Assembly (NCBI GenBank): GCA_046290225.1 | Contig: JBKAGE010000051.1 | Span: 12,636 to 76,635 of the forward strand | Direction: 5' to 3' | Length of the DNA stretch: 64,000 nt | Origin: Bradymonadia bacterium | GTDB lineage: Bacteria > Myxococcota_A > Bradymonadia > UBA7976 > UBA1532 | Shown here: in pieces, positions 1-64,000 of the stretch | Numbering within the stretch: position 1 is the stretch's first letter | How the letters are laid out: each line of letters begins with the position of its first letter | Position numbers and translations under genes: made by a program | Notes under the pieces: model-generated | Database searches by the model: none | What the model was told of the DNA's origin: nothing | Seen by the model: the letters and a program-made list of their open reading frames with translations, nothing else

Positions 1-671
1 GATGGCTCAAGCGCCTTCGTGGCGAGCCGGCCATGAGGGAATTGATCGAAGATGCTGGCTTCGTGGTTGCACGCGTCAGAGTTCGCCCGCTCTTTATCTG
101 TGAAAATCGGCCCGGTGTCGTCGACGTGCCATGTGCGATCGAGCACGTGTGCTGTCTCACATGAGTGTGCGTCAGCAGGGCGCTCGCGACTTTCGATGAG
201 GGAGACTCGAACCTGGAGTTGCCCCACGCCATAGCGCCTGTGCACCTGACGCTCGGTGACATATGGCTCGTCGATCTCAGTGGCGGTACGGGCGCCCTCG
301 GCAGCGGGCAGCTCGAAAGAGAGCATGCACTGACGATGCGGATCCCACCCCCAGAGCCGGGGTGCTGAGATGTCTTGTGGAGAGAAGGGCAGGGCCAGCC
401 CGATGGGCGCCTTCGCGCTCATGAGCCAATGGAGATCGTCGCCGCCTGATGTGCCGCACGCGCCCTTCTCCAGCAGAGGTGTCGCGGCCTTGAGCCAGGC
501 TGCGTCGAGGGCAGGGTGTATCAGGAAGCGCCCAGGCAGAGACATCCACTCGCCTTGTTCGAGCGCTTGCCGGAGCTTCGGCAGGTTCTCGGGGAGCGGG
601 GGAGTCGCTTGAGCGAACGGTGCGAGCCCAACTGCTGCATAGAGCGGGAGCAGGATCTTGAGAGCCTTCAT
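1..671 (-). CDS. Secreted hypothetical protein, partial (runs off the left edge); paralog of 726..2180
   Basis: Absent from the ORF track. Manual translation from ATG 671 (alternative 689) gives MKALKILLPLYAAVGLAPFAQA (signal peptide-like)...PGRFLIHPALDAAW...HWLMSAKAPIGLAL...LWGWDPHRQC, with no stop before base 1. It aligns by eye with the neighbouring protein. Confidence 0.75.
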   Translation of the reverse strand, partial: MKALKILLPLYAAVGLAPFAQATPPLPENLPKLRQALEQGEWMSLPGRFLIHPALDAAWLKAATPLLEKGACGTSGGDDLHWLMSAKAPIGLALPFSPQDISAPRLWGWDPHRQCMLSFELPAAEGARTATEIDEPYVTERQVHRRYGVGQLQVRVSLIESRERPADAHSCETAHVLDRTWHVDDTGPIFTDKERANSDACNHEASIFDQFPHGRLATKALEP

Positions 672-725
672 CGTGACACCCCAGAGCATGGTTCATTGGG
701 TCTATACAGGCTCAGAGGTGGGTTC

Positions 726-2180
726 TCACGGAGAAGATGTCCGGGTGAGTGAGGCGAGCCTCCGAGTCACCGTCTTGTTGGGGCGACGGGCCAGGCTGGC
801 GTGGTACATCAACGCGGCGACGAGCGGGCGTTTCTGATCTTCGGCCACCCGGCCGAGGTTGTAGAGGCAGGCTCCCGTGGTGCGCTGCCGAGCTGACAAA
901 CGCAGGCACTCTGCCCCTGCCGAGATCGCCGCCTCGAGCGCGCCAGCTGCGTGGTTGAAGACCGTCAGCTCGCCGTATGCCCCTGCGCGACCTGAATCAG
1001 GGGATTCCACACGGGTCAACGCGATGACCAGAGACGTCGCCGCCGCCTTGGGGTCTTTCTTTGCCTGAGCACGGGCGGCTCGTAGAGCGGCCTTCAGCTT
1101 GGGTGAGGGGGTCGACTCGCCGGGGACCGCTTTGAGCCGATCAAGGCCCATGAAGGTCACGTCACATTCTGCGTGCCTGGCGCCCAGCCACTCTGTGACC
1201 AGCGTGGGGCCACCGCCGAGGTGCCATCGGCGCAGCGCCTGGGAGTCGTGTGCGCACGAGACCTCGTAATCCTCGTCGAGGCCATCCTCGTCGGCGGCCT
1301 CTGCGCCATCTGCCTCGATCGTCTCGTGACTCTGCTCGTACTGGCCGATGGTGCTTTCCTCGACAACGAAGCCCAGGGTGAGATCGCCCAGAGCCTTCGC
1401 CGTGGTGACGTCGTGATGTGCATGGCCGCTGCCCATGGTGAAGCGCTCGTAGCTCTGTTCGCTCTGGCCTCGCAGCAGCCTGGGGCTCGGGGTGAGCTGC
1501 CAGACCATCTCCTGCCGCACTGTCTCTCCGCCGCCATACTGTGTGTATTCGGAGTCGGTGGTGTGGGTGAGCCAGAGGTGCTGTTGCGCATCACGGCTGA
1601 GCTGAAGGCCCACGTCCCAGGAGACGATATCGTGCAGCTCGGTCACGCCCATCCCTTCGAGGGCTGCGTGCCGCAGTTTCATGGGCTGCTTGCCTGCGCC
1701 GCGGACTTCGACGCTCGCCGGGCTCCACTTCACCGCCAGTTTGCCCGCCGTAGTGGACCATGTTGGCTCTGAGTTGCCCTCCGAGGCGTGTGTACGATCG
1801 AAGAGTGGCTTCGATTCGGGCTGAGCGGTGAGCTGAAGGGGAGCGGATTGCACACATCGTTTCTTCGGATGCCATCGCCAGAGATGGGCCTTTGCCGGTG
1901 TCGACAAGCCGCGAGAGAGCGCGAGCCCCATGGGGTGGTGCGGGCTGAGGACCCAGTGCACATCTGCGGGCGGCGGATTGCAGGGGGCTTTGCGCAGCAA
2001 CCGCTCGCTGTATTTCGCCCAGCGATCGTCCAACGCTGGCGAGAGGTAGATGTGTCCTGGCCCCTTGAATGACAGCTGCGTCAGCATGCGCTCGATGTGC
2101 TCTGCAGGGGCATGGGTTTGACCGTGGGCTGCACCAGTGAGCAACAACAGGGCGATGACGTGTCGCAAAGATCCGTGCAT
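726..2180 (-). CDS. Secreted hypothetical protein with C-terminal TPR-like helices
   Basis: Signal peptide (LRHVIALLLLTGAAHG); C-terminal ACLYNLGRVAEDQ...YHASLARRPN is TPR-like. Confidence 0.7.
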   Translation of the reverse strand: MHGSLRHVIALLLLTGAAHGQTHAPAEHIERMLTQLSFKGPGHIYLSPALDDRWAKYSERLLRKAPCNPPPADVHWVLSPHHPMGLALSRGLSTPAKAHLWRWHPKKRCVQSAPLQLTAQPESKPLFDRTHASEGNSEPTWSTTAGKLAVKWSPASVEVRGAGKQPMKLRHAALEGMGVTELHDIVSWDVGLQLSRDAQQHLWLTHTTDSEYTQYGGGETVRQEMVWQLTPSPRLLRGQSEQSYERFTMGSGHAHHDVTTAKALGDLTLGFVVEESTIGQYEQSHETIEADGAEAADEDGLDEDYEVSCAHDSQALRRWHLGGGPTLVTEWLGARHAECDVTFMGLDRLKAVPGESTPSPKLKAALRAARAQAKKDPKAAATSLVIALTRVESPDSGRAGAYGELTVFNHAAGALEAAISAGAECLRLSARQRTTGACLYNLGRVAEDQKRPLVAALMYHASLARRPNKTVTRRLASLTRTSSP

Positions 2181-2275
2181 GTTCAGAGCGCCTCCAAGCG
2201 GGCCTTTACGGTGGCGTTGGGCCGTCTGAGCAGGCTGCCGTGATAGAGCAGCGCCGCCTTCTCACAGATGCCTGA

Positions 2276-3682
2276 TCAATTCACGCCCTTGATGTTGGCC
2301 ACGGGATACAACCGTCGGGAGACCTCGGCTATGCCTTCGTCTACCAGCACCTGCAGAACCGCGTCGAGATCCTTGTAGACGTGACCACACTCGTCGAGGG
2401 GGGTGCGATCGGTGTTGCCCACGATGCCAGTGATACGCACCCCGCCGAGCGTGCGGGTCAGCGTGCGCATCTCGTGGTCGATCTCGTCGTGGCGGTGTTT
2501 CAGCTCCTTCTTTGCGGCGCTTCGGCTCAGATGGCGCCCGGAGCCGTGATTCACCGAGTTGCCCGAGCGGGTGGCCCCGTGCTTCGGGAACAAGATCGCC
2601 GCCCCGGCGAGCATCGAGCCCGGAATCAAGATCGGGTGGCCCGTCTTCTCCCATTTGGTCTTCTTCAGCGCCGGGTGCCCCGCGGGGAAGGCCCGGGTGG
2701 CGCCCTTGCGGTGTACGAAGCCCTGGGTGGTGCCGCCGCCGGGCAGCAACAGGGTCTCTTCTTGTACGAGGTTGTGGCTGATCTCGTAATACACCTCGAG
2801 ATCAGCGCCGAGGGCTTCTCGGGTGGCCTCGCGGACCCGCTGCACGATGGTGTGGCGGTTGGCGATGGCGTAGTTGGCGGCGCTGTTGTGATACGCCCAG
2901 TATCGTTGACCCATGGGCTCGTCGATGTAGAGCCACGACTCTTCTCGACGGTGTGCCGGCAACCCCCGAAGGCGGGCCCCCTCGTAGAAGAAGTGGTTGG
3001 CAGTCTGCCAGCCGTACCCACGTGATCCGCAGTGCACCATCACCCAGACCGAGCCGTCGGCCTCGTCGATCTGCAGCTCGATGAAGTGGTTGCCCCCGCC
3101 CACCGAGCCCAGCTGAGGCCGGGCTTTCTGATAGGCCTTGGGGATCCGGTGCAGATCCATGTGCTCGGGCACTTCGATGTAGTGCCGCTCGCACAACGAC
3201 GAGGACACACCCAGAGCCCGAGCGCCATAGCGCAAGATGTCGTTCACCTTGCGCTTGCTCGCCCCCCGGGCCAGCGGAGGCCGGTGGTTGCCGACCCCGG
3301 TGGCCACGCGCTGCTCGACGGCGTCGACCCAACGGGACCGCGTGCTCCACTCGACGAGGTCGCTGGCGTGCAGGGTGGGGGCCCGCATGTAGACCACACC
3401 ACAGGAGATGTCGTAGCCACTCCCTGCCTGGACCAGGGTGCCGTCGGTGACCAGCACCCCACCCACGGGGATGCCGTAGCCGATATGGCAGTCGGGCATG
3501 AGGTACAGCCCCTTGGCCCCAGGGTAGCTCGCCGCCTGGGCGGCCTGCTGCCACAGACCCTCGTCGGTGCGATCGAAGAGATCGTCGCTGAGGAAGGCGT
3601 GTACGTCACAGCACATATTGCCCCGCTTCGGGAGCACGTGATGCTGATCGCTCACGCGATCGGTCGAATATTTGAGAGACAT
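2276..3682 (-). CDS. rtcB: RtcB family RNA ligase
   Basis: Motifs MPDCHxGYGIPVG, GYDISCG, GSVGGGNHFIE, HCGSRG, HN, HRKGAT, PGSM, HGSGR, DE..YKD. Confidence 0.95.
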   Translation of the reverse strand: MSLKYSTDRVSDQHHVLPKRGNMCCDVHAFLSDDLFDRTDEGLWQQAAQAASYPGAKGLYLMPDCHIGYGIPVGGVLVTDGTLVQAGSGYDISCGVVYMRAPTLHASDLVEWSTRSRWVDAVEQRVATGVGNHRPPLARGASKRKVNDILRYGARALGVSSSLCERHYIEVPEHMDLHRIPKAYQKARPQLGSVGGGNHFIELQIDEADGSVWVMVHCGSRGYGWQTANHFFYEGARLRGLPAHRREESWLYIDEPMGQRYWAYHNSAANYAIANRHTIVQRVREATREALGADLEVYYEISHNLVQEETLLLPGGGTTQGFVHRKGATRAFPAGHPALKKTKWEKTGHPILIPGSMLAGAAILFPKHGATRSGNSVNHGSGRHLSRSAAKKELKHRHDEIDHEMRTLTRTLGGVRITGIVGNTDRTPLDECGHVYKDLDAVLQVLVDEGIAEVSRRLYPVANIKGVN

Positions 3683-3703
3683 GGTGGCCTACCCCCCTGA
3701 GCA

Positions 3704-3864
3704 AGAGGTCCTAACAAAACAGCGGACCGAGTCAGGGACGTGAGGCGCGAGTGAGGCAGTTGAAAGAACCGCAGGCGATGCCAGAGCATCGTCGAGGACG
3801 GTTTCGGCTGCCTCGCGAAGTGCATCGCGTTCCTGGCGACGGGAGCGGTTATGTTAGGACCTCT
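3704..3864 (+). repeat. Rod-like hairpin / MITE-like element, copy 1, with perfect 13-bp terminal inverted repeats
   Basis: AGAGGTCCTAACA (3704) / TGTTAGGACCTCT (3852-3864). Inner arms pair using G.T, e.g. GAGGCAGTTGAAA / TTTCGGCTGCCTC. Apical CCGCAG-GCGATGC-caga-GCATCGT-CGAGGA. Confidence 0.8.
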
Positions 3865-4223
3865 AAGTCCGTATGCGTAATGCTGATGCGTGTTCGGGAT
3901 CCAACATCACGACACGGTGAACGCTCTGACCACGTGTTCGGGCCGAGTGGGTCGTTGTTGAGATGCCGAAGGGTGACCGCGCCGGGTTGCCCCTCGAATC
4001 AGAGGGGGAGCAGCTGCGGTGAATGCTGAGGCGGGAGTGTAGCGGCGGTCGAGTCGAGATGCCAACGAAGCCCACCTCATGGTGGAGGGCGTAGCAGGTT
4101 CGACGACCATCATGTCCGGTGCGGTTTCACATCATCGAAAAGATTCTGTCGACCACGCTGTAAGGCCCCAGTGACGCGCCATTGAAGAGCGCAAAGTACG
4201 TTCAGTCACGAAAGGCCCAGTAC

Positions 4224-4916
4224 ATGAAGCATACGCAATTGCTCCGCACTCTGATCGCATCACTCACCATGACCTGTGCGGTGACTGCATGTGGAGACAG
4301 CTCGAACGACTCCAGTGAGGTGGAGGGTCAAGGGGGCGCTGCTGCATCTGATGGCGCCGGCGGAGCCGTCGGTGGCCTCGCCGGCAGCTCTGACGAGGAT
4401 GGGGGTGGTGAAGCGGCGAGTCTCGAAGGTCTATATCGAGTGACGTCGCACACGGTGGCGGAAGGTGACTGTGAGGCACCTCAGCCTGTCACTGAATACT
4501 CCTCGCTCCTCTATGCCGTGAAGGGGCCGTTCCTCTTCGCGTCGAGCAGGACGATACCGGGTGAGTCGTTCAAGGAGGTGGAGTCGTGCGCATCGGCTGA
4601 GTCGTGCCCGCTGCCGGACGAAGCAGGGCTGCCCCCCGCGGTGGTGCGTTTCTTCGATCCGCAAGGGGAGGCGTGGGTGACCGAGTCCGTTGGCACGTTC
4701 TCTGAAAACTATGGAGAAGCGTGCTCCATATTGATGGTCACGTCGGTTTTGACGCCGACGGAGTCCGGGCTTCGCCTGACCAAGCGGGTCCTGTCGGCCG
4801 AGCTTGATCAGGTGAGCGAGGCCGAGTGTGAAGCCCTCGCTGAAGATCCGCCTTTCGAGATGCTCGAGTGTGACTACGACGAGGAGGTCATTGCCGAGCG
4901 CTTCGTCGCGGAGTGA
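4224..4916 (+). CDS. Hypothetical lipoprotein
   Basis: Lipobox-like VTAC, Gly/Ser-rich linker, Cys pairs. Confidence 0.7.
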   Translation: MKHTQLLRTLIASLTMTCAVTACGDSSNDSSEVEGQGGAAASDGAGGAVGGLAGSSDEDGGGEAASLEGLYRVTSHTVAEGDCEAPQPVTEYSSLLYAVKGPFLFASSRTIPGESFKEVESCASAESCPLPDEAGLPPAVVRFFDPQGEAWVTESVGTFSENYGEACSILMVTSVLTPTESGLRLTKRVLSAELDQVSEAECEALAEDPPFEMLECDYDEEVIAERFVAE

Positions 4917-5033
4917 GTGCGGCCAGGGCACGATGAGTCGGTCACATCGCGTTCAAGCCTGGTTTGATGTTCAGGCCTGTAAGAACCATGCCGCCCATGG
5001 GTCAGGCAGATCGTACATCGACGAGGAGACACG

Positions 5034-5732
5034 ATGAAGCTCAGCCTGATCATACTCATCTCTCTCATCTACTCGGGGTGCCTGACTGCCTGTGAGAGCG
5101 ACCCCGACGTCATGCCTGCTGACGAGGCAGCCGACGCCAGCCCTATGGGCGGTACACCCGCCACAGGTGGAGCAGGTGACGCCACCGAAGGGCCGCCAGA
5201 CGGTGACGTGCTCACCGAGCCGGGATCTCGCCTCTCGGCGCCCGAAGTGCATCGCCCCGAAGCGGCCGCGTGTGATCGAGAGCGCCCTGAAGATCCCTTC
5301 GACGCTTCTGGGCTCGAGGGCGACCAGCCTGGAGTCATGTGCCTGAGCCATGCAGACTGTGATGCAGGGGTGAATGGTCGCTGCGTGCACACGCGCTTCG
5401 GCACTGAGTGTACCTATGATGATTGCTTCACCGACAGTGATTGCGCCGACGACGAGGTGTGTACGTGCGGCGGTACACCTGGGCTACCCCACGGCAACAA
5501 CGTCTGCCTACAAGCATGGTGCAGGCTCGACTCCGACTGCGGAGCGGGCCGCTACTGCTCACCGAACGTATACGGATGTGAGCTGGTGGGCTGGGTGTGT
5601 CATACCCCCCAGGACACATGCTCTACTCAGAACGACTGCGAAGACACGGAGAGCCCGGAGGGTTCATTCTGTGGCTACTCAAACGGCGACTCGCGGTGGA
5701 TGTGCATCAGCGCGTCCACCTGTGCCGGGTGA
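5034..5732 (+). CDS. Cysteine-rich lipoprotein
   Basis: Lipobox LTAC; repeated CxxDxDC-type motifs. Confidence 0.75.
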   Translation: MKLSLIILISLIYSGCLTACESDPDVMPADEAADASPMGGTPATGGAGDATEGPPDGDVLTEPGSRLSAPEVHRPEAAACDRERPEDPFDASGLEGDQPGVMCLSHADCDAGVNGRCVHTRFGTECTYDDCFTDSDCADDEVCTCGGTPGLPHGNNVCLQAWCRLDSDCGAGRYCSPNVYGCELVGWVCHTPQDTCSTQNDCEDTESPEGSFCGYSNGDSRWMCISASTCAG

Positions 5733-5742
5733 GCGAGCGGGG

Positions 5743-6576
5743 CTACCGCCCGTTGCAGTTGATGATGAGCCTGAAGCTCGAGCACGCGGTGCTGATGTCC
5801 GCGGCGGCTTGATAGGGTCGCGGCGTACCGCAGTGCTCGAAGCGATCATCCCACGCGTCGCCCGTGGGCAGATCGAGGAACCCGCCGCCGTACGACAACC
5901 AGACATCGACGGGATAGTCCACGCTGTGGTTGTTGTAGGTGAGACTCAGGCGCTGGCCACGGGGCACATCGAAGCTCTCCGGCACCACGCGCATGTTGCA
6001 GAAGTTGTCGACGAAGATGTCCACCTGACCTTCGGCGACACTGGGCACACAAACGCCTACATCAGTGAGGATGAAGTCTTCGACACACGTGCCTTGTGGT
6101 ACGCAGCGGCCGTCTCCGCCATCGTGAGTGCCGAGGCAGTCGGCGGTGACGCCGTCATCACACATTTCATCGCCTTCGACGACGCCGTCACCACACTCGA
6201 CCAACGGCTCGGCATCAGGCACCTCGGCGTCGGGCTGCTCTGCGTCAGGCGAGTCTGCATCGGGGGCGTCGGCGTCAGGCAGGTCCATGTCGGCTGAGAG
6301 CGTGGCGTCGGTGGCTACATCCGAGTCAGCCATCAGATCGGGCAACTCGGCGTCAGCTGAGCGTGCATCAGCGCTCGGGGTGTCGGCATCGACCACCACA
6401 CCACCATCAGCATCACCTCCGCCTTGGCCTGGTGTCTGTGCATCCATCTCTGTGGGGATGCCTCCCGTGGACATGTCGATGGGCGACACTGCCCTCCGGC
6501 CGACGTTGTCCTCACAGGCCACACAGAGCAGGGCGCACATCGAGCATCGAATCAGGGGCCATCGAATCTCGTACAT
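5743..6576 (-). CDS. Lipoprotein with acidic DA-repeat linker, myxococcal Cys-rich repeat and possible cupredoxin-like C-terminal domain
   Basis: CVAC lipobox; CGDGVVEGDEMCDDG; VVPESFDVPRGQRLSLTYNNHS resembles the start of a cupredoxin fold. Confidence 0.65.
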   Translation of the reverse strand: MYEIRWPLIRCSMCALLCVACEDNVGRRAVSPIDMSTGGIPTEMDAQTPGQGGGDADGGVVVDADTPSADARSADAELPDLMADSDVATDATLSADMDLPDADAPDADSPDAEQPDAEVPDAEPLVECGDGVVEGDEMCDDGVTADCLGTHDGGDGRCVPQGTCVEDFILTDVGVCVPSVAEGQVDIFVDNFCNMRVVPESFDVPRGQRLSLTYNNHSVDYPVDVWLSYGGGFLDLPTGDAWDDRFEHCGTPRPYQAAADISTACSSFRLIINCNGR

Positions 6577-6668
6577 GGGCTGGCCTTGGCAGAAATGAGT
6601 GATAGTTTTCGGCGAGCATCGTACACATCATCGACGCGCAGGCATCCCCCTTACACAGGAGCACCGCC

Positions 6669-7367
6669 ATGCATCGAGACGAAACCTCCAAGGGATTGCG
6701 GCGCCGCGACGCCCTTGCCGGCCTCGCCACCCTCGCCGTGGGCACCCCAGCGCTGGCCCCGGCGCTGGCCTCAGCGAAGCCCCTCACCACCACCCCTGCT
6801 GTCTCCGGCGAGCGACCGAGCGATGTGCACCCGCTCCTTGTGGGGCAGAAAATTCCCGATGTGATGGCCCTCGACCTCGACGGCAAGGCTGTGAGCCTGC
6901 GGGCCCTCGCCGCAGAGCGGCACACCATTTTCGTGTTCTTCCGAGGAGGGTGGTGCCCGTACTGCACACGGCAGATGAGTCAGCTCAAGTCCATCGAGGC
7001 GCCACTCAAGCAGGCGGGGTGGCAGATCGTGGGCATCACCGCGGAGCCCCTGGAGCGTTTCCAGACGCAAGCGAGCAAGCTCGACTTGCCATACCGGCTC
7101 CTCGCCGACGATCAGTTCAAGGTCTCCACAGCCTTCGGGCTCACCTACAAGGTCAAGCCCCAGGACATCGGCGGACCACCAGGCATCGAATATTGGCGGC
7201 AGCTCTACAAAGTGGGCCCCGAGGTCGACCCGGTGCTGCCCGTGCCAGCAGTCTTTGCCGTGCACCCCAAAGGGCTGGTGCTGCACCAGTATGTCAACGT
7301 GGACTACACCGTGCGCCTGAGCGGCGAGGTGCTGCTCACCGTGGCCAAGGTATACGGACCTGCATGA
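6669..7367 (+). CDS. Tat-exported AhpC/TSA (peroxiredoxin-like) redoxin
   Basis: Twin-arginine signal LRRRDAL; FFRGGWCPYC; LPVPAVF. Confidence 0.85.
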   Translation: MHRDETSKGLRRRDALAGLATLAVGTPALAPALASAKPLTTTPAVSGERPSDVHPLLVGQKIPDVMALDLDGKAVSLRALAAERHTIFVFFRGGWCPYCTRQMSQLKSIEAPLKQAGWQIVGITAEPLERFQTQASKLDLPYRLLADDQFKVSTAFGLTYKVKPQDIGGPPGIEYWRQLYKVGPEVDPVLPVPAVFAVHPKGLVLHQYVNVDYTVRLSGEVLLTVAKVYGPA

Positions 7368-8086
7368 TGCGGAAGTTGTTGTGCGCGTTGATGCTGGTGT
7401 CGTCGTCTGCTTTTGCTCAAGAGGCCGCCACAGGTGAAAACTCTTCGGCGTCCGAGCCTGATGAGATCACGCCTTCGGCGCCTGCCATTGAGCCGCGGCC
7501 GATCGACACGAACGCCGTGGCACCCACCACCGAGCCGGAGCCCTTCGACGAGGTCGTGCCCCGCATGTTCGGGGAAGATCGCGCCGAGGTGATCCTCACC
7601 GAGTCGGTGGTGCGCCCTGATCGGTGGTGGCTGCAGGGCGGGGCTGCCGTGGCTATCTACGATGCGCGCCGCGAGGTGGCCCTGGTGCGCTGGAGCCCCG
7701 GCGTGCTCGGCGGCTACCGATGGACCCATGTGGGGGTCTTCGGCATGCTCGAGCTCGACCAGACCTTCGACTTCACCCTGGAGACCGAGCGCCTCGATGT
7801 GGCCAACATCGGGGTGGGCATCGAGACTCTGGGGTTCTTGGGTCACGTGCGCAGCAGCTTCGCCGTCGGGGCCAGCGTGCTGCTCTCCGACACCGCCATC
7901 GACGAGGCCGGTGAGGTGGGCTGGTTCATCGATATGCGCCCAGGGGGTTTGCGGTGGGCCCTCGGTGAGCAGACCCTGCTCGAGCTGACGCCCATCGCTT
8001 TCGATGTCATCGTGCCGGTCATCGAGGGGTTGCCCCTCATCGTGCTCTCGTACACCACCGTGCTCACCGTGGAGTTCAATCTATGA
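7364..8086 (+). CDS. Secreted / probable outer-membrane beta-barrel protein
   Basis: ATG 7364 overlaps the upstream stop; signal peptide MMRKLLCALMLVSSSAFA; amphipathic beta-strands ending VEFNL. Confidence 0.65.
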   Translation: MMRKLLCALMLVSSSAFAQEAATGENSSASEPDEITPSAPAIEPRPIDTNAVAPTTEPEPFDEVVPRMFGEDRAEVILTESVVRPDRWWLQGGAAVAIYDARREVALVRWSPGVLGGYRWTHVGVFGMLELDQTFDFTLETERLDVANIGVGIETLGFLGHVRSSFAVGASVLLSDTAIDEAGEVGWFIDMRPGGLRWALGEQTLLELTPIAFDVIVPVIEGLPLIVLSYTTVLTVEFNL

Positions 8087-9213
8087 GCGTACGGACTGGA
8101 AGGTGGATGGCGGCTGTGTGCGCGCTGGCTGTGTGGGCGAGCGCGGGAGCGGCGTGGGGTTTTCAGATTCTCACGCCGGCGAGCGAGCCATGCCACGAGC
8201 GGCTGATGCTCGGCGCCCTCGATCTCGCCTCGGCGCCGTTCTCTGCAGAAGACGACACCTCGCTGGCGCCTCTGCTCGACACGATGGTGGCCGAAGTGGA
8301 GCGTCACGGGTTCCCCAACGACAAAGCCACACGGGGGTTCGTCCGGGATGTGGCGGAGCTCTACGGCTTCGAACATCTCACTGGGGCTCGGCGCTATGTG
8401 GTGGCCTCGTTCATCATCGGCGTGCGGGCACCTGATACCGATGGCTTTGCGGTCGTCCAGCTCAACGAGGTGCGCACCACGCACATCGATGACGACAAAC
8501 AGGGTGTGCACTCTTTGAGGCGGTCGTTCGATGACGGCCCTGAGGGGAACCTCGAGGCCATCGTCAACACCCAGGAAGAGCTCAAGACCAGGTTTGAAGA
8601 GATGTCGGCGTTGTGGCGTGCCGATGATCCGTTCATCAAGGCGCGGTGGACCTTCCCGTTCTACGGAGAGGCAGAGGTCTGGGTGTATGGCCCCGCCATG
8701 CGCCTCGGAGAGATGGCCCACACCACACAGGACGCCTTCACGCACACACTGCGAGATGCAGATCTGCAGATCGTCACCGTGCTCAACTTCGTCGATCCCG
8801 TGCTCGCCCGGGACAAAGAGGGCCGCGACGGGCTGCCTCACTCCGATCGACTCGACGAGTGTGATGTCCCTGGTGATGACTTCGATGTGGTGCGCGTCAC
8901 CGCGGCTCGCCTCGCCACCGTCGACCTGCTCAACGAAGCGTTCTTGGCCTTGGAGGCTGCCCACAGTCAGGGCGGCCCTGTAGATGGCGCGGCGCTCGAT
9001 CCGGCCTTGGGGCGTATCTATCGGTACCGCCCGGGGTGCGAAGCCAGCAACGCCTACTGTGACACCACCTGGCTCGGCCCTGCGCGAGAGGGCTTCACCG
9101 AGCCGATCCGTCTCTGGTTCTGCAGCGCCCGAGCAGCGACGCCGTTGCCGATGTCGATGTGGATCCTCGTGTTGTCGTGCTGTGCCCTTTACCTGCGCAG
9201 ACAGAGACGATGA
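8083..9213 (+). CDS. Secreted protein with MYXO-CTERM-like tail; possible Zn-dependent phospholipase C/P1 nuclease-like fold
   Basis: Signal peptide; CHE and GEMAHTTQDAFTH (HxxxD) motifs; C-terminus Cys + hydrophobic stretch + RRQRR. Confidence 0.6.
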   Translation: MSVRTGRWMAAVCALAVWASAGAAWGFQILTPASEPCHERLMLGALDLASAPFSAEDDTSLAPLLDTMVAEVERHGFPNDKATRGFVRDVAELYGFEHLTGARRYVVASFIIGVRAPDTDGFAVVQLNEVRTTHIDDDKQGVHSLRRSFDDGPEGNLEAIVNTQEELKTRFEEMSALWRADDPFIKARWTFPFYGEAEVWVYGPAMRLGEMAHTTQDAFTHTLRDADLQIVTVLNFVDPVLARDKEGRDGLPHSDRLDECDVPGDDFDVVRVTAARLATVDLLNEAFLALEAAHSQGGPVDGAALDPALGRIYRYRPGCEASNAYCDTTWLGPAREGFTEPIRLWFCSARAATPLPMSMWILVLSCCALYLRRQRR

Positions 9214-10121
9214 AGTGCACACTCGTGCTGATGCTGCTGGTGGTCTTCGGCGGGCCATCCTCCGCGCAACGGATGGTCGAGGGTCCCGCCATACTGGATT
9301 ACAGCTACTACCCAGCGGTGGTTTCTGAGCAACCTGGCGATGACCAGCCTCGAAGCCACAGGCACCTGCAAGAGATCTTCGCGGCTGTGGGCTTGCCGGT
9401 GGTGCACAAGAGCTCGAAGACTCTGATCTTCCCGGCGCTGCAATACTCTGTGCTCTTGCCAGAAGACACTGGGAACACACGGGAGTTGGACGCTCTGCAC
9501 AACCCCATGTTGCAGGTGCTCGTGGTGCATGAACTCTCGGCGTCGTGGCAGGGCATGCTCATCGCTGGCGGCGGGCTGGCCTCTGATCTCGGTGGCAAAG
9601 TGACCGCTGACGACTGGATGTACCGTGTCAGCGCTTTGGCGAGTTATCAGTTCAATCCCGACTTCCGCCTCGGCGCCGGGGTGGACTATGACCGTCGCAC
9701 CGGCGAGTTGAGACCTCTGCCCCTCGTGGCGCTCGACTGGCACTTCTCGGAGACACTGCGCCTGAGCGGCGTGGTCCCTGCTCGGGTGATGTTCGCGTGG
9801 AGGGCGGCGCCCTCGCTCACCATGGCCCTCGCCGGCAGCCTCACAGGGAACCGTTACCACATAAGCGAAGAGCGCGTGGGGGTAGAAGACGCCGAGCTTG
9901 CTTACTCCATGGCGCGGGTGGGCCCGACTGTCGTGTGGCACATCCATCCGATGCTGCACTTCAGGGCACAGGCAGGCGCTACGATCCTGCGCCGATACGA
10001 GGTCTTCATCGGCGACGAGCGGCGCGGCGACGGCAGTCTCGACAACGGCCCGTTCTTCGGGGTGAGGCTCAGGGTGGGCCCGAGTGGCTGGCGCTCGGAC
10101 GCCCCCGAGCCCATGTTTTGA
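9210..10121 (+). CDS. Outer-membrane beta-barrel protein (DUF6268-like)
   Basis: ATG overlaps the upstream stop; signal peptide; GLASDL, PLPLVALDW, aromatic amphipathic strands. Confidence 0.6.
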   Translation: MKCTLVLMLLVVFGGPSSAQRMVEGPAILDYSYYPAVVSEQPGDDQPRSHRHLQEIFAAVGLPVVHKSSKTLIFPALQYSVLLPEDTGNTRELDALHNPMLQVLVVHELSASWQGMLIAGGGLASDLGGKVTADDWMYRVSALASYQFNPDFRLGAGVDYDRRTGELRPLPLVALDWHFSETLRLSGVVPARVMFAWRAAPSLTMALAGSLTGNRYHISEERVGVEDAELAYSMARVGPTVVWHIHPMLHFRAQAGATILRRYEVFIGDERRGDGSLDNGPFFGVRLRVGPSGWRSDAPEPMF

Positions 10122-10180
10122 TTGTCAGACCTCTATAAAAACGCTATCCCACAACGCATTACGATGTGTGGAGGTGTGAT

Positions 10181-10921
10181 GTGAGGCACATACTGAGCCT
10201 CTTGGCTCTCGTGGTCTGCATGACCACGAGCGCGCTCGCTGCAGACCATTTCGACGGCCCACAGACCAGTGATGATCCGGTCGGTGACATCGCCGACTTC
10301 TATGTGTTCCCTGTCGAAGACGGCAAAGGGGGCACGCGGCTGGTCCTCATGCTCAACACCTTCCCTCGGGCAGGCAAAGAGGCGTGGTTCTCCGATGCCA
10401 TCACCTATGGATTTCGGCTGAGGCCCAGCTGGCTCGAGAAGACCGACATCGGGGTGGCCACGAAGGTGAGCGACCGGGAGTTCCGGCTCGCATGCAACTT
10501 CGACATCGACACCGCGGACACCGAGAAGCTGGCGATGCTCGCCACGTGCACGCTGAGCGAAGGTGATCGGCTGGTCGCAGTGAGCACCGTGCCTGTTGAT
10601 GCGCTCGGCGGTGGCGAGGCGCCCTCGTTCAAGGTCTTCGCCGGTCTACGTGCCGATCCGTTCTTCACTGATGCCATCCGCATCCGTTTGCCCCGACCCC
10701 GCCATGACAGCCTGAGCCGTCTCATCTCTACGGGGAACAGCATGCGTCCGGCGTACTCCGCCGTGGGCGTGAATGCTGGTGGGCCCCGCTCCACCCGTCG
10801 CGAGGTGCCCAACGTGCTCAGCATCGTGGTGGATCTCGACGTCAAGGCCCTGCTCGGTGACGCCGGCCCCACCTTCGCCGTCGTGGCCGAGACCCGCCGT
10901 CGTGAAAGGGGAGTTCAGTGA
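10181..10921 (+). CDS. DUF4331-family protein, N-terminal half
   Basis: GTG after GGAGG; signal peptide followed by ADHFDGP, DIADFYVF, VFAGLRADPFF, NVLSIVV. Confidence 0.75.
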   Translation: MRHILSLLALVVCMTTSALAADHFDGPQTSDDPVGDIADFYVFPVEDGKGGTRLVLMLNTFPRAGKEAWFSDAITYGFRLRPSWLEKTDIGVATKVSDREFRLACNFDIDTADTEKLAMLATCTLSEGDRLVAVSTVPVDALGGGEAPSFKVFAGLRADPFFTDAIRIRLPRPRHDSLSRLISTGNSMRPAYSAVGVNAGGPRSTRREVPNVLSIVVDLDVKALLGDAGPTFAVVAETRRRERGVQ

Positions 10922-11718
10922 AAGCTGTGCGTTTCATGGTGTGTGCCCTGGCCCTCTGGGGCTGCGGTGAGTCCTCCTCTACAGACGGCGCTCAGGGTCT
11001 TGTGCCTCAGAGCCCCGAGTCGGAGACACCTCCTGATGGCAAGGCTGACGGGGTGCCAGACGAGACACCGGACGACTTCGCGCCGTTGCCCTCGACGCAG
11101 ATCGATCGCATGGGCCACGTAGAGGTGGGCCCGCTGATTCTGAAAGAGCCCGACATCGCCGATCGTTGGAATCAGGCAGAGCCCTTCGCCCTCGATCTTT
11201 CGGAGACCGACGCAAAAGAGTTCGAGGAGGCCCTGCGCTGGGGCCTGATCCGGTACGACCACTACGACTCGTACCCATTGAGCGTCTTCGATCTGCGCCT
11301 CGATTTGCTGAAGGTGCTCGGCGAGCAGCGCGATCAGGAGATCCCCGATCCGGAGGTGCTCGACTGGTTCGACGATCTCGAGCAGCCTCACCCCCTGACC
11401 GAGGTCTACATGACCGACGCGTTGTTCGTAGACGTGTCGAAGCCTTGTCCTGCAGATGGTGGCTATCTGGAGCCAGAGCTGGCCACCCTGGTGGGTCAGC
11501 CCTACGAAACCTGCGGCGGCCGGCACCCGAACGAAGACGTGATCGATGTCTTCGCGACGGTGCTCATCAATGGCATCTGGGAGAGAGAGACCGAGGATCG
11601 GGGGGATGATCCCTATCCGCATCGGGGAGATACGGTCACCGAGCCTTATGCGCCGGCGAAGGCTGAGTTCCCATATCTCGCGGAACCCTATGATGGCTGG
11701 GAAGACGGCCTGTTCTAG
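10918..11718 (+). CDS. DUF4331-family C-terminal-half lipoprotein
   Basis: Lipobox LWGC; GKADG; QIDRMG, GGRHPNEDVID, FPYLAEP. Confidence 0.7.
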   Translation: MKAVRFMVCALALWGCGESSSTDGAQGLVPQSPESETPPDGKADGVPDETPDDFAPLPSTQIDRMGHVEVGPLILKEPDIADRWNQAEPFALDLSETDAKEFEEALRWGLIRYDHYDSYPLSVFDLRLDLLKVLGEQRDQEIPDPEVLDWFDDLEQPHPLTEVYMTDALFVDVSKPCPADGGYLEPELATLVGQPYETCGGRHPNEDVIDVFATVLINGIWERETEDRGDDPYPHRGDTVTEPYAPAKAEFPYLAEPYDGWEDGLF

Positions 11719-11739
11719 CTCCGCCGCTACGGCGGCGTC

Positions 11740-13494
11740 TCAGCGGTTGTGGTAGATGGTGCCGGCGAACCAGGTGTCGGCGGGGATCCAGCCGTCACCG
11801 TTGCCACCCCAGCCCTTGTTGATGTGGAACTCGTAGCGGGTCTCCACATCGTTCCAGCACCAGAAGAAGCAGCGGCGGACCGTGCGGGTCTGAATCCGGT
11901 ACTTCCACGCCATCGGGTAGTGGGCCGAGGCGACGAAGCCCGTGCCGATGATGCTCGGGGTCTTGTTGTGGATGATGTGACCGGCGGCGATGCGGCGGAT
12001 GCGATCCTCAGAGATGGTGAGCGCGTTGTAATCAGTGCTCAGCGTGGTCCCCGTACGGCCGGTCAAGTAGCGCCAGGCCTTGTGCATGTCCCAGGGGTTC
12101 GTCGCCGCCTGGTTGTTGATCACACAGTACGTGCCCATATGACGGGCGAGCTCCGAGTGCATCTGGCGCACGCCGTACTCGTTGTTTTCAGGCGCCACGG
12201 CGTCTGCACCGCGACCACCGTTCTTACGGTAGAGCCCCCAGCGGCCGGACCATTTGTAGTGTCCGTCAGCGGCCTTCTTGTCACCCCAACCAAAGAGCAT
12301 GCCCCAGGCCACTGAGCCACAGCCGATGTAACAGTTGGCCGCCATGTGTTGATTATAGTGGCGCTGATCGTCAGATCGGCCCGCGGCCCACTCTGCAGTC
12401 GTGCGCCACTGATTGATGCCCATCTCGGCGAGATCCTCTTCGGTCACGGGCCGGGTGAAGAGCAGCTGGCGCGTCGAGCCCTGGTTGTGGTGGATCATGA
12501 TCTCGATGTCGAGCTCTTCCTCGGTGAGCTCCACCAGGGTGATGTCGAGGCGACGACCACCAGGGCCCTCGACCTCTTCGACCTGCACCACATCGAGGCC
12601 CGGGCCGTCGATCTCATACTCCGCGCCGTCGACCAGGGGCACCACGAAGACCTCACCCGCCTTCACACCCTCGCCGTAGTCTGCCACCAGATCTTCTACC
12701 TCCCACTCGTGGGCGGCGTTGTCCCGCAGAGCCTCAAGAGGTGCAGCGAACATCTCGGCGTACTCCGCCTTGAGATCCTCGAACCGCTCGAAGGGCTCGA
12801 TGACCAGGCTCTGAGGATCTTCGCCCTCTGAGGTCAACTCGAAGCGCACACCATCCTCGGCGTCAGGATCAGAGGCCACCGGCTCGGCGCGGTGATGGAC
12901 AAGGTTGGCTTCAGAGTCATGGTCGAGGCCGTACTGGCGCTGGGGCAGGTTGCCCAGCTGAGCCACGACCTCACCCTCTACGCCCTCGGCGGCATAGGAG
13001 AGTACGTCGAGCTTGTAGAGTCGGGTGATGGCACCCTCGGCGCGCGCTGTCAGCTGGCGGCCCATGGCTTCGCCCTCGGCGCTCCAGTGGGCCACGGGAT
13101 GATCGTGGCGCCCGGTGGAGACGAGCACGAAGCCTGAGGGCTCACCCTCACGGAGCACCTCGAACTCGTAGTAGGCCGGCCCTTCGACATCGGGGCGGAA
13201 GTAGACGAAGGCCTTTTCACCGAGGCGCGCCCCCTCAAACTCGCCGAGTTGCCGGCGCTGCTCCACGAGGGTGGCTGCCCGCGCCCTCAGCCCATAAGGC
13301 ACCGACTCTGCTGCGATGACCGTCTCGTCGGCCCGCAGCACATTGCGCACGGCGTGCACCTCGGCGAGCTCACCCTCACCTTCGATCTCACCACAGCCTG
13401 TGAGGGTGGCGGTGAAGCTCGAAGACAGGGCGACGGCGAGGGTGACGTGCTTGAGCCAGCGGCGGGCGGACAGACGGGTACGGGTGCTCCACAT
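11740..13494 (-). CDS. Lipoprotein with papain-like (C10/streptopain-like) cysteine peptidase domain
   Basis: Lipobox LTGC; prodomain-like YYEFE..GFVLVSTG; catalytic-like GCGSVAW, AHY, HINKGWGG. Confidence 0.7.
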   Translation of the reverse strand: MWSTRTRLSARRWLKHVTLAVALSSSFTATLTGCGEIEGEGELAEVHAVRNVLRADETVIAAESVPYGLRARAATLVEQRRQLGEFEGARLGEKAFVYFRPDVEGPAYYEFEVLREGEPSGFVLVSTGRHDHPVAHWSAEGEAMGRQLTARAEGAITRLYKLDVLSYAAEGVEGEVVAQLGNLPQRQYGLDHDSEANLVHHRAEPVASDPDAEDGVRFELTSEGEDPQSLVIEPFERFEDLKAEYAEMFAAPLEALRDNAAHEWEVEDLVADYGEGVKAGEVFVVPLVDGAEYEIDGPGLDVVQVEEVEGPGGRRLDITLVELTEEELDIEIMIHHNQGSTRQLLFTRPVTEEDLAEMGINQWRTTAEWAAGRSDDQRHYNQHMAANCYIGCGSVAWGMLFGWGDKKAADGHYKWSGRWGLYRKNGGRGADAVAPENNEYGVRQMHSELARHMGTYCVINNQAATNPWDMHKAWRYLTGRTGTTLSTDYNALTISEDRIRRIAAGHIIHNKTPSIIGTGFVASAHYPMAWKYRIQTRTVRRCFFWCWNDVETRYEFHINKGWGGNGDGWIPADTWFAGTIYHNR

Positions 13495-13634
13495 AGGGGC
13501 CTCTCTTTCATCGAAGGTGAAGGGGTCGCCGGTCTCACCCGGCGTTCACTTCTCCCTACGCGAGAGCCCGCGCTGTCTTTTTTCGATGACGTAAAAAAAT
13601 CTCAACGAGGTGCTGAGAGGCCTCTCGTCACCCC

Positions 13635-14426
13635 TCAGGGGTGTGCCTTCTCGAGCAGCGCAATGCCGTCGATGAACGGCCGCAAACCGATGTAGCCGCT
13701 CAGTCTCCTGGTGGTGGCCAGGGTCTCGAGGACTGCGTGCCCGCCAGCGAGCCCGAAGTGAGCCTGTGGGAGTGATTGTGTAAAGGCGGTTTTACGAATG
13801 AGCGGGCTGAGCAGAGCCCAGGCATCTGATGCCTCGGTGAAGTTCGGGACGGGGAACCCATTCAACTGTGCGCTACAGGGCGTCTGCAGCACCACCCGAC
13901 CCCTGAGTGCCATTGGCTCGTCCATCGGGCGCCCAAGATACTGTCTGATCGTCAGCGCGCGCCCATGAATCGTGGTGTGAGCCACCACACAAAACAACTC
14001 GATGAACGGTGCATGGTTGGACAAGAAGTCGTCCATTGCTGATCGGGTGTCTTCGGGGTGCTCTACGTCGAGATCTTCGACGCTGATCGAAGGCGAGCTT
14101 GCCTCTGGCAGTTCTTTGGCGATCCGTTTCGAGAGCCAGAGAATGTGTGGCTCCACATCAAAGGGTTGAGCAAGCCAGTCTTCGCGTTTGGGTCTCCAAT
14201 TCTTCGACCGAAACAGTCCCCGCATGCCGAGGTAGAGCCCTGCGATGCCTGTGATCAAGGCCAGTATGGCCGCGACTGAGAAGACCGTCTTCATCCACAT
14301 GCTCATTTTGAACTCGAAGATCACGAGCACGGCGACGGGTAACGCGCTGACTGCGGTGATGGTGAGGTTGATGCGAGCGCTCCTGAGGAGCTGCGCCCGT
14401 GTCATGGTCTTGACGTCTGCAGGCAT
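13635..14426 (-). CDS. Hypothetical membrane protein with two N-terminal TM helices
   Basis: ORF 13635..14534; probable start 14426 because the upstream extension is repeat DNA; two hydrophobic segments. Confidence 0.55.
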   Translation of the reverse strand: MPADVKTMTRAQLLRSARINLTITAVSALPVAVLVIFEFKMSMWMKTVFSVAAILALITGIAGLYLGMRGLFRSKNWRPKREDWLAQPFDVEPHILWLSKRIAKELPEASSPSISVEDLDVEHPEDTRSAMDDFLSNHAPFIELFCVVAHTTIHGRALTIRQYLGRPMDEPMALRGRVVLQTPCSAQLNGFPVPNFTEASDAWALLSPLIRKTAFTQSLPQAHFGLAGGHAVLETLATTRRLSGYIGLRPFIDGIALLEKAHP

Positions 14427-14468
14427 CTGATATGGCCAATCACTCAAAAAGAGAGAGACCTTATACAA

Positions 14469-14505
14469 AACACCTCTCCCTACCCAACACCTCTCCTTAC
14501 CCAAC
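14469..14505. repeat. 17-bp tandem duplication AACACCTCTCC(C/T)TACCC x2
   Basis: Copies at 14469 and 14486 differ by one base. Confidence 0.75.
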
Positions 14506-14536
14506 CCCTTCAAAGCCGTAATCCACGTATGCACAT

Positions 14537-14706
14537 GCCCCGCGGAGGCGCGGAGGTGGTGGCAGTCGTCGTGAGGTCGGTGAGTTCTCGTTCAGATGCG
14601 GGCTTTCACCCGCAGGGGTAGCAGCGCTACCCCGAGGACGGAAAGGTCGTAGCTGGGCGGGAAATCGCCGGCGTCACGGCGGCTGGCGCCGCCGCAGCGC
14701 CGGAGC
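14537..14706 (+). repeat. Rod-like hairpin element, copy 2
   Basis: Arms pair with G.T: CAGTCGTCGTGA / TCACGGCGGCTG and TTCTCGTTCAG / CTGGGCGGGAA. Apical CCGCAG-GGGTAGC-agc-GCTACCC-CGAGGA (14610-14638). Confidence 0.8.
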
Positions 14707-14713
14707 TGACTGA

Positions 14714-17008
14714 TCAACGCGCCCGGAAGACCTGGCTTTCCCAGCCGAAGGAGGCGCCACCACCGGTGAAGATGGCGAGGCGGACCTGTACGGGGAGGAT
14801 GTACGACGCGGCGATGCCGTTGAGGCTGTTGCTGTTGATGCTGCTCTGACCGGTGACGATGGAGTTCGCCGCCGTCGTGTGCCAGAGGTAGTGCGCCGAT
14901 GCGGAGCCGCCCTGAGGCCACGAGCCGCTGCTGCCGCCGCACTGCCCGTCCTCACCGGGCGTCAGCAGGAACCACGTGCCGGCCTCGTTCTGGATGTAGA
15001 CCTCGTGGCCGCCGCCGCTGCCGTTCTGGAAGTTGCCGTTGTCGTCGTCCGAGGTGGTGGTCACCATGCGGGTGTCCACGCTCAGCTCGGTGAGCTGGGT
15101 GCGCAGAGCGCTGATCTCGGCGGCGCTGTACGTGGACCCGTTGGCGGGGTTTTCGTACGTCAGGGTCCGGTAGAGATCGTGGCTGCCGTTGGGGGAGCTG
15201 TCTGCAGAGACAGAGCCTTCGCTGATCCAGTCGTAGTGGGTTGCCGAGTCGTCGGCGCATTTCCGCCACGGGTTGCTGCTGTGATACTCGGCGACGATGA
15301 TGTCCTGACTCTCCGTTGTGGAGAGGCGCACCCAGCCGCCGCCGTCGGTGGTCATGTCGCAGTCGACGATGAAGGGATCGACGCCGCCGAGGCCATCAGG
15401 GTCGATGGTGTAGAGGCCGTCGCCGATATTGTCCACGTAGGCGTAAGGCTCTTCAGGGGGGTTGCGGTAGTCGGCGCAGCTGGCGGCGTAGGTGTTGTCC
15501 GCCCACTCCCGAGCGCCCGTGTCGATGTCGATGATGAGCCCGGTCTCGCAGTCCCCAGGCACGTTGGCTTGAGGCGCGAGATCAGCAGCAACGTTGACAC
15601 ACTCACCGACAGTGACGTTGCCGCAGACGCGGGTCTCGCAGGTCTCCACACCGAGCTCGACGCCGGCGCCGATGGTGCTGCCCTCGCCGATGGTGCTGTC
15701 GGGGAACACGATGACGTTGTCCTCGAAGGTCACGTCGTTGCCCACGTCGGCGCCGTCACGGATGAGCACGCCGGCGCCCACAGTGACGTCATTGCCATAG
15801 GTGCTGCGAGGCCACAGGCGGCTGTTGTCACCCATGTTGAAGCCGGTGCCGATGGTGACCTGCTCGTCGATGATGCAGTCGAGCCCCACAGTGGCGCCGT
15901 CACCAACGTTGCTGCGGAACAGGACCACGCTGTTGGCGCCAATGGTGCTGTTCGCCCCCACGGAGGCCCCGTCGTACACGGTCACGTTGCCCATCAGCTG
16001 GGTGTTGGCACCGATGTTCGAGAAGAGGCTGATGGTGGATCCGGTGTGCATGCGCGCGCCATCACCGACGATGCTCTGGTTGCCGGCGAAGGTGTTGTCG
16101 TCGAGGGTGACGTTGTTGCCCAGAGTACCGCGGACCTCGACGTTGGCGCCGAGGGTGACCATGTTGCCGGCGTTGGCTCCGGAGGCCAGCTGAGAGCCGG
16201 CGCCCATCATGAAGTCGTCGCCGATGGTGTTGTAGTTGTGCAGCGTGCTGTCGTTGCCGAGGGTGGCGCGGTGGCCAATGAGGCTGTTGGGTCCGATGAT
16301 CACCCGCTCGCCGGCGATGAAGTCGTCACCGGCGGTGGTGTTGCTGGCGATCTGAGTGCCGGTGCCGAGGGCGGCGCGATCCCCGATGATGGTGTTCGAG
16401 CCGATGTTGGTGTTGTCGGGTACGGTGCCGTCAGCCCCGATGCGCGCCAGGGCGCCGAGATCGACGTTGTTGCCGATGGCGGTGTCGTCGCCGATGACGA
16501 CGTTGTTGCCCACGGTGCTGTTGGCGCCGATGGTGACGCCACTGCCGAGCTGTACGCGGATGCCCACGGAGGTGCCTGCGCCGATGCCGACGTTGTCGCC
16601 GATGACGGCGGCGTTGCCCACAGAGGCACCGAGGCTCACGGTGCTGCCGGCGCCGATGGCGGCGGAGCTGCCCACGTTGCCATTGACCACGCTGCCCATG
16701 CCGATACGGGCGTTTGATCCCACGACGCCGGTGGCACCGATGATGGCGCCGAGCTCGACCTGAGCGCTGGCATCGATGGTGGCATCAGGGCTCACACAGT
16801 CATCGCCGAAGCCGTCGCCGTTGTTGTCCACCTGGTCGACGTTGGACACGGTGGGGCAGTTGTCGACATCATCACAGATGGTGTCGCCGTCTTCGTCTGC
16901 ACACTGGCCCTGTGCCCAAACGCTGGTGCTTACACACATCGTGGCCATGAACACACTTCGGCTCATCCATCGCTTCATCGGATTACCCATCGCTACGTTT
17001 GCCTCCAT
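14714..17008 (-). CDS. Secreted TSP3 + long left-handed beta-helix (hexapeptide) + fibrinogen-like head protein
   Basis: Signal peptide ending VWA; DEDGDTICDDVDNCP (TSP3); about 400 aa of [IVL]Gxxxx hexapeptides; YTIDPDG...CDMTTDGGGW. True start may be 16990 or 16978. Confidence 0.85.
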   Translation of the reverse strand: MEANVAMGNPMKRWMSRSVFMATMCVSTSVWAQGQCADEDGDTICDDVDNCPTVSNVDQVDNNGDGFGDDCVSPDATIDASAQVELGAIIGATGVVGSNARIGMGSVVNGNVGSSAAIGAGSTVSLGASVGNAAVIGDNVGIGAGTSVGIRVQLGSGVTIGANSTVGNNVVIGDDTAIGNNVDLGALARIGADGTVPDNTNIGSNTIIGDRAALGTGTQIASNTTAGDDFIAGERVIIGPNSLIGHRATLGNDSTLHNYNTIGDDFMMGAGSQLASGANAGNMVTLGANVEVRGTLGNNVTLDDNTFAGNQSIVGDGARMHTGSTISLFSNIGANTQLMGNVTVYDGASVGANSTIGANSVVLFRSNVGDGATVGLDCIIDEQVTIGTGFNMGDNSRLWPRSTYGNDVTVGAGVLIRDGADVGNDVTFEDNVIVFPDSTIGEGSTIGAGVELGVETCETRVCGNVTVGECVNVAADLAPQANVPGDCETGLIIDIDTGAREWADNTYAASCADYRNPPEEPYAYVDNIGDGLYTIDPDGLGGVDPFIVDCDMTTDGGGWVRLSTTESQDIIVAEYHSSNPWRKCADDSATHYDWISEGSVSADSSPNGSHDLYRTLTYENPANGSTYSAAEISALRTQLTELSVDTRMVTTTSDDDNGNFQNGSGGGHEVYIQNEAGTWFLLTPGEDGQCGGSSGSWPQGGSASAHYLWHTTAANSIVTGQSSINSNSLNGIAASYILPVQVRLAIFTGGGASFGWESQVFRAR

Positions 17009-17068
17009 TAGGTCTGATGTGTGTGAAGGTAGCTTATTTTGAGTGGGGGGAGAAGATGGGATTTTTTA

Positions 17069-17112
17069 AGAGAGTTTCGGGCACGGGCACGGGCACGGGC
17101 ACGGGCACGAGT
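17069..17112 (+). repeat. (CGGGCA)5 array with conserved flanks; G-quadruplex-type motif
   Basis: AGAGAGTTT-(CGGGCA)5-CGAGT; near-identical copy at 40005-40049. Confidence 0.9.
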
Positions 17113-17126
17113 TTTACGGATGTGGG

Positions 17127-17389
17127 CAGTGCAGCCTGAGGCTGCATGTCTTGGAGCGAGTGGAGGTTGGCGTAGCCGGCCGGAGGGAGCGGAAAGACAC
17201 CCGGAGGGCTGTCCACTGTTTGGCCTGACAGTGCAGCCTGAGGCTGCATGTCTTGGAGCGAGTGGAGGTTGGCGTAGCCGGCCGGAGGGAGCGGAAAGAC
17301 ACCCGGAGGGCTGTCCACTGTTTGGCCTGACAGTGCAGCCTGAGGCTGCATGTCTTGGAGCGAGTGGAGGGCGGCGCAGCCGGCTCTAC
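17127..17389. repeat. 102-bp tandem repeat (~2.5 copies) with REP-like palindrome
   Basis: Units start at 17127, 17229 and 17331; each contains TGCAGCCT-G-AGGCTGCA; the minus strand of the array end reads GTAGAGCCGGC. Confidence 0.9.
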
Positions 17390-17481
17390 TGAATGTTGTG
17401 TATCGCTCCAATGGGCTATCACTCAAACACCCAAAGTCGCCATCCAGAAAACAGAAACCCACATCAGGCCGAGCCCGCGGA

Positions 17482-17638
17482 GAGGCGGAGGCCCCGGTCG
17501 TGGTTGACTGCGGCGTGAGGCGTGGTGGCTGGGTGGTGATTCACCCGCAGGCGATGCTGGAAGCATCGTCGAGGAGGGAAGCGCCGGCCAGACGCCGCGC
17601 ACCGCGCCGCAGGCGACCGCGAACGGGGCCGGAGCCTC
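17482..17638 (+). repeat. Rod-like hairpin element, copy 3
   Basis: GGCCCCG / CGGGGCC, TCGTGGTTG / CGACCGCGA (G.T), CTGCGGCG / CGCCGCAG. Apical CCGCAG-GCGATGC-tggaa-GCATCGT-CGAGGA (17545-17575). Confidence 0.8.
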
Positions 17639-17646
17639 GGAGCCCA

Positions 17647-19215
17647 TCAATGCCGGAAGTGGCGTGCTCCCGTGAACACCATGGCCAGGCCCAGGCGGTT
17701 TGCGGCCTCGATCACCGCCTCGTCGCGGATCGAGCCACCGGGCTGGATGATGCTCGTCACACCTGCCGCCGCTGCGGCCTCTACCCCATCAGGGAAGGGG
17801 AAGAATGCGTCAGAGGCCAGGGCTGCACCTTGCGCCTGCTCGCCAGCGCGCTCTGCCGCGTGGCGGACTGCGTCCACCCGGTTTGTCTGGCCGCCGCCGA
17901 TGCCCACCGAGGCCATCACTCCGCCGCCGAGGGGGCGGGCGATCAGGATCGCGTTCGATTTCACATGGCGGACCGATTGCCAGGCGAAGGCCAGTGTCGC
18001 GTACTCAGATGCTTCTGGGGCGCGCTCGGTGACCACCTTCCAGGCGGCGCGATCGCTCGGGCGGTGATCCGCCTCTTGTACAAGCATACCGCCGGGGATC
18101 GCGCGGAGGTCGAAGCCGTCGAGGGGGCTTGGGCGACGGCCTTCCAGAGGGCGCATTACGCGGCAGTTCTTCTTCTTGCGGGCCAGCATCGCCAGGGCGC
18201 CTTCTGTGAACGAAGGCGCTGCGATCACCTCGACGAAGAGCTTGCCCACCGCCTCGATGAAAGACTCGTCCACCGGACGGTTCACGGCCACGATGGAGCC
18301 GAAGGCCGACACTGGATCACTTGCCAGAGCGCCCTTGAAGGCTGAGACCGTGTCCGGGCCCGTCGCCACGCCACAAGGGCTGTTGTGCTTCACGATGGCC
18401 ACCGCCGGGCCCTCGAAGCCGAAGGGGATCGGCCAGGTCGCGGCCAGATCGAGGGCGTTGTTGTAGCTTAGGGCTTTCTCGCCCTGCACCATCTCGAAGT
18501 ACGGCGTGCTCCCCGCCGGTCGGTACACCGCGCCGTGTTGGTGGGGGTTCTCGCCGTAGCGCAGGGTCTGCACCTGCTCGAGGGCTACATTGATCACTGG
18601 GGGCAGGCGTTCAGTTGTGTCCTCGGCCACCGTCGAAGCCATCCAGGTAGAGATCGCCGCATCGTAGGCCGCCGTGTGGCGGAACGCCTTCAGGGCCATC
18701 TTGCGGCGGAAGGCCACCGAGCGGTCATCGTTGGCCTCGAGGCGCAGAGTCGACAGCGCTGCGTCGTAATCTGCTGGATCACACAACACCGTCACTGACT
18801 CGAGGTTCTTCGCCGCGGCGCGCAGCAGGGTCACCCCACCGATGTCGATCTGCTCGATGGCCTCTGCCTCCGTCACACCTTCTCGAGCGATGGTGTCCGT
18901 GAAGGGATAGAGGTTGCAGACCACGAGATCGATGGGGGCGAGCCCGTAGCGCTCGAGCTCACCGAGGTGCTCTGGCGTGCGGCGGGCCAGCAGGCCTCCG
19001 TGGACCGCTGGGTGCAGTGTCTTTACCCGGCCACCGAGCATTGGGGGAAAGCCTGTGAGATCATCCACCGAGATCACGTCGAAGCCGGCGGCGGCGAGGG
19101 CCTTCGCCGTGCCCCCTGAGGCGATCAGCTCGAAGCCCAGCGCGTGCAGGCCGGCACCCAGGGTCTCGATGTCGGTTTTGTCGTAGAGGCTCAGTAGAGC
19201 GCGGCGAGCGGTCAT
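17647..19215 (-). CDS. purH: Bifunctional AICAR transformylase / IMP cyclohydrolase
   Basis: Start MTARRALLSLYDK overlaps the purN stop; GGRVKTLHP, IDIGG, LRYGENPHQ, KHNSPCG, ASDAFFPF, RHFRH. Confidence 0.97.
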   Translation of the reverse strand: MTARRALLSLYDKTDIETLGAGLHALGFELIASGGTAKALAAAGFDVISVDDLTGFPPMLGGRVKTLHPAVHGGLLARRTPEHLGELERYGLAPIDLVVCNLYPFTDTIAREGVTEAEAIEQIDIGGVTLLRAAAKNLESVTVLCDPADYDAALSTLRLEANDDRSVAFRRKMALKAFRHTAAYDAAISTWMASTVAEDTTERLPPVINVALEQVQTLRYGENPHQHGAVYRPAGSTPYFEMVQGEKALSYNNALDLAATWPIPFGFEGPAVAIVKHNSPCGVATGPDTVSAFKGALASDPVSAFGSIVAVNRPVDESFIEAVGKLFVEVIAAPSFTEGALAMLARKKKNCRVMRPLEGRRPSPLDGFDLRAIPGGMLVQEADHRPSDRAAWKVVTERAPEASEYATLAFAWQSVRHVKSNAILIARPLGGGVMASVGIGGGQTNRVDAVRHAAERAGEQAQGAALASDAFFPFPDGVEAAAAAGVTSIIQPGGSIRDEAVIEAANRLGLAMVFTGARHFRH

Positions 19216-19853
19216 GAGGTCGACTCCTCGAACAGGTTCTCTTGAACATGGTGGGTCGTCGCCAGAGCCTTGGCGACGGCCTCGACCAGGAGACGGTGCT
19301 CGACAGTGCGGATCTGTCCCTCGAGGCCTTTGAGGGTGATGCCGCGAAAGACCGGCACCGTCTCGGTGCAGAGGGTGGGCCCGGCGTCGACCTCGGGCAC
19401 CACGTAATGCACCATCACACCCGTGTGATCGATTTGCTTGCGTTGGGCGGCGGCCCACGCGCGCTCGATGGCGTGGGTGCCCGGGAACGCTCCGGGCAAG
19501 GCCGGGTGCAGGTTGATCACGCGCTGAGGGAAGCGATCCAGAAAGGCCACGCTCAGGATGTGCATCCAGCCAGCGAGCACCACCAGATCTGGCTGGTGAC
19601 TGCTCACCAGTCGCGCCAGATCTGCGTCGTACGTGCTGCGGCCTCTGCCGTCCTGTGTGTACGGCTTCATGGGCATGTACTCTGTGGGGAGTCCCGCTGC
19701 CTCGGCCCGTTTCAGGCCATAGGCGCCTCGGCGATTGCTCACCACCACTGCGATCTCGGCGTCGAGGGTGCCGGTCTCGATGGCGTCGATGATCGCCTGC
19801 AGGTTGGAGCCGTTGCCCGAGATCAACACCGCAAGTCGTCTGCGGGGGGTCAT
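19212..19853 (-). CDS. purN: Phosphoribosylglycinamide formyltransferase
   Basis: ISGNGSNLQA, LAGWMHIL, NLHPALP, GVMVHYV. Confidence 0.96.
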   Translation of the reverse strand: MTPRRRLAVLISGNGSNLQAIIDAIETGTLDAEIAVVVSNRRGAYGLKRAEAAGLPTEYMPMKPYTQDGRGRSTYDADLARLVSSHQPDLVVLAGWMHILSVAFLDRFPQRVINLHPALPGAFPGTHAIERAWAAAQRKQIDHTGVMVHYVVPEVDAGPTLCTETVPVFRGITLKGLEGQIRTVEHRLLVEAVAKALATTHHVQENLFEESTS

Positions 19854-19866
19854 GCGTGTTCTCCGT

Positions 19867-19917
19867 TCACTTGAGCAGCACAGTCATTTCAGAAGCACGG
19901 TCATTTCAGAAGCACAG
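19867..19917 (-). repeat. Triple 17-bp repeat of the purD-purM 3' end (VLLK-stop)
   Basis: Minus strand reads CTGTGCTTCTGAAATGA CCGTGCTTCTGAAATGA CTGTGCTGCTCAAGTGA. Confidence 0.85.
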
Positions 19918-22300
19918 GGGGATGATCCCCCCGGGGGATGATCTCGGCCACGACGGCGCCGTCGAGGCGGGCCCCGGGAGCCCCTCGGCCTGCGGCCATC
20001 AGAGTGCTCACAGTCTGTTGCCGATCAGCTGCATCGACGATGACCAGCATACCCAGACCCATGTTGAAGGTTCGGGCCATCTCGGCCTCCGAGATCTGGC
20101 CCAGGCTCTGGAGCAGCTCGAAGAGGGGGGGCACCTGCCACCCGTCGGGCTTGAACTTCATGGTCACACCCTCTGGCAGAATGCGGGGCGGATTATCGAG
20201 CAGGCCACCGCCGGTGATGTGCACTAGGCCCTTGGGGGTGACACCTGCCGCGATGAGGGCTTTGATCTCGTTCAGATAGCAGCGGTGGGGGGCCAGCAGG
20301 GCCTGGCCGAGGGCGGAGCCCAGGGTGGGCTCCATGCGGCGTAGATCGCGATCGGCTACGAGGGCTCGGGCGAGCGAGTAGCCATTGGTGTGCAGCCCCG
20401 AAGAGCCGAGGGCCACCACCACATCGCCCACTTCGATGGTCGCCCCGTCGATGATGGCCTCGCGCTCCACCTGGCCCACGATCGTACCCGCGATGTCGAG
20501 CTCTCCGTCGCAGTACACCCCAGGCATCTCCGCCGTCTCGCCGCCGAGCACTGCGCAGCCCACAGCACCGCACGCCTCGGCGATGCCCTGCACCACCTCG
20601 GCCACCTGCTCGGGCACCAGCTTGCTCGCAGCGACGTAGTCCAAGAAGAAGAGAGGCTCGGCCCCCTGCACGAGGATGTCGTTGATGCAGTGGTTCACCA
20701 GGTCGTAGCCCAGTCCTTTGAGCTGGCCCATCTGCGTAGCCACTCGGGTCTTCGTGCCCACGCCGTCGGTGGAAGCCACCAGCACCGGGTGACGCATGGC
20801 CTTGAGCGAGGCGCCGTCGTAGAGGCCACCAAAGGCGCCGACGCCGGCGAGCACCTCGGGACCATGGGTGGCGCTCACTGCTGACTTCATGAGGGCCACC
20901 GCCTGGTGCCCGGCGTCGATGTTCACCCCCGCGTCGCGGTAGGTCACCGGTCGACGTGGCCCCTTGCTGAGCTGGGGGGGTCTCGAAGGGCCACCACCGA
21001 TGTCGCTGCGCCACTGCACGCCGTCGAAGAAGATCGCCCCGAGGCCTGCGTAGGCGCGGTCGAGGGCCTCTGTCAGGTGGGTGCCGATGCCTGTGATGGC
21101 CAGCACCCGACCACCGCTGGTGAGCACCTGATCCGACACCACGCGAGTGCCTGCGTGGAACGCCTGTACATCAGGCAGACTCTCCAGATCGGAAAGTCCG
21201 TGAATCGGGTGTCCTGTGTGAGATTTTGCCGGGTAGCCCGGACTCGCCGCCACCACCGTCGCCGCGAAGGCATTACGCCACTGCAGGTCGATCTCGTCGA
21301 GGCGCCCGTCGAGGCACGCTTCGAAGACCTCCACCAAATCAGAGGCCAGGAGCGGCAAGATCACCTGGGTCTCCGGATCTCCGAAGCGGCAGTTGTACTC
21401 CAGGACCTTCGGGCCATCGACGGTGAGCATCAGGCCGACGTACAAGATCCCCACATAGGGGCAGCCCGCATCGGCCATGCCCTGCAGGGTGGGTGTGAGG
21501 ACGGCCTGCTCGATCTGGGCGAGCTGGCTGCTGCTGAGTACGTCTGCAGGGGCGAAGGCCCCCATCCCGCCAGTGTTGGGGCCCTCGTCGCGATCTTTGA
21601 GGCGCTTGTGGTCTCGGGCGAGGGGCATCACCTTTGCCCGGGTGCCGTCACAAAACGCCAGCACCGAGATCTCGGGGCCGTAGAGGCGCTCTTCGAGCAG
21701 CACGGTGTCACCCGCGTCTCCAAAGGCCCGCTGGTTGAGGATCAGATCGAGAGCAGCCTCTGCTTCATGGCGGTCTTTGGGGATGATGACGCCCTTGCCT
21801 GCAGCGAGGCCCGAAGCCTTCACCACCAGAGGAGAGGCGGTGTCGTGCAGGAACGCCATGGCCTCGTTGAAGTCACTGAAAGACCACGCCCGACCTGTGG
21901 GGATGCCTTGAGACTGCATGAAGCGTTTGGCGTAGGCCTTCGAGCCCTCAAGCTGAGCCGCCGACGCCGTGGGACCGAAGCAGCGCAGCCCCGCCTCGGC
22001 GAAGCGATCGACGATGCCAGCCACCAGAGGGGCTTCCGGGCCCACCACCGTGAGATCGATGGCCTCTCGCTGAGCGTAGGCCAGCAGGCCGTCGAGATCG
22101 GTGGCCTTGAGGTCGACGTTGACGATGGGGGCCTGCTCGGCGCTGCCAGGGTGTGCGGTGCCGCCGTTGCCCGGGGCCACGTGGATCTCCGCGGCCTGTG
22201 GCGAGTGCGAAAGGGTCCAGGCCAGGGCGTGCTCTCGTCCGCCGCCGCCCACCACGAGGATCTTCTTTGTCTGCGCGTTTGAGATCGTCTGCACTGTCAT
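19901..22300 (-). CDS. purD-purM: Fused GAR synthetase (PurD) - AIR synthetase (PurM)
   Basis: Start overlaps the purF stop. PurD motifs GGGGREHAL, VGPEAPL, GPNTGGMG, EYNCRFGDPE. In the same frame, PurM motifs YRDAGV, TDGVGTK, GGETAEMPG, SSGLHTNGYSL, HITGGG, TFNMG. Confidence 0.95.
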   Translation of the reverse strand: MTVQTISNAQTKKILVVGGGGREHALAWTLSHSPQAAEIHVAPGNGGTAHPGSAEQAPIVNVDLKATDLDGLLAYAQREAIDLTVVGPEAPLVAGIVDRFAEAGLRCFGPTASAAQLEGSKAYAKRFMQSQGIPTGRAWSFSDFNEAMAFLHDTASPLVVKASGLAAGKGVIIPKDRHEAEAALDLILNQRAFGDAGDTVLLEERLYGPEISVLAFCDGTRAKVMPLARDHKRLKDRDEGPNTGGMGAFAPADVLSSSQLAQIEQAVLTPTLQGMADAGCPYVGILYVGLMLTVDGPKVLEYNCRFGDPETQVILPLLASDLVEVFEACLDGRLDEIDLQWRNAFAATVVAASPGYPAKSHTGHPIHGLSDLESLPDVQAFHAGTRVVSDQVLTSGGRVLAITGIGTHLTEALDRAYAGLGAIFFDGVQWRSDIGGGPSRPPQLSKGPRRPVTYRDAGVNIDAGHQAVALMKSAVSATHGPEVLAGVGAFGGLYDGASLKAMRHPVLVASTDGVGTKTRVATQMGQLKGLGYDLVNHCINDILVQGAEPLFFLDYVAASKLVPEQVAEVVQGIAEACGAVGCAVLGGETAEMPGVYCDGELDIAGTIVGQVEREAIIDGATIEVGDVVVALGSSGLHTNGYSLARALVADRDLRRMEPTLGSALGQALLAPHRCYLNEIKALIAAGVTPKGLVHITGGGLLDNPPRILPEGVTMKFKPDGWQVPPLFELLQSLGQISEAEMARTFNMGLGMLVIVDAADRQQTVSTLMAAGRGAPGARLDGAVVAEIIPRGDHPPVLLK

Positions 22301-23820
22301 TCGCCCTGAATCTGTTCGAAGGCCAGTTTGCTCTGATCGTCCGAGGTCAGCGCCTCGGGGATCTCGATGGGATAGTGTCCGGAGAAGCAGGCGCTGCAAC
22401 GCCCGGAGGGCTGAGCCGGATCGAGAGGCAGGGTGGCCGACATGAGGCCCTCGTGGCTCAAGTAGGCCAGGCTGTCGGCGCCGATGTGGGCCCTGATCTC
22501 TTCGACGGTGTGCCGGTGTCCGATGAGCTCGGCGTGGGTGGCCATGTCCACCCCCATGAAGCACGGGTGCTTCACTGGCGGTGACGAGACCCGCACGTGC
22601 ACTTCCGAAGCGCCACCCTCGCGGATCAAGTTCACCAGGGGGCCTACGGTGTTCCCGCGCACGATGGAGTCGTCTACCAGGACCACCCGTTTGCCCTCGA
22701 GATTGGCCCGGAGGGGGTTGTACTTGAGCTTCACCCCGGTGCGCCGCAGGCGGTCATCGGGTTGGATGAAGGTGCGCCCGATGTATCGATTCTTCGTGAG
22801 CCCCTCGGTGTAGGGGATCCCCGAGGCCTGGGCATAGCCGATGGCCGCTGGCGTCGCGGAGTCGGGTACACCCACCACGACGTCGGCTTCGACGGGGGCT
22901 TCGGCCCAGAGCTGAGCGCCGAGGCGCTGCCGCACGCCGTGGATGCTCTGCTCCTCAAGGGCGCTGTCGGGGCGAGCGAAGTAGACATATTCGAAGACGC
23001 ACAGGGCCCGGCCCTTGGGGGCGCGCCCCTCGAAGCTCTCGAGGCCCCCGTCGCTGATGCGCACGATCTCGCCGGGGTGCACCTCTCGGATGTATGTGGC
23101 GCCGATGGTGCCCAGCGCGCAGGACTCCGAGGCGATTACGTGGCCTCCGCCAGGGAGGGCACCCACACACAGAGGCCTCAACCCCAGCGGATCTCGCACC
23201 CCGTAGACCCCGTCTCGGGTGAGGACCACCAGAGAGTAAGCCCCAGCGGTCCGGGCCATGAAGGCCTTGATGCGGGCCACCCAGTCGGGGCCGTGGGGCT
23301 CACCGCCTGCGGGCGGCACCGCGAGCATCTGAGTGATGACCTCGCTGTCGGAGGACGAGGTGAGGCCGACCCCGCGCTCCAGCAGCTCTCGTCGCAGCTG
23401 AGGGGCATCGGTGACGTTGCCGTTGTGGGCCACACCGAGGGGGCCGTGCAGCGTCTCGAAGACGTAGGGCTGAGTGTTGCGCAGCTTGGGGCTGCCCGTG
23501 GTGGAGTATCGGGTGTGTCCGATGCCCAGGTGTCCTTCGAGGGGGGACAGGTTCTGCTCGTTGAACACCTGCGTCACCAGGCCCAGCCCCCGCTGAATAT
23601 ATGCCCGTTGCCCGTCACTCGTGGCGATGCCAGCGCTCTCCTGGCCGCGGTGCTGCAGGGCATAGAGCGCAAAGAAGGTGGTCCGGGCCACGTCGCGATC
23701 CCGGGCGTAGATGCCAAAGACCCCGCAGGCCTCCCGAGGGCGATCCAACGTGTCGTCCAGAAGGTCTGGTGTGGGCTGGTCGCGCAGCCAGGTCTCGCGC
23801 AGTCGATCGTGCGGGCTCAT
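22297..23820 (-). CDS. purF: Amidophosphoribosyltransferase
   Basis: EACGVFG, LQHRGQESAG, GHTRYSTTG, VDDSIVRG; C-terminal CSACFSG Fe-S-type Cys. Confidence 0.97.
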   Translation of the reverse strand: MSPHDRLRETWLRDQPTPDLLDDTLDRPREACGVFGIYARDRDVARTTFFALYALQHRGQESAGIATSDGQRAYIQRGLGLVTQVFNEQNLSPLEGHLGIGHTRYSTTGSPKLRNTQPYVFETLHGPLGVAHNGNVTDAPQLRRELLERGVGLTSSSDSEVITQMLAVPPAGGEPHGPDWVARIKAFMARTAGAYSLVVLTRDGVYGVRDPLGLRPLCVGALPGGGHVIASESCALGTIGATYIREVHPGEIVRISDGGLESFEGRAPKGRALCVFEYVYFARPDSALEEQSIHGVRQRLGAQLWAEAPVEADVVVGVPDSATPAAIGYAQASGIPYTEGLTKNRYIGRTFIQPDDRLRRTGVKLKYNPLRANLEGKRVVLVDDSIVRGNTVGPLVNLIREGGASEVHVRVSSPPVKHPCFMGVDMATHAELIGHRHTVEEIRAHIGADSLAYLSHEGLMSATLPLDPAQPSGRCSACFSGHYPIEIPEALTSDDQSKLAFEQIQGE

Positions 23821-23821
23821 C

Positions 23822-24874
23822 TCAGAGGCTCCCGTGATGGCCCTGGAGGGCCGAGGTGAGGGCGTCGGTGATGCGGGGGGCGGCAGGTTGAGCACCGGGC
23901 TCGAAGGGTTGTCCCGTGAGGCCGAGGAAGGCCCCGATGTATCGCCGAGCCACGGCGCGGCGGAGGTTGGTGGGCAGTGCTGGGGAGGGCCCATCGCCTG
24001 TGTATCCTTGCGCTGCGAGCCACTGGCGCAGGTACTCTTTGTCGAAGTGTTCTGGCCCTCGCCCTTCGGACTGAGCGGCCTCGTAGTCCGCCGCGAGCCA
24101 GTAGCGGCTCGAGTCGGGCGTGTGGATCTCGTCGATCAGCACGAGTCGGCCGTCGACGAGCCCGAACTCGTACTTCGTGTCCACGAGCAACAGCCCCGCT
24201 TCGAGGGCCACCTGTTGCCCACGGGTGAAGATCTCCAGCGCCACGCGTTGCACTTCGGCCCAGAGATCAGCATCGAGCAGCCCTCGGCTCACCACCTCGT
24301 CGCAGGTGAGGCGTTCATCATGGGCGCCCTCCACCCCCTTGGTGGTGGGGGTGATGACCGGCGTCGGCAGGGCATCGTTCTTCTTCAAGCCCTGGGGCAG
24401 GTCGAGGCCATAAGGTCGATCGACGCCCTGATCGTAGAGGGTCCAGAGCGAGGTCGAGGTCACCCCGGTGATGAACCCGCGGACCACCACCTCCACCGGG
24501 AGGGGGGCAGCGTTCGTCGCCAGGGTGGTGTTGGGATCAGGCAGGCCCAACATGTGGTGATCGACCACATCGGCGACGGCCCCGAACCACCACGCGCTCA
24601 GCTGATTGAGCACTTGCCCTTTGAGGGGGATGTGCCCGAGTACTCGATCAAAGGCGGAGATCCGGTCTGTGGTCACCAGCACTCGGCGACCAGCGAAGGG
24701 TCCCTCGGTGGGGGCCCAGGCGTCGCGGACCTTGCCGCGTTGTCGAGGGCCGAAGCCTGCTGGCAAATCGACCCCGGTGAGGGGGGCCTCGAGGGCGAGC
24801 TCGATGGCGGCCTCGATTTCAGGGCTCAGAGTGTCACCGGCTGCGAGGGCCTGCAGGTTGATGCCGTCAGCCAT
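23822..24874 (-). CDS. purC: SAICAR synthetase
   Basis: GKVRD, TDRISAFD, DTKYEFG, DEIHTPDSSRYW, DKEYLR. Confidence 0.95.
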   Translation of the reverse strand: MADGINLQALAAGDTLSPEIEAAIELALEAPLTGVDLPAGFGPRQRGKVRDAWAPTEGPFAGRRVLVTTDRISAFDRVLGHIPLKGQVLNQLSAWWFGAVADVVDHHMLGLPDPNTTLATNAAPLPVEVVVRGFITGVTSTSLWTLYDQGVDRPYGLDLPQGLKKNDALPTPVITPTTKGVEGAHDERLTCDEVVSRGLLDADLWAEVQRVALEIFTRGQQVALEAGLLLVDTKYEFGLVDGRLVLIDEIHTPDSSRYWLAADYEAAQSEGRGPEHFDKEYLRQWLAAQGYTGDGPSPALPTNLRRAVARRYIGAFLGLTGQPFEPGAQPAAPRITDALTSALQGHHGSL

Positions 24875-26294
24875 CGGAAGGCCCCTCGGCCGATGCAGAG
24901 GTCACGAGCAAAGCGGCGATGTGACGAGCGCGCTCTGGCGCGTCGCCGACATAGTCATCAGCGTTGAGGCAGCCTCGGGCTTCAGCCTCGCTCAAGAGCG
25001 AGGTCACTCGCGCGTCGGTGCACAGCGTATCGGCGAGGTTGTGGGTGCCAGTCTGTCGGACCTCAGCCCAGGCGGCGAGGGCGTGCTCCCGGATCACCTC
25101 GTGCAGCACCTGGCGATCGCCGCCGCGCTTCACCGCCTCCATGAGCAGGCGCTCCGTGGCGGCGAAGACCCCGTAGTGATCCATGAGACGGGCCGTGGCG
25201 CCGGCGTCGACCCGGAGGCCGTCGATGAGCCGGAAGGCCCGCTTGAGCAGCTCGTCGGTGATGAGGCAGGCCTCCGGCAACACCGTGCGGCGGTTGGCGC
25301 TGTCGTCGAGCGTACGCTCCAAGAGGCTGTGGGCGGCGTTGTCCCAGGTGACCCGGGGCAGAGCGGCGAGCAGGCGGGCCAGGGAGTCCATGTTCTCAGC
25401 GTTGATGGGGTTGCGCTTGAAAGGCATGGCGCTCGACCCGATCTGCCGCTTGCCGAAGGGCTCGGCCCACTCACCGATGGGCGGGCTCTGGAGCAGCCGC
25501 AGATCGAAGGCGAATTTGTAGAGGCTCTGGCCGAGGCTCGCCAGCGTGCTGATCACGCGGTGATCCTGCTTTCGGGCATACGTTTGGGTCGCCACAGGCA
25601 TGGCCTCGATGCCCAACTGCCCCATGACGATGTCTTCGAGCTGCGCCGGGGTGATGGCCTTGCCCTCGAGCAGCTGATGATACGACGCCGCCGTGCCCAC
25701 GGCCCCTTTGAACCCCTTGCCCCTGATCTGATCGCGCACCCGCTTCAAGTCGTCGTAGTCGACGAGCAGATCGTACCCGTACTGTGCGAGGCGATAGCCC
25801 AGTGTGGTGGGCTCTGCAGGCTGCAGGTGGGTGAAGGCCATGGTGGTGGTGTCGGCGTAGGTTTCAATCTGTGCCGCAAGCCGGATCATGAGGGTCTCGA
25901 GCTTGCCGAGCAGCAGGTCGAGGGCATCTCGTAAGCGCACCGCGTCAGCGTTGTCCTCTACATCCATGCTGGTGGCCCCAAGATGGATGATGCCGCCGCC
26001 CACGGGGCACTGCTCGGCGTAGGTGTGCACCTCGGCCATCAGATCGTGTCGCAGCTCACGCTCGTGCTCTTCCGCCCGAGCGAGATCGATGTCGTTCACG
26101 TGGGCGGCGAGATCGGCCACCTGGGCTTCGGTGACGAGGCCCGCCTGCTGTTGCGCCTGAGCCAGAGCCACCCAGACACGACGCCAGAGACGGTGTTTGT
26201 GGGCCTGGCTCCACAGCGCACGCATCTCGTCGCTGCCATATCGCCAGGTGAATGGGGAGAGGTACCGCTCGTGATCGAAGGACGGTCCGGTCAT
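24867..26294 (-). CDS. purB: Adenylosuccinate lyase
   Basis: HDLMA, IHLGATS, FTHLQPA, GSSAMPFKRNP, ERTLDDSANRR; start taken at MTGPS. Confidence 0.95.
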   Translation of the reverse strand: MTGPSFDHERYLSPFTWRYGSDEMRALWSQAHKHRLWRRVWVALAQAQQQAGLVTEAQVADLAAHVNDIDLARAEEHERELRHDLMAEVHTYAEQCPVGGGIIHLGATSMDVEDNADAVRLRDALDLLLGKLETLMIRLAAQIETYADTTTMAFTHLQPAEPTTLGYRLAQYGYDLLVDYDDLKRVRDQIRGKGFKGAVGTAASYHQLLEGKAITPAQLEDIVMGQLGIEAMPVATQTYARKQDHRVISTLASLGQSLYKFAFDLRLLQSPPIGEWAEPFGKRQIGSSAMPFKRNPINAENMDSLARLLAALPRVTWDNAAHSLLERTLDDSANRRTVLPEACLITDELLKRAFRLIDGLRVDAGATARLMDHYGVFAATERLLMEAVKRGGDRQVLHEVIREHALAAWAEVRQTGTHNLADTLCTDARVTSLLSEAEARGCLNADDYVGDAPERARHIAALLVTSASAEGPSDG

Positions 26295-26520
26295 GGGGAT
26301 GCTCGTCGAGATCGGGCCCCCAGACACTGGGCAGAGATCAGGACGCACGTCACCGCTGAGCAGACGTCGCTGATTTCAGGCCTGGGGCGAGTGTGAGTAG
26401 GAAGCGGGTCGCGTTCCGGAAGGTCGGGGAGTGCCACTTGGCGGCTCCTCAGCGCGTGCGCTGGCCGGTCGCAAGGCGTGAGACCCTACGCCCTGAAAAG
26501 GCGAAACGCAAGGCACAGAA

Positions 26521-26538
26521 CTGTGACAAATGTCACAG
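26521..26538. promoter_or_regulatory. Perfect CRP-type box (TGTGA-N6-TCACA)
   Basis: CTGTGACA-AA-TGTCACAG palindrome in the divergent purB / lipoprotein intergenic region. Confidence 0.6.
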
Positions 26539-26666
26539 CGTGACCCATGAGACACGTGCCCGACACAGGGGCTCGGAACCGCTGAAAATGGACCATGAGC
26601 GTGTGGCATCGAGGTTGCTGAAAAAGGCGTTGAAGAAGGAGTGGAAACACAGGATAGGGACTCCAA

Positions 26667-27119
26667 ATGCCGACGTTCAGATATGCTTCCGTGCTGTATG
26701 TGCTCTGGGCCTTCAATACGGGCTGTATGAAGACCAGCCAGTACCGGCCTGCTCAGAAAGGCCGGGCCTACCTCTATGTAGAGCAGAGCCGGCTGGCGGT
26801 CTTCAAAGACAATGTCAGCTACGGCAGCGACAACCTCACACAGGCCTTCAGCTGTGACGGGGCCACGGCGAGCCGCGGGTTCACCGCTCAGACCTCCATC
26901 AGCGATGGAGAGAAGACTCTGCAGACCGCCAGCATGATCAACGTGCTGGGCATTCTGTTGCCGCCCCTGCTCGCAGTGTCACCCTACTTCATCATCAAGG
27001 GCAGCAACGCGCTGGACGCCGGCCAGGCCGCCCTCGTGGACGCCGTCAACATGCACAACGACGCTGAGTCGTGTTTCAGCGCACATGATGCTGTCAGCCA
27101 GGTGGAGGGTCGGCGATGA
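26667..27119 (+). CDS. Hypothetical lipoprotein / membrane protein
   Basis: NTGC lipobox-like; hydrophobic segment; shares DAVNM(H/Y)xD..C with the next gene. Confidence 0.65.
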   Translation: MPTFRYASVLYVLWAFNTGCMKTSQYRPAQKGRAYLYVEQSRLAVFKDNVSYGSDNLTQAFSCDGATASRGFTAQTSISDGEKTLQTASMINVLGILLPPLLAVSPYFIIKGSNALDAGQAALVDAVNMHNDAESCFSAHDAVSQVEGRR

Positions 27120-27646
27120 GACGCTTGGGCATGCGATTTGGGATCATGATGGTGTGTGCCGCGTTGACCATGGTGGGGTGTGGTGGGGCCCGATCGAGTT
27201 ACACACCACAGCACAATGCCCCAGGAGAGCTGAGGTGGTCATACGCCGATCAGCGCCTCGAGGTGTTTCAGGGCGATCGTCGAGTGGGCCGCGTGGGCGA
27301 CTGGTCCGATCTCGATGCCGCTGTGGGGTGTGTGCCCGAGGCGGGCGTCCTCGCAGCCTCTGCAGAGTCGAGCGGTTCATTTGGAGAGGTGATGGGCATG
27401 GCGAGCATCGCCACCCTGGTGGGGAGCAGCGCCTATGGGGTGTACGGCGTACTCGATGACGACACCGACAACGATCTCAGCGCTCTGGCGGTCATGGGGG
27501 GTGGTCTGCTGATCGGCCTGGGCCTCGCCCTCGTGGCTGTGGATCAGCAATCGTCGAGCACGCGCGACGCGGTCGACGCCGTGAACATGTACACCGACCG
27601 CCACCGCAGCACTGCGGCGTGTCTACGACGAGGCCCTCTCGAATAG
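27116..27646 (+). CDS. Hypothetical lipoprotein / membrane protein (paralog of the upstream gene)
   Basis: MVGC lipobox; two TM segments; DAVDAVNMYTD; overlaps the upstream stop. Confidence 0.7.
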   Translation: MRRLGMRFGIMMVCAALTMVGCGGARSSYTPQHNAPGELRWSYADQRLEVFQGDRRVGRVGDWSDLDAAVGCVPEAGVLAASAESSGSFGEVMGMASIATLVGSSAYGVYGVLDDDTDNDLSALAVMGGGLLIGLGLALVAVDQQSSSTRDAVDAVNMYTDRHRSTAACLRRGPLE

Positions 27647-27872
27647 GGCGGGTAGAACATATCAATGTGCCGGGTGACGCATCCGGGTCATGACCCACCC
27701 CTCCTAATGCTTCTGCTTCTTCTGCCGTAACAGTAGGTGTCCGCAGCGATGAATTCGTCACTCGTCGCTCGACTGTTTCCACTGTGTCCATCTGTGCCGC
27801 CTGTGATCTTCGAGAGATCAGAGTGTCTTCCTGTGTGTGTCGGCGGCGATGTGTGTTGAAGAGAGGTGAGCC

Positions 27873-28775
27873 ATGAAAGCATCCAAGACTCTGATCTGTT
27901 CCGGCGCGTTGATGACCTCGCTGTGCCTTGCAGGCTGCGGTGAAGGCACCCCCGGCATCTGGGGTGGCCCGATGAGCCAGGATGCGCCCCCCATCCCTGC
28001 GGCACCCGGTGCCTACAGCTCTGGGCAGACCGATGGCAGCCCTTCCGGCGGGGCGGCACCACAAAACGCCGGCGGGTTGATCTCTGGCGACTGGGTGCCG
28101 GTGACGCCTCAAGCACAAGGCAGTCCCTTCGTGCAGGGCAGTGATGATCGCATCGACCCCGCGGCGCTGACGCCCGTGGAGTATGCAGGATACGACTGGG
28201 AGGTCACCGAGCTCGGCGACAAGCCTGCGGCCCCTGGGGATGCGCCGAGCCTGGCCCATGGAGATGTGTGCACCTTCGATCTCAACGCCCTCGCCCATGG
28301 ATGCGAGACAGGGCGCGAGGTGGCCTGCGTCGTAGGCGACAAGTTCGACGCGATGTTCCCCGACGGCCTCAAGTTCGAGGGCGCTGACGGGAGTTTCGAG
28401 TTGACCAGCGCTGGGGCGATGATGGCTGCCTTGCCCCCTGAGGGCAGTTTTGGCCCTGCTGACGGTCACGTTTCGGATCCCGATGCCAAGTCGGCGAACC
28501 CCCTCGCCATGCAGCTGGCCATGGTCTACGTCAACTTGGAGATGAGCGCTCAGGGCATCGCCGGCCGTACGCCGCTGCAGTCCGTGAGGCGGACCCATGG
28601 TCCCTTCGAAGGGTGGACGTACAGCGCCATCGCCGAGACGGCCAGCCAGGCCATCACCGGCGACGACGATGTGCTCGATGCGCTCGGCATCGACTTCGAC
28701 AAGCTCGGTGAAGAGCTCGCCATCCTCAATGTCGCCGCTCAAGGGTGCGCGCCTTCCGACATGATCGAGCGCTGA
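27873..28775 (+). CDS. Hypothetical lipoprotein
   Basis: GAGG RBS; LAGC lipobox. Confidence 0.7.
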   Translation: MKASKTLICSGALMTSLCLAGCGEGTPGIWGGPMSQDAPPIPAAPGAYSSGQTDGSPSGGAAPQNAGGLISGDWVPVTPQAQGSPFVQGSDDRIDPAALTPVEYAGYDWEVTELGDKPAAPGDAPSLAHGDVCTFDLNALAHGCETGREVACVVGDKFDAMFPDGLKFEGADGSFELTSAGAMMAALPPEGSFGPADGHVSDPDAKSANPLAMQLAMVYVNLEMSAQGIAGRTPLQSVRRTHGPFEGWTYSAIAETASQAITGDDDVLDALGIDFDKLGEELAILNVAAQGCAPSDMIER

Positions 28776-29210
28776 GGAGGGTTTTTCGCCGCAAAACACA
28801 AAAAATATTCACCCTCTTGTGCCCACCTGTTGTGCGACGCGCACATGGGCGGGTCTCACCCGAGCCCTCACAGCTCTGATCATCCTCCACTGATCCTCCT
28901 GCCTGCCCCCTGTGGTGCACCTCTGAGGTGCATCGCCAACCTGCCTCATCGCCCTCAGCCCTACCCCTCGATGATGTGTCCCGAATAGATGTCGAGATAC
29001 ATGTGGCCGTGCGTCGTTCGCTCAGGGCCGCACACCCTCACTCTCTGACCTGTAGGTAAAGAAATACCTTTTGCGAGACATGGGTTTACCGCAATAGGTT
29101 TCTCCCCGTTCTCGAGGCCTGAACCCGTCGTCCAACGGGTCGGCGCCCCGAGATGCCACTGCATACACGTTGTTGTTCGACTTACGTCACAGAGAAGGGA
29201 GAGGTCTGTC

Positions 29211-31106
29211 ATGAGGTTTACTTCAAACGCACAGGTTCGTCTTGGGCTGCTCACCAGCGCGATGTTGGGTGTACCTGCCCTGGCCAGCGCCGACATCCAC
29301 GAGACCGCCATCATCGAGGAGGGGGCCGTCGTGGCTCCAGATGCCGACATCGGGGCCCACGCCTATATCGCCGCAGGCGCTGTGATTCGTCCCGGTGCGT
29401 CAGTGGGTGTCCGCGCTCGGATCGAGTCAGGCGTCGTCATCGGCGAGCACAGCATGCTCGCCGACAATGTGCATGTTCAGAGCAGTGCGATGGTGGGGTA
29501 CGCCGCTCAAGTGGGCAGTGGCTCGGTCTTGGAAGAAGGCGTGATCTTCGATGATGGGGTGACCCTGGGCTCGGGCGTGCGTGTCGGTGCCTACAGCATG
29601 GTGAGTCATGGCGTTGTCATTGGCAGCAACACCGCCCTCGGCGATGGGGCCTGGTTGGGGGAAGGCGTCTACATCGGCCCCAACGTGAGAATGGGGGCGT
29701 GGGCGCTCCTCCAAAATGGCGCTTTCATCGAGACCTACAATCACGTGGGTGATCGGTTCACCCTCGGGCCTCAGGCACAGATGCGCTATGGGGCCACGGC
29801 AGGTCACAGCGTCACTGTGGGCGCCGAGAGCATCATCAAAGGGGCCCTCGCCGACTCTGTGTACGTGGGCCCATGGGCGAGGATCGGCAACCAGACCAAA
29901 GTGGGCCGAGGCGCGATCCTCGGCTCGGACGTGCGCACAGGCATCTTCGTCACCATCGAGCCTGGCGCCGCGCTCGGGTCGAGGGTGACGCTCGCCGAGA
30001 GCGTCACCGTAGGGCCGAACAGCGAGATCGGTGACGATTGCACGCTCGGCAGCAGCGCTCAGATCGGCGCGGGCACCCGCCTGGGCGAACTCTGTGAGAT
30101 CGGCAACTCGGTGCGGATCGCACCAGGCAGCCAGGTGGGCGCAGAGTGTACCTTCAAGTCTCGGAGTCGCATCGATGATGGTGCCCTCATCGGGGACAGG
30201 GTGATGATCCGGGAGCGCACACGTCTGGGTGCCGGGGTGATCATCGGCAACGACGTCGACGTCTACCCCGACTCCACCATCGGTGATGCCGCGACCCTCG
30301 CCAGCGGGATCATCCTCGGTGCAGCCAATTGTCGGACCCACACCTGTGGCCAGGTGAGGGTGGGGGCGTGCAGCGAGATCGACGAGAGCATGCCGCGGCG
30401 GTCGGCCACTGCCGACGAGTGCACCGACGGCAGCAGCCCGGAGCGTCCTGGGCGCACCTGCAAGATCCTGCTCGACGAGGGGGAAACCGAAGATGGCATG
30501 TACTGGCTGGATCCTGACGGTACAGGCCCCGTGGAGCCGTTCTCTGCCTGGTGCGACATGCACACCCATGGCGGTGGCTGGACCCGAGTCACGCCGCGCA
30601 TCGCTCGAGATGTCTTCTTGCAGGGCGCCATCCACAACAACACCTCCTGCAGCGTGGCGCAGTGGGCTGGGGATCACCTGCACTTTGGTGAGGTGGGCAA
30701 CTGCGAAGACGGCACAGATGTCGTCTACAACTTCGTACTGCCTTTCACCTATCGACAGTTCTACCTGGACGGGTTCATGGTGGCCGATGGGGACAATGAC
30801 GGCAGCTGGACGATGGGGTCGGTGAGTCACATCAACGACATCTCCTGGGGCCCTACCCCCAGCGGCCAGGGCTACGGTGACATCGCCTTCGGCACCATCG
30901 ACCAGGACACACCCACCACCAGTTTCGGTGCCGCAGGCTTCCCCGGTGACGCGCTGTGCCCTGGATGCACGGCGGCTTTTCCTGGCAATGCGCACATCTT
31001 TGAACTCGACGCCGAGAGCCAGAGCTTCGCCATCAAGGCCCATGCCCCGGCAGGATCCCACACCGATCTCTTCGTCTGGACGAAGGGGTACATTCTGTTC
31101 AGATAG
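29211..31106 (+). CDS. Secreted long left-handed beta-helix + fibrinogen-like head protein
   Basis: Signal peptide ending ALASA; about 365 aa of hexapeptides; GRTCK..GMYWLDPDG...WCDMHTHGGGW. Confidence 0.85.
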   Translation: MRFTSNAQVRLGLLTSAMLGVPALASADIHETAIIEEGAVVAPDADIGAHAYIAAGAVIRPGASVGVRARIESGVVIGEHSMLADNVHVQSSAMVGYAAQVGSGSVLEEGVIFDDGVTLGSGVRVGAYSMVSHGVVIGSNTALGDGAWLGEGVYIGPNVRMGAWALLQNGAFIETYNHVGDRFTLGPQAQMRYGATAGHSVTVGAESIIKGALADSVYVGPWARIGNQTKVGRGAILGSDVRTGIFVTIEPGAALGSRVTLAESVTVGPNSEIGDDCTLGSSAQIGAGTRLGELCEIGNSVRIAPGSQVGAECTFKSRSRIDDGALIGDRVMIRERTRLGAGVIIGNDVDVYPDSTIGDAATLASGIILGAANCRTHTCGQVRVGACSEIDESMPRRSATADECTDGSSPERPGRTCKILLDEGETEDGMYWLDPDGTGPVEPFSAWCDMHTHGGGWTRVTPRIARDVFLQGAIHNNTSCSVAQWAGDHLHFGEVGNCEDGTDVVYNFVLPFTYRQFYLDGFMVADGDNDGSWTMGSVSHINDISWGPTPSGQGYGDIAFGTIDQDTPTTSFGAAGFPGDALCPGCTAAFPGNAHIFELDAESQSFAIKAHAPAGSHTDLFVWTKGYILFR

Positions 31107-31249
31107 CTCATCGCAGTGTGAACAAAGCGTGAACACACGCTGAGCACTGCGTCAGATATATCGGGGTCGAAGTCATTCTTACTTGCAATGAACGTAGGTC
31201 GTATGTAAGAAACTGCACCCTTTTTGCACACATTGCTCACACTTGGTGT

Positions 31250-31270
31250 GTCAATCTGGTCAATCTGGTG
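31250..31270. promoter_or_regulatory. Possible operator: direct repeat GTCAATCTG x2 in an AT-rich intergenic region
   Basis: 9-bp direct repeat about 60 bp upstream of ATG 31329. Confidence 0.3.
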
Positions 31271-31328
31271 TGTTGCATGTGACTTCATCTGTGGGCAACC
31301 GGTCTGAGGGCCACACAGGAGTAGAACG

Positions 31329-32597
31329 ATGATCCCGACTTTCAAAACCTGGCTGGCCTCTGGCGTCTTCATGGGCACTGTCCTGGCGAGCTCTGCTGCC
31401 TTCGCTGTGTGCACCGGTGGTCCCGATGTCGACGGCGATGGTGTGTGTGACGGCGTCGACAACTGCTTGACCGTGGCCAACGCCGATCAGCTCGACGCCA
31501 ACGGTGACGGCTACGGCGACGCTTGCATCAGCCCTTCGGCCACCATCGCATCCACCGCTGTCATCGCCCCTGGGGCCATCATCGGTCCCATGGTCAACAT
31601 CGGCCCCCACGTGCGCATCGGCGCCGGCACCGAGATCGGCCCCCGGGTGTCCATCGGCATCCGCTCCGAGATCGGCGAGAACGTGGAGATCCTCGCTGAT
31701 GCCTACCTCGGCGACGGGGTGCGCCTCGGCGACGATGTCTTCGTGGGCCTCAACACCAGCATCGAGTGTGGCAGCCTCATCGGCGCCCGCACCCGCATCG
31801 GCGACGACGTCGACATCGGCGGCAACGTCGTCTTCGGAGACGACTCCAAGGTGCTGCCCCGTGCGGTCGTGGGCAGCAACGGCCGATACGGCGCTGAGAC
31901 CTGGGTCGAGTTCGACGCCATGCTCGCCCGCAACGCCTGGGCTGGCGATCGTGCCTACTTTGGCGCAGGCGCACGGCTGGGCGATTACAACCGGGTCGGT
32001 GACGACTTCTTCCTCGGCGATCGGGCTGAGCTGCGTTATGGCGCCTCCGCCGGCAACAACGTCAGCATCGGCGCCGACAGCCTCGTCAAGGGCACCATTG
32101 GCCATGACGTCACCATCGGCGAGTCCGCCAACATCGCCAGCCGCACCGTCATCGGTGACGGCAGCACCCTGGGCCGCAACATCGACCTGGGCCATCGCGC
32201 CACGATCGGTGCCGGCAGCACTGTGGGCTCTGGCAGCACCTTCGGGGAGCGCAGCGCCCTCGGTGCCGACAGCGAGGTGGGTGTGCGGACCGAGGTGGGC
32301 TACCTCGCCACCATCGGTGAGAACGCCGACATCGGTAACGACAACACCTTCGCCAAGCAGGTCGAGGTCGGTGATGACGCCACGATCGGTGAGGCTGGCA
32401 TGTTCCACCGGCGGGCCACCATCGGTGACGGTGTGCGCTTCGGCAACCGCGTCGAGGTGATGCGCGAGGCCTTCGTCGGCGACGAGGTACGCCTCACAAA
32501 CGATGTGGAGATCGGGAGCCGAGCGGCTGTTGGTGGCTGCAACACGCTCAACATGAACGTGCCTGCACACGCCAACGTCAACAACATCTGCCCCTGA
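31329..32597 (+). CDS. Secreted TSP3 + long left-handed beta-helix protein without a head domain
   Basis: Signal peptide ending SAAFA; DVDGDGVCDGVDNC..DGYGDAC; about 350 aa of hexapeptides; ends in a Cys-containing cap. Confidence 0.85.
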   Translation: MIPTFKTWLASGVFMGTVLASSAAFAVCTGGPDVDGDGVCDGVDNCLTVANADQLDANGDGYGDACISPSATIASTAVIAPGAIIGPMVNIGPHVRIGAGTEIGPRVSIGIRSEIGENVEILADAYLGDGVRLGDDVFVGLNTSIECGSLIGARTRIGDDVDIGGNVVFGDDSKVLPRAVVGSNGRYGAETWVEFDAMLARNAWAGDRAYFGAGARLGDYNRVGDDFFLGDRAELRYGASAGNNVSIGADSLVKGTIGHDVTIGESANIASRTVIGDGSTLGRNIDLGHRATIGAGSTVGSGSTFGERSALGADSEVGVRTEVGYLATIGENADIGNDNTFAKQVEVGDDATIGEAGMFHRRATIGDGVRFGNRVEVMREAFVGDEVRLTNDVEIGSRAAVGGCNTLNMNVPAHANVNNICP

Positions 32598-32609
32598 TGC
32601 TCGAACACA

Positions 32610-32673
32610 CTGAGCCTCAGGTCCACTGAGCCACAGTGTCCCTGAGCTACAGTGTCCCTGAGCCACAGTGCCC
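32610..32673. repeat. 16-bp tandem repeat x4 (CTGAGCCACAGTGTCC consensus)
   Basis: Units at 32610, 32626, 32642 and 32658. Confidence 0.85.
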
Positions 32674-32740
32674 CCCTTGCCAACGGCCTGTCGATCAGAC
32701 TCAATCATCGCATGTCCGCGATGATGAACAGGCCGATCAG

Positions 32741-33667
32741 ATGACCACCCTCCGACAGCCCCAGCTCATCGCCGAAGCGAGCGACATGGAGACATCCACC
32801 GCCCGCCTCGACGAGCTCGCCTCAGAGCAGTTTCTCGCCGTCAAACGCCGCGTGGCGAGTCACCCCAATGCCTCTGCGGAGGCGTTGGTGGCGGTGTTCA
32901 ACGCCGCACCGGACGAGGTGCTACAAAACCCCGCCTGGATGCTGCACCTCATCGCTGATCCGAGCCTCTATGATCAGCTCAAAGCCGAAGATCTGGTGAA
33001 GATCGCCAACTGGCATCGTTGCCCGGCCACCTTCGTACGGTGGGCCTGTCGCAGAGGCGACGATGTCGTGCTCTGGCGCTTGGTGCTCAACCCGCACCTC
33101 GATGGCGAGCAGCGGGCCCGAGCTGCGTGTCATTTGTCTGATGAGCAAGGTGACACCCTCGGCGAGATCCATCTCTCTGGCTTGGTCCCTGTTGCTCTGA
33201 GCTGGCTCTGGCGTCTGGTGAAGGAGACCGAGCCCGCGCCGACCGCTGACGACCTCAAAGCGTTGATCGCGTGGGGTCCGTTGGGCATTCGCCGCGTGCT
33301 CGCGTGGTCCGAGACGCCCTCGTCGGTGCTCGAGGTGCTCGCACATCACCCGTTGGAGTCGATCCGCCTGCAGGTGGTGGCGCATGCACAGGCAGACGAG
33401 CCGGTGCTCACCGCCCTCGCCTCGGACACTCTAGATTCTGTACGCAAAGCGGCAGGGAAGGCGTTGAAAGCGCTCAAGCCTGCGCGAAAGGGCCCGGTGA
33501 AGCCCAGGAAGCCTGCGCCGACGAAGAAGAAAACTGTGAGTCAGAGCGCGGAGAAGGGCCAGACCACTACGCCGATGTCCGAGGCGCCACCAGAAGACGA
33601 GGCCCCCGCTCCACGGCGTCGATCCTTCGGTCTGCTCAGCCCTCGCCGGAGTCGGTCAGACGACTGA
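32741..33667 (+). CDS. Helical-repeat protein (leucine-rich-repeat variant / HEAT-like)
   Basis: VKRRVASHPN, LVLNP, LEVLAHHP..IRLQVVAH, LASD..VRKAA; basic disordered tail. Confidence 0.6.
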   Translation: MTTLRQPQLIAEASDMETSTARLDELASEQFLAVKRRVASHPNASAEALVAVFNAAPDEVLQNPAWMLHLIADPSLYDQLKAEDLVKIANWHRCPATFVRWACRRGDDVVLWRLVLNPHLDGEQRARAACHLSDEQGDTLGEIHLSGLVPVALSWLWRLVKETEPAPTADDLKALIAWGPLGIRRVLAWSETPSSVLEVLAHHPLESIRLQVVAHAQADEPVLTALASDTLDSVRKAAGKALKALKPARKGPVKPRKPAPTKKKTVSQSAEKGQTTTPMSEAPPEDEAPAPRRRSFGLLSPRRSRSDD

Positions 33668-33693
33668 TCGCAGAGCACGATGAGCGCCTCGGC

Positions 33694-35214
33694 TCACTCT
33701 TCTTCAGGGGTGTCGCTGAAGCTGTAGAAGTAGCCGTCGCGGGTGCCCACGACGATGCGGCCCTTCCAGATGGCGGGGGTGCTCTCCACACAAGCACCCG
33801 AAGGCACCTTGCCCTCGCCGATGAGGCTCGGCGTCGTGGGATCGAAGACGTCGTAGATGCGCAGCTTGCCGTTGCAGGTCCCCACCACGAGGCGACCGTC
33901 CACCACCGCCGGTGACGACCAGGCGTGCCAGCCCACGGTGTCCTTCCAGAGGGTGTCGCCGGTCATCTGATCGAGGGCCAGCAACTGACCATCGTGGGTG
34001 GGCACGTAGAGCACGCCCTCGCCGAGGGCCGGGGTGGCCCAGACGCCGCCCGTGCCATCGCTCGAGGTGGGCAGGTGCACCGACCACACGATGGGATCCC
34101 CCTCGGCGTAGGGGTTCAGTTTGATGATTTGGCCCACCTCGTCGGCGCGATCGAGGAACCGCTCTTTCTCCACAGAGACATAGAGCATGCCCTCTTCGTC
34201 GATGACGATGCTGGCGTCGACGTCGTCACCGGCCCAGAAGTCGAAGGCGATGGGGGCCTTGAGATCGGGCAAGGCCTCGCCTTCTTTGAGGGCCGAGATG
34301 TCGAGGCCCATCACGCGGCCACCGCTGTTGGCGAAGTAGACGCGGTTGTTGAAGATGGCCGCCGAGCTCTCGATGCTCACGGTGTTGTCGCCGATGTCGT
34401 CGATGAGCTGGCTGGTCCAGCCCTTCTGGGCGATGAGTGGCTCGGGGTTCACGGTGACCTTGCCGTCTTCACCGATGGCCCGGTTGAGCTTGTAGGCGAA
34501 GAACCAGCTGTTCTCGCCGCCCTCGAAGAGCACGTCGCCGACGATGGACGGGTTCCCGTCCCAGTCGTTGTTCCACATGATGGGACTGACGCTGTAGGCG
34601 TCGAGGTGCCACAGCTCTGTGGGCTCGTCGCGATCGAGGGCCACCACGCGGAGCTTGTTGTCCCTGGATCCGAAGTAGAGCAGGGGGAACCCGTCGGGGT
34701 CGAGGCTCACCGAGCCCTTGATGATGTCGCCGGTCTTGAACTTGGGCCGAGTGGCGAGGCCGGTGTCGGCGTCGACGAAGTGCACCGACTTGTCGTAGGC
34801 CCCGAAGATGATCTCGGTGACGCCATCGGGGCGCTCCCAGACCACGGGCTGGCCGGTCCAACCGGTGCCACACCACGTTTTGTCGCGACCACCGACGCGC
34901 GAGGTGCCGCACATGGCCTCGCTGGGATAGCGCCACTCCACCTCGGGGGCCGAAGGCACCGGGCCCTCGCCGTAGTACGTGTGGGTGGGGTTGCCCCGGA
35001 ACTGCAGCAGCCCGGTGACGCCGTTGCCCCATGATTTGCCGATATACTCTGCCGGATCACGCCAGTCGTTCACCCCGTCGCCCTTGCCGCCGATCTCGTT
35101 CGACGCGCCAGGCACTGCGGCTTCACCGCCAGGTTGCTCGACAGGATCGGCAACGTCTTCTCCGCCACAGGCGGCGAGGGTCAGAGAGAGCAAGAGCAGT
35201 GGTGTGCGCTTCAT
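33694..35214 (-). CDS. PQQ-like beta-propeller lipoprotein
   Basis: Start MKRTPLLLLSLTLAAC; GKGDG; FRGNPTHTYYG; repeated SSPAV/STPAI and W-docking motifs. Confidence 0.85.
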   Translation of the reverse strand: MKRTPLLLLSLTLAACGGEDVADPVEQPGGEAAVPGASNEIGGKGDGVNDWRDPAEYIGKSWGNGVTGLLQFRGNPTHTYYGEGPVPSAPEVEWRYPSEAMCGTSRVGGRDKTWCGTGWTGQPVVWERPDGVTEIIFGAYDKSVHFVDADTGLATRPKFKTGDIIKGSVSLDPDGFPLLYFGSRDNKLRVVALDRDEPTELWHLDAYSVSPIMWNNDWDGNPSIVGDVLFEGGENSWFFAYKLNRAIGEDGKVTVNPEPLIAQKGWTSQLIDDIGDNTVSIESSAAIFNNRVYFANSGGRVMGLDISALKEGEALPDLKAPIAFDFWAGDDVDASIVIDEEGMLYVSVEKERFLDRADEVGQIIKLNPYAEGDPIVWSVHLPTSSDGTGGVWATPALGEGVLYVPTHDGQLLALDQMTGDTLWKDTVGWHAWSSPAVVDGRLVVGTCNGKLRIYDVFDPTTPSLIGEGKVPSGACVESTPAIWKGRIVVGTRDGYFYSFSDTPEEE

Positions 35215-35379
35215 GTGAGATCCTCTGATACGGGGTCGCCTGATTGAATTAGCAACAGTGATGCCAGCTTCGTACTCTTGACGAAACCCGAATTCACCAC
35301 ACTCTAGGTGTCTGATTGATGGTCTCCTGGAGACCTCAGACCACACGTCGATGGCCGATGGATCGGCCACTGGATGCAC

Positions 35380-36135
35380 ATGAGCAACCGACTCGTCACC
35401 ATTGGATTCAGCCACTACTGCGAGAAGGCCCGCTGGGCTCTGGAGTGGGCGGGGGTGCCCTTCACCGAGGAGCCCCACTGCCCGTTGATGCAGCGCCGAG
35501 CGGCTCGAAAGGCAGGTGGCAAGGGCACGGTGCCCGCTCTGATCACCGCAGGCGAGGCCTTTGGTGAATCCGCAGACATCGTGCGCTATGCCGACCAGCA
35601 GGCGCCGGAAGATCGCCGCCTCTACACCGGAGAGCCCGAGTTCGATGAAGAGATCGACCGCTGGATGGCCACCCTCGATGAGCCTTTCGGCGTGGACACC
35701 CGACGCATCGTCTATGCCCACATGGGGGGCAAGGCGCATCGCAAGACTCTGGTTGGCCTCGCCACCCGGGGCGTGCCCGCCTTCGAGCGCGCTGTGTTCC
35801 CGTGGACGGCGGGCGTGGGCATGCGCTACGTGCGTCGCTACTACGACATCACCGAGGCCACGGTAGAATTGTCGTACCAACGGGTCGACGAGATCTTCGA
35901 TCGGGTAGAAGAGCGCTTGGAGCTCGGCGATTTTCTGGTGGGTGATCACTTCACCGCCGCTGATCTGACCTTTGCGGCCCTCGGCGCGCCGGCGGTGCTC
36001 CCAGAGCAATATGGCGTACCGCTCCCACCTCCGTCGGAGATTCCGGAAGCCTATATGGCCTGGGTAGAGCGCAGCCGCGCTCGGCCAGCAGGGCAGTTCA
36101 TCCTCGATGTGTATCGGGAGTTCCGGAAGGGATGA
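35380..36135 (+). CDS. Glutathione S-transferase family protein
   Basis: SHYCEKARWAL, TVPAL, ESADI, FTAADLTFA. Confidence 0.9.
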   Translation: MSNRLVTIGFSHYCEKARWALEWAGVPFTEEPHCPLMQRRAARKAGGKGTVPALITAGEAFGESADIVRYADQQAPEDRRLYTGEPEFDEEIDRWMATLDEPFGVDTRRIVYAHMGGKAHRKTLVGLATRGVPAFERAVFPWTAGVGMRYVRRYYDITEATVELSYQRVDEIFDRVEERLELGDFLVGDHFTAADLTFAALGAPAVLPEQYGVPLPPPSEIPEAYMAWVERSRARPAGQFILDVYREFRKG

Positions 36136-36142
36136 GCGCGGC

Positions 36143-37432
36143 TCAGGCGTTCTCGGTGCCTGCCACGGCCAAAGTGATCAGCTCATCTCGAGCGGGGCCC
36201 ACCGAGATGTACTTGATGGGCACCCCGGCGAGGGCCTCGAGGCGCCGCAGATAGTTCTGAGCCGCCTCGGGCAGCTCGGCCCAGGTGCGGGCATCGCGGG
36301 TGGGGGTCTTCCAACCGGGGAGCGTCTCGTAGACGGGGGTGACCTCTTCATACACTGGGGTGTCGGGCACGTAGTCGAGGGTGACACCATTGTGCATATA
36401 GCCCACACACACCTTGATCTCATCGAAGCCGTCGAGCACGTCGAGCTTGGTCAGAGCCAGCGCCGTGAAGCCATTGAGCCAGGCAGAATGCTGCACCGAC
36501 ACGGCATCGAACCAGCCACAGCGCCTGGGGCGTCCGGTGGTGGCGCCGAACTCGTCGCCCACCGTGCGCAGCTGCTCGCCATCGGCGTCGAACAGCTCGC
36601 AAGGGAACGGGCCAGCGCCCACTGACGTGCTGTAGGCCTTCACCACCCCGACGACCTCGTCGATGGCCGTGGGCGGCATGCCGGCGCCGGCGCAGGCAGC
36701 GCCCACCATGGGGTTGGAGCTGGTGACGTAGGGGTAGGTGCCCCAATCGAGATCCCGCATCACCCCGAGCTGGCCTTCGAGCAACACCTGCTGACCTCCG
36801 CGGACCGCCTGCTGTACGAGAGGCAGGGTATCGACGATGCGGTGCCCGATCTGCTCGGCCCAGCCCATGGCCTGGGTATAGAGCGCGTCGAAGTCGAGGG
36901 GCGGCTCGCCGAAGAAGGCCATGTGCCGGTTCTTCAGCTCTACGAGGGCGCTGAGCCGCGGGCGGAAGTGCTCAGGGTGCTTGAGATCGCCGAGGCGCAC
37001 ACCGTGGCGGGCGGCTTTGTCGGCGTAGGCGGGCCCGATGCCCCGCTTGGTGGTGCCGATGGCCTTGCCGCTTCGGGCGGCCTCTTGAAGGCCATCGAGC
37101 TGACGGTGAAATGGGAACACGATGTGCGCCCGGGCTTCGAGGAGCAGGTTGCCTGTGTCGACCCCCGCCTCTTCGATGATCCGGAGCTCTTCGAGCAGGT
37201 TCTCGGGGTTGACCACAGTGCCCGCGCCCACGATGCACTGCGTGTTGGGGTTGAAGATGCCCGAGGGCACCATGTGCAAGAAGAACTTTCCGTAATCATT
37301 GACCACTGTGTGGCCCGCGTTGTCGCCCCCCTGAAACCGAATGACCAGATCAGCTCGCTGGGCGAGGTAATCCACCACCCGCCCTTTGCCTTCGTCGCCC
37401 CACTGGGCGCCGACCACCGCACAGACCGCCAT
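36143..37432 (-). CDS. purA: Adenylosuccinate synthetase
   Basis: [47 protein letters not shown]. Confidence 0.97.
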
Positions 37433-37481
37433 CACGCTCTCCTTTGGTTAGATCGTGGCGTGCCTTCGAGTTGAGCGCTTG

Positions 37482-38279
37482 TCAGCAGCTCGCGCTGTAG
37501 CGCACACCGCGTTCGAACAGGGTCAATCCCAGGCCCCCGAGGGCCCCGTGGGGGGCTTGCTCGGGGCGGATATGATCTTCAGGGTGGGGCATCAAACCCA
37601 GCACTGTGCCCTGGGGGTTGCAGATGCCAGCGACATCGCCCACCGATCCGTTGGGGTTCGCGGGATAGCCCGCAGGGCCCGCGTTGTTCACGTCGACGTA
37701 GCGCAAGGCCACCTGGCCCCCGGCTTCGAGGGCGGCGAAGGTGTCCTCGCTCTCGGTGAGGAACCGCCCCTCGCCATGGGCGACCGGGCAGAAGATGGGC
37801 TCGGTGAGCCCCTCGGTGAACACGCATGGGCTGTTGACCTCGGGGGCCAGGTGCACCCACCGGCACTCGAAGTGACCACCAAGGTTGCGGGTGAGGGTGG
37901 TGGTCCGTGGACCGATGCCCGGAGTGGCGCCGGATACGCCGGGCAGAAGTCCGGCCTTCACCAGGGTCTGGAACCCGTTGCAGATGCCGATGATGGGGCG
38001 CCCGCTGGCGACGAAGCCCTGCAGCGCCTCAGCGAGGCCGTGGCGGAGCATGGTGGCCCACAAAGCACCGGCGCCGAGGTCATCGCCGTAGGAGAAGCCC
38101 CCAGGCAGCACCAGCATGCGGTAGTCATCGAGGCGCCGTTCACCCGCCCTTAACTGGTTCACGTGCACGATCTCCGGGGCGCCGCCGGCGAGCTCACAGG
38201 CCCAGGCGACGTCGCGATCACGGTTGGTGCCGTTGGCGTGCAGGATGATGATCGGGGGGGTGTTCGCGGACGCAGGCAT
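37482..38279 (-). CDS. purQ: FGAM synthase glutaminase subunit
   Basis: PGGFSYGD, GICNGFQ, AHGEG, NPNGS, MPHPE. Confidence 0.93.
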   Translation of the reverse strand: MPASANTPPIIILHANGTNRDRDVAWACELAGGAPEIVHVNQLRAGERRLDDYRMLVLPGGFSYGDDLGAGALWATMLRHGLAEALQGFVASGRPIIGICNGFQTLVKAGLLPGVSGATPGIGPRTTTLTRNLGGHFECRWVHLAPEVNSPCVFTEGLTEPIFCPVAHGEGRFLTESEDTFAALEAGGQVALRYVDVNNAGPAGYPANPNGSVGDVAGICNPQGTVLGLMPHPEDHIRPEQAPHGALGGLGLTLFERGVRYSASC

Positions 38280-38363
38280 GTCGGGTGCTCCCGAGGTGGG
38301 TGGTCCGGCGTCGGAAGGTAGGTGCCCTGGTCTGAAAAGGCAAGTGAAGCGTGGCCTGTCTCT

Positions 38364-39941
38364 TCAGCCCCTGACCTGGTCGACGTGGCGTTTCACCGTG
38401 CGTCGATCGAGGCCCACTCGCCGAGCCGCTTCGACATAATTGCCTGTTTGGTCATACACATGGGCCACATAGCGCCCTACGACTTCTTCTGCGGTGAGGC
38501 TGCCTCTCTGCATCTCCCGGTGCAGCGGCCCCAGCGGGCCCGTGTCCGGACGCACACCTTCTGCCTGAGGCGTATAAGACCCGCGGATCGCAACATTGCG
38601 CACACACTGCTCGAGCTCGCGCACGTTGCCGGGCCAGGGGTAGTCCGCGGGCATCTGGGTGTTGATCCACCGCAGTACCTCTTCTGCGAGGCCGTCCACC
38701 ACCTCGGTGTCGCCCTGGCCGAAGCCACCGTCACGCTCGAAGGCTGCGCCCTGTCGGGGCCCCGCCACCTTGCCGGCGAGGTGCCAGACCAGGGTCTCGA
38801 CGTCACCCGGTGCGTCGTCGAGCTGTGTGCGCAGGCTCGGCGTGGTGACGAGATCGGCGCACAGTCGATAGTAGAGGTCCTGCCTGAAGTGGCCTTCGGC
38901 AATGCCGGCCATGAGATCGCGGTGGGTGGCAGAGACGATCTTGCCGTGAAACGGCTTGTGATCGGTGTCACCGATGCGCTGGAAGGTGCGGCTTTGCAGC
39001 ACCCGCAGGAGCTTCACCTGAATCGCCGGGTCGAGCTCGCCGATCTCGTCGAGGAACACGGTGCCGTAGGGTTTGCAGACCTCGAGCCAGCCCGCTCGAT
39101 CGCCCAGGGCACCGGTGAACGCGCCGCGCTTGTGACCGAACAGCTCCGACTCGATGAGCGTGGGTGACATGGCCGAGAGGTTGAGCGGGTGAAACGCCCC
39201 TGATGGATCATCGTTGAAGCGCGCGCTCTCACCATCGAAGGGGATGTACCTCGAAAGCCCGATGGCCCGGGCCACGAGCTCCTTGCCGGTGCCCGAGGGG
39301 CCGAGGATCAAGGTGGTAAAGTCCGACATCCGCTGATATAGCGCCCGCTGGTACCGCCGCATGTCATGGGTAAAGACTGACTGCCACACTGAGGCCCGTA
39401 GCCGCCCCGCCGGGGCCGAGGTGCCGATGATGGCAGTGTAGATGTGGTTGAAGGCCCGTCGAATCTGGAACATGGCGGCGAAGCAGTGGGCCGGATCGGC
39501 CTGGGCGGCCACGAGCACCGGAGGCCCGGGCAGATCGGTGAGCCGCCGATGGTCCCGAGCGTAGGCGCTGTAGAAGCTGACCTTCTGGTTGAGCTTGTTG
39601 CTGTCGATGAGCCGCACGAGATCGTCGTCGAACCGGTTGTAGAGCATGTAGAGGGCGAGATCGCCATACAGCCGCCGCTCCCCGGCGCTGGCGGCCTCGG
39701 GCTGATCGACGAGCCGCTGCCGCACCCGCTCGATCCACGCTTCAAGGGGCGGGTTCAAGTTGATGACGTTGGGGTTGGGGGCGCCTGGGGTGAGCCCGGA
39801 CCAGACCGGGCCGCGATCGACGAAGGCTGATCCGAGGGCTTTGCGCTCGGCGGCGAGCCGCTCGGGGGTGAAGGGGTTGCAGTAGGCCAGGGTGGATACG
39901 GCCTCGGCGAAGCGGCGCTCGTCGGCGGTGAGGATGCCCAT
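38364..39941 (-). CDS. Sigma54-dependent transcriptional activator (AAA+) with uncharacterised N-terminal domain
   Basis: GPSGTGKE, ESELFGH, GAFTGA, FLDEIGE, WPGNVREL; C-terminal HTH. Confidence 0.9.
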   Translation of the reverse strand: MGILTADERRFAEAVSTLAYCNPFTPERLAAERKALGSAFVDRGPVWSGLTPGAPNPNVINLNPPLEAWIERVRQRLVDQPEAASAGERRLYGDLALYMLYNRFDDDLVRLIDSNKLNQKVSFYSAYARDHRRLTDLPGPPVLVAAQADPAHCFAAMFQIRRAFNHIYTAIIGTSAPAGRLRASVWQSVFTHDMRRYQRALYQRMSDFTTLILGPSGTGKELVARAIGLSRYIPFDGESARFNDDPSGAFHPLNLSAMSPTLIESELFGHKRGAFTGALGDRAGWLEVCKPYGTVFLDEIGELDPAIQVKLLRVLQSRTFQRIGDTDHKPFHGKIVSATHRDLMAGIAEGHFRQDLYYRLCADLVTTPSLRTQLDDAPGDVETLVWHLAGKVAGPRQGAAFERDGGFGQGDTEVVDGLAEEVLRWINTQMPADYPWPGNVRELEQCVRNVAIRGSYTPQAEGVRPDTGPLGPLHREMQRGSLTAEEVVGRYVAHVYDQTGNYVEAARRVGLDRRTVKRHVDQVRG

Positions 39942-40004
39942 GGGTGATGCTCCTGTTTGGGGGGTTGTACCTCAAATGGGCGGGATTTGGTGAGGACCTT
40001 TTAG

Positions 40005-40049
40005 AGAGAGTTTTCGGGCACGGGCACGGGCACGGGCACGGGCACGAGT
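40005..40049 (+). repeat. (CGGGCA)5 array, second copy
   Basis: AGAGAGTTTT-(CGGGCA)5-CGAGT. Confidence 0.9.
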
Positions 40050-40192
40050 CGAATATCCCTGGGCTTTTTGATGTGTGTTGTGGTGCGGGAAAGGGGGATG
40101 GAAAGGCGCCTTACAACGCTTTTCCGGCACAGATGGTGTGGTGGACTCAAAGTTGATGTTGAAGAGGCTCATTTGTGGAAGGAAGGTGAGGT

Positions 40193-40210
40193 TTGATATC
40201 AATGATATCG
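40193..40210. promoter_or_regulatory. Probable toxin-antitoxin autoregulatory operator
   Basis: Palindrome TTGATATCAA followed by TGATATCG, about 20 bp upstream of the antitoxin start. Confidence 0.55.
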
Positions 40211-40231
40211 CTTGACGGGAAGGAGGCCAAG

Positions 40232-40462
40232 GTGGCCCAACTGATCGTGCGTAATTTGGAAGATACACTGGTACGTGAGCTCAAAATGCGGGCTGCGGCG
40301 AATGGACGATCTGCTGAAGAAGAGCACCGCGAAATTTTGCGGATGGTCCTCGCGCCCAAACCTGCGTTGTCGTTCAAAGAGGCGCTGCTGCTCATGCCCG
40401 ATGTGGGTGAGGATGCCGATTTCGAGCGGCAGGACGATCTGGGCCGTGACGTCGATCTGTGA
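40232..40462 (+). CDS. FitA/VapB-like ribbon-helix-helix antitoxin
   Basis: GTG after AGGAGG; AQLIVRNL..LKMRAAANGRSAEEEHREIL; overlaps the toxin start. Confidence 0.85.
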   Translation: MAQLIVRNLEDTLVRELKMRAAANGRSAEEEHREILRMVLAPKPALSFKEALLLMPDVGEDADFERQDDLGRDVDL

Positions 40463-40875
40463 GTTACTTGATCGACACGAACGTGATCTCAGAGCTGAGG
40501 AAAGGTGAGCGTGCTGATCAGAACGTTGTGCGTTGGTATGCCACTGTCCTTGATGATGAGATCTATCTGAGTGTGATGGTGCTCGGGGAGTTGCGACGAG
40601 GCATCGAAAGCATACGTCGACGAGACCCTCGCACTGCGGTTGTTTTAGACAATTGGTTGAACTTGATCTCTACACAATACGAGAGCCGGATCCTTCACAT
40701 CACACCATCTGTCGTGGATGTTTGGGGCCAACTCAACGTGCCTGACCGGCTGCCTGTGATTGATGGGCTGATTGCCGCGACAGCCCATACACATCACTTG
40801 ATTGTGGTGACGCGGAACACCAAGGACATCGCTCGTGCAGGCGTCCGTGTGCTCAATCCATTTGTAATGACTTGA
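40459..40875 (+). CDS. vapC: VapC/FitB PIN-domain toxin
   Basis: YLIDTNVISE, ELRRG, DGLIAATA, VTRNTKD. Confidence 0.92.
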   Translation: MSYLIDTNVISELRKGERADQNVVRWYATVLDDEIYLSVMVLGELRRGIESIRRRDPRTAVVLDNWLNLISTQYESRILHITPSVVDVWGQLNVPDRLPVIDGLIAATAHTHHLIVVTRNTKDIARAGVRVLNPFVMT

Positions 40876-40897
40876 AGGGTGAAGTCAGGGGGCGTCT

Positions 40898-41800
40898 TCA
40901 GCGCCCCACCGCGGCACCGAGTAGTTCCCAGCAGGCTCTCGTCGTGGTGCGGAAGCCGAAGCCGTTGGGGATGAGCGTCGCAGGTTGAATCGGCGGCAGG
41001 CTGCCTCGGATGTCCGCAGGGATGGGCACGAGGGTGATCTGATTGCGCTGGGCTTGCTTCATCGCCCGGCGTAGATGCCATGCGCTGGTGATCAGCCCCA
41101 CTCGGGTCCAGCCCTCGGCTCGCATGCGTTTGGCCAATTCGGCGATTTCTTCTTTGGTGTTCCGTGCCCGGGCGAGATCGAGGATGTCCGCGTCGGGTAT
41201 CCCGATGTCTCGCCAGATCGTGCGTGTCTCCTTCATCAAGCTGCGCTCGCCACCTGTTTCGAGGCCGGCGACAGAGACACCGGAGGTGATCAGCTTTCGG
41301 GTTTGACCCCTCAGGTAGACCCGAGCGCCTCTGAGCAGCCGATCACCGGTTGGGCCGAGCTGAGGCTCGCCCCAAGGGGTGCGGTTGGTGCCTCCGCCGA
41401 GCACCAGCACTGCATCGAGGGGATCTTCGTCGCTGAGCATGCTGATGTCGTAGTAGTCGACTTCGAGCCAGTTCATCAACGCCGCGCCCACGTAGTTGTT
41501 TCCGGTGAGGCTGTAGGCCACCCAAAGAGCCACGAGCCATTGACCGTGTCGTCGGGCGCCCTTGCGGAGGGTTTGCACGGCGAGGGCAAGCAGGGCCATC
41601 CAGAGCAGCCCGCTGGGCATGGCGAGCTGGCCGAGCCATTTGCTGGCGACGAAGCCGCTCGGCGAGCTGACGAGGGAGAGCCCGGCGAGGGTAGGGGGTA
41701 TGAGCCACAGAGCACGGTGACCACGTTTCCTGGCGCGGAGATCCGCAATGAGCAGTGGGGTGAGGAGCGCACAGAGAAACAGGAGGGTGCTGAAGATCAT
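40898..41800 (-). CDS. YdcF/DUF218 family membrane protein
   Basis: VLVLGGG, ARNTKEE, LITSAWHLRRA; N-terminal TM segments. Confidence 0.85.
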   Translation of the reverse strand: MIFSTLLFLCALLTPLLIADLRARKRGHRALWLIPPTLAGLSLVSSPSGFVASKWLGQLAMPSGLLWMALLALAVQTLRKGARRHGQWLVALWVAYSLTGNNYVGAALMNWLEVDYYDISMLSDEDPLDAVLVLGGGTNRTPWGEPQLGPTGDRLLRGARVYLRGQTRKLITSGVSVAGLETGGERSLMKETRTIWRDIGIPDADILDLARARNTKEEIAELAKRMRAEGWTRVGLITSAWHLRRAMKQAQRNQITLVPIPADIRGSLPPIQPATLIPNGFGFRTTTRACWELLGAAVGR

Positions 41801-41920
41801 GGATCGAGGTTACATCGATCTGTCAGGTGAGCCACCTTCCACTGCCTGAGAAACATTGGGCGACATCAATGTGTACCCCACTGACGCTCAGGCTGCGGTT
41901 GTGAGGGTCTTTGCCATAAC

Positions 41921-44900
41921 TCATGTGACCAATGCGCGGGTCTCTTCTGGCTCCTCTTCCTCGGGGAGCGGCACCTTCTCCGCCAGTCGCTGCAGCACAT
42001 TGCGCACTGCCCCGAGCGTGTCTCGCAGCTCTTCCTCTGTGTATTGATAGTGCAGCTTGAAGTCCGCCGGCGCAGTAAAGCCGCTGCGTGGATCGGACAC
42101 GAGCGCCAGAATCTCTGCCACTGGCAGCGGGGTCTGGGCGTGGAACGTGAACACCACGGCGCCCTTGCCTTGGCGGTCGACGCTGGTGATGGCGAGGTAC
42201 TTCGCCAGCGTGCTGATGCGCATCAGCTCGACGAGGTTCTCTGCGGGGCCTGGCAGCGGGCCGAAGCGATCGGTCATCTCGTCTGCTGCCGAGAGCACAT
42301 CCTCTTCGTCATTGCAGTTCGAGAGGCGCTTGTAGAACACCAGCCGCAGGTGCGTGTCGGGGATGTAGTCCTCGGTGAGGCGGGCATTTACGTCGAGGTT
42401 AAGATCGGGCTCGATCTCGAGCTTCGGCGGCTCGCCTCTCAGCTTGCGCACCGCCTCGTCGAGCAGCTGGGCGTAGAGATCGAGGCCCACGGCGGCGATT
42501 TGACCCTTCTGCTTCGTGCCCAGCAGCTCGCCGGCACCTCGCAGCTCGAGATCGTGGCTCGCCACCTGGAACCCCGAGCCCAGCTCGGTGAACTTCTGAA
42601 TGACCGCCAGGCGCTTGCGGGCGTCCCCGGCGAGGGCGGCCTCGCTGGGCACCAGCAGGTAGCAGTAACCGCGCTCCCGGCCACGGCCCACGCGACCCCG
42701 CAGCTGGTAGAGCTGGGCCAGACCGAAGTGATCCGCATGATCGACGAGCATGGTGTTGGCGTTGCTGATGTCGATGCCGCTCTCGATGATCGTCGTGCTC
42801 AGCAGCACGTTGTATCGACCTTCGGTGAAGTCGAGCATCACCTCTTCGAGGCGGCCGGGATCCATCTGGCCATGGCCCACGACGATGCGGGCCTCGGGCA
42901 CCAGTGACTGCAGCCACGCCTTGCGGGCCTCGATGGAATGCACCCGGTTGTGCACGAAGAACACTTGCCCGCCGCGGCCGAGCTCTCGCAGGACCGCGTC
43001 GCGGACCACCTGATCGGTGGCCCGACACACGAAGGTGCGCACCGAGAGGCGATCTGCCGGGGGCGTGGTGATCACGCTCATGTCCCGGATGCCGCTCATC
43101 GACAGTTGCAGCGTCCGGGGGATCGGGGTGGCGGTCATGCTGAGCACGTCGAGGTTGGCCCGCAGCTCTTTGAGGCGCTCCTTGTCTTTCACCCCGAAGC
43201 GGTGCTCCTCGTCGAGAATCAGCAGCCCGATCGACTTGAACTTCACGTCTTTGCTGAGCACACGGTGGGTGCCCACGACGACGTCGACCTTGCCCAGCTT
43301 GATGTCGGCGATGATCTCCCGCTGGGTCTTCGCGGTGACCAGACGGCTGAGCAGCTCCACGCGGATCGGATACTGGGCGAAGCGGGCCTTGAGGGTCTTG
43401 TAGTGCTGCAGGGCCAGCACCGTGGTGGGCACCAGCAGCGCCACCTGACGGGCGTCGAGGACCGCCTTCATCGCTGCCCGAATGGCCACCTCGGTCTTGC
43501 CGAAGCCCACGTCGCCGCAGAGCAGGCGATCCATGGGGCGCTCTGACTGCATGTCGGCGAGCACTTCATCGATGGCCCGGGCCTGATCGACAGTCTCCTG
43601 GAATGGGAAGGTGGCCTCGAAGCTGCGGTAGTAGTCGTCGGGGGCGCTGTGGGCGAAGCCCCTGGCCATCTCCCGGCGGGCGTAGAGATCGAGCAGGGCG
43701 TAGGCGTCTTCTTCGGCGGTCTTCTGGGCCTTGGCCCTGACCTTCTGCCAGGCCGTGCCTCCGAGCTTGTCGATGCGGGGGTTGCCACCCGACGGGCCTA
43801 CGTATTTCTGTACTCGGCCGAGCTTGTGCACGGGCAGGTACAGCTTGTCCTTGCCGGCGAACTGCAGCACGAGGAAGTCGGCCTCGTGGGCCCCCACCTG
43901 CAGCTTGGTGAGGCCGAGGTAGCGGCCTACGCCGTGATCGGCGTGCACCACGTGCTCGCCCTCTTCGAGCTCTCTGAAGCTCTGCACGAAGGGGTTATCG
44001 GTCTCCACCCGGGCGGCGCGGCGTTTCGGGGCCTTGCGGCCGAAGATCTCCTCGTCGGTGATCAGGGCGAAGCCGTGGGTGAGCAGCCGGAACCCGCCGC
44101 CCACGTCACCCTGCACCAACACCGCGCCACGCTCTTTGCCACTCGTCGGCGGCCGCAGGTAGGCGCGAGGGGCCTCTTCGCCCCGGCTCACCTGTACGCC
44201 GTAGCCCTTGAGCAGGCGCTCGAGGCGGTCGAGCTGGGTCTGCTGACGACAGGCGATGACCACCCGGGCGCCACCGCCGAGGCCTTCGTCGTCGCCCTCG
44301 GTCCAGAGACGCACCGCCTCGGCGAGGGGGCGCAGGGGCTCGCGATCACCCGTGGCCTGTGACAGGGCGTGGCTGATGTCGGTGTTCCCCGGCACCTCGA
44401 AGCGCAGAGCGTCGTCAGGGCCTTCTACGGCACCGAGCTCATCGACGACCTGCACCGTGTGGGCCCGCACTGTGGCTCGCTTGCTCAGCTCGGCGAGGAC
44501 CTCTGCCGGCGAGAGGGCGTGGGACTCCGGTGGCATCACTGCCCGGGGCTCCTCGATGGAGGCTTCGTACTCCGCGGTGTGGCTCTCTCGCAGCCAGCGC
44601 AGCTTCTCGCCGATGGCCATGGGGTCGAGGAGCAGGAACACCGGATCTTCGGGCAGATAATCGAAGAGGGTGCCCAGCTTTTCGTAGAAAGCCGGCCGGA
44701 AACCCTCGATGCCCATGAAGGGGATCCCGTTGGCGAGATCGTCGAGGACCGATTTGAGCTTGCGGGTGGGCAGCTCCGCCACCTCGGCGGCCTGCAAGAT
44801 GCCTTTGCGGGCCCTGCTGCGGTAGGGCTCGATGAGCAGCTCCTCGCGGACCGGCGGCACGATGAGGGTGTCGTAGTCCGCCTCGGGCACACCGTCGACG

Positions 44901-45556
44901 AGGCGGGTGCGCTGAGTGGAGGGGCTGAAGGGGCGCAGGCTGTCCACCTCGTCCCCCCACAGCTCCACCCGTACGGGCTGAGGCAGGTGGGGCGGGTAGA
45001 TGTCCAGGATCCCACCGCGAATCGCGAAGGTGCCCGGGTCCTCCACGGTGCTCACGGCGTGATAGCCGCCGTCGGCGAGGGCCCGCAGGCAGGCGTCGCG
45101 GTCGAGATCTTCTCCCCGCACGATGATGTAGCTGAGATCGAGGAGCAGATCCTTGGGCACCGTGCGCCGGGCCAGGGTGTGGGCCGGCACGATGGTGAAG
45201 CCATTGCCGGTGCCCCAGGCCATCTGGGCGAGCTGGCTGAGCAGCTCCATCACCGCGCCGCGATCAGGGCTGAGATCGCTGTAGGGGCTCGCCTCGATGA
45301 CCGGCAGGTTGATCACGTGGCTGCTGGCCTCGGGATCGTCACCCTGCCCCGAGAAGAAGGCCAGATCGCCCGCCACCCGTCGCGCGTCGGCGCCGTCGGG
45401 GGTGATCAGCACAAAGGGGCGATCGAGGGCGGCCTTGAGCCGTACGGCCACATAGGCCGCCAGCTCGGTGTCCACGCCGGTGAGGTCGATGAGTCGTCGC
45501 CCGCTGCCGAGCGCCTCGAGCAGATCGTCGAGGGGGAAGCGTTCCGTTGCCGCCAT
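41921..45556 (-). CDS. mfd: Transcription-repair coupling factor
   Basis: HGVGRY, CGDVGFGKTEVA, DEEHRFGV, TATPIPRTL, QLRGRVGR; TRCF C-terminus. Confidence 0.98.
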   Translation of the reverse strand: MAATERFPLDDLLEALGSGRRLIDLTGVDTELAAYVAVRLKAALDRPFVLITPDGADARRVAGDLAFFSGQGDDPEASSHVINLPVIEASPYSDLSPDRGAVMELLSQLAQMAWGTGNGFTIVPAHTLARRTVPKDLLLDLSYIIVRGEDLDRDACLRALADGGYHAVSTVEDPGTFAIRGGILDIYPPHLPQPVRVELWGDEVDSLRPFSPSTQRTRLVDGVPEADYDTLIVPPVREELLIEPYRSRARKGILQAAEVAELPTRKLKSVLDDLANGIPFMGIEGFRPAFYEKLGTLFDYLPEDPVFLLLDPMAIGEKLRWLRESHTAEYEASIEEPRAVMPPESHALSPAEVLAELSKRATVRAHTVQVVDELGAVEGPDDALRFEVPGNTDISHALSQATGDREPLRPLAEAVRLWTEGDDEGLGGGARVVIACRQQTQLDRLERLLKGYGVQVSRGEEAPRAYLRPPTSGKERGAVLVQGDVGGGFRLLTHGFALITDEEIFGRKAPKRRAARVETDNPFVQSFRELEEGEHVVHADHGVGRYLGLTKLQVGAHEADFLVLQFAGKDKLYLPVHKLGRVQKYVGPSGGNPRIDKLGGTAWQKVRAKAQKTAEEDAYALLDLYARREMARGFAHSAPDDYYRSFEATFPFQETVDQARAIDEVLADMQSERPMDRLLCGDVGFGKTEVAIRAAMKAVLDARQVALLVPTTVLALQHYKTLKARFAQYPIRVELLSRLVTAKTQREIIADIKLGKVDVVVGTHRVLSKDVKFKSIGLLILDEEHRFGVKDKERLKELRANLDVLSMTATPIPRTLQLSMSGIRDMSVITTPPADRLSVRTFVCRATDQVVRDAVLRELGRGGQVFFVHNRVHSIEARKAWLQSLVPEARIVVGHGQMDPGRLEEVMLDFTEGRYNVLLSTTIIESGIDISNANTMLVDHADHFGLAQLYQLRGRVGRGRERGYCYLLVPSEAALAGDARKRLAVIQKFTELGSGFQVASHDLELRGAGELLGTKQKGQIAAVGLDLYAQLLDEAVRKLRGEPPKLEIEPDLNLDVNARLTEDYIPDTHLRLVFYKRLSNCNDEEDVLSAADEMTDRFGPLPGPAENLVELMRISTLAKYLAITSVDRQGKGAVVFTFHAQTPLPVAEILALVSDPRSGFTAPADFKLHYQYTEEELRDTLGAVRNVLQRLAEKVPLPEEEEPEETRALVT

Positions 45557-45630
45557 GTCGCTTTACCGTAGGTCAGAAGAAATCAAGGTGGGCCCGCTGA
45601 TCATCTGGCGCGCGCTCAGCGCGCGAACGC

Positions 45631-47187
45631 TCAGAGATCGGTGGTCGCCGAGAGACCGAAGACGTGATAGTGGCCGTCGAAGTCGCCGTTCCCTGCAGGG
45701 ACCCACTGGGACTCGTCGGGCTGCTGAATGTCGATGATACCGGCCTCGCTGTTGTCGACGCTCCGGCTGAACATGTGCACATAGGCGTAGCCCACGTCCA
45801 CAGTGACCGGGCCGATGACGTAGCCGGCGCCGATGTGGCCCGAGGCCAGATCGAGGCCGGGGAAGTCGAGGTGGGAGAACTCCTCCGGGCTGGCCCCGGT
45901 CTCGTAGCTGGCGCCGAGACGCACCGTGAGCTCGCCGGGCATCACCTGCCAGTCGCCGCCGAGGCGGAAGCTGTGAGAGTCCTGGTAGTTCCGCCTGTCG
46001 GTGAGGGAGGGCAGGGGCACGTCGGGGATGCTGCCGCCGTTGGCCAGGATCAGGTCCACCTGCTGGGCCTCGAACTCCACCTCGTACCCCTGGTGCACCG
46101 AGTTGGCCTCGAAGACGTAGTCGAACTCGATGTCGAAGATCTCTTCTTGAGTGCGATCGTCGCGGTGCACGTAGCGCACACCTGCCCGGACCACCGTGGG
46201 GTTGTCGAAGCTGAAGGTGATGTCGTTGTTCGGCGTGCCGTCGGCGTTCTCCGGCGTGAGCTCCCCAGCGTACGGGTAGCTACCGATGGTGGGCTCCCCG
46301 GTGCAGGCACCGTTGGCGTCGGGGTTGGGGCACTCGGCGAAGAGGCGCAGGCGGGCCTCGCCAGAGGCTTCGTGACGGAACCCGGGCCGCACGCTCAGGC
46401 CGAACTGCATGCTCGGCGTCGGGGCGTAGTGCACGCCGATGGTGGCCGTGGGGGCGAACCAGTCTTCGAACTCGAGCTCCACCTCAGAGGGCGCCACGCC
46501 CCCAGCGCCCTTGCGGATCGTGGCGAAGACCATGGAGTTCTGCAGGCTCACGCCCACGGAGAGCTCTTTGATGGGCCGCCAGGCCGCCGAGAGGGTGGGG
46601 AACATCTGCAGCAGCTCGGTCTCCATGACCAGCCCATTGGGGAACAGCGTGGCGTCGCGGTTCCCTGCGAGATCGTCGCTGACGTCGGCGCCGGTGCGGG
46701 TGTTGGTGGCGCCCTTCACCGTCCACTGGTTCGGGAACCGGTGGTTGCCGTGGGCCGCGGGGCCGTAGATGCCGAAGCCGAAGCCCCAGTCTGGGAGCTC
46801 TTCGAAGCCGAACTGGCCGGCGATGAAGGGGGCGATGAAGGCCGGGGCGTTCTGCTCTGCGGTCTCGAACTCGATGCGGGTTCGAGGCACCACGTCTTCC
46901 GTGGCCGCCGGCGTGAACCGGTGGGTCAGGTCGACGATGTTCGCTGAGACTGTGAGCCGGAGCCCGGGGCCCTGCAGCGCGAGGCCCGCAGGGTTGTAGT
47001 AGATGGCCGTGGGGTCATCTGCCTTGGCGGTGAAGGCACCGGCCCGTCCGAGTGCCCGAGCGCCATTGTCGGGGTACTCGGTGTTGAAGCCATTGGCCCA
47101 AACCGGGCTGGCCATCGTGAGAGTCATGGCCACGGTGACCCACGAGGGTCGAGGGGTGAGCACACGGAGTGAAGCGGGGTATCGCAT
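45631..47187 (-). CDS. FadL/OmpP1/TodX outer-membrane transport protein
   Basis: Signal peptide then NGF..GARALGRAGAFTAKADDPTAIYYNPAGL. Confidence 0.88.
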   Translation of the reverse strand: MRYPASLRVLTPRPSWVTVAMTLTMASPVWANGFNTEYPDNGARALGRAGAFTAKADDPTAIYYNPAGLALQGPGLRLTVSANIVDLTHRFTPAATEDVVPRTRIEFETAEQNAPAFIAPFIAGQFGFEELPDWGFGFGIYGPAAHGNHRFPNQWTVKGATNTRTGADVSDDLAGNRDATLFPNGLVMETELLQMFPTLSAAWRPIKELSVGVSLQNSMVFATIRKGAGGVAPSEVELEFEDWFAPTATIGVHYAPTPSMQFGLSVRPGFRHEASGEARLRLFAECPNPDANGACTGEPTIGSYPYAGELTPENADGTPNNDITFSFDNPTVVRAGVRYVHRDDRTQEEIFDIEFDYVFEANSVHQGYEVEFEAQQVDLILANGGSIPDVPLPSLTDRRNYQDSHSFRLGGDWQVMPGELTVRLGASYETGASPEEFSHLDFPGLDLASGHIGAGYVIGPVTVDVGYAYVHMFSRSVDNSEAGIIDIQQPDESQWVPAGNGDFDGHYHVFGLSATTDL

Positions 47188-47404
47188 CAATGCCTCCAGA
47201 AAAAACGGGCAGATCGAGCGGCCGGCCTGTGAGGTGGGGTGGGCGGAGCCGAGCGGACGATATTCGGGCCGCCGTTTCGCATCAAGCTGATCCCGCCTTT
47301 GGTCGATTGAAGCACTCAGGGCTGACCTTATGCTGTCCGGGGCGCTGGGTATGACGAAGATGTGGCACACGATGATCGAAGAACCACCAAAGAAATCTAC
47401 AGCC

Positions 47405-49204
47405 ATGGCGAGAGGCAACAGCGCGCTGCACGGTTGGGCCGTGGCGGTTGCACTGTGTTCGATCACACTCTGTGCGGGTTGTAGCAGCCCTGACTCTTCG
47501 GGCAACACACCGCCGGTGGCCAACGCCGGTGCAGACATCACCACCGCCCTCTCCGAGGACGGCGCTTCGGTGATGCTCGACGGGGCCCAGAGCTACGATC
47601 CAGATGGAGACGACATCCTCTTCAACTGGTCCCTCATCGAGGGCCCGACCCAGCCAGACTGGTCTTTCGAGGATCGAGGGCTCGACTACTTCGAAGTGGT
47701 CTTGCGCCGACCAGGGCTCTACGTCTTCGAGCTTCAGGTAGAAGACGCTTCAGGGGTGATGGCGAGCGATCTGGTGAACGTGCAGGTGTCACCCTCTCTC
47801 GATGCTGGCCCGCCTGATGCTGAGGTGCCCGATGCCGAGGTGCCCGATGTCGAGGTGCCCGATGTCGAGGTGCCCGACATGGAGCCCGAGGACATGGGGT
47901 TGCCCGATGACATGGGCCCCGACGCAGCGCCGACGAACCAGGCGCCACAGGCTGTGGCAGAAGCCGAGCCCCAGCGGCTTGCTGTGGGTCAGACCGTGGC
48001 CCTCTCCGCCCTCGGGTCGACCGATGATGGCCTTGGCGGTGAGCTGAGCCACCGCTGGCGTTTGATCTCCGCGCCCTTCGGCGTACAGGCCCAGTTCGAT
48101 GATCCCGGTGATGTGGCCGAGACCTCCTTCTCGCCTCTGGCCCCTGGCCGGTACACCTTCGAAGTGCAGGTGGCCGACGCAGACTTCGAAGATCGAACCA
48201 CCGTTTCGTTCTACGTCACCGGCGCTTCGGCCTACGCGCTGGTCCCCGAGACCCGCTCTGTGTGGCCTGTAGACGCCAGCACCGGCTTGACGACTAACCC
48301 CCCTGTGCAGTGGGGCGGTGGTGGTGAGCCTCTTATGCTCGCAGCCCGAGCGGGTGTGCTCTACGTCATCACTGCGCCCACCGAGGTGAGCCCCGGCACG
48401 CTCCTGGTCCTCGCACCCGGGCGGCCCGAGGTGCGCCGGGCATTGCCCCGCAACGCCATCGTCACCGGGCTGTACCCCACGGTGACCGGGGTGTGGATCG
48501 TGCTGTCGAACAGCCCCCTCATGTGGTTCACCGATCCACTGGGCAGCTTGAGCTTGCAGCCCGTGGCCGTGCCGGAGAACTACCCCAACGGTGGCGGCTT
48601 CGCTGCTGAAGGCAACGGCGCCTGGATGTCATCCACCTTCTCCGATGCCGCAGTGCTCCGCCTCGACGCCATCACCCGCAGCTTCGAGACCGTCGCCGTC
48701 GATACGGCGAACCGATGCAACCCTCGAGATCTGGCCGTAGACGACACCTGGCTCTACCTGGCCTGTCGCAATCAGGGGGCCGTGGCACGTGTGCCTCGGG
48801 ATTTCGAAGGCGCCCTGGAGTGGTCCAGCGCCATCACCGCGGGCAACCTCGGTCAGCGGGCAGAGCAGATGGTCCTCGTCGACGACGTGGTGGTGGTCCG
48901 CCACAACAATGGCGATCGCCTCAGTTTGATCCCCATCGAGCGTTTCGACCTTCCGGAAGATGATCCCGAGCGGTTCCCCGGAGCGCTGCCTTCGGTGATG
49001 CTTTCGGGGACCCCCATCGACATCTTCACCGGTGATGGGCAAGCCCATGTGCTGGTGCGCCGACCTGATGGATCGACGGGGCTCGACGTCTTCGAGCCTG
49101 GGTCTCCAGAGACCCTTCGGGCCCTCAGCTTGACCCCCACTGGGGTGACCGATCTGGTCATAGATGCCGCCGAGGACCCGAATTTCGCCCTGGATCCCCT
49201 TTGA
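47405..49204 (+). CDS. Lipoprotein with two PKD/Ig-like domains and a C-terminal beta-propeller-like region
   Basis: CAGC lipobox; NTPPVANAG..LDGAQSYDPDGD, GLYVFEL, GRYTFEVQV; DAEVP linker repeats. Start uncertain. Confidence 0.75.
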   Translation: MARGNSALHGWAVAVALCSITLCAGCSSPDSSGNTPPVANAGADITTALSEDGASVMLDGAQSYDPDGDDILFNWSLIEGPTQPDWSFEDRGLDYFEVVLRRPGLYVFELQVEDASGVMASDLVNVQVSPSLDAGPPDAEVPDAEVPDVEVPDVEVPDMEPEDMGLPDDMGPDAAPTNQAPQAVAEAEPQRLAVGQTVALSALGSTDDGLGGELSHRWRLISAPFGVQAQFDDPGDVAETSFSPLAPGRYTFEVQVADADFEDRTTVSFYVTGASAYALVPETRSVWPVDASTGLTTNPPVQWGGGGEPLMLAARAGVLYVITAPTEVSPGTLLVLAPGRPEVRRALPRNAIVTGLYPTVTGVWIVLSNSPLMWFTDPLGSLSLQPVAVPENYPNGGGFAAEGNGAWMSSTFSDAAVLRLDAITRSFETVAVDTANRCNPRDLAVDDTWLYLACRNQGAVARVPRDFEGALEWSSAITAGNLGQRAEQMVLVDDVVVVRHNNGDRLSLIPIERFDLPEDDPERFPGALPSVMLSGTPIDIFTGDGQAHVLVRRPDGSTGLDVFEPGSPETLRALSLTPTGVTDLVIDAAEDPNFALDPL

Positions 49205-49318
49205 TTTTGAATGGTTCTCATCAGAACGGCCCATCGATCGGGGATGTTGACACTCTCTTCGAGGCCCCGATAGGCTTCGAGCAACATCTCGAATTGCCTC
49301 TAAGGACGGCCAGCAAAG

Positions 49319-51355
49319 ATGAACACTGGGCAGACCTCCCCCAATCGTAAGTCGCCTCACCGTTCAGGGCTGCCCAAGGCAGCCCCGCCTTACAAGCTCC
49401 TCGGCCTGTGTGCCGTGATGATCGCCGCCACGGCGGTGGGCTTCGTCGGGTGTGACGATGATGACTCTGAGCCCGCCGTCGATCCGGCCCCCGACATCGT
49501 CGTCACTGCTGATTTTCAGTGCACGCTCGGGGCCAACTACTTGCCGGTGACCACCCGGGAAGAGATCCAGACGGCCGAATTGATCACCACCTTCGTGACG
49601 GTAGAGGGCCGGGATCCGGCACAGCCGAATACGTTGATGACCGATGGCACGCCCATCGATCTCTTCGTGGCTGATGCCAACGGCGAGCAGGTCACTGCGG
49701 CGGGCTCCTTCGTATCGTCGCCATCGCCCATCGAGGCGGTGAGTGACGGGCTGACCCTGGTGACGGGTCGTACGACCGACGAGTTCTACTGCATCCAAGA
49801 GGGGGTCTTCTGGCTCTTCGCCAGCACGGACGAGTACGCAGGGCTCACGGAGCCTCTGCGCAGCCGCCGTGGTTTTCCCGTGCGGTGTGTGAGCCGGGCG
49901 GAGTGGCGTTGTCAGTGTGAGGATGACTGCTCAGAGGTCGACGTAGACGCCGGACCCGACGCCGCCCTCGACATGGGCGTCATCGATTCGGATGCGGGCG
50001 ACATGATGCCCGATGCCGAGCTGCCCACCCTCACCCTCAACTATGACTCGCCTGCCGCCGACGAGCTCGAGATCGGCATTCGAGGCTCGTTCCGCGAAGG
50101 TCGGGGCGACAACGTGATCCTCACCTTCAAGGTGGCTGAGGGCGGCGCAGTGCCTACGAGCCCGGTCACGGTGGACTTCACCCTGGCGCCTGACTCCCCC
50201 AGTGACATTCAGCTGCAGCCGGCAACCGTAGTGGCCGACGCTGACGGGTTTGCTCGGGTGCGGGTGACCGCAGGGGTGACCCCTGGCGTCACTGCGGTGG
50301 TGGCCACGGCCACTCAGGGCGCCCAGAGCGAGACCCGGACCAGCCCCACCATCTCCATCCGCGGGGGCATCCCCAGCCATCGTGGGTTCACCTTCGTGTG
50401 CAACCAGTCGGTGATCCCCTCGTTCTTGCGCCGGGCGCCTGCCACCTGGCCCATGAGCCTCATTCCCGAGGCTGCCGAGTGCACCGTGCTGCTCTCGGAC
50501 CGCCTCGGCGGCGTCATCGACGAGCCCACCCAGGTGTTCTACCTTTCTGAGGCGGGCAACGTGGAGCAGGCGGTGCCCACCGACAATCAGGGGCTCAGCG
50601 TAACCAAGTTCGGGGCCAGCGAGCCGCCGCCGGACGACTTCCTGAACCCGGGCATCTTCGATCCACAAGACGGCCTGGCCACGCTCGTGGCCATCACCCG
50701 AGGTGAAGAGGAGTTCACCGACAACAACGCCAATGGCGTGTACGATCCCGGCGAGCCCCTCGTGGATCTCCCGGAGCCCTTCGTCGACTCCAACGACAAC
50801 GGCGTGCACGACTTCGGTGAGCTCTACCGGGACACCAACGGTGACGGCATGTGGAACCCCGCCAACATGCAGTGGGACAACAACATCGAGATCTGGCGCT
50901 CCACCAAGATTCTGCTCACGGGCGATCTCTCCCCTGTGACCAGTCGGGTCGACATTGATTGCGCCAACGGCCTGTGCAGCAACCGCGCCGAGTTCGACGC
51001 CAGCTGCCCACCCGGGCTCGACTACTACCTCAACGATCTGGGTCGCCTCGACTTCACGATGTACCCCCTGGACGACAACAGCAACTGTGTGCTCGGCAGC
51101 GTCGATGTAGAGAGCGATCTCAATGACTTGCGGATCGCACCGGGCATCATGGAGTCCTTCGACATCACCCCCGATGATTGCTTCCAGAATGGCCAGCCCG
51201 GCGGGAGCGCCTTCAACTTCTCTCTCATCGACGGCTCACAGAGAGAGCCGGGAGACGAGATCGAGGTCGGCGAAGTCAACATCACTCTGACCTACCGCCG
51301 CTCCACGGGTGAGCAGGTGACCGAGAACTACATCTACAGCGTCTGCCTCCCCTGA
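49319..51355 (+). CDS. Lipoprotein with Ig-like (Big-1/invasin-like) domains and DxNxNG Ca-binding repeats
   Basis: FVGC lipobox; DADGFARVRVTAG; GEEEFTDNNANG, DLPEPFVDSNDNG. Confidence 0.7.
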   Translation: MNTGQTSPNRKSPHRSGLPKAAPPYKLLGLCAVMIAATAVGFVGCDDDDSEPAVDPAPDIVVTADFQCTLGANYLPVTTREEIQTAELITTFVTVEGRDPAQPNTLMTDGTPIDLFVADANGEQVTAAGSFVSSPSPIEAVSDGLTLVTGRTTDEFYCIQEGVFWLFASTDEYAGLTEPLRSRRGFPVRCVSRAEWRCQCEDDCSEVDVDAGPDAALDMGVIDSDAGDMMPDAELPTLTLNYDSPAADELEIGIRGSFREGRGDNVILTFKVAEGGAVPTSPVTVDFTLAPDSPSDIQLQPATVVADADGFARVRVTAGVTPGVTAVVATATQGAQSETRTSPTISIRGGIPSHRGFTFVCNQSVIPSFLRRAPATWPMSLIPEAAECTVLLSDRLGGVIDEPTQVFYLSEAGNVEQAVPTDNQGLSVTKFGASEPPPDDFLNPGIFDPQDGLATLVAITRGEEEFTDNNANGVYDPGEPLVDLPEPFVDSNDNGVHDFGELYRDTNGDGMWNPANMQWDNNIEIWRSTKILLTGDLSPVTSRVDIDCANGLCSNRAEFDASCPPGLDYYLNDLGRLDFTMYPLDDNSNCVLGSVDVESDLNDLRIAPGIMESFDITPDDCFQNGQPGGSAFNFSLIDGSQREPGDEIEVGEVNITLTYRRSTGEQVTENYIYSVCLP

Positions 51356-51396
51356 CTTATTGCCCCGTAGGCCCTGGGGAGAGTAGTTTCCTCCCC

Positions 51397-52251
51397 GTGA
51401 GCACCACAAAGTCACCACCCCTCGACGGGCCCATCGGCATTTTCGACTCTGGTCTCGGCGGCCTGACGGTGGCCTCGGCCATTGCCGAGGTACGCCCCGG
51501 GCAGAGCCTGATCTACCTCGGAGACACGGCCCGTGTGCCGTATGGCAATCGCTCTCCCGCGACGGTGGTGCGGTATGCCCGAAACAATGTCGCCTTCTTG
51601 AAAGGTCACAAGGTGGGCCTGGTGGTGGTGGCCTGTAACACCGTCTCCGCCCAAGGGCTCGGTGGCCTGGTCGATGGTGATCCGACACCGGTGGTGGGGG
51701 TCATTCGTCCTGGCGCTCGGGCGGCGCTGCGAGCTTCCCGTGGCGGCGCCATCGCTGTCCTCGGCACTCGAGGTACGATTCGCTCTGATGCCTATCTGCA
51801 CGCCATCCACGAGCTCGATCCGGGCCGTGAGGTGATTCAGCTGCCGTGCCCGCTCTTCGTGCCCCTCGTGGAAGAAGGCTGGGCAGATCACGAGGTGACC
51901 CGCGCTGTGGTCGACACATATCTGGCACCTCTAAAGGGCACCGCTGTCGACACCATCATCCTTGGGTGTACCCACTATCCTCTGCTCAAGGGGGTGCTCC
52001 GCGCTGTTGTGGACGACGTGCTCGGCTCAGAGGTGGCGCTGGTCGACTCTGCCACCGCTGTGGCCGAGGTGGTGAGTGAGCTCGTACGGCCCGGCGACGT
52101 GGCGCTGGGTGAGCGGCGTTTCTTCGTGACCGACGAGCCGAGCAGGACTGCAGAGCTGGGGGCGCGCTTCTGGGCGTTGTCGAATGTCGAGGCCCGAGCT
52201 GCCATCGACTTCGAACATGTCGACGTGGAAGACCAGGGGAGGCAACGATGA
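51397..52251 (+). CDS. murI: Glutamate racemase
   Basis: IFDSGLGGLTV, PYG, VACNT, LGCTHYP. Confidence 0.96.
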   Translation: MSTTKSPPLDGPIGIFDSGLGGLTVASAIAEVRPGQSLIYLGDTARVPYGNRSPATVVRYARNNVAFLKGHKVGLVVVACNTVSAQGLGGLVDGDPTPVVGVIRPGARAALRASRGGAIAVLGTRGTIRSDAYLHAIHELDPGREVIQLPCPLFVPLVEEGWADHEVTRAVVDTYLAPLKGTAVDTIILGCTHYPLLKGVLRAVVDDVLGSEVALVDSATAVAEVVSELVRPGDVALGERRFFVTDEPSRTAELGARFWALSNVEARAAIDFEHVDVEDQGRQR

Positions 52252-53045
52252 TCCTCGGGGTCAATCAGGATGTGCGCTACAAAGGCAAGACCTATCACAT
52301 CCAGACCGAAGACTCGGGGCCGGAGCCGCCGGTGATTCACACCCACATCTTCGTGGGCGGATCCATCGTCACCAGCCGTCGGATGGAATACGGCGAGGTG
52401 GTGGGGCATCCCGACATGGACGAGCAGGTCCGGTCGATGATGCGGGCCCAGCATCGAGAGGTGCACGACGCCCTGATCGCCGGCGAGCTCGACGACGTGC
52501 TCCGCAGCAAGGGGCCCAAGATCAGGGCAGACATCCCGCTGGCCCGTAATCGGGGCGGGAGCACACCTGCACCCAAGACCCCTGCACCTCAAAAATCACC
52601 TGTGGCGACCCCAGCGCCTGCAACCCCAGAGCCGTCGACCGCTGAGCCGTCGACCGCTGGGGCATCGACTCCAGAGCCATCGTCCTCTGGGCCCAAGCAG
52701 AGCCCGGCGCCCCAGGCCGACAAGACCGTCATCAACGTGCCCATCCCCGAAGAGGCTGCGCGTACGACGCTGATGCCGGCGCTCAATCTCGACGACATCG
52801 CCGCCAAGGCCCGTGCCGGGTTGCATCAGCGATTCGAAGAGGTGCTCTCCTCTGTGCTCGTCGACGCGCCTCCCGTGACACCCTCAGGGCCAGCTCGCGC
52901 CATGAACCAAGGGCCGTTGCCAAAGGCCCTCGACGCAGCCTCAGAGCATCAGAGTCCCCCAGAGTTCATCATCCCGATGCAAATCGGCGAGCCCATTGCC
53001 CCCATGATTCTGGTGTACCTCGCCGAGGACCTCGAAGATCTGTGA
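52248..53045 (+). CDS. Hypothetical protein with ordered N-terminal domain and Pro-rich linker
   Basis: GVNQDVRYKGKTYHIQTEDSG..THIF..QH; overlaps both murI and ftsE. Confidence 0.75.
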   Translation: MILGVNQDVRYKGKTYHIQTEDSGPEPPVIHTHIFVGGSIVTSRRMEYGEVVGHPDMDEQVRSMMRAQHREVHDALIAGELDDVLRSKGPKIRADIPLARNRGGSTPAPKTPAPQKSPVATPAPATPEPSTAEPSTAGASTPEPSSSGPKQSPAPQADKTVINVPIPEEAARTTLMPALNLDDIAAKARAGLHQRFEEVLSSVLVDAPPVTPSGPARAMNQGPLPKALDAASEHQSPPEFIIPMQIGEPIAPMILVYLAEDLEDL

Positions 53046-53848
53046 GCACCTCGGATCACGCTGACGGTTCGGCGCTCGACGAGTCGCCCCCCATCATCCA
53101 GATGTTCAACATCTCCATGAGCTATGGCGCAGATCACGTGGCCCTCTCGGAGGTGTCGCTGCACATCGATGCCGGCGACTTCGTGTGCTTGACCGGGCCC
53201 TCTGGCGCCGGGAAGACCACCCTGCTCAAGCTCCTGTTTTGCGCAGAGCTGCCCACCGAGGGTCACATCGTCATCGCCGGTCGCAACGTGCACCGCATAC
53301 GGCGCGGCTCGGTGCCGTATCTGCGACGGAACATCGGTGTGGTCTTCCAGGACTTCAAGTTGCTCACCCGACGGTCGATCTACGAAAACGTCGCCTTCGC
53401 GGCGCGGGTGATCGGCACACCGCCCAAAGTGATCGAGCGCAAGACGGTGAGCATCCTTCGGCAGGTGGGCCTCGGCGACAAACTCAGCGCCAAGCCCACC
53501 CACCTCTCTGGGGGAGAGCAGCAGCGGGTGGCCATCGCCCGAGCCCTGGTGAACGAGCCTCCGATCCTGCTCGCCGACGAACCCACAGGGAACCTCGATC
53601 CACGCCTCACCCTCGACATCATGCGGCTGCTCACCGAGATCAACGCCCGAGGCACCACTGTGGTGGTGGCCACCCACGATCCGTTGTTGCTCAATCACTT
53701 TGGCAAGCGCCGGATTGCCCTCGACGCCGGGCGCCTGGTGGAGGACGAGCGGCTCGCTGCGGCCTCGGCGGATCTCACCGAGCACATGCCGGACACCGAC
53801 GCCTTCTTCGCGAGCCTGAGGCGACCCGTCGAGGGGGTGAGCCCCTGA
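53042..53848 (+). CDS. ftsE: Cell division ATP-binding protein
   Basis: [39 protein letters not shown]; adjacent ftsX. Confidence 0.95.
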
Positions 53849-54777
53849 TGGCCTGGGCGCCTTACCAGTGGGGCTATCACGTACAGACAGCTCTACGGTC
53901 GATCAAGGCCACGCCGGTGATGCAGGCGGTGGCTGTGAGCACCATCGCCGTGGCGTTGCTGGTCCTCGGTGGGTTCTTGCTGCTGCTCGTCAATGTCGAG
54001 CGCCTGTCGCGGGACTGGGGCCAGGAGATCAAGGTGATCGCCTTCCTCGCCGAGGATGCCTCCGAGCAACGACTCGAGGAGATCAGAGCGCAGGTGGAGC
54101 AGTGGCCGGAGGTTGCTGCCGTACAGGTGAAGACGCGCCACGCCGCCCTCGCTGACTTCAAAGAGAGTCTCGGGGCAGACAAAGGCGTTTTGGATGGTGT
54201 TGATCCCTCGGTGATGCCTGCATCGGTGGAGCTGTCTCTCGAGCCTGAGCACAGAGATGAGGCTGGGCTGGCCGAGATGGCCGCCCGCCTGAGCGGCATC
54301 GACAGCCTCGGTGAGGTCGAGCAGGTGGTGTACGGCCGCACGCTGCTCGAGCGGATCAAGGCCCTCAGGGAGCTGCTGCGGATGGGTGGCATCGTGGTGG
54401 CCGTCTTTGTGCTGTTCGCCGTGGCCTTCATCATTTCGAACACCATTCGTCTGGGCCTGTACGCCCGCAGGGACGAGCTTGAGATCATGCAGCTCGTCGG
54501 CGCCACAGAAGGCTTCATCCGGGCACCCTACTACCTCGAAGGGGTGCTCCAAGGGTTGCTGGGCGCAGCCACGGGGATCGTGCTTCTCTGGGCTGTGTTC
54601 ATGATGCTCGCCCCTGGAGAGCAGGCCGTCGTGGATCTGCAGCTCGGGCGGATCAAGGTCTACTTTCTCGACCGCTGGCTCATCGCCGCCCTCTTCGCCG
54701 GCGGCGCAGCGCTCGGCGCCCTGGCCAGTCACGTCTCCGTAAACCGCTTCCTTCGTGCTCGGGAGCCCCTCGATTGA
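53848..54777 (+). CDS. ftsX: Cell division permease
   Basis: Four TM segments; IISNTIRL..RRDELEIMQLVGAT..IRAPY..EG. Confidence 0.93.
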   Translation: MAWAPYQWGYHVQTALRSIKATPVMQAVAVSTIAVALLVLGGFLLLLVNVERLSRDWGQEIKVIAFLAEDASEQRLEEIRAQVEQWPEVAAVQVKTRHAALADFKESLGADKGVLDGVDPSVMPASVELSLEPEHRDEAGLAEMAARLSGIDSLGEVEQVVYGRTLLERIKALRELLRMGGIVVAVFVLFAVAFIISNTIRLGLYARRDELEIMQLVGATEGFIRAPYYLEGVLQGLLGAATGIVLLWAVFMMLAPGEQAVVDLQLGRIKVYFLDRWLIAALFAGGAALGALASHVSVNRFLRAREPLD

Positions 54778-55910
54778 GGCGCTCGTCTCTCATAGAGGCG
54801 TGGGTGATCCTGACCATCGTGGTGTCGTGCCCCATGGGGTGGTCGTCGAGGGGCATCGCCGAGGCGCAGAGCCCGCAGCAACCCCTCGTCGACATGCGTC
54901 TCAAGGCCATGATGGCCCGCGAAGATCAGCTCGCCGATGCCATGGAGGCCCTCGATCGAGAGATCATCGACGCGTTGCAGGCGGGAGAAGCGCTGGAGAA
55001 GAAAGCGAGCACCGCAGAGGCGGCCCTCGTCGACGTCTCCGATCGGCTCACTGCGCTCAGCGCCCGGGTCACTGTGAAGCGGGCGCGGCTCAAGAGGCGT
55101 CTGAGGGCCCGTCATCAGGTGGGGCAGGCAGGCTTGCTCAAGGTGTTGCTCAGCGCCGAAGGTCCCACGGAGATCGTGCGTCGCCAGAGTCACTTGGAGC
55201 GTGTCGTGGCCCATGATCTGGCTCTGATGAGCAGCCTCTCTGCTGATGAGCGCGCCCTCGCCGAGGCTCAGCGGGAGCGGCAAGGGCGCCTCGACGAGCT
55301 TGCCGCTGTGGGCGAGGCCCGCCAGCAACATTCGCAAAGCCTCGAGGCCGCCCGCCGACTCAAGAGTCGTGCTGTGGACCGTATTCGCCGAGAGCGGCGG
55401 CTCATGCGACAGTTGGTGCGTCAACAGCAGAGGGCCCGCGCTCAGCTGCCCCGTGGTCTCATGAACACCCCCGGCCAGGTGGTGGGTGACGGCATGGCCG
55501 CCGAGGCCGGGCGACTGCTCTGGCCGGTGGTCGGCGAGGTGTCCCGTGGATTTGGACCCCAGGTGGATGCCACCCTGGGCACGCGCACCGTCTCCAAAGG
55601 CTGGGAGATCGTCGCCGCCGCACGTGCCCCCGTCCGTGCTGTTTATGCCGGGACTGTGGTCTATGCTGGGTGGTACAAAGGTTTCGGAAACCTGGTCATG
55701 CTCGATCATGGAGATCGTCACCACACGCTCTATGCCCACCTCGCCGTGGTGAACCAGGCGAAAGGGGCTCGGGTGGAACAAGGTGACATCATCGGGCATG
55801 TGGGTGACACAGCCTCACTGAGAGGGCCGATGCTCTACTTTGAAATCAGAGGCCATGGCGAGGCCCTCGACCCTGCTGCGTGGTTGCGGCCGATCGCAGG
55901 TGAGCCATGA
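54774..55910 (+). CDS. envC: EnvC-like murein hydrolase activator (coiled coil + degenerate M23)
   Basis: Coiled coil; WPVVG, YAHL, LYFEIR; follows ftsEX. Confidence 0.85.
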   Translation: MRRSSLIEAWVILTIVVSCPMGWSSRGIAEAQSPQQPLVDMRLKAMMAREDQLADAMEALDREIIDALQAGEALEKKASTAEAALVDVSDRLTALSARVTVKRARLKRRLRARHQVGQAGLLKVLLSAEGPTEIVRRQSHLERVVAHDLALMSSLSADERALAEAQRERQGRLDELAAVGEARQQHSQSLEAARRLKSRAVDRIRRERRLMRQLVRQQQRARAQLPRGLMNTPGQVVGDGMAAEAGRLLWPVVGEVSRGFGPQVDATLGTRTVSKGWEIVAAARAPVRAVYAGTVVYAGWYKGFGNLVMLDHGDRHHTLYAHLAVVNQAKGARVEQGDIIGHVGDTASLRGPMLYFEIRGHGEALDPAAWLRPIAGEP

Positions 55911-57052
55911 GCCGTTCGGGGATCGCCACGGGCTTCGTGTGTGGTCTGCTGTGCGGCGGCCTCGCCGTAGGCGCCATCGCTGGAGACAGTCGAGACGATC
56001 GCTCCGAGGCGGCGTACGTGGGCATGGATCTGCTCCTCGACGTACGAGGACACATTCACAGCCACCATCTCTCGCTGCCCGAAGAGCAGGCGCTGTGGAT
56101 GGGCGCCGCCGAGGGCATGATGCAGACCCTCGATCCGTACAGCGAGTTTCTCGATCCCGCGCGTTACACCGCCTTCAAGGCAGAGGCCGAAGGGCGATAC
56201 GCGGGCATCGGCCTTGAGGTCAGGCTGCGGGGGGGTCGCCACCACATCGTCTCTGTTCTGCCTGGAGGGCCTGCCGCAGACTCGGGCCTGCAACAGGGCG
56301 ACGTCATCACCCACCTCGGAGAGATCTCTGTCGAGGGCTGGAGCATCGACACGCTCATCGAAGAGATCAGAGGTCCTGTGGGCAGCGCAGTCACCCTCAC
56401 CGTGCGTCGAGGAGAGAAAGCGCGTCAGCTCGAGCTCACCCGGGCGGAGATTGAGTTGCCCGCCGTAGAGGTGCACTGGCCCGACGAAGACATCCTCACC
56501 CTGCGACTCCGGGCGTTTCAGCGCGGCACCGCAGAGGCCGTCACCGACGCCGTGGAAGAGGCCCTCGAGAGCGAGCAGCCCCCCAAAGCGGTGATCCTCG
56601 ATTTGCGCGGCAACCCCGGTGGCTTGCTCGAGGAGGCCGTCGCCGTGGCTGATGTGTGCCTCGACGAGGGGGCCGTGGTCATCACCCGGCGGCGAGGGGC
56701 TCAGCCCACCCAGCGCTCGGCAAAATCTGGGGGGGTGTTGAGCGCCATGCCCCTGGTGGTGATCGTCGACGAGGCCAGCGCCAGCGCCAGCGAGATCGTC
56801 GCCGGCGCGCTGCAAGATCACCGCCGCGCCGTCGTCATGGGCAAGAAGACCTTTGGCAAAGGCACGGTTCAGTCGATCTATCCTGTAGGCGAGGCCTCGG
56901 CGGCGAAGATCACCGTGGCCCGGTACCTGACCCCCAACGGGCGGCCGATCGATGGTGTGGGTGTCACCCCTGACGTCGAGGTCCCTGCATCTGGAGACGC
57001 GATCAAAGTGGCTGTGGAGCACCTGCGACAGCGCCGAGGAGGCAAGGGGTGA
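55907..57052 (+). CDS. S41 family C-terminal processing peptidase (PDZ)
   Basis: LDPYS, GIG, DLRGNPGG, SASASEI, TFGKG. Confidence 0.92.
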   Translation: MSRSGIATGFVCGLLCGGLAVGAIAGDSRDDRSEAAYVGMDLLLDVRGHIHSHHLSLPEEQALWMGAAEGMMQTLDPYSEFLDPARYTAFKAEAEGRYAGIGLEVRLRGGRHHIVSVLPGGPAADSGLQQGDVITHLGEISVEGWSIDTLIEEIRGPVGSAVTLTVRRGEKARQLELTRAEIELPAVEVHWPDEDILTLRLRAFQRGTAEAVTDAVEEALESEQPPKAVILDLRGNPGGLLEEAVAVADVCLDEGAVVITRRRGAQPTQRSAKSGGVLSAMPLVVIVDEASASASEIVAGALQDHRRAVVMGKKTFGKGTVQSIYPVGEASAAKITVARYLTPNGRPIDGVGVTPDVEVPASGDAIKVAVEHLRQRRGGKG

Positions 57053-58086
57053 GCGCACGCTGGCCGATCGTCATCGCAGCGGTGTGCGGTGGTGCTCTGG
57101 TGATGGGTCTCCAGGCATGGCTGGGCCCGTTTTCTGAAGACGCCAGCACGGGCCAGGCCGGCGCCAGCGCCCCTGCTGTGCCCGTGACCCCACCCCCGCC
57201 CGATCCGGGGGATCCCAGCGCCGCCGTGCGGCTGGTGGAGGGGGTGCTTGAGGGGGCCCATGTCCCCAGCGGGTCGATCAGCAGGGGACTCTACCCGCTT
57301 CATGGCCCTGATCGGCCACAGAGCGCCACACTGCCCCTCGTGAGCTTCACGTGCCCTCAGAGTCCCCGGTGTGGCGTGATCCTCGACGAGTTGAGCCGAC
57401 GCGCCCCTGCTGCGGGGCTCACCGTCACCGCGCCTCTCGGTGGCGATCGACCTGATCGACCCCGGTATCGAGCATTCTTCGACGGCGAGCGGCCCACCCT
57501 CGCCCTCAGAGCGTATCCACCAGGGCCTCGCCTCGCCGTGGTGCGTCTCGGCACAGCCGGCGGGCACGAACGGCACCCTCACGTGACCTTCGCCCTTCGT
57601 CCGGATCGCCCGGAGGGCCCCGAGCAGGCCCTCGACCTCATGGCCCGCGAGCGGGAGGTCTGGGTGGCGTTGCCCCCCGTGCCGCCCGAGGCCCACCTGA
57701 CCGAAGGGCTCAGTACGTGGCTGTCACAGGGGGCCGCCGGGGTGATGCTGTCCGCTGATGTCGACATCGACATGGACGCTGCACCCTGGATCCGTTTCGC
57801 CCGGGCCCTCAAACGCGAGGGGGCGCCGTTTCTCGAAGAGCCGGGCGGCGCGGGCTTCGATTTGCGCACCTTGTCCATCCGAGGCAGGCGGTTCACCCAC
57901 TTGCTCGATCCCGACGCTGACCTCGAAGGTCAGCTCAAGGCCATCGAGGCCTCCATGGTCCTCGACGGCGAGGTTGTCGTGGTCGTACCCGACGATGCAC
58001 AGGCCTGGACCACCGTCTCTCAGTGGCTCTCAGGCCTCACTCGGGCGGGCACCCGCCTGTTCCGTCTGTCCGAAATGGTGCGCTGA
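57049..58086 (+). CDS. Membrane-anchored protein, possibly a degenerate divergent polysaccharide deacetylase (YibQ-like)
   Basis: N-terminal TM; position after envC-S41; VTFAL, EVWVALP and terminal LSEMV resemble the family. Confidence 0.5.
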   Translation: MSARWPIVIAAVCGGALVMGLQAWLGPFSEDASTGQAGASAPAVPVTPPPPDPGDPSAAVRLVEGVLEGAHVPSGSISRGLYPLHGPDRPQSATLPLVSFTCPQSPRCGVILDELSRRAPAAGLTVTAPLGGDRPDRPRYRAFFDGERPTLALRAYPPGPRLAVVRLGTAGGHERHPHVTFALRPDRPEGPEQALDLMAREREVWVALPPVPPEAHLTEGLSTWLSQGAAGVMLSADVDIDMDAAPWIRFARALKREGAPFLEEPGGAGFDLRTLSIRGRRFTHLLDPDADLEGQLKAIEASMVLDGEVVVVVPDDAQAWTTVSQWLSGLTRAGTRLFRLSEMVR

Positions 58087-58199
58087 CCAGGGCGATCAAC
58101 GTGCGATCTCACGCAGCTACGCCTTGGCAGATGGATGGGCGCTATGTTACAGCAAGTGCGTTGTAGTGAACCTGCTACCCGGAGAGCGGAGATCCCTCC

Positions 58200-60003
<1,804 letters not shown>

Positions 60004-60014
<11 letters not shown>

Positions 60015-61905
60015 TCCGCGCCGGGGCCCCACTCACCTGGGGGTCCTGTCCCTGGTGATGGCCGCCGTGTTCTCCCTCGCCCCCGATGCTCGTGGGCAAG
60101 AGCCTTACGATCTCGACATCAGTAATTTTCGCCCGGCGATGGACTCCAAGGGTCTCATCACCGTGGAGCGCTCAAAAGCCCTGGGCACCTTCGAGCCCAG
60201 CATCGGCTTGTTCCTCGACTACGCCTTTGGCCCGTTGCAGCAGCAGATCGGCGGCGACACCTACGAGCTCGTCGAGTCTTTCGGCACCGGTCGGTTCGTG
60301 CTCGCCCTGGGCTTGTTTCGGAACTACGTCGAGATCGGCGCCAGCCTGCCCGTGGTCATCGTGCGTGGTGACGCCGACGGCCCCGGCGATGAAGGGCAGC
60401 TGTCTGGCGATGGCCTCGGTGAGGCCCAGGTGGCCCTCAAGCTGAAGATCCTCGATCGAGACACCGCAGGCATCGGGGTGGCGTTGATCCCCGTGATCTA
60501 CTTGCCCACCGGTGAGGCCGACATCTTCGCCTCTCACGCCGGCACGCAGATCGCGCCGCGCCTCGCATTCGACTGGATGTTGGGGCAGCGCGTGTCGATG
60601 GCGGTGAACCTCGGTGCCCGCTTGCGGGAGCGACGGGCCATCGATCAGCCGGTGACCATCACCGACGACACAGGGGCCGCGCGTACGGTCGCTCGAGACG
60701 ACCCCTTCATCGTGGGCAACGAGGCCACCTACAGCGCCGGCATCGGCTTTTCGCTTCTGCCCAACCGCCTCGACTTCATCATCGAGGGGTATGGCGGTGT
60801 GCCCTTGGAGAGCGACGCCGAGCGGGCCATGCCCCTCGAAGCCCTCGCCGCCTTCAAGCTGTTCCTGGTGAACAACTCCTACCTGTCCATCGGTGCCACC
60901 CGAGGGCTGCTCGACAGCTATGGTGATCCGAATCCGGTGCGTGTCTTCGCTGGCATCGTCTTCGAGCCCGGGATCGGTGATCGAGACGGCGACGGTTTGC
61001 CCGACGACGTCGACCAGTGCCCTGATCAGCCTGAAGACAAGGATGGCTGGCAGGACGAAGACGGCTGCCCTGATCCCGACAATGACGGCGACGGCATCCT
61101 CGATGTGGTCGATCTGTGTCCGAACGAGAAAGAAGACTTCAACGGCTTTGAAGACAAAGACGGCTGCCCCGACGGCCGCCGAGATCGAGACGGCGACGGC
61201 ATCGAAGACAGTGTGGACAAGTGTCCGGACCAGCCCGAAGACAAAGACGGCTTCCAGGACGAAGACGGCTGCCCTGATCCCGACAATGACGGCGACGGCA
61301 TCCTCGACACTGTCGACCAGTGCCCGATGGAGGCTGAAGATCTCGACGGCTGGCAGGATGAAGATGGTTGTCCTGATCCCGACAACGACGGTGACGGCAT
61401 CCTCGACAACGTCGATCGTTGCCCGAACAAGCCCGAGAACTTCAACGGTATCGATGACGAAGATGGCTGCCCCGAGCCGCCCAAGAAGGTGGTCATCACC
61501 GGCGGGAAGCTGAACATTCTCGAGAAGGTCTACTTCGAGACCAACAAGGCGGTCATCCGACCCGAGTCGTACGACATCTTGAGCCAGGTGGCCGAGTCGT
61601 TACGGCAGAACCCCGAGATCACCCTCATCGAGATCCAGGGCCACACCGACTCGCGCGGTCGCGACAGCTACAACATGCGCCTGTCCAAGGAGCGCGCTGC
61701 AGCCGTCCTCGACTTCCTGGTGAGCCGCGAGGGCATCGACGCCAGCCGTCTGACCAGCCAGGGGTACGGCGAGACCCAGCCCATCGACACTGCAGAAAAC
61801 CGAGAAGCATGGGCCAAGAACCGCCGTGTGGAGTTCGTGATCAAAGAGGGCCCCGCTGACTTGATCGAGCAGCAGGACAATGGCCCACCCCCAGGTTTGG
61901 AGTAG
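60004..61905 (+). CDS. TraB-like protein: OM barrel + TSP3 repeats + OmpA domain
   Basis: NFRPA N-terminus; repeated DGCPDPDNDGDG; GHTDSRG, GYGE, NRRVEF. Start uncertain. Confidence 0.9.
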
Positions 61906-62089
61906 CTGAGCCGTTCCACACCGGAACATATCTGCATGTCATGTTTTTGGTGGTTCTGTCCTACATGTAGTACCGTGTCGCTTAATTGGCTAAGGCATTC
62001 GTCTGTCGGAGCCGACAAGAGTGACGAACTTCATTGTCCAGTGGGGCGATGTTGTTTATGTTGCGCGACCGATTTTTGGGGAGGAACTG

Positions 62090-63889
62090 ATGCTCCGTCG
62101 CACTTTGAGGGTTTGCCTCAGCGCCTTTGCGCTCTGTGCAGCCACGATGCCTGCCTTTGCTCAAGATGTGCAGAACTTCAAGCCGGCACTGGGCACTTGG
62201 AACTATCTGAGTGTCGAGGGTGGTCGAGTGGGGAACCACCTCGATTTCGTGCCCAGCTTGATCGTCAACTACGGGTACCAGCCCCTGGTCATCCGTGATG
62301 CTGACGACGAGATTCAGCGCACCATCATCGAGCACATGGTCACTGCTGATGCCATGTTGAGCTTGTCCCTCTGGGATCGAGTCGACATCGGTGTCGGTCT
62401 GCCTGTGAACTACGTCACGGGTGATGTGCTCAAGGACAATGGCAATGACGGCGTGGGGATCGGTGATCTCCGCATCTTGCCCAAGATTCGCCTCGCCGGG
62501 CCTCAAAAGGGGAAGGGGCTGGCGGTGGCCATCGCCCTGCCTGTGACGCTGCCCACGGGTGACACCGACAAGTTCGTGAGCGCCGATGGCGTCGTGGCGA
62601 ACCCCAAGTTGATCTTGGAAGGCCACACCTCGGCGATCCGCTTCGCTGTGAACGGTGGTATCCGGTTCCAGCCCAAGAACCAGGCTGAAGGCAACCTCGA
62701 GATCGGCAACGCTGTGACCTACGGCGCCGGTGTGGGCGTGCCCCTCGGCAGCCCCGACGTGGAGCTGCTCGGTGAAATCTACGGCTCCGCGCCCGTTGAA
62801 GATCTCAACGAGGATGCCCGGAGCAACCCCCTGGAGGGCTTGCTCGGCCTGCGCGTCTTCACGAACGCTGGTGCGGTGTTCACCCTCGGTGTGGGCTCGG
62901 GCATCGTGCCTGACTACGGCTCCCCGACGGTGCGCGTGATCGGTGGTCTGACCTGGCACCAGCGCACGGATGATCGTGACGGTGATGGCATCCTCGACGC
63001 CGACGACAAGTGCCCGGACAACCCGGAGGACAAGGACGGCTGGCAGGATGCTGACGGCTGTCCTGATCCCGACAACGACGAGGACGGCCTGCTCGACGTG
63101 AACGATCAGTGCCCCGACGATCCGGAAGATAAGGACGGCTGGCAGGATGAGGACGGTTGTCCTGATCCCGACAACGACGGTGACGGCATCCTTGATACGT
63201 CGGACCAGTGCCCGAACGAGAAGGAGACCTTCAACAACTGGGAAGACGCCGACGGCTGCCCCGATGGCGTGCCCGACACTGATGGCGATGGCCTGGTGGA
63301 TTCTGTGGACAAGTGCCCGAAGGATCCTGAAGACAAGGACGGCTTCCAGGACGAGGACGGCTGCCCTGATCCCGACAATGATCAGGATGGTGTGCTCGAC
63401 CCGGATGACGAGTGCCCGAACAAGAAGGAGACGATCAACGGCTTCAAGGACGAGGACGGCTGCCCGGACAAGGGTCCCTCGAAGGTGAAGATCACCCGTG
63501 ACCGCATCCTGATCTTGGAGAAGGTGTACTTCAAGACGGCGAAGGCTGACATCCAGTCCCGCAGCTACAACCTGCTCAACCAGGTGGCCCTGACCCTGAA
63601 GTCGGCACCCTTCATCAAGAAGATCCGGGTCGAGGGTCACACGGACTCCCGCGGTAAGGACAGCTACAACATGCGGCTGTCTCAAGAGCGCGCGGAGGCG
63701 GTGCGCAACTACCTCATCGCTCAGGGCGTAGAGGCTGACCGTCTGGAGGCGAAGGGCTTCGGTGAGACTCAGCCCATCGACAGCAACCGCACGAAGTCGG
63801 GCCGAGCCAACAACCGCCGCGTGGAGTTCGTGATCACGGATCAAGAGCTCCAAGACGAGGTGGTGGTCCCCGGCAGCACCCAGAAATAG
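62090..63889 (+). CDS. Second TraB-like protein: OM barrel + TSP3 repeats + OmpA domain
   Basis: ATG after GGAGG; signal peptide; NFKPA; TSP3 repeats; GHTDSRG, NRRVEF. Confidence 0.92.
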   Translation: MLRRTLRVCLSAFALCAATMPAFAQDVQNFKPALGTWNYLSVEGGRVGNHLDFVPSLIVNYGYQPLVIRDADDEIQRTIIEHMVTADAMLSLSLWDRVDIGVGLPVNYVTGDVLKDNGNDGVGIGDLRILPKIRLAGPQKGKGLAVAIALPVTLPTGDTDKFVSADGVVANPKLILEGHTSAIRFAVNGGIRFQPKNQAEGNLEIGNAVTYGAGVGVPLGSPDVELLGEIYGSAPVEDLNEDARSNPLEGLLGLRVFTNAGAVFTLGVGSGIVPDYGSPTVRVIGGLTWHQRTDDRDGDGILDADDKCPDNPEDKDGWQDADGCPDPDNDEDGLLDVNDQCPDDPEDKDGWQDEDGCPDPDNDGDGILDTSDQCPNEKETFNNWEDADGCPDGVPDTDGDGLVDSVDKCPKDPEDKDGFQDEDGCPDPDNDQDGVLDPDDECPNKKETINGFKDEDGCPDKGPSKVKITRDRILILEKVYFKTAKADIQSRSYNLLNQVALTLKSAPFIKKIRVEGHTDSRGKDSYNMRLSQERAEAVRNYLIAQGVEADRLEAKGFGETQPIDSNRTKSGRANNRRVEFVITDQELQDEVVVPGSTQK

Positions 63890-64000
63890 AGTGCTCCGAC
63901 GCTCCGGTACGTCAGGCCAAGCCTGTTTGAACATGTCAGATGAAAGGTGCTGACCATGTGAATTGCTCGTTCGACATGTAGACCGCCAGGCTGTGGACGA

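Follow-up and report, generated by a model that had tools for sequence, protein, structure and literature searches.

A strand-specific, rod-forming repeat of a Bradymonadia genome, carried within MITE ends and, without them, beside stop codons

The spread of gene-less palindromic repeats that have no RAYT partner is an open question in bacteria. The closest described relatives of the elements considered here are Gmet_R1001-R1024, the "24 predicted short RNA elements" of Geobacter metallireducens (Aklujkar et al., 2009; PMC2700814). These intergenic elements, approximately 112-116 nt in length, have the same apical stem, a central palindrome with a flanking internal loop. In the available portions of that account, four of the 24 (R1003, R1010, R1015, and R1021) contain the exact reverse complement of the CCGCAG-stem-CGAGGA apex described below, R1013 is one base off, and the remaining rows carry, by eye, a related GGA/GCA loop. 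Arms and ends of the elements studied here appear unlike those of Geobacter, and the elements are longer (159-167 nt). The same portions give the central palindrome only, with no strand bias, docking rule, or mechanism (PMC2700814), and no description of such a bias or rule was found in the open full-text literature. An initial sequence-only reading of this DNA had supposed that similar apical motifs might exist in other bacteria, and the Geobacter list bears this out; judged by its apical sequence the repeat family is already listed in that genus, which reduces its novelty.

REP and REPIN repeats associated with RAYT are likewise palindromic, intergenic, near stop codons, free of target duplication, and targeted by other elements, as far as the available text extends (Di Nocera et al., 2013; PMC3733652). 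They are 20-40 bp in length, whereas the rods described here span 120-167 nt, lack a GTAG/CGTC tag and a RAYT, and show strict antisense docking by one end. The deltaproteobacterial Chunjie MITE of Geobacter uraniireducens is 178-235 bp with a very stable fold, and the Geobacteraceae copies found in this work (~180 bp) fall within its size range; by its description in the source excerpts, Chunjie differs in its terminal repeats of 21 bp and in carrying direct repeats of 9 bp instead of the TNA triplet (PMC3184786, PMC10969869, PMC6042816).

Our best explanation, held tentatively and at somewhat less than even confidence, is that the elements belong to a dispersed, non-coding mobile rod. One form, family BC, would consist of end-less copies joined by the 3' end of the folding strand to a stop codon on the opposite strand and likely copied in trans by a reverse transcriptase (RT), while element 1 would be the same core boxed in ISAzo13-like ends. 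This explanation builds on what was observed: the number of copies, the fold of one strand, covariation, the anatomy of the ends, the empty site found for element 1, and docking at stops, tRNA ends, and terminators.

Three rods in the window and their copies across the genome

The window, the whole stretch of 64,000 nucleotides analyzed, contains three complete elements and one remnant, with the following features:

2276..3682, - strand: RtcB-family gene (rtcB), its matches scoring below the curated cut-offs; adjoins element 1
3702..3704, + strand: left copy of the target triplet, CAA; a single triplet is retained at the empty site
3705..3863, + strand (the folding strand): element 1, family A MITE of 159 bp, with ~16-bp terminal inverted repeats (TIRs) GAGGTCCTAACA...TGTTAGGACCTC around a BC-like rod core
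3769..3798, + strand: apex of element 1 (CCGCAG, 7-bp stem, 4-nt loop, CGAGGA)
3864..3866, + strand: right copy of the target triplet, TAA, imperfect relative to CAA
11718..11737, - strand: short BC-end remnant, absent from the sequence-only reading
14511..14541, + strand: degenerate unpaired 5' leader of element 2, common to many BC copies
14542..14706, + strand: element 2, family BC rod GCGGAG...CGGAGC; 3' end 7 bases from the stop of the - strand gene at 14714-17008
14610..14638, + strand: apex of element 2 (GGGTAGC/GCTACCC stem, 3-nt loop)
14714..17008, - strand: hexapeptide-repeat protein gene with a GGGW fibrinogen-like domain; element 2 docks on its stop
17445..17476, + strand: 5' leader of element 3, approximate, its start set by eye
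17477..17643, + strand: element 3, family BC rod; 3' end 3 bases from the purH stop
17545..17575, + strand: apex of element 3
17647..19215, - strand: purH; element 3 docks on its stop

Element 1 lies upstream of rtcB, with an ORF at 4182-4916 on the + strand as its other neighbor. The first base of the remnant completes the TAG stop of the + strand gene at 10918-11718, and the remnant faces a convergent gene at 11740-13494.

The three long hairpins had been noticed by eye, with the + strand thought to fold better, and both points agree with calculation; their ends had also been located, and are here refined to 3705-3863, 14542-14706, and 17477-17643. With these ends each element folds into a single long rod, with RNA energies on the + and - strands of -102.7 vs. 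-69.8 kcal/mol (element 1), -118.0 vs. -72.3 (element 2), and -122.7 vs. -88.7 (element 3). DNA energies place the strands in the same order, and element 1 reaches z-scores of -11.9 (+) and -6.8 (-) against 200 shuffles. Each rod is capped by CCGCAG-stem-CGAGGA, the center of the element 2 apex being GTAGC-AGC-GCTAC. The genome has 65 occurrences of the strict motif (7-bp stem); the reversed genome has none, and three block shuffles give 0, 0, and 0. Kink-turns have a 3-nt bulge beside tandem G.A pairs; this identity was rejected for the apex, the internal loop of which is 3x2 (GCA/GA) and has no additional bulge. Rfam has no match for the elements: its version 15 covariance models gave nothing at gathering score in the window and nothing over the elements at E<=5, and on 10 loci from other genomes gave three weak matches, all below gathering score.

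A genome scan recovered at least 106 full copies in two forms around one common folded core: 25 of family A, including element 1, and 81 of family BC, including elements 2 and 3. The BC count leaves out 41 of 122 nhmmer matches that were partial, low-scoring, or family A; copy C77 was also omitted as a chance match, and C7_m_15960 was kept out of the BC profile. The arms of the three elements had been described as largely different. Elements 2 and 3 nonetheless fall in one alignable family, and element 1 has motifs in common with it at the base (GCGGA..GGAGC) and in the arm (GTGAG/ATCGC). The apex, present in all three, is not invariant as had been proposed: CCGCAG/CGAGGA is carried by 58 of the 81 BC copies and the compensatory GCGCAG/CGAGCA by 10, seven have other variants, and six were unparsed.

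The better-folding strand is the same in all 106 copies (25/25 in A, 81/81 in BC) under both RNA and DNA parameters, with a median energy gap between strands of -35 kcal/mol for RNA and -17 for DNA. G.T exceeds A.C among mismatched cells by 144 to 8 in A and 730 to 19 in BC (874 vs. 27 in total). Among double changes on the same branch of FastTree trees, 27 of 30 in A and 175 of 196 in BC (202 of 226 together) lead from one pair to another, compared with 0-1 and 2-16, respectively, in controls with slid partners; the A alignment comprised 22 of the 25 copies, three long ones being left out. Together these results uphold the earlier suggestion of a repeat family that is structured, covaries, and is specific to one strand. 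Against our best explanation, template switching from arm to arm, or exchange of modules between copies, can produce compensatory changes as well; two paralogous genes have one junction in common but different rod bodies. Apical loops of three bases predominate among the short loops parsed in BC (53 of 57) and in copies from other genomes (108 of 130, with a pattern admitting 3-5 bases); such loops suit single-stranded DNA at least as well as RNA, which counts against our best explanation. A test of replication strand is uninformative: the G-rich strand carried 13 of 22 copies in A and 41 of 73 in BC, and the skew measure failed to sort even genes (559 of 1119).

Element 1 and family A

Element 1 is a MITE: 159 bp, non-coding, with TIRs, a flanking triplet, an empty site, and 25 family copies. 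The empty site joins position 3702 directly to 3865, skipping 162 bases, with three letters that fit either side, and is present in two of three DNA runs, which come from different studies and all have small shares; related strains thus lack element 1 at this position. For element 1, then, the MITE option raised by the sequence-only reading holds. Elements 2 and 3 have neither TIRs nor target duplication, and no empty site for either was seen in the three runs. The family A triplet is perfectly duplicated in 15 of 25 copies and conforms to TNA on both sides in 16 of 25, the CAA/TAA pair at element 1 being imperfect. Internally deleted (26-63 bp) and longer (276-289 bp) variants occur, without an ORF. 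Element 1 probably inserted with a 3-base duplication through a cut-and-paste transposase.

The TIRs and TNA flanks of family A resemble ISAzo13 ends. A first assignment to IS5/IS1031 gave way to this ISAzo13-like label, which is based on sequence resemblance; the IS5/IS1031 group also uses 3-base targets, according to the part of the source available (PMC2516522), and is a less favored candidate. An intact ISAzo13 element (PF07592, E 1.4e-141) with TAA flanks is present at locus L417, and family A ends are similar, not identical, to those of L417/L418, a comparison made without a statistic against one ISAzo13 element of another lineage after a mis-specified row, L336, was dropped. Family A and MITEs with ISAzo13-type ends appear to have in common the TNA triplet at both ends, a similar terminal sequence with a CTA-A/G-CAAAA core, lack of an ORF, deleted and longer variants, and an empty site, while family A differs in its interior, a conserved one-strand rod that is also found in end-less copies and in MITEs with other end types. 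No ISAzo13 transposase (PF07592) was detected in this assembly (G000), in which multicopy elements are collapsed, or in G005, G014, G411, and G413. Across 401 genomes of the phylum the family A end pattern gave single matches in three others and nothing more.

Family A shows no bias in orientation, with nine sense and eight antisense among 17 copies between co-oriented genes. The one-strand fold persists in this family though it appears to move as double-stranded DNA, an observation that counts against our best explanation.

Family BC and the ends of genes

BC copies have no TIRs, and their folding strand has an exact 3' end at CGGAGC. Target duplication is absent (match length 4.42 observed vs. 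4.41 shuffled). For 75 of the 81 copies, the next gene past the BC end is on the opposite strand, usually with its stop codon 0-8 bases away; the antisense placement described earlier for all three elements is therefore a rule for BC, but not for family A. A BC end falls within -1..12 nt of the stop of 82 of 5929 called genes, compared with none at a control position inside genes. BC ends are also found at three of 96 ARAGORN tRNA calls and at four U-tract terminators recognized by eye. BC is enriched between convergent genes (33 of 63 vs. approximately 22% expected). This docking rule is testable: a single end and a single strand are used, at 0-8 bases from the stop codons of highly expressed genes, and the rule applies in two lineages far apart. 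A control is built in, the same core occurring as an ordinary MITE without the rule.

At the commonest junction (21 of 82) the first base of the element completes TAA or TAG, never TGA, a pattern also predicted by a TA-targeting DNA transposase combined with selection and to that extent adverse to our best explanation. All copies may have begun as DDE-type MITEs targeting TA/TNA, with sites that cluster at stops in a GC-rich genome; BC would then have lost its ends, deletion and selection would have left BC on the stops of highly expressed genes, and the one-strand fold would be inherited or kept by strand-biased mutation. We regard this origin as rather unlikely, though it draws on element 1 with its empty site, the TA|G and TA|A junctions, the TNA- and TA-type ends that occur in copies from other genomes, and the antisense stop faced by 10 of 24 such copies with well-paired termini; REP-like eroded MITEs are also known, Coxiella QMITE2 being an example in the available part of the source (PMC10969869). 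Set against it are the exact, uneroded 3' end of BC with no duplication, the 0-12 extra bases at the other 61 of 82 junctions (25 of which follow TGA), the orientation bias of BC (75:6) where A has none, and the nesting of an end-less core within added arms in copies with terminal repeats.

The 69 docked genes tested are more strongly codon-biased than 1593 controls (0.33 vs. 0.20, p about 1e-14), the outcome to be expected if targeting follows RNA abundance or translation; the docked genes include several, named by eye, for ribosomal proteins and ATP synthase. The same bias also favors a rival view of the rods as host-selected RNA signals at gene ends, such as antisense read-through barriers or 3'-end stabilizers in convergent pairs, with mobility incidental. 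The larger strand gap with RNA than with DNA parameters and the label "short RNA elements" of Aklujkar et al. (PMC2700814, available in part) are in keeping with such signals. Presence is patchy, however, with the strict apex pattern in three of 301 genomes of the phylum and a rod at three of 27 cysT orthologues, and family A keeps the fold in any orientation. We judge this rival quite improbable.

The base adjoining a BC element is linked to element lineage (17 of 23 vs. 6 of 27, p = 5e-4), which means that part of the 0-8-nt spacer travels with the element. Tandem duplications at the 3' end affect nine of 81 copies, and at least one (C6) takes in target bases, so these duplications may be later slippage. 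A-rich linkers within them were considered as non-templated additions, a candidate that was downgraded because the same linkers appear repeatedly and target bases form part of one duplication. Without an empty site for elements 2 and 3, insertion at the stop is indistinguishable from later trimming towards it; a search of paralogues for BC empty sites found no usable pair.

Modes of spread and copies in other genomes

Under our best explanation the rod core would exist as a free single strand during spread, the folding strand being the likely form copied and inserted. Trimming may leave the rod RNA with a ragged 3' end that extends a few bases beyond the helix, and the folded RNA would be copied to DNA in a SINE-like manner from a free 3' end located where an actively translated gene finishes, with reverse transcription likely by an enzyme acting in trans and the GCA/GA apex perhaps serving as the handle that it reads. 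The end-less form would have come first and been captured several times by transposon ends. These data also fit the reverse polarity, with the folding strand as a cDNA that jumps to the end of an mRNA. RNA-templated spread tied to translation termination, if true, would give bacteria a counterpart of SINE retroposition and represent a novel means of targeting DNA to gene ends; otherwise, the repeats still form a large family, so far uncatalogued, by which gene ends are reshaped.

No enzyme has been linked to the spread of the rods, which counts against our best explanation. Searches of this genome found no DUF4096 and one IS4 transposase, with ends that differ from those of the repeat. RTs are present, in two retron-type genes and a multicopy group II intron. 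Among 131 proteins adjoining copies in other genomes (15 of 146 were left out for size limit or as duplicates) there are one transposase and no RT, and 15 stretches from two Desulfobacterales genomes contain no autonomous IS with GTGTCC-type ends. The two retron RT genes and the rod length of ~160 nt bring to mind the proposal that repeats of Nannocystis exedens are retroposed copies of msDNA, as indicated by titles cited in PMC6868368. That the present rods are copies of resident retron msDNA is disfavored and very improbable, neither apex nor arms being visible by eye in the non-coding region upstream of the retron RT and none of 66 strict copies lying on the retron contig.

BC might instead be REPIN-like, its folded single-stranded apex read by an HUH enzyme (RAYT or IS200/IS605 TnpA-type) that pastes the strand in without duplication. 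The strand-specific fold, exact 3' end, lack of duplication, 3-nt loops, and convergent-gene enrichment are in keeping with this, and the rods are targeted by other mobile elements, as REPs are. GTAG REPs also often supply stop codons, in the part of the text available (PMC3733652). On the other side, the assembly, 99% complete, has no match to Y1_Tnp (PF01797) or RAYT (NF047646), and an apex within ~1.5 kb is missing from all 25 Y1_Tnp loci of five carrier genomes, which weakens the HUH substrate listed among the first proposals. The rods also have neither a GTAG nor a CGTC terminal tag, and a DNA-only enzyme has no evident means to read in-frame stops of highly expressed genes. We consider the REPIN-like mode unlikely.

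Within or beside rods lie insertions of a group II intron and of a further IS. Group IIC introns insert at terminators and attC sites, and attC sites are strand-selective, according to the excerpts available (PMC4424553; PMC8946536). The rods further resemble attC in the selective fold of one strand, located antisense just behind a stop codon, such that an integron-type integrase might recombine the folded bottom strand; we give this reading very little credence. BC lacks the conserved AAC/GTT cores, and its flanks are housekeeping genes in mixed orientation, without cassette arrays. The attC core consensus is RYYYAAC/GTTRRRY, and the TCCTAAC/GTTAGGA inside the terminal repeats of element 1 is not a match to it.

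Cultured carriers of the rod include Geobacter metallireducens and Desulfosarcina alkanivorans. In four Geobacteraceae genomes an antisense stop lies just past the 3' arm in 42 of 52 copies and a sense stop on the 5' side in 13 of 52, and the same strand is the better folder in 46 of 52. Geobacteraceae copies with terminal repeats (L336, L344, and L377) consist of the end-less core plus ~30-bp arms. One strand folds better in all 67 external copies with resolved ends; across phyla the arms are not alignable (mean column identity 36%, with one row, L130, mis-specified). These copies raise the doubtful but broader possibility of a multi-phylum class of bacterial SINE-like or single-stranded DNA replicons: rods of 120-165 nt with a conserved GA-rich apex and without their own ends or gene, which would find the stops of heavily translated genes via a translation-linked 3' end, be captured repeatedly by unrelated transposon ends, and offer a landing site to the group II intron and IS.

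A metagenome scan for the BC end gave no matches. Viral contigs contained 120 loose matches, six of which have an apical stem of at least 6 bp, and four of those six carry, by eye, the family apex.

Rod hairpins and their copies in the genome

The three hairpins proposed by the sequence-only reading are real, each folding as a single rod closed by an apex of the form CCGCAG-stem-CGAGGA:

3705-3863, folding strand +: element 1 (family A, with terminal inverted repeats)
14542-14706, folding strand +: element 2 (family BC, without terminal repeats)
17477-17643, folding strand +: element 3 (family BC)

The genome (8.58 Mb, 64% GC) holds many further copies. Genome-wide there are 65 occurrences of the strict apex motif (stem of 7 bp), compared with zero after reversal or block-shuffling of the sequence; relaxing the pattern yielded 66 rods, with one chance hit removed, and a profile search gave 122 hits, 81 of which were retained as full BC copies. 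Family A contributes 25 apex-bearing copies. The apex had been called invariant, and all three elements do share it, but 10/81 BC copies carry a covarying GCGCAG/CGAGCA instead.

As first suspected, the three elements fold better on the + strand, which is the more stable by 33-46 kcal/mol with RNA energies and by 14-23 kcal/mol with DNA energies, and the better-folding strand is the same in 106/106 copies. Paired positions contain G.T versus A.C at 144:8 in A and 730:19 in BC, and unpaired positions are rich in purines. On FastTree trees, same-branch double changes keep the pair in 27/30 cases in A and 175/196 in BC, compared with 0-1 and 2-16 pair-to-pair changes, respectively, in slid-partner controls. 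Exchange of modules between copies, or template switching, can raise such counts but cannot generate the G.T excess, for which one strand would have to be under selection or to undergo deamination while single. The rods are a mobile, structured, strand-specific repeat, and a free single strand probably exists during their spread. The data fit an RNA or a DNA form alike: the larger RNA energy gap favors RNA, and the apical loops, mostly of 3 nt, suit DNA at least as well. That the rods are a host RNA signal is quite unlikely, and origins from msDNA or from attC are both highly improbable.

Docking of family BC on stop codons

Family BC, including elements 2 and 3, lacks both terminal repeats and target duplication. 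Each copy comprises a degenerate leader of ~30-35 nt followed by a rod running from GCGGAG to CGGAGC, with a precise 3' end. Elements 2 and 3 show end-specific docking, in which this 3' end lies beside the stop codon of an opposite-strand gene. Such a gene follows in 75/81 BC copies, 53 of them within -2 to 12 nt of its stop; the earlier claim that rods are antisense to their neighbors thus stands for BC and fails for family A, in which there is no docking bias. From the gene side, a BC end was found within -1 to 12 nt of the stop in 82/5929 genes (approximate calls by codon score, 85% coverage) and at none at the control position. BC ends also occur at 3/96 tRNA calls and at four terminators. 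Codon bias is strong in docked genes (p about 1e-14), and more of them end in TAA or TAG (41/69 vs 375/1593 controls). At the commonest junction (21/82) the element's first base completes TAA or TAG, which explains part of this excess. The same junction is the best argument for MITEs targeting TA or TNA, sorted by selection, an account we consider rather unlikely for the rods as a whole.

The docking rule was replicated in four Geobacteraceae genomes (42/52 copies). At the cysT-cysW junction a rod lies 0-1 nt past the cysT stop in 3/27 orthologous loci, and where cysW follows (n=2) its start region is retained on the far side; these loci may represent one event, and the spacer is short by nature. 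In other Geobacteraceae relatives (L389, L394-L396, L398, L403) unrelated palindromic or short-period repeats directly follow the cysT stop. In four genes of the assembly (on contigs C38, C75, C72, and C34; gap -23) the BC end provides the last codons and stop, adding a short GSxAPAP-like tail. A 20-nt BC-end remnant at 11718-11737 is flanked by two convergent genes, and on C1 and C34 convergent gene pairs have comparable mini-palindromes docked at each of their two stops.

Family A and the shared core

Family A begins with GAGGTCCTAACA, the opposite end being its complement. In 15/25 copies the two flanking triplets are identical, and in 16/25 both read TNA. Short forms with internal deletions (26-63 bp) and branched ones (276-289 bp) retain the same family A ends. 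An empty site for element 1 is present in 2/3 public runs, from different studies, whose contigs join 3702 to 3865; the 162 bases skipped equal 159 + 3, which identifies element 1 as an insertion accompanied by a short duplication, bearing out the MITE option raised earlier. In a Geobacteraceae relative, an intact ISAzo13 element is flanked by TAA and has ends similar to those of family A, a likeness that is suggestive only; the assembly contains no assembled ISAzo13 transposase.

Within its terminal repeats, family A starts GCGGA and finishes GGAGC, as does BC. Geobacteraceae copies of ~180 bp with terminal repeats consist of a ~120-nt end-less core with added arms (n=3 examples), and in relatives the same apex is framed by additional end types. 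These forms suggest that the core came first and has been captured on more than one occasion. As speculation, docking of a rod on an ISAzo13 transposase stop followed by internal deletion could yield capture between transposon ends. At L417:1453-1495 the ISAzo13 transposase stop sits a few bases inside the right end.

Route of spread, distribution, and invading elements

The best single route for the whole account, held tentatively, is reverse transcription: a rod RNA whose 3' end is ragged would be copied into DNA starting at a gene end. It is preferred because docking is tied to abundant, translated transcripts as well as to the ends of tRNAs and terminators, because a spacer base is linked to element lineage, because the target is not duplicated, and because reverse transcriptases are present in an assembly in which no HUH enzymes were found. 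REPIN-like transposition by an HUH enzyme is unlikely. Against reverse transcription count the failure to find an enzyme linked to the rods or an empty site for BC, and the retention of the fold by family A while apparently moving as dsDNA. The assembly includes:

C79:177218-182477 (L240 and L241): two convergent retron-type reverse transcriptase genes

Upstream of one of them, long ACAAC/GTTGT inverted repeats enclose a non-coding region.

The same apex occurs in short RNA elements predicted in Geobacter metallireducens (Gmet_R1001-1024; PMC2700814), and two subsequent papers on Geobacter and Pelobacter genomes, in their relevant sections, list multicopy sequences without a mechanism. Rfam gave no match to the rods, and the open-access papers searched describe neither the strand bias nor the docking rule. 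The rods are of a known kind, non-autonomous repeats, whose unexplained route of spread is possibly new. The window adds the element 1 empty site, a nested architecture inside one genome, docking quantified and replicated, and two parasites of rods, a group II intron and a CTGATCGTCCTACACAT element.

A species-level collection contained at least 118 loci with a rod; the 80 listed by name are mostly from Desulfobacterota, with others from Myxococcales, Gammaproteobacteria, Acidobacteriota, Planctomycetota, Selenomonas/Veillonellaceae, and a bin named Pedobacter. Within the host phylum the strict pattern matched 3/301 genomes, indicating patchy presence. Neighboring proteins are varied and ordinary, with a transposase in 1/131. 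Head-to-tail rod arrays occur in a Wenzhouxiangellaceae genome (L169:2501-3079, four copies at 183 bp) and a Desulfobacteraceae genome (L188:2501-2851, three copies at 161 bp).

Rod-linked collapsed repeats break 33 contig ends, 12 of them at the intron:

L419-L423, contig ends C65, C62, C72, C5, and C9; gene-sense strand: multicopy group II intron, middle unassembled, targeting the rod-leader boundary

It lies at or near that boundary, and RF00029 exceeded its gathering threshold at 4/4 intron 3' ends tested. The other 21 ends (L424 and 20 others) carry an IS-like element with 17-bp termini CTGATCGTCCTACACAT, possibly IS4-like, whose target is the apical stem, where insertion apparently duplicates an 11-bp palindrome; two of the 21 lack recognizable arms. 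Neither element interrupts any of the three window copies.

Just upstream of element 3, at 17127-17432, lies another repeat family with two identical 102-nt tandem copies and a third at 61%; a BLAST search of the genome with this flank gave 187 hits. GGGCAC hexamer tandem repeats form a large family at contig ends (e.g., C8, C59, C72, C82), some arrays beginning just past stop codons, and a different collapsed mobile element is inserted within them. The product of the gene at 14714-17008 is a long hexapeptide-repeat protein carrying a GGGW fibrinogen-like domain at its C terminus; several contigs break at sequences like it, which points to a family of paralogues.

Follow-up and report, generated by a model that had tools for sequence, protein, structure and literature searches.

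A family of predicted exported hexapeptide-repeat stalks with interchangeable end domains in a Bradymonadia genome

What could a hexapeptide-repeat helix of 19–21 uninterrupted coils be doing in a protein that appears to leave the cytoplasm? The window, the whole 64 000-nucleotide stretch of Bradymonadia bacterium DNA analyzed here (JBKAGE010000051.1:12636–76635), carries three such genes, P0001, P0002 and P0003. The near-default annotation of a hexapeptide helix is as a cytoplasmic acyltransferase, a name that relatives of the present proteins also bear in public sources. The reading that we favor, with a probability of about 60%, is that of an exported, non-enzymatic hexapeptide rod of fixed length, likely to be trimeric, that holds interchangeable recognition domains. 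On this model each exported chain would fold its own helix of fixed length, three rods would trimerize along one conserved edge, and the interchangeable domains held out from the cell would form a large surface-binding repertoire. At even odds they target surfaces or glycans, or else other cells, with prey a plausible case; predation is suggested by membership of the phylum only. Myxococcales, Bradymonadia and Myxococcota are the named neighbors of RecA, at 77–82%.

A preliminary description had placed three open reading frames here, with paralogous stretches quoted from each; all were found, the frames encoding 764, 631 and 422 residues. P0001, the minimal canonical member (14714–16990, minus strand, as are all of its parts), consists of a signal peptide, a TSP3-like cap, a 21-coil stalk, a cysteine cap and a GGGW head. 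Its open frame reaches 17008; the start is probably Met7 (16990), which has GGAGG 11 nt upstream and agrees with the start of the ortholog P0137, a protein 59% identical over the full length and sister to P0001 on the stalk tree (SH-aLRT 100), a quick tree only, with long branches. The TSP3-like Asp/Cys cap (16796–16912; residues 33–71) directly precedes coil 1 and, by homology, would be expected to bind Ca2+. The stalk (15644–16777; residues 78–455, 378 residues or 21.0 coils) contains two four-residue register breaks, and along one corner of its C-terminal half (15698–16135) an RG break is followed by GNQ, IF, YD, LF, DE, WP, RD and FP every 18 residues. A cysteine cap (15548–15643; residues 456–487), with a CxxxxCG hairpin and a terminal Cys pair, leads to the head (14717–15547), in which a fibrinogen-like clasp (GGGWT_bact) holds an insert that varies.

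P0002 (29211–31106, plus strand) is a divergent member with a signal peptide, no TSP3 cap, a stalk of 346 residues or 19.3 coils (29295–30332; residues 29–374), a cysteine cap and a GGGW head (30423–31103), whose fibrinogen clasp has an insert akin to a paralog head (C83:10156). P0003 (31329–32597) starts 222 bp 3′ of P0002 on the same strand and comprises a signal peptide, a TSP3-like cap (31407–31526) and a stalk of 334 residues or 18.7 coils (31545–32546; residues 73–406), with no passenger domain; it is without the C-cap hairpin but retains the terminal Cys pair. Much of the canonical ladder is lost in both. A promoter and terminator scan near P0002–P0003 gave nothing exceeding shuffles. 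The proposed module content (TSP3, stalk and head; stalk and head; TSP3 and stalk) is borne out, with the P0001 and P0002 heads scoring 48.7 and 60.3 bits against GGGWT_bact (NF040941; cut-off 30) and the TSP3/MtsC-like matches in P0001 and P0003 lying below cut-off. The suggested stalk length of 350–400 residues suits P0001, but P0002 and P0003 are slightly shorter.

Tandem [LIV]-[GAED]-X2-[STAV]-X repeats are present in the stalks, which match PF00132 with 136–160 bits and have an aliphatic residue at hexapeptide position 1 in 92–96% of repeats, compared with at most 49% in 1000 shuffles. In the 57-residue segment that closes with the (K/R)G break, 24–26 residues are identical between the proteins. 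Each of the three pairs has a non-core in-register identity of 0.26, compared with an average of 0.10–0.12 for shifted registers (maximum 0.17–0.22), and this upholds the earlier proposal of paralogs sharing that register break; by this sequence measure the paralogy exceeds the repeat background modestly.

The three genes belong to a much larger set. The genome holds 52 stalk loci, of which 41 are complete genes, and in 34 members the TSP3-like cap, 21 coils and cysteine cap follow in that order as an essentially gapless module of 423–427 residues (one two-residue insert in the alignment), with pairwise identities of 36–92% and invariant C392, C397 and C422. The TSP3 units had been pictured as feet; they are present, but are fused to the first coil as an N-cap rather than forming a separate foot. 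The 14 closest pairs among 33 stalks differ by 7–11% in protein and by 18–45% at fourfold-degenerate sites, and stalk length and one corner of the helix are evidently under purifying selection. The stalk is borne by 24 of the 30 GGGW-motif and 20 of the 25 RCC1-motif open reading frames of the genome.

Export by the Sec pathway is predicted with very high confidence. A strict home-made signal-peptide rule accepted 30 of 45 family members, one of 99 LpxA/LpxD-like proteins and none of 120 RecA controls. Signal peptides had been proposed for all three window proteins; P0002 and P0003 pass the strict rule, and P0001 passes only a looser one. No member has a transmembrane segment (the highest 19-residue hydropathy is 1.99), a motif test found no MYXO-CTERM-like tail in 49 proteins, and no partner gene recurs among 226 open reading frames neighboring the 52 loci. 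With no anchor, tail or recurring neighbor gene, surface retention is not accounted for. The genome contains four secretin loci; a search for TpsB/ShlB matched nothing, controls included, and is hence uninformative.

The stalk was expected to be a left-handed β-helix (LbH), which holds in two models and is contradicted by a third. In the AlphaFold2 model of P0003, left-handed over residues 37–243 only, the first 186 modeled residues superpose on LpxD (PDB entry 4e75) with a Z score of 28.2 and an r.m.s.d. of 1.4 Å for 184 aligned residues, a match covering about ten coils. The ESM Atlas model of P0003 is also left-handed, and its 242-residue match to an LpxD-like model has a TM-score (by target) of 0.81. 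The AlphaFold2 stalk of P0001 is right-handed, with an r.m.s.d. of 3.4 Å to EtpA over 401 residues and of 11–13 Å to the LbH enzymes listed. A right-handed `mirror' LbH was considered and dropped, given the left-handedness of the second AlphaFold2 model and the ESM model and a reported right-hand bias of AlphaFold2 for repetitive β-solenoids (PMC12775518); because of that bias, the similarity of P0001 to EtpA and other such proteins is likely to be artifactual. A second source (PMC11795689) supports over-confident solenoid prediction, in the sections drawn on here without reference to handedness. The monomer models fold as continuous single-chain helices. On balance the stalk is likely to be left-handed, and a rod of about 10 nm is predicted with near certainty.

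One helix corner bears a ladder of residues that hardly vary (R, GNQ, F, YD, LF, DE, WP), and this is the feature that bears on assembly. In the C-terminal half, conservation across 41 sequences is 0.93, 0.94 and 0.81 at positions 2–4 of one face and 0.47–0.67 at positions 3–4 of the other faces, and the exposed aromatic residues lie almost all on or beside this corner. By analogy with hexapeptide enzymes, three rods probably pack along it; such packing would triple the heads at both ends and thereby confer avidity. Invariance across 41 diverged proteins is compatible with an outside partner as well as with self-trimerization. The ladder differs by lineage, with Arg or Phe at module column 336. 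Since length and register are fixed, any canonical stalks could in principle co-assemble, but it seems doubtful that the edge is a genome-specific assembly code by which at least 34 canonical stalks form mixed-head heterotrimers. If it were, a set of 50–100 genes could give rise to thousands of different rods, each with assorted heads on either end. An enzyme fold would then have been repurposed for combinatorial recognition, with separate expansions and different edge codes in two or more lineages of the Myxococcota.

The domains attached to the stalk are of recognition type, as had been proposed, but they occur at both ends rather than one. Among N-terminal parts (27 of 46 scanned), RCC1 propellers are commonest with 11, followed by six fibrinogen-like, three PKD/Ig, one legume lectin and one esterase, with five parts consisting of TSP3 only; among C-terminal parts (31 of 33 scanned), 24 are fibrinogen/COLFI-like, one is LamG and six are without a Pfam match. 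Three of these 31 cover most of Fibrinogen_C (E < 1e-36). The description of fibrinogen-like heads applies to the window proteins in part: in both, an unrelated insert separates the N-terminal clasp from a C-terminal strand, and the match to the domain covers no more than its first ∼50 residues, P0002 aligning to Fibrinogen_C positions 2–49 of 221 and P0001 to GGGWT_bact only. Stalk pairs 83–90% identical can carry unrelated heads or N-domains, and Spearman coefficients between parts are 0.21–0.26 (351 non-independent pairs); judged by this mosaicism, the passengers are shuffled independently of the stalk. P0003 and L058/L073, the latter two with a lipobox-like signal, carry no passenger.

Outside this genome, seven proteins share the length and register of the module, with 48–59% overall identity, and module length is unchanged in a second lineage. 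Separate expansions occur in two genomes from another family of the phylum, G096 (98 matches) and G244 (67), where 23 of 26 proteins read have their own one-corner ladder, Arg-rich and different from that described above, with varied passengers. With four candidates scored per genome, the profile picked out four of 400 genomes in the phylum, and the helices there are shorter in every case. A shorter version of the module is also seen in several phyla of bacteria and in one archaeal record. The divergent P0002 stalk was found in none of 30 relatives at 1e-30. In 33 of 58 outside cap-plus-helix proteins the module is C-terminal, behind unrelated domains.

γ-Carbonic anhydrases have three conserved metal-binding histidines, and acyltransferases use acyl-CoA and acyl-ACP donors that are cytoplasmic. 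It is to such enzymes that all library and PDB sequence matches of the stalk belong, and invariant Asp, Glu, Arg and Trp residues line one edge, as might be expected if the stalk were a secreted acyltransferase or γ-carbonic anhydrase or had a polysaccharide-modifying groove. In the crystallized LbH acyltransferases, however, the catalytic histidine lies within a protruding loop (PMC3046976). No column of the module alignment exceeds 32% His, no loop leaves the helix in the gapless alignment or the continuous models, and the window stalk proteins have no LpxD or acyltransferase accessory domain. The scores of the NCBIfam enzyme models are below cut-off among the matches listed, that for γ-carbonic anhydrase (NF050158) being 39–42 bits against 250. 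The stalks are thus predicted, with considerable confidence, to be without acyltransferase or carbonic anhydrase activity, and a secreted enzyme is highly improbable; because about 50 copies sit between shuffled binding domains, a scaffold fits better. The extracellular rod of about 10 nm in the preliminary description, read here as non-enzymatic, stands as a prediction. That description had also suggested ice binding, which for the stalk would resemble that of β-helical antifreeze proteins. The helix faces are regular, Thr fills 52% of position 6 on one P0001 face and one G244 relative bears an Ice_binding passenger, but no double Thr row exists (position 4 has at most 6% Thr), in P0002 and P0003 the faces are occupied by Arg, Glu, Trp and Tyr, and ice binding, where present, resides in a separate domain, making this the remotest of the readings. 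In one paper, hexapeptide genes figure only as neighbors of genes for ice binding (PMC9957290).

The conserved edge might instead bind a common partner, such as a secretion machine, an outer-membrane scaffold or a surface polysaccharide of the cell itself, so that the stalk serves as a docking or sorting tag by which anchor-less passengers are exported or retained, with trimerization secondary or absent. No member is anchored, other TSP3 proteins of the genome often end in MYXO-CTERM-like tails where the helix sits here, and the C-terminal placement of the module in many outside proteins is that of a tag; the ladder of Trp, Tyr and Phe with Asp, Glu, Arg, Asn and Gln could be taken for a ligand groove, and it varies by lineage at column 336 and in its Arg-rich form. 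We consider a tag rather unlikely, since no partner gene recurs, most of the proteins here have the module in their interior, several phyla and an archaeal record are unlikely to share one receptor and a fixed length of 21 coils exceeds what a tag would need. P0003, which has no passenger, counts against display, and members of this sort could be core or nucleator subunits if the rods stacked, by their ends or by their sides, to build a curli-like filament or matrix fiber decorated by passengers; P0002 is without an N-cap, P0003 is without the C-cap hairpin and their genes adjoin. Canonical members are capped at both ends by the TSP3-like unit and the invariant cysteines, though, and bulky end domains should block stacking, while even P0003 retains the terminal Cys pair, so that we regard a filament as very unlikely.

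The recognition rod that we favor shares features with several known systems. LbH acyltransferases and γ-carbonic anhydrases (LpxA, LpxD, GlmU, NeuO, Cam; PF00132) have the same repeat and 18-residue coil, but the stalks here are predicted to be exported, run for 19–21 uninterrupted coils compared with seven in NeuO (PMC3046976), bear disulfide and TSP3-like caps and form a family of about 50 paralogs, in which shuffled binding domains flank the helix. The MAT fibers of Bdellovibrio, a predatory-type bacterium, are likewise paralogous signal-peptide proteins (∼1000 residues) forming a repertoire in which one type of fiber carries adhesive tips that are swapped between members, and in the sections of that report used here no surface anchor is known for them either (PMC10769870). 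Judged by their description there, MATs are intertwined three-chain β-helices in which a conserved β domain of ∼130 residues follows the signal peptide; 13 of 21 have an S74 chaperone. Here each chain is predicted to form its own helix, the conserved part is central, both ends vary, the N-terminal parts are variable or absent, and no S74 match occurred in 58 parts (27 N-terminal and 31 C-terminal). With ficolins and other FReD lectins the resemblance is in the head, whose profile recovers chains of fibrinogen, MFAP4, tenascin and ficolin (E of 1e-20 to 1e-15), but the stalk is a hexapeptide repeat and not collagen, and a complete fibrinogen-like domain is missing from the window heads and near-complete in only the three paralogs mentioned above. 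`Ficolin-like' is thus an analogy only, and a ficolin ligand site cannot be claimed for a clasp and strand around an unrelated insert. MtsC (NF047638; TSP3/MYXO-CTERM) has the same DxDGDG...DNC...GDAC repeats; the proteins here score below its cut-off and have a helix after the last TSP3 repeat instead of a MYXO-CTERM-like tail. Type V β-helical adhesins (EtpA, pertactin, Ag43, HMW1) are long secreted β-helices and rank first among structures similar to the right-handed model of P0001, but with 7–13% identity in structural alignments, no sequence relationship and no translocator in the parts scanned.

A family already characterized would have refuted the preliminary description; no such architecture is described in the literature searched, mainly the main texts of freely available papers, and the tables of other strains in the MAT paper could bear on its novelty. 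If the favored reading holds, the LbH fold has a second, extracellular and structural use, with a 10-nm scaffold for adhesin repertoires of 50–100 genes in uncultured Myxococcota that would give a testable handle on surface or prey recognition, parallel to but independent of MAT fibers, and would offer a natural rigid spacer or oligomerization module. Short pieces 96–98% identical were seen in a marine metagenome, and two runs contained 9% of the words before contig mapping; in a biofilm RNA library with possible DNA carry-over, one 394-nt contig with three differences maps in P0003. Neither is used as evidence here.

The three open reading frames picked out in the preliminary description, P0001 (14714–17008, minus strand, 764 aa), P0002 (29211–31106, plus strand, 631 aa) and P0003 (31329–32597, plus strand, 422 aa), are confirmed as real, with PF00132 as the dominant domain of each in a profile scan. 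The stalks contain 21.0, 19.3 and 18.7 coils, respectively, compared with the estimate of about 20, and hexapeptide position 1 is aliphatic in 92–96% of repeats, compared with at most 49% in shuffled sequences. The register break noted after (K/R)G is a four-residue break preceded by ten coils in all three. Identity among the stalks at non-core positions is 0.26 in register, compared with a mean of 0.10–0.12 and a maximum of 0.22 when shifted; they are therefore paralogs, as had been proposed, albeit distant, rather than proteins with merely similar repeats. The module assignment also stands: GGGWT_bact, the fibrinogen-like head clasp, scores above its cut-off in P0001 and P0002, and P0001 and P0003 start with a TSP3-like unit. 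P0001 is the minimal canonical family member; the divergent P0002 and P0003 lack the first two coils. Of the signal peptides attributed to all three, those of P0002 and P0003 pass a strict rule and that of P0001 only a looser one; the strict rule is satisfied by 30 of the 45 family members, by 1 of 99 LpxA/LpxD-like controls and by none of 120 RecA controls.

The family is far larger than the three genes first noticed. A stalk search of the genome (8.58 Mb in 83 contigs; the named neighbours of its RecA are Myxococcales, Bradymonadia and Myxococcota, at 77–82% identity) found 52 loci, comprising 41 complete genes and 11 interrupted at contig ends, with nine loci inside 33 kb on a single strand of contig C35. 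Measured from GxGDAC to its final cysteine, the module is 423–427 aa long in 34 loci. Canonical modules share 36–92% pairwise identity and align with one insert only, of two residues, just before the terminal cap. Four contig ends (C49:1–110, C29:4305–4400 and the ends of C62 and C10) carry one ∼99-nt sequence, at which the 5′ ends of the two most divergent stalk genes are cut off; this may be the terminus of a mobile element that entered both genes.

The domains flanking the stalk are varied. The N-terminal parts scanned (27 of 46) comprise 11 with RCC1, six fibrinogen-like, three PKD/Ig, one legume lectin, one esterase and five with TSP3 only, the RCC1 propeller arrays reaching 4772 aa. Those at the C-terminus (31 of 33 scanned) comprise 24 fibrinogen/COLFI-like, one LamG and six without a Pfam match. 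In the heads, a clasp made up of C...G.Y.IDPDG...CDMTTDGGGW and a terminal xWxR strand encloses unrelated inserts, and just three of the 31 match most of Fibrinogen_C strongly. Passengers are shuffled among stalks, the nearest relative of a given member changing between N-domain, stalk and head. Thus, C54_14065 and C36_160783 share N-domain (95%) and stalk (83%) with unrelated heads, C83_10156 and C35_193805 share a stalk (86%) with unrelated N-domains, and C41_93962 and C35_168028 share a head (65%) on stalks that are 52% alike. The closest stalk pairs differ by 7–11% in protein and by 18–45% at fourfold-degenerate sites, a pattern that indicates selection and not a recent origin by copying; conversion appears recent in one half-stalk. 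A stalk is present in 24 of the 30 ORFs of the genome with the GGGW motif and 20 of the 25 with the RCC1 motif, and several of the remainder are contig-end fragments. Three giant members (L029:1474–17061, 5195 aa; L034:1471–13335, 3954 aa; L020:1468–12081, 3537 aa) consist of tandem RCC1 propellers with the stalk at the end. The C-terminal passenger of another paralog (L014:4307–5485) resembles the N-terminal domain of the gliding protein AgmC (NF047640, 61 bits, below the cut-off).

AlphaFold2 (AF2) models the P0001 module (mean pLDDT 89.7) and P0003 (pLDDT 89.6) as continuous β-helices that differ in hand. A β-helix rises ∼4.8 Å per coil, so that 21 coils would form a rod of ∼10 nm. The P0001 model superposes on the right-handed EtpA (Z 22.9, r.m.s.d. 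3.4 Å, 401 aligned residues) and on left-handed β-helix (LbH) enzymes only at 11–13 Å, whereas that of P0003 matches LpxD (Z 28.2, r.m.s.d. 1.4 Å, 184 residues), its LbH matches being limited to residues 37–243. P0003 as modelled in the ESM Atlas aligns with an LpxD-like model over 242 residues (TM score 0.81 by target), and the sequence relatives of the stalk in the PDB are all hexapeptide proteins. A bias of AF2 towards right-handed helices has been described (PMC12775518). The helix is probably left-handed.

In an 18-residue coil layout, family-specific residues map to a single corner along the helix, in the order N, N, N, Y, G, R, then GNQ, IF, YD, LF, DE, WP, RD, FP. Over the C-terminal nine coils, conservation at this corner is 0.93/0.94/0.81, compared with 0.47–0.67 at the matching turns of other faces (41 sequences), and nearly all exposed aromatics lie at or adjoining it. 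No conserved histidine occurs in the stalk alignment (the highest column reaches at most 32%) and the helix has no protruding loop of the acyltransferase kind; in crystallized LbH acyltransferases, such a loop carries the catalytic histidine (PMC3046976). The edge is therefore likely to be an interface, which may engage either itself or a common partner. An enzymatic stalk is a poorer fit than a display rod and is very improbable.

The family comprises about fifty copies of a hexapeptide module that is capped, of fixed length and conserved along a single edge, with exchangeable domains of extracellular type on either side. The proteins are predicted to be exported by Sec and to form 10-nm rods closed at their ends by disulfide and Ca2+ caps. 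We favour, with a probability of roughly 0.6, a scheme in which the rods would trimerize along the edge, display heads multivalently at both ends and so recognize surfaces, glycans or prey. Attachment to the cell is its main gap: no family member ends in a transmembrane or MYXO-CTERM-like tail and no neighbour gene recurs near the stalk loci. Because of this, docking of the edge on a common export or surface partner, which would explain attachment, is retained as a less likely alternative. Filament formation fits more poorly than a display rod and is improbable; ice binding, suggested at the outset, also fits less well and is the most remote reading. The trimeric display scheme would work similarly to the Bdellovibrio MAT repertoire (PMC10769870), but the stalk family departs from it in defining features. 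The ficolin-like design first proposed survives as a loose likeness in working, without the defining ficolin features. By fold, the family is a member of the hexapeptide superfamily, though of none of its enzyme families, and no secreted TSP3-capped hexapeptide scaffold was found described in the part of the literature covered. We regard it as a variant of a mosaic adhesin repertoire on an unexpected scaffold, with a predicted function.

Among 1.84 billion representatives, the full module recurs in exact register in seven proteins outside the genome (P0132–P0138), perhaps from more than one organism. P0137 is an ortholog of P0001 over its whole length (59%; SH-aLRT 100 in a quick tree), and three of its six companions cluster together in that tree, not with their passenger orthologs. 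Sixteen loci carry a shorter cap-plus-helix unit; the titles of their records name Myxococcota, Deltaproteobacteria, Gammaproteobacteria, Dadabacteria, Thermodesulfobacteriota, Vicinamibacteria and Nanoarchaeia. In 33 of the 58 proteins with this unit it lies at the C-terminus, after domains such as FG-GAP, NHL, LamG, PKD and Ig (22 of these proteins scanned). In the phylum sample, with four candidates scored per genome, four of 400 genomes matched; closer inspection gave 98 matches in G096, 67 in G244, three in G005 and two in G222, which may include a few ordinary enzymes. G096 and G244, in each of which 150 candidates were scored, are members of a single genus in a different family. A different one-corner ladder (GPE, RK, GRD) with 18-residue spacing is present in 23 of 26 of their proteins read, at a median identity of 26%. 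RCC1, fibrinogen-like, CBM96, FG-GAP and Ig domains are among the passengers in these two genomes, as is one ice-binding domain. L073 (G222:C355), a 294-aa ORF, consists only of a lipobox-like signal, cap and helix; in this other lineage it may be a subunit anchored to the membrane. The 2.5-kb contig L040, whose record title is Phycisphaerales, codes for a protein with 85% identity to one of the paralogs in this genome and is likely to be mis-binned. In a separate group of ∼650–720 aa (P0015, P0149, P0172, P0201, P0210, P0229 and similar), long hexapeptide tracts follow an N-terminal domain of unassigned type, with neither signal peptide nor cap.

Directly upstream of P0001 (17078–17432) lie a 102-nt tandem repeat, with two identical copies and a third at 61%, and a (GGCACG)n run. 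Between P0001 and P0002, a purine-biosynthesis cluster (17647–26348 and 36143–38279; by eye PurH, PurN, a PurD–PurM fusion, PurF, PurC, PurB, PurA and PurQ) has no evident connection to the family. DUF4331 is divided between two overlapping ORFs at 10166–11718 (profile positions 2–112 and 252–421). The interval 11740–13494 (minus strand) encodes a predicted lipoprotein of 584 aa without a Pfam or NCBIfam match; its C-terminal part contains CYIGCGSVAWGM followed by H and W motifs, which may recall papain-like C10 proteases.
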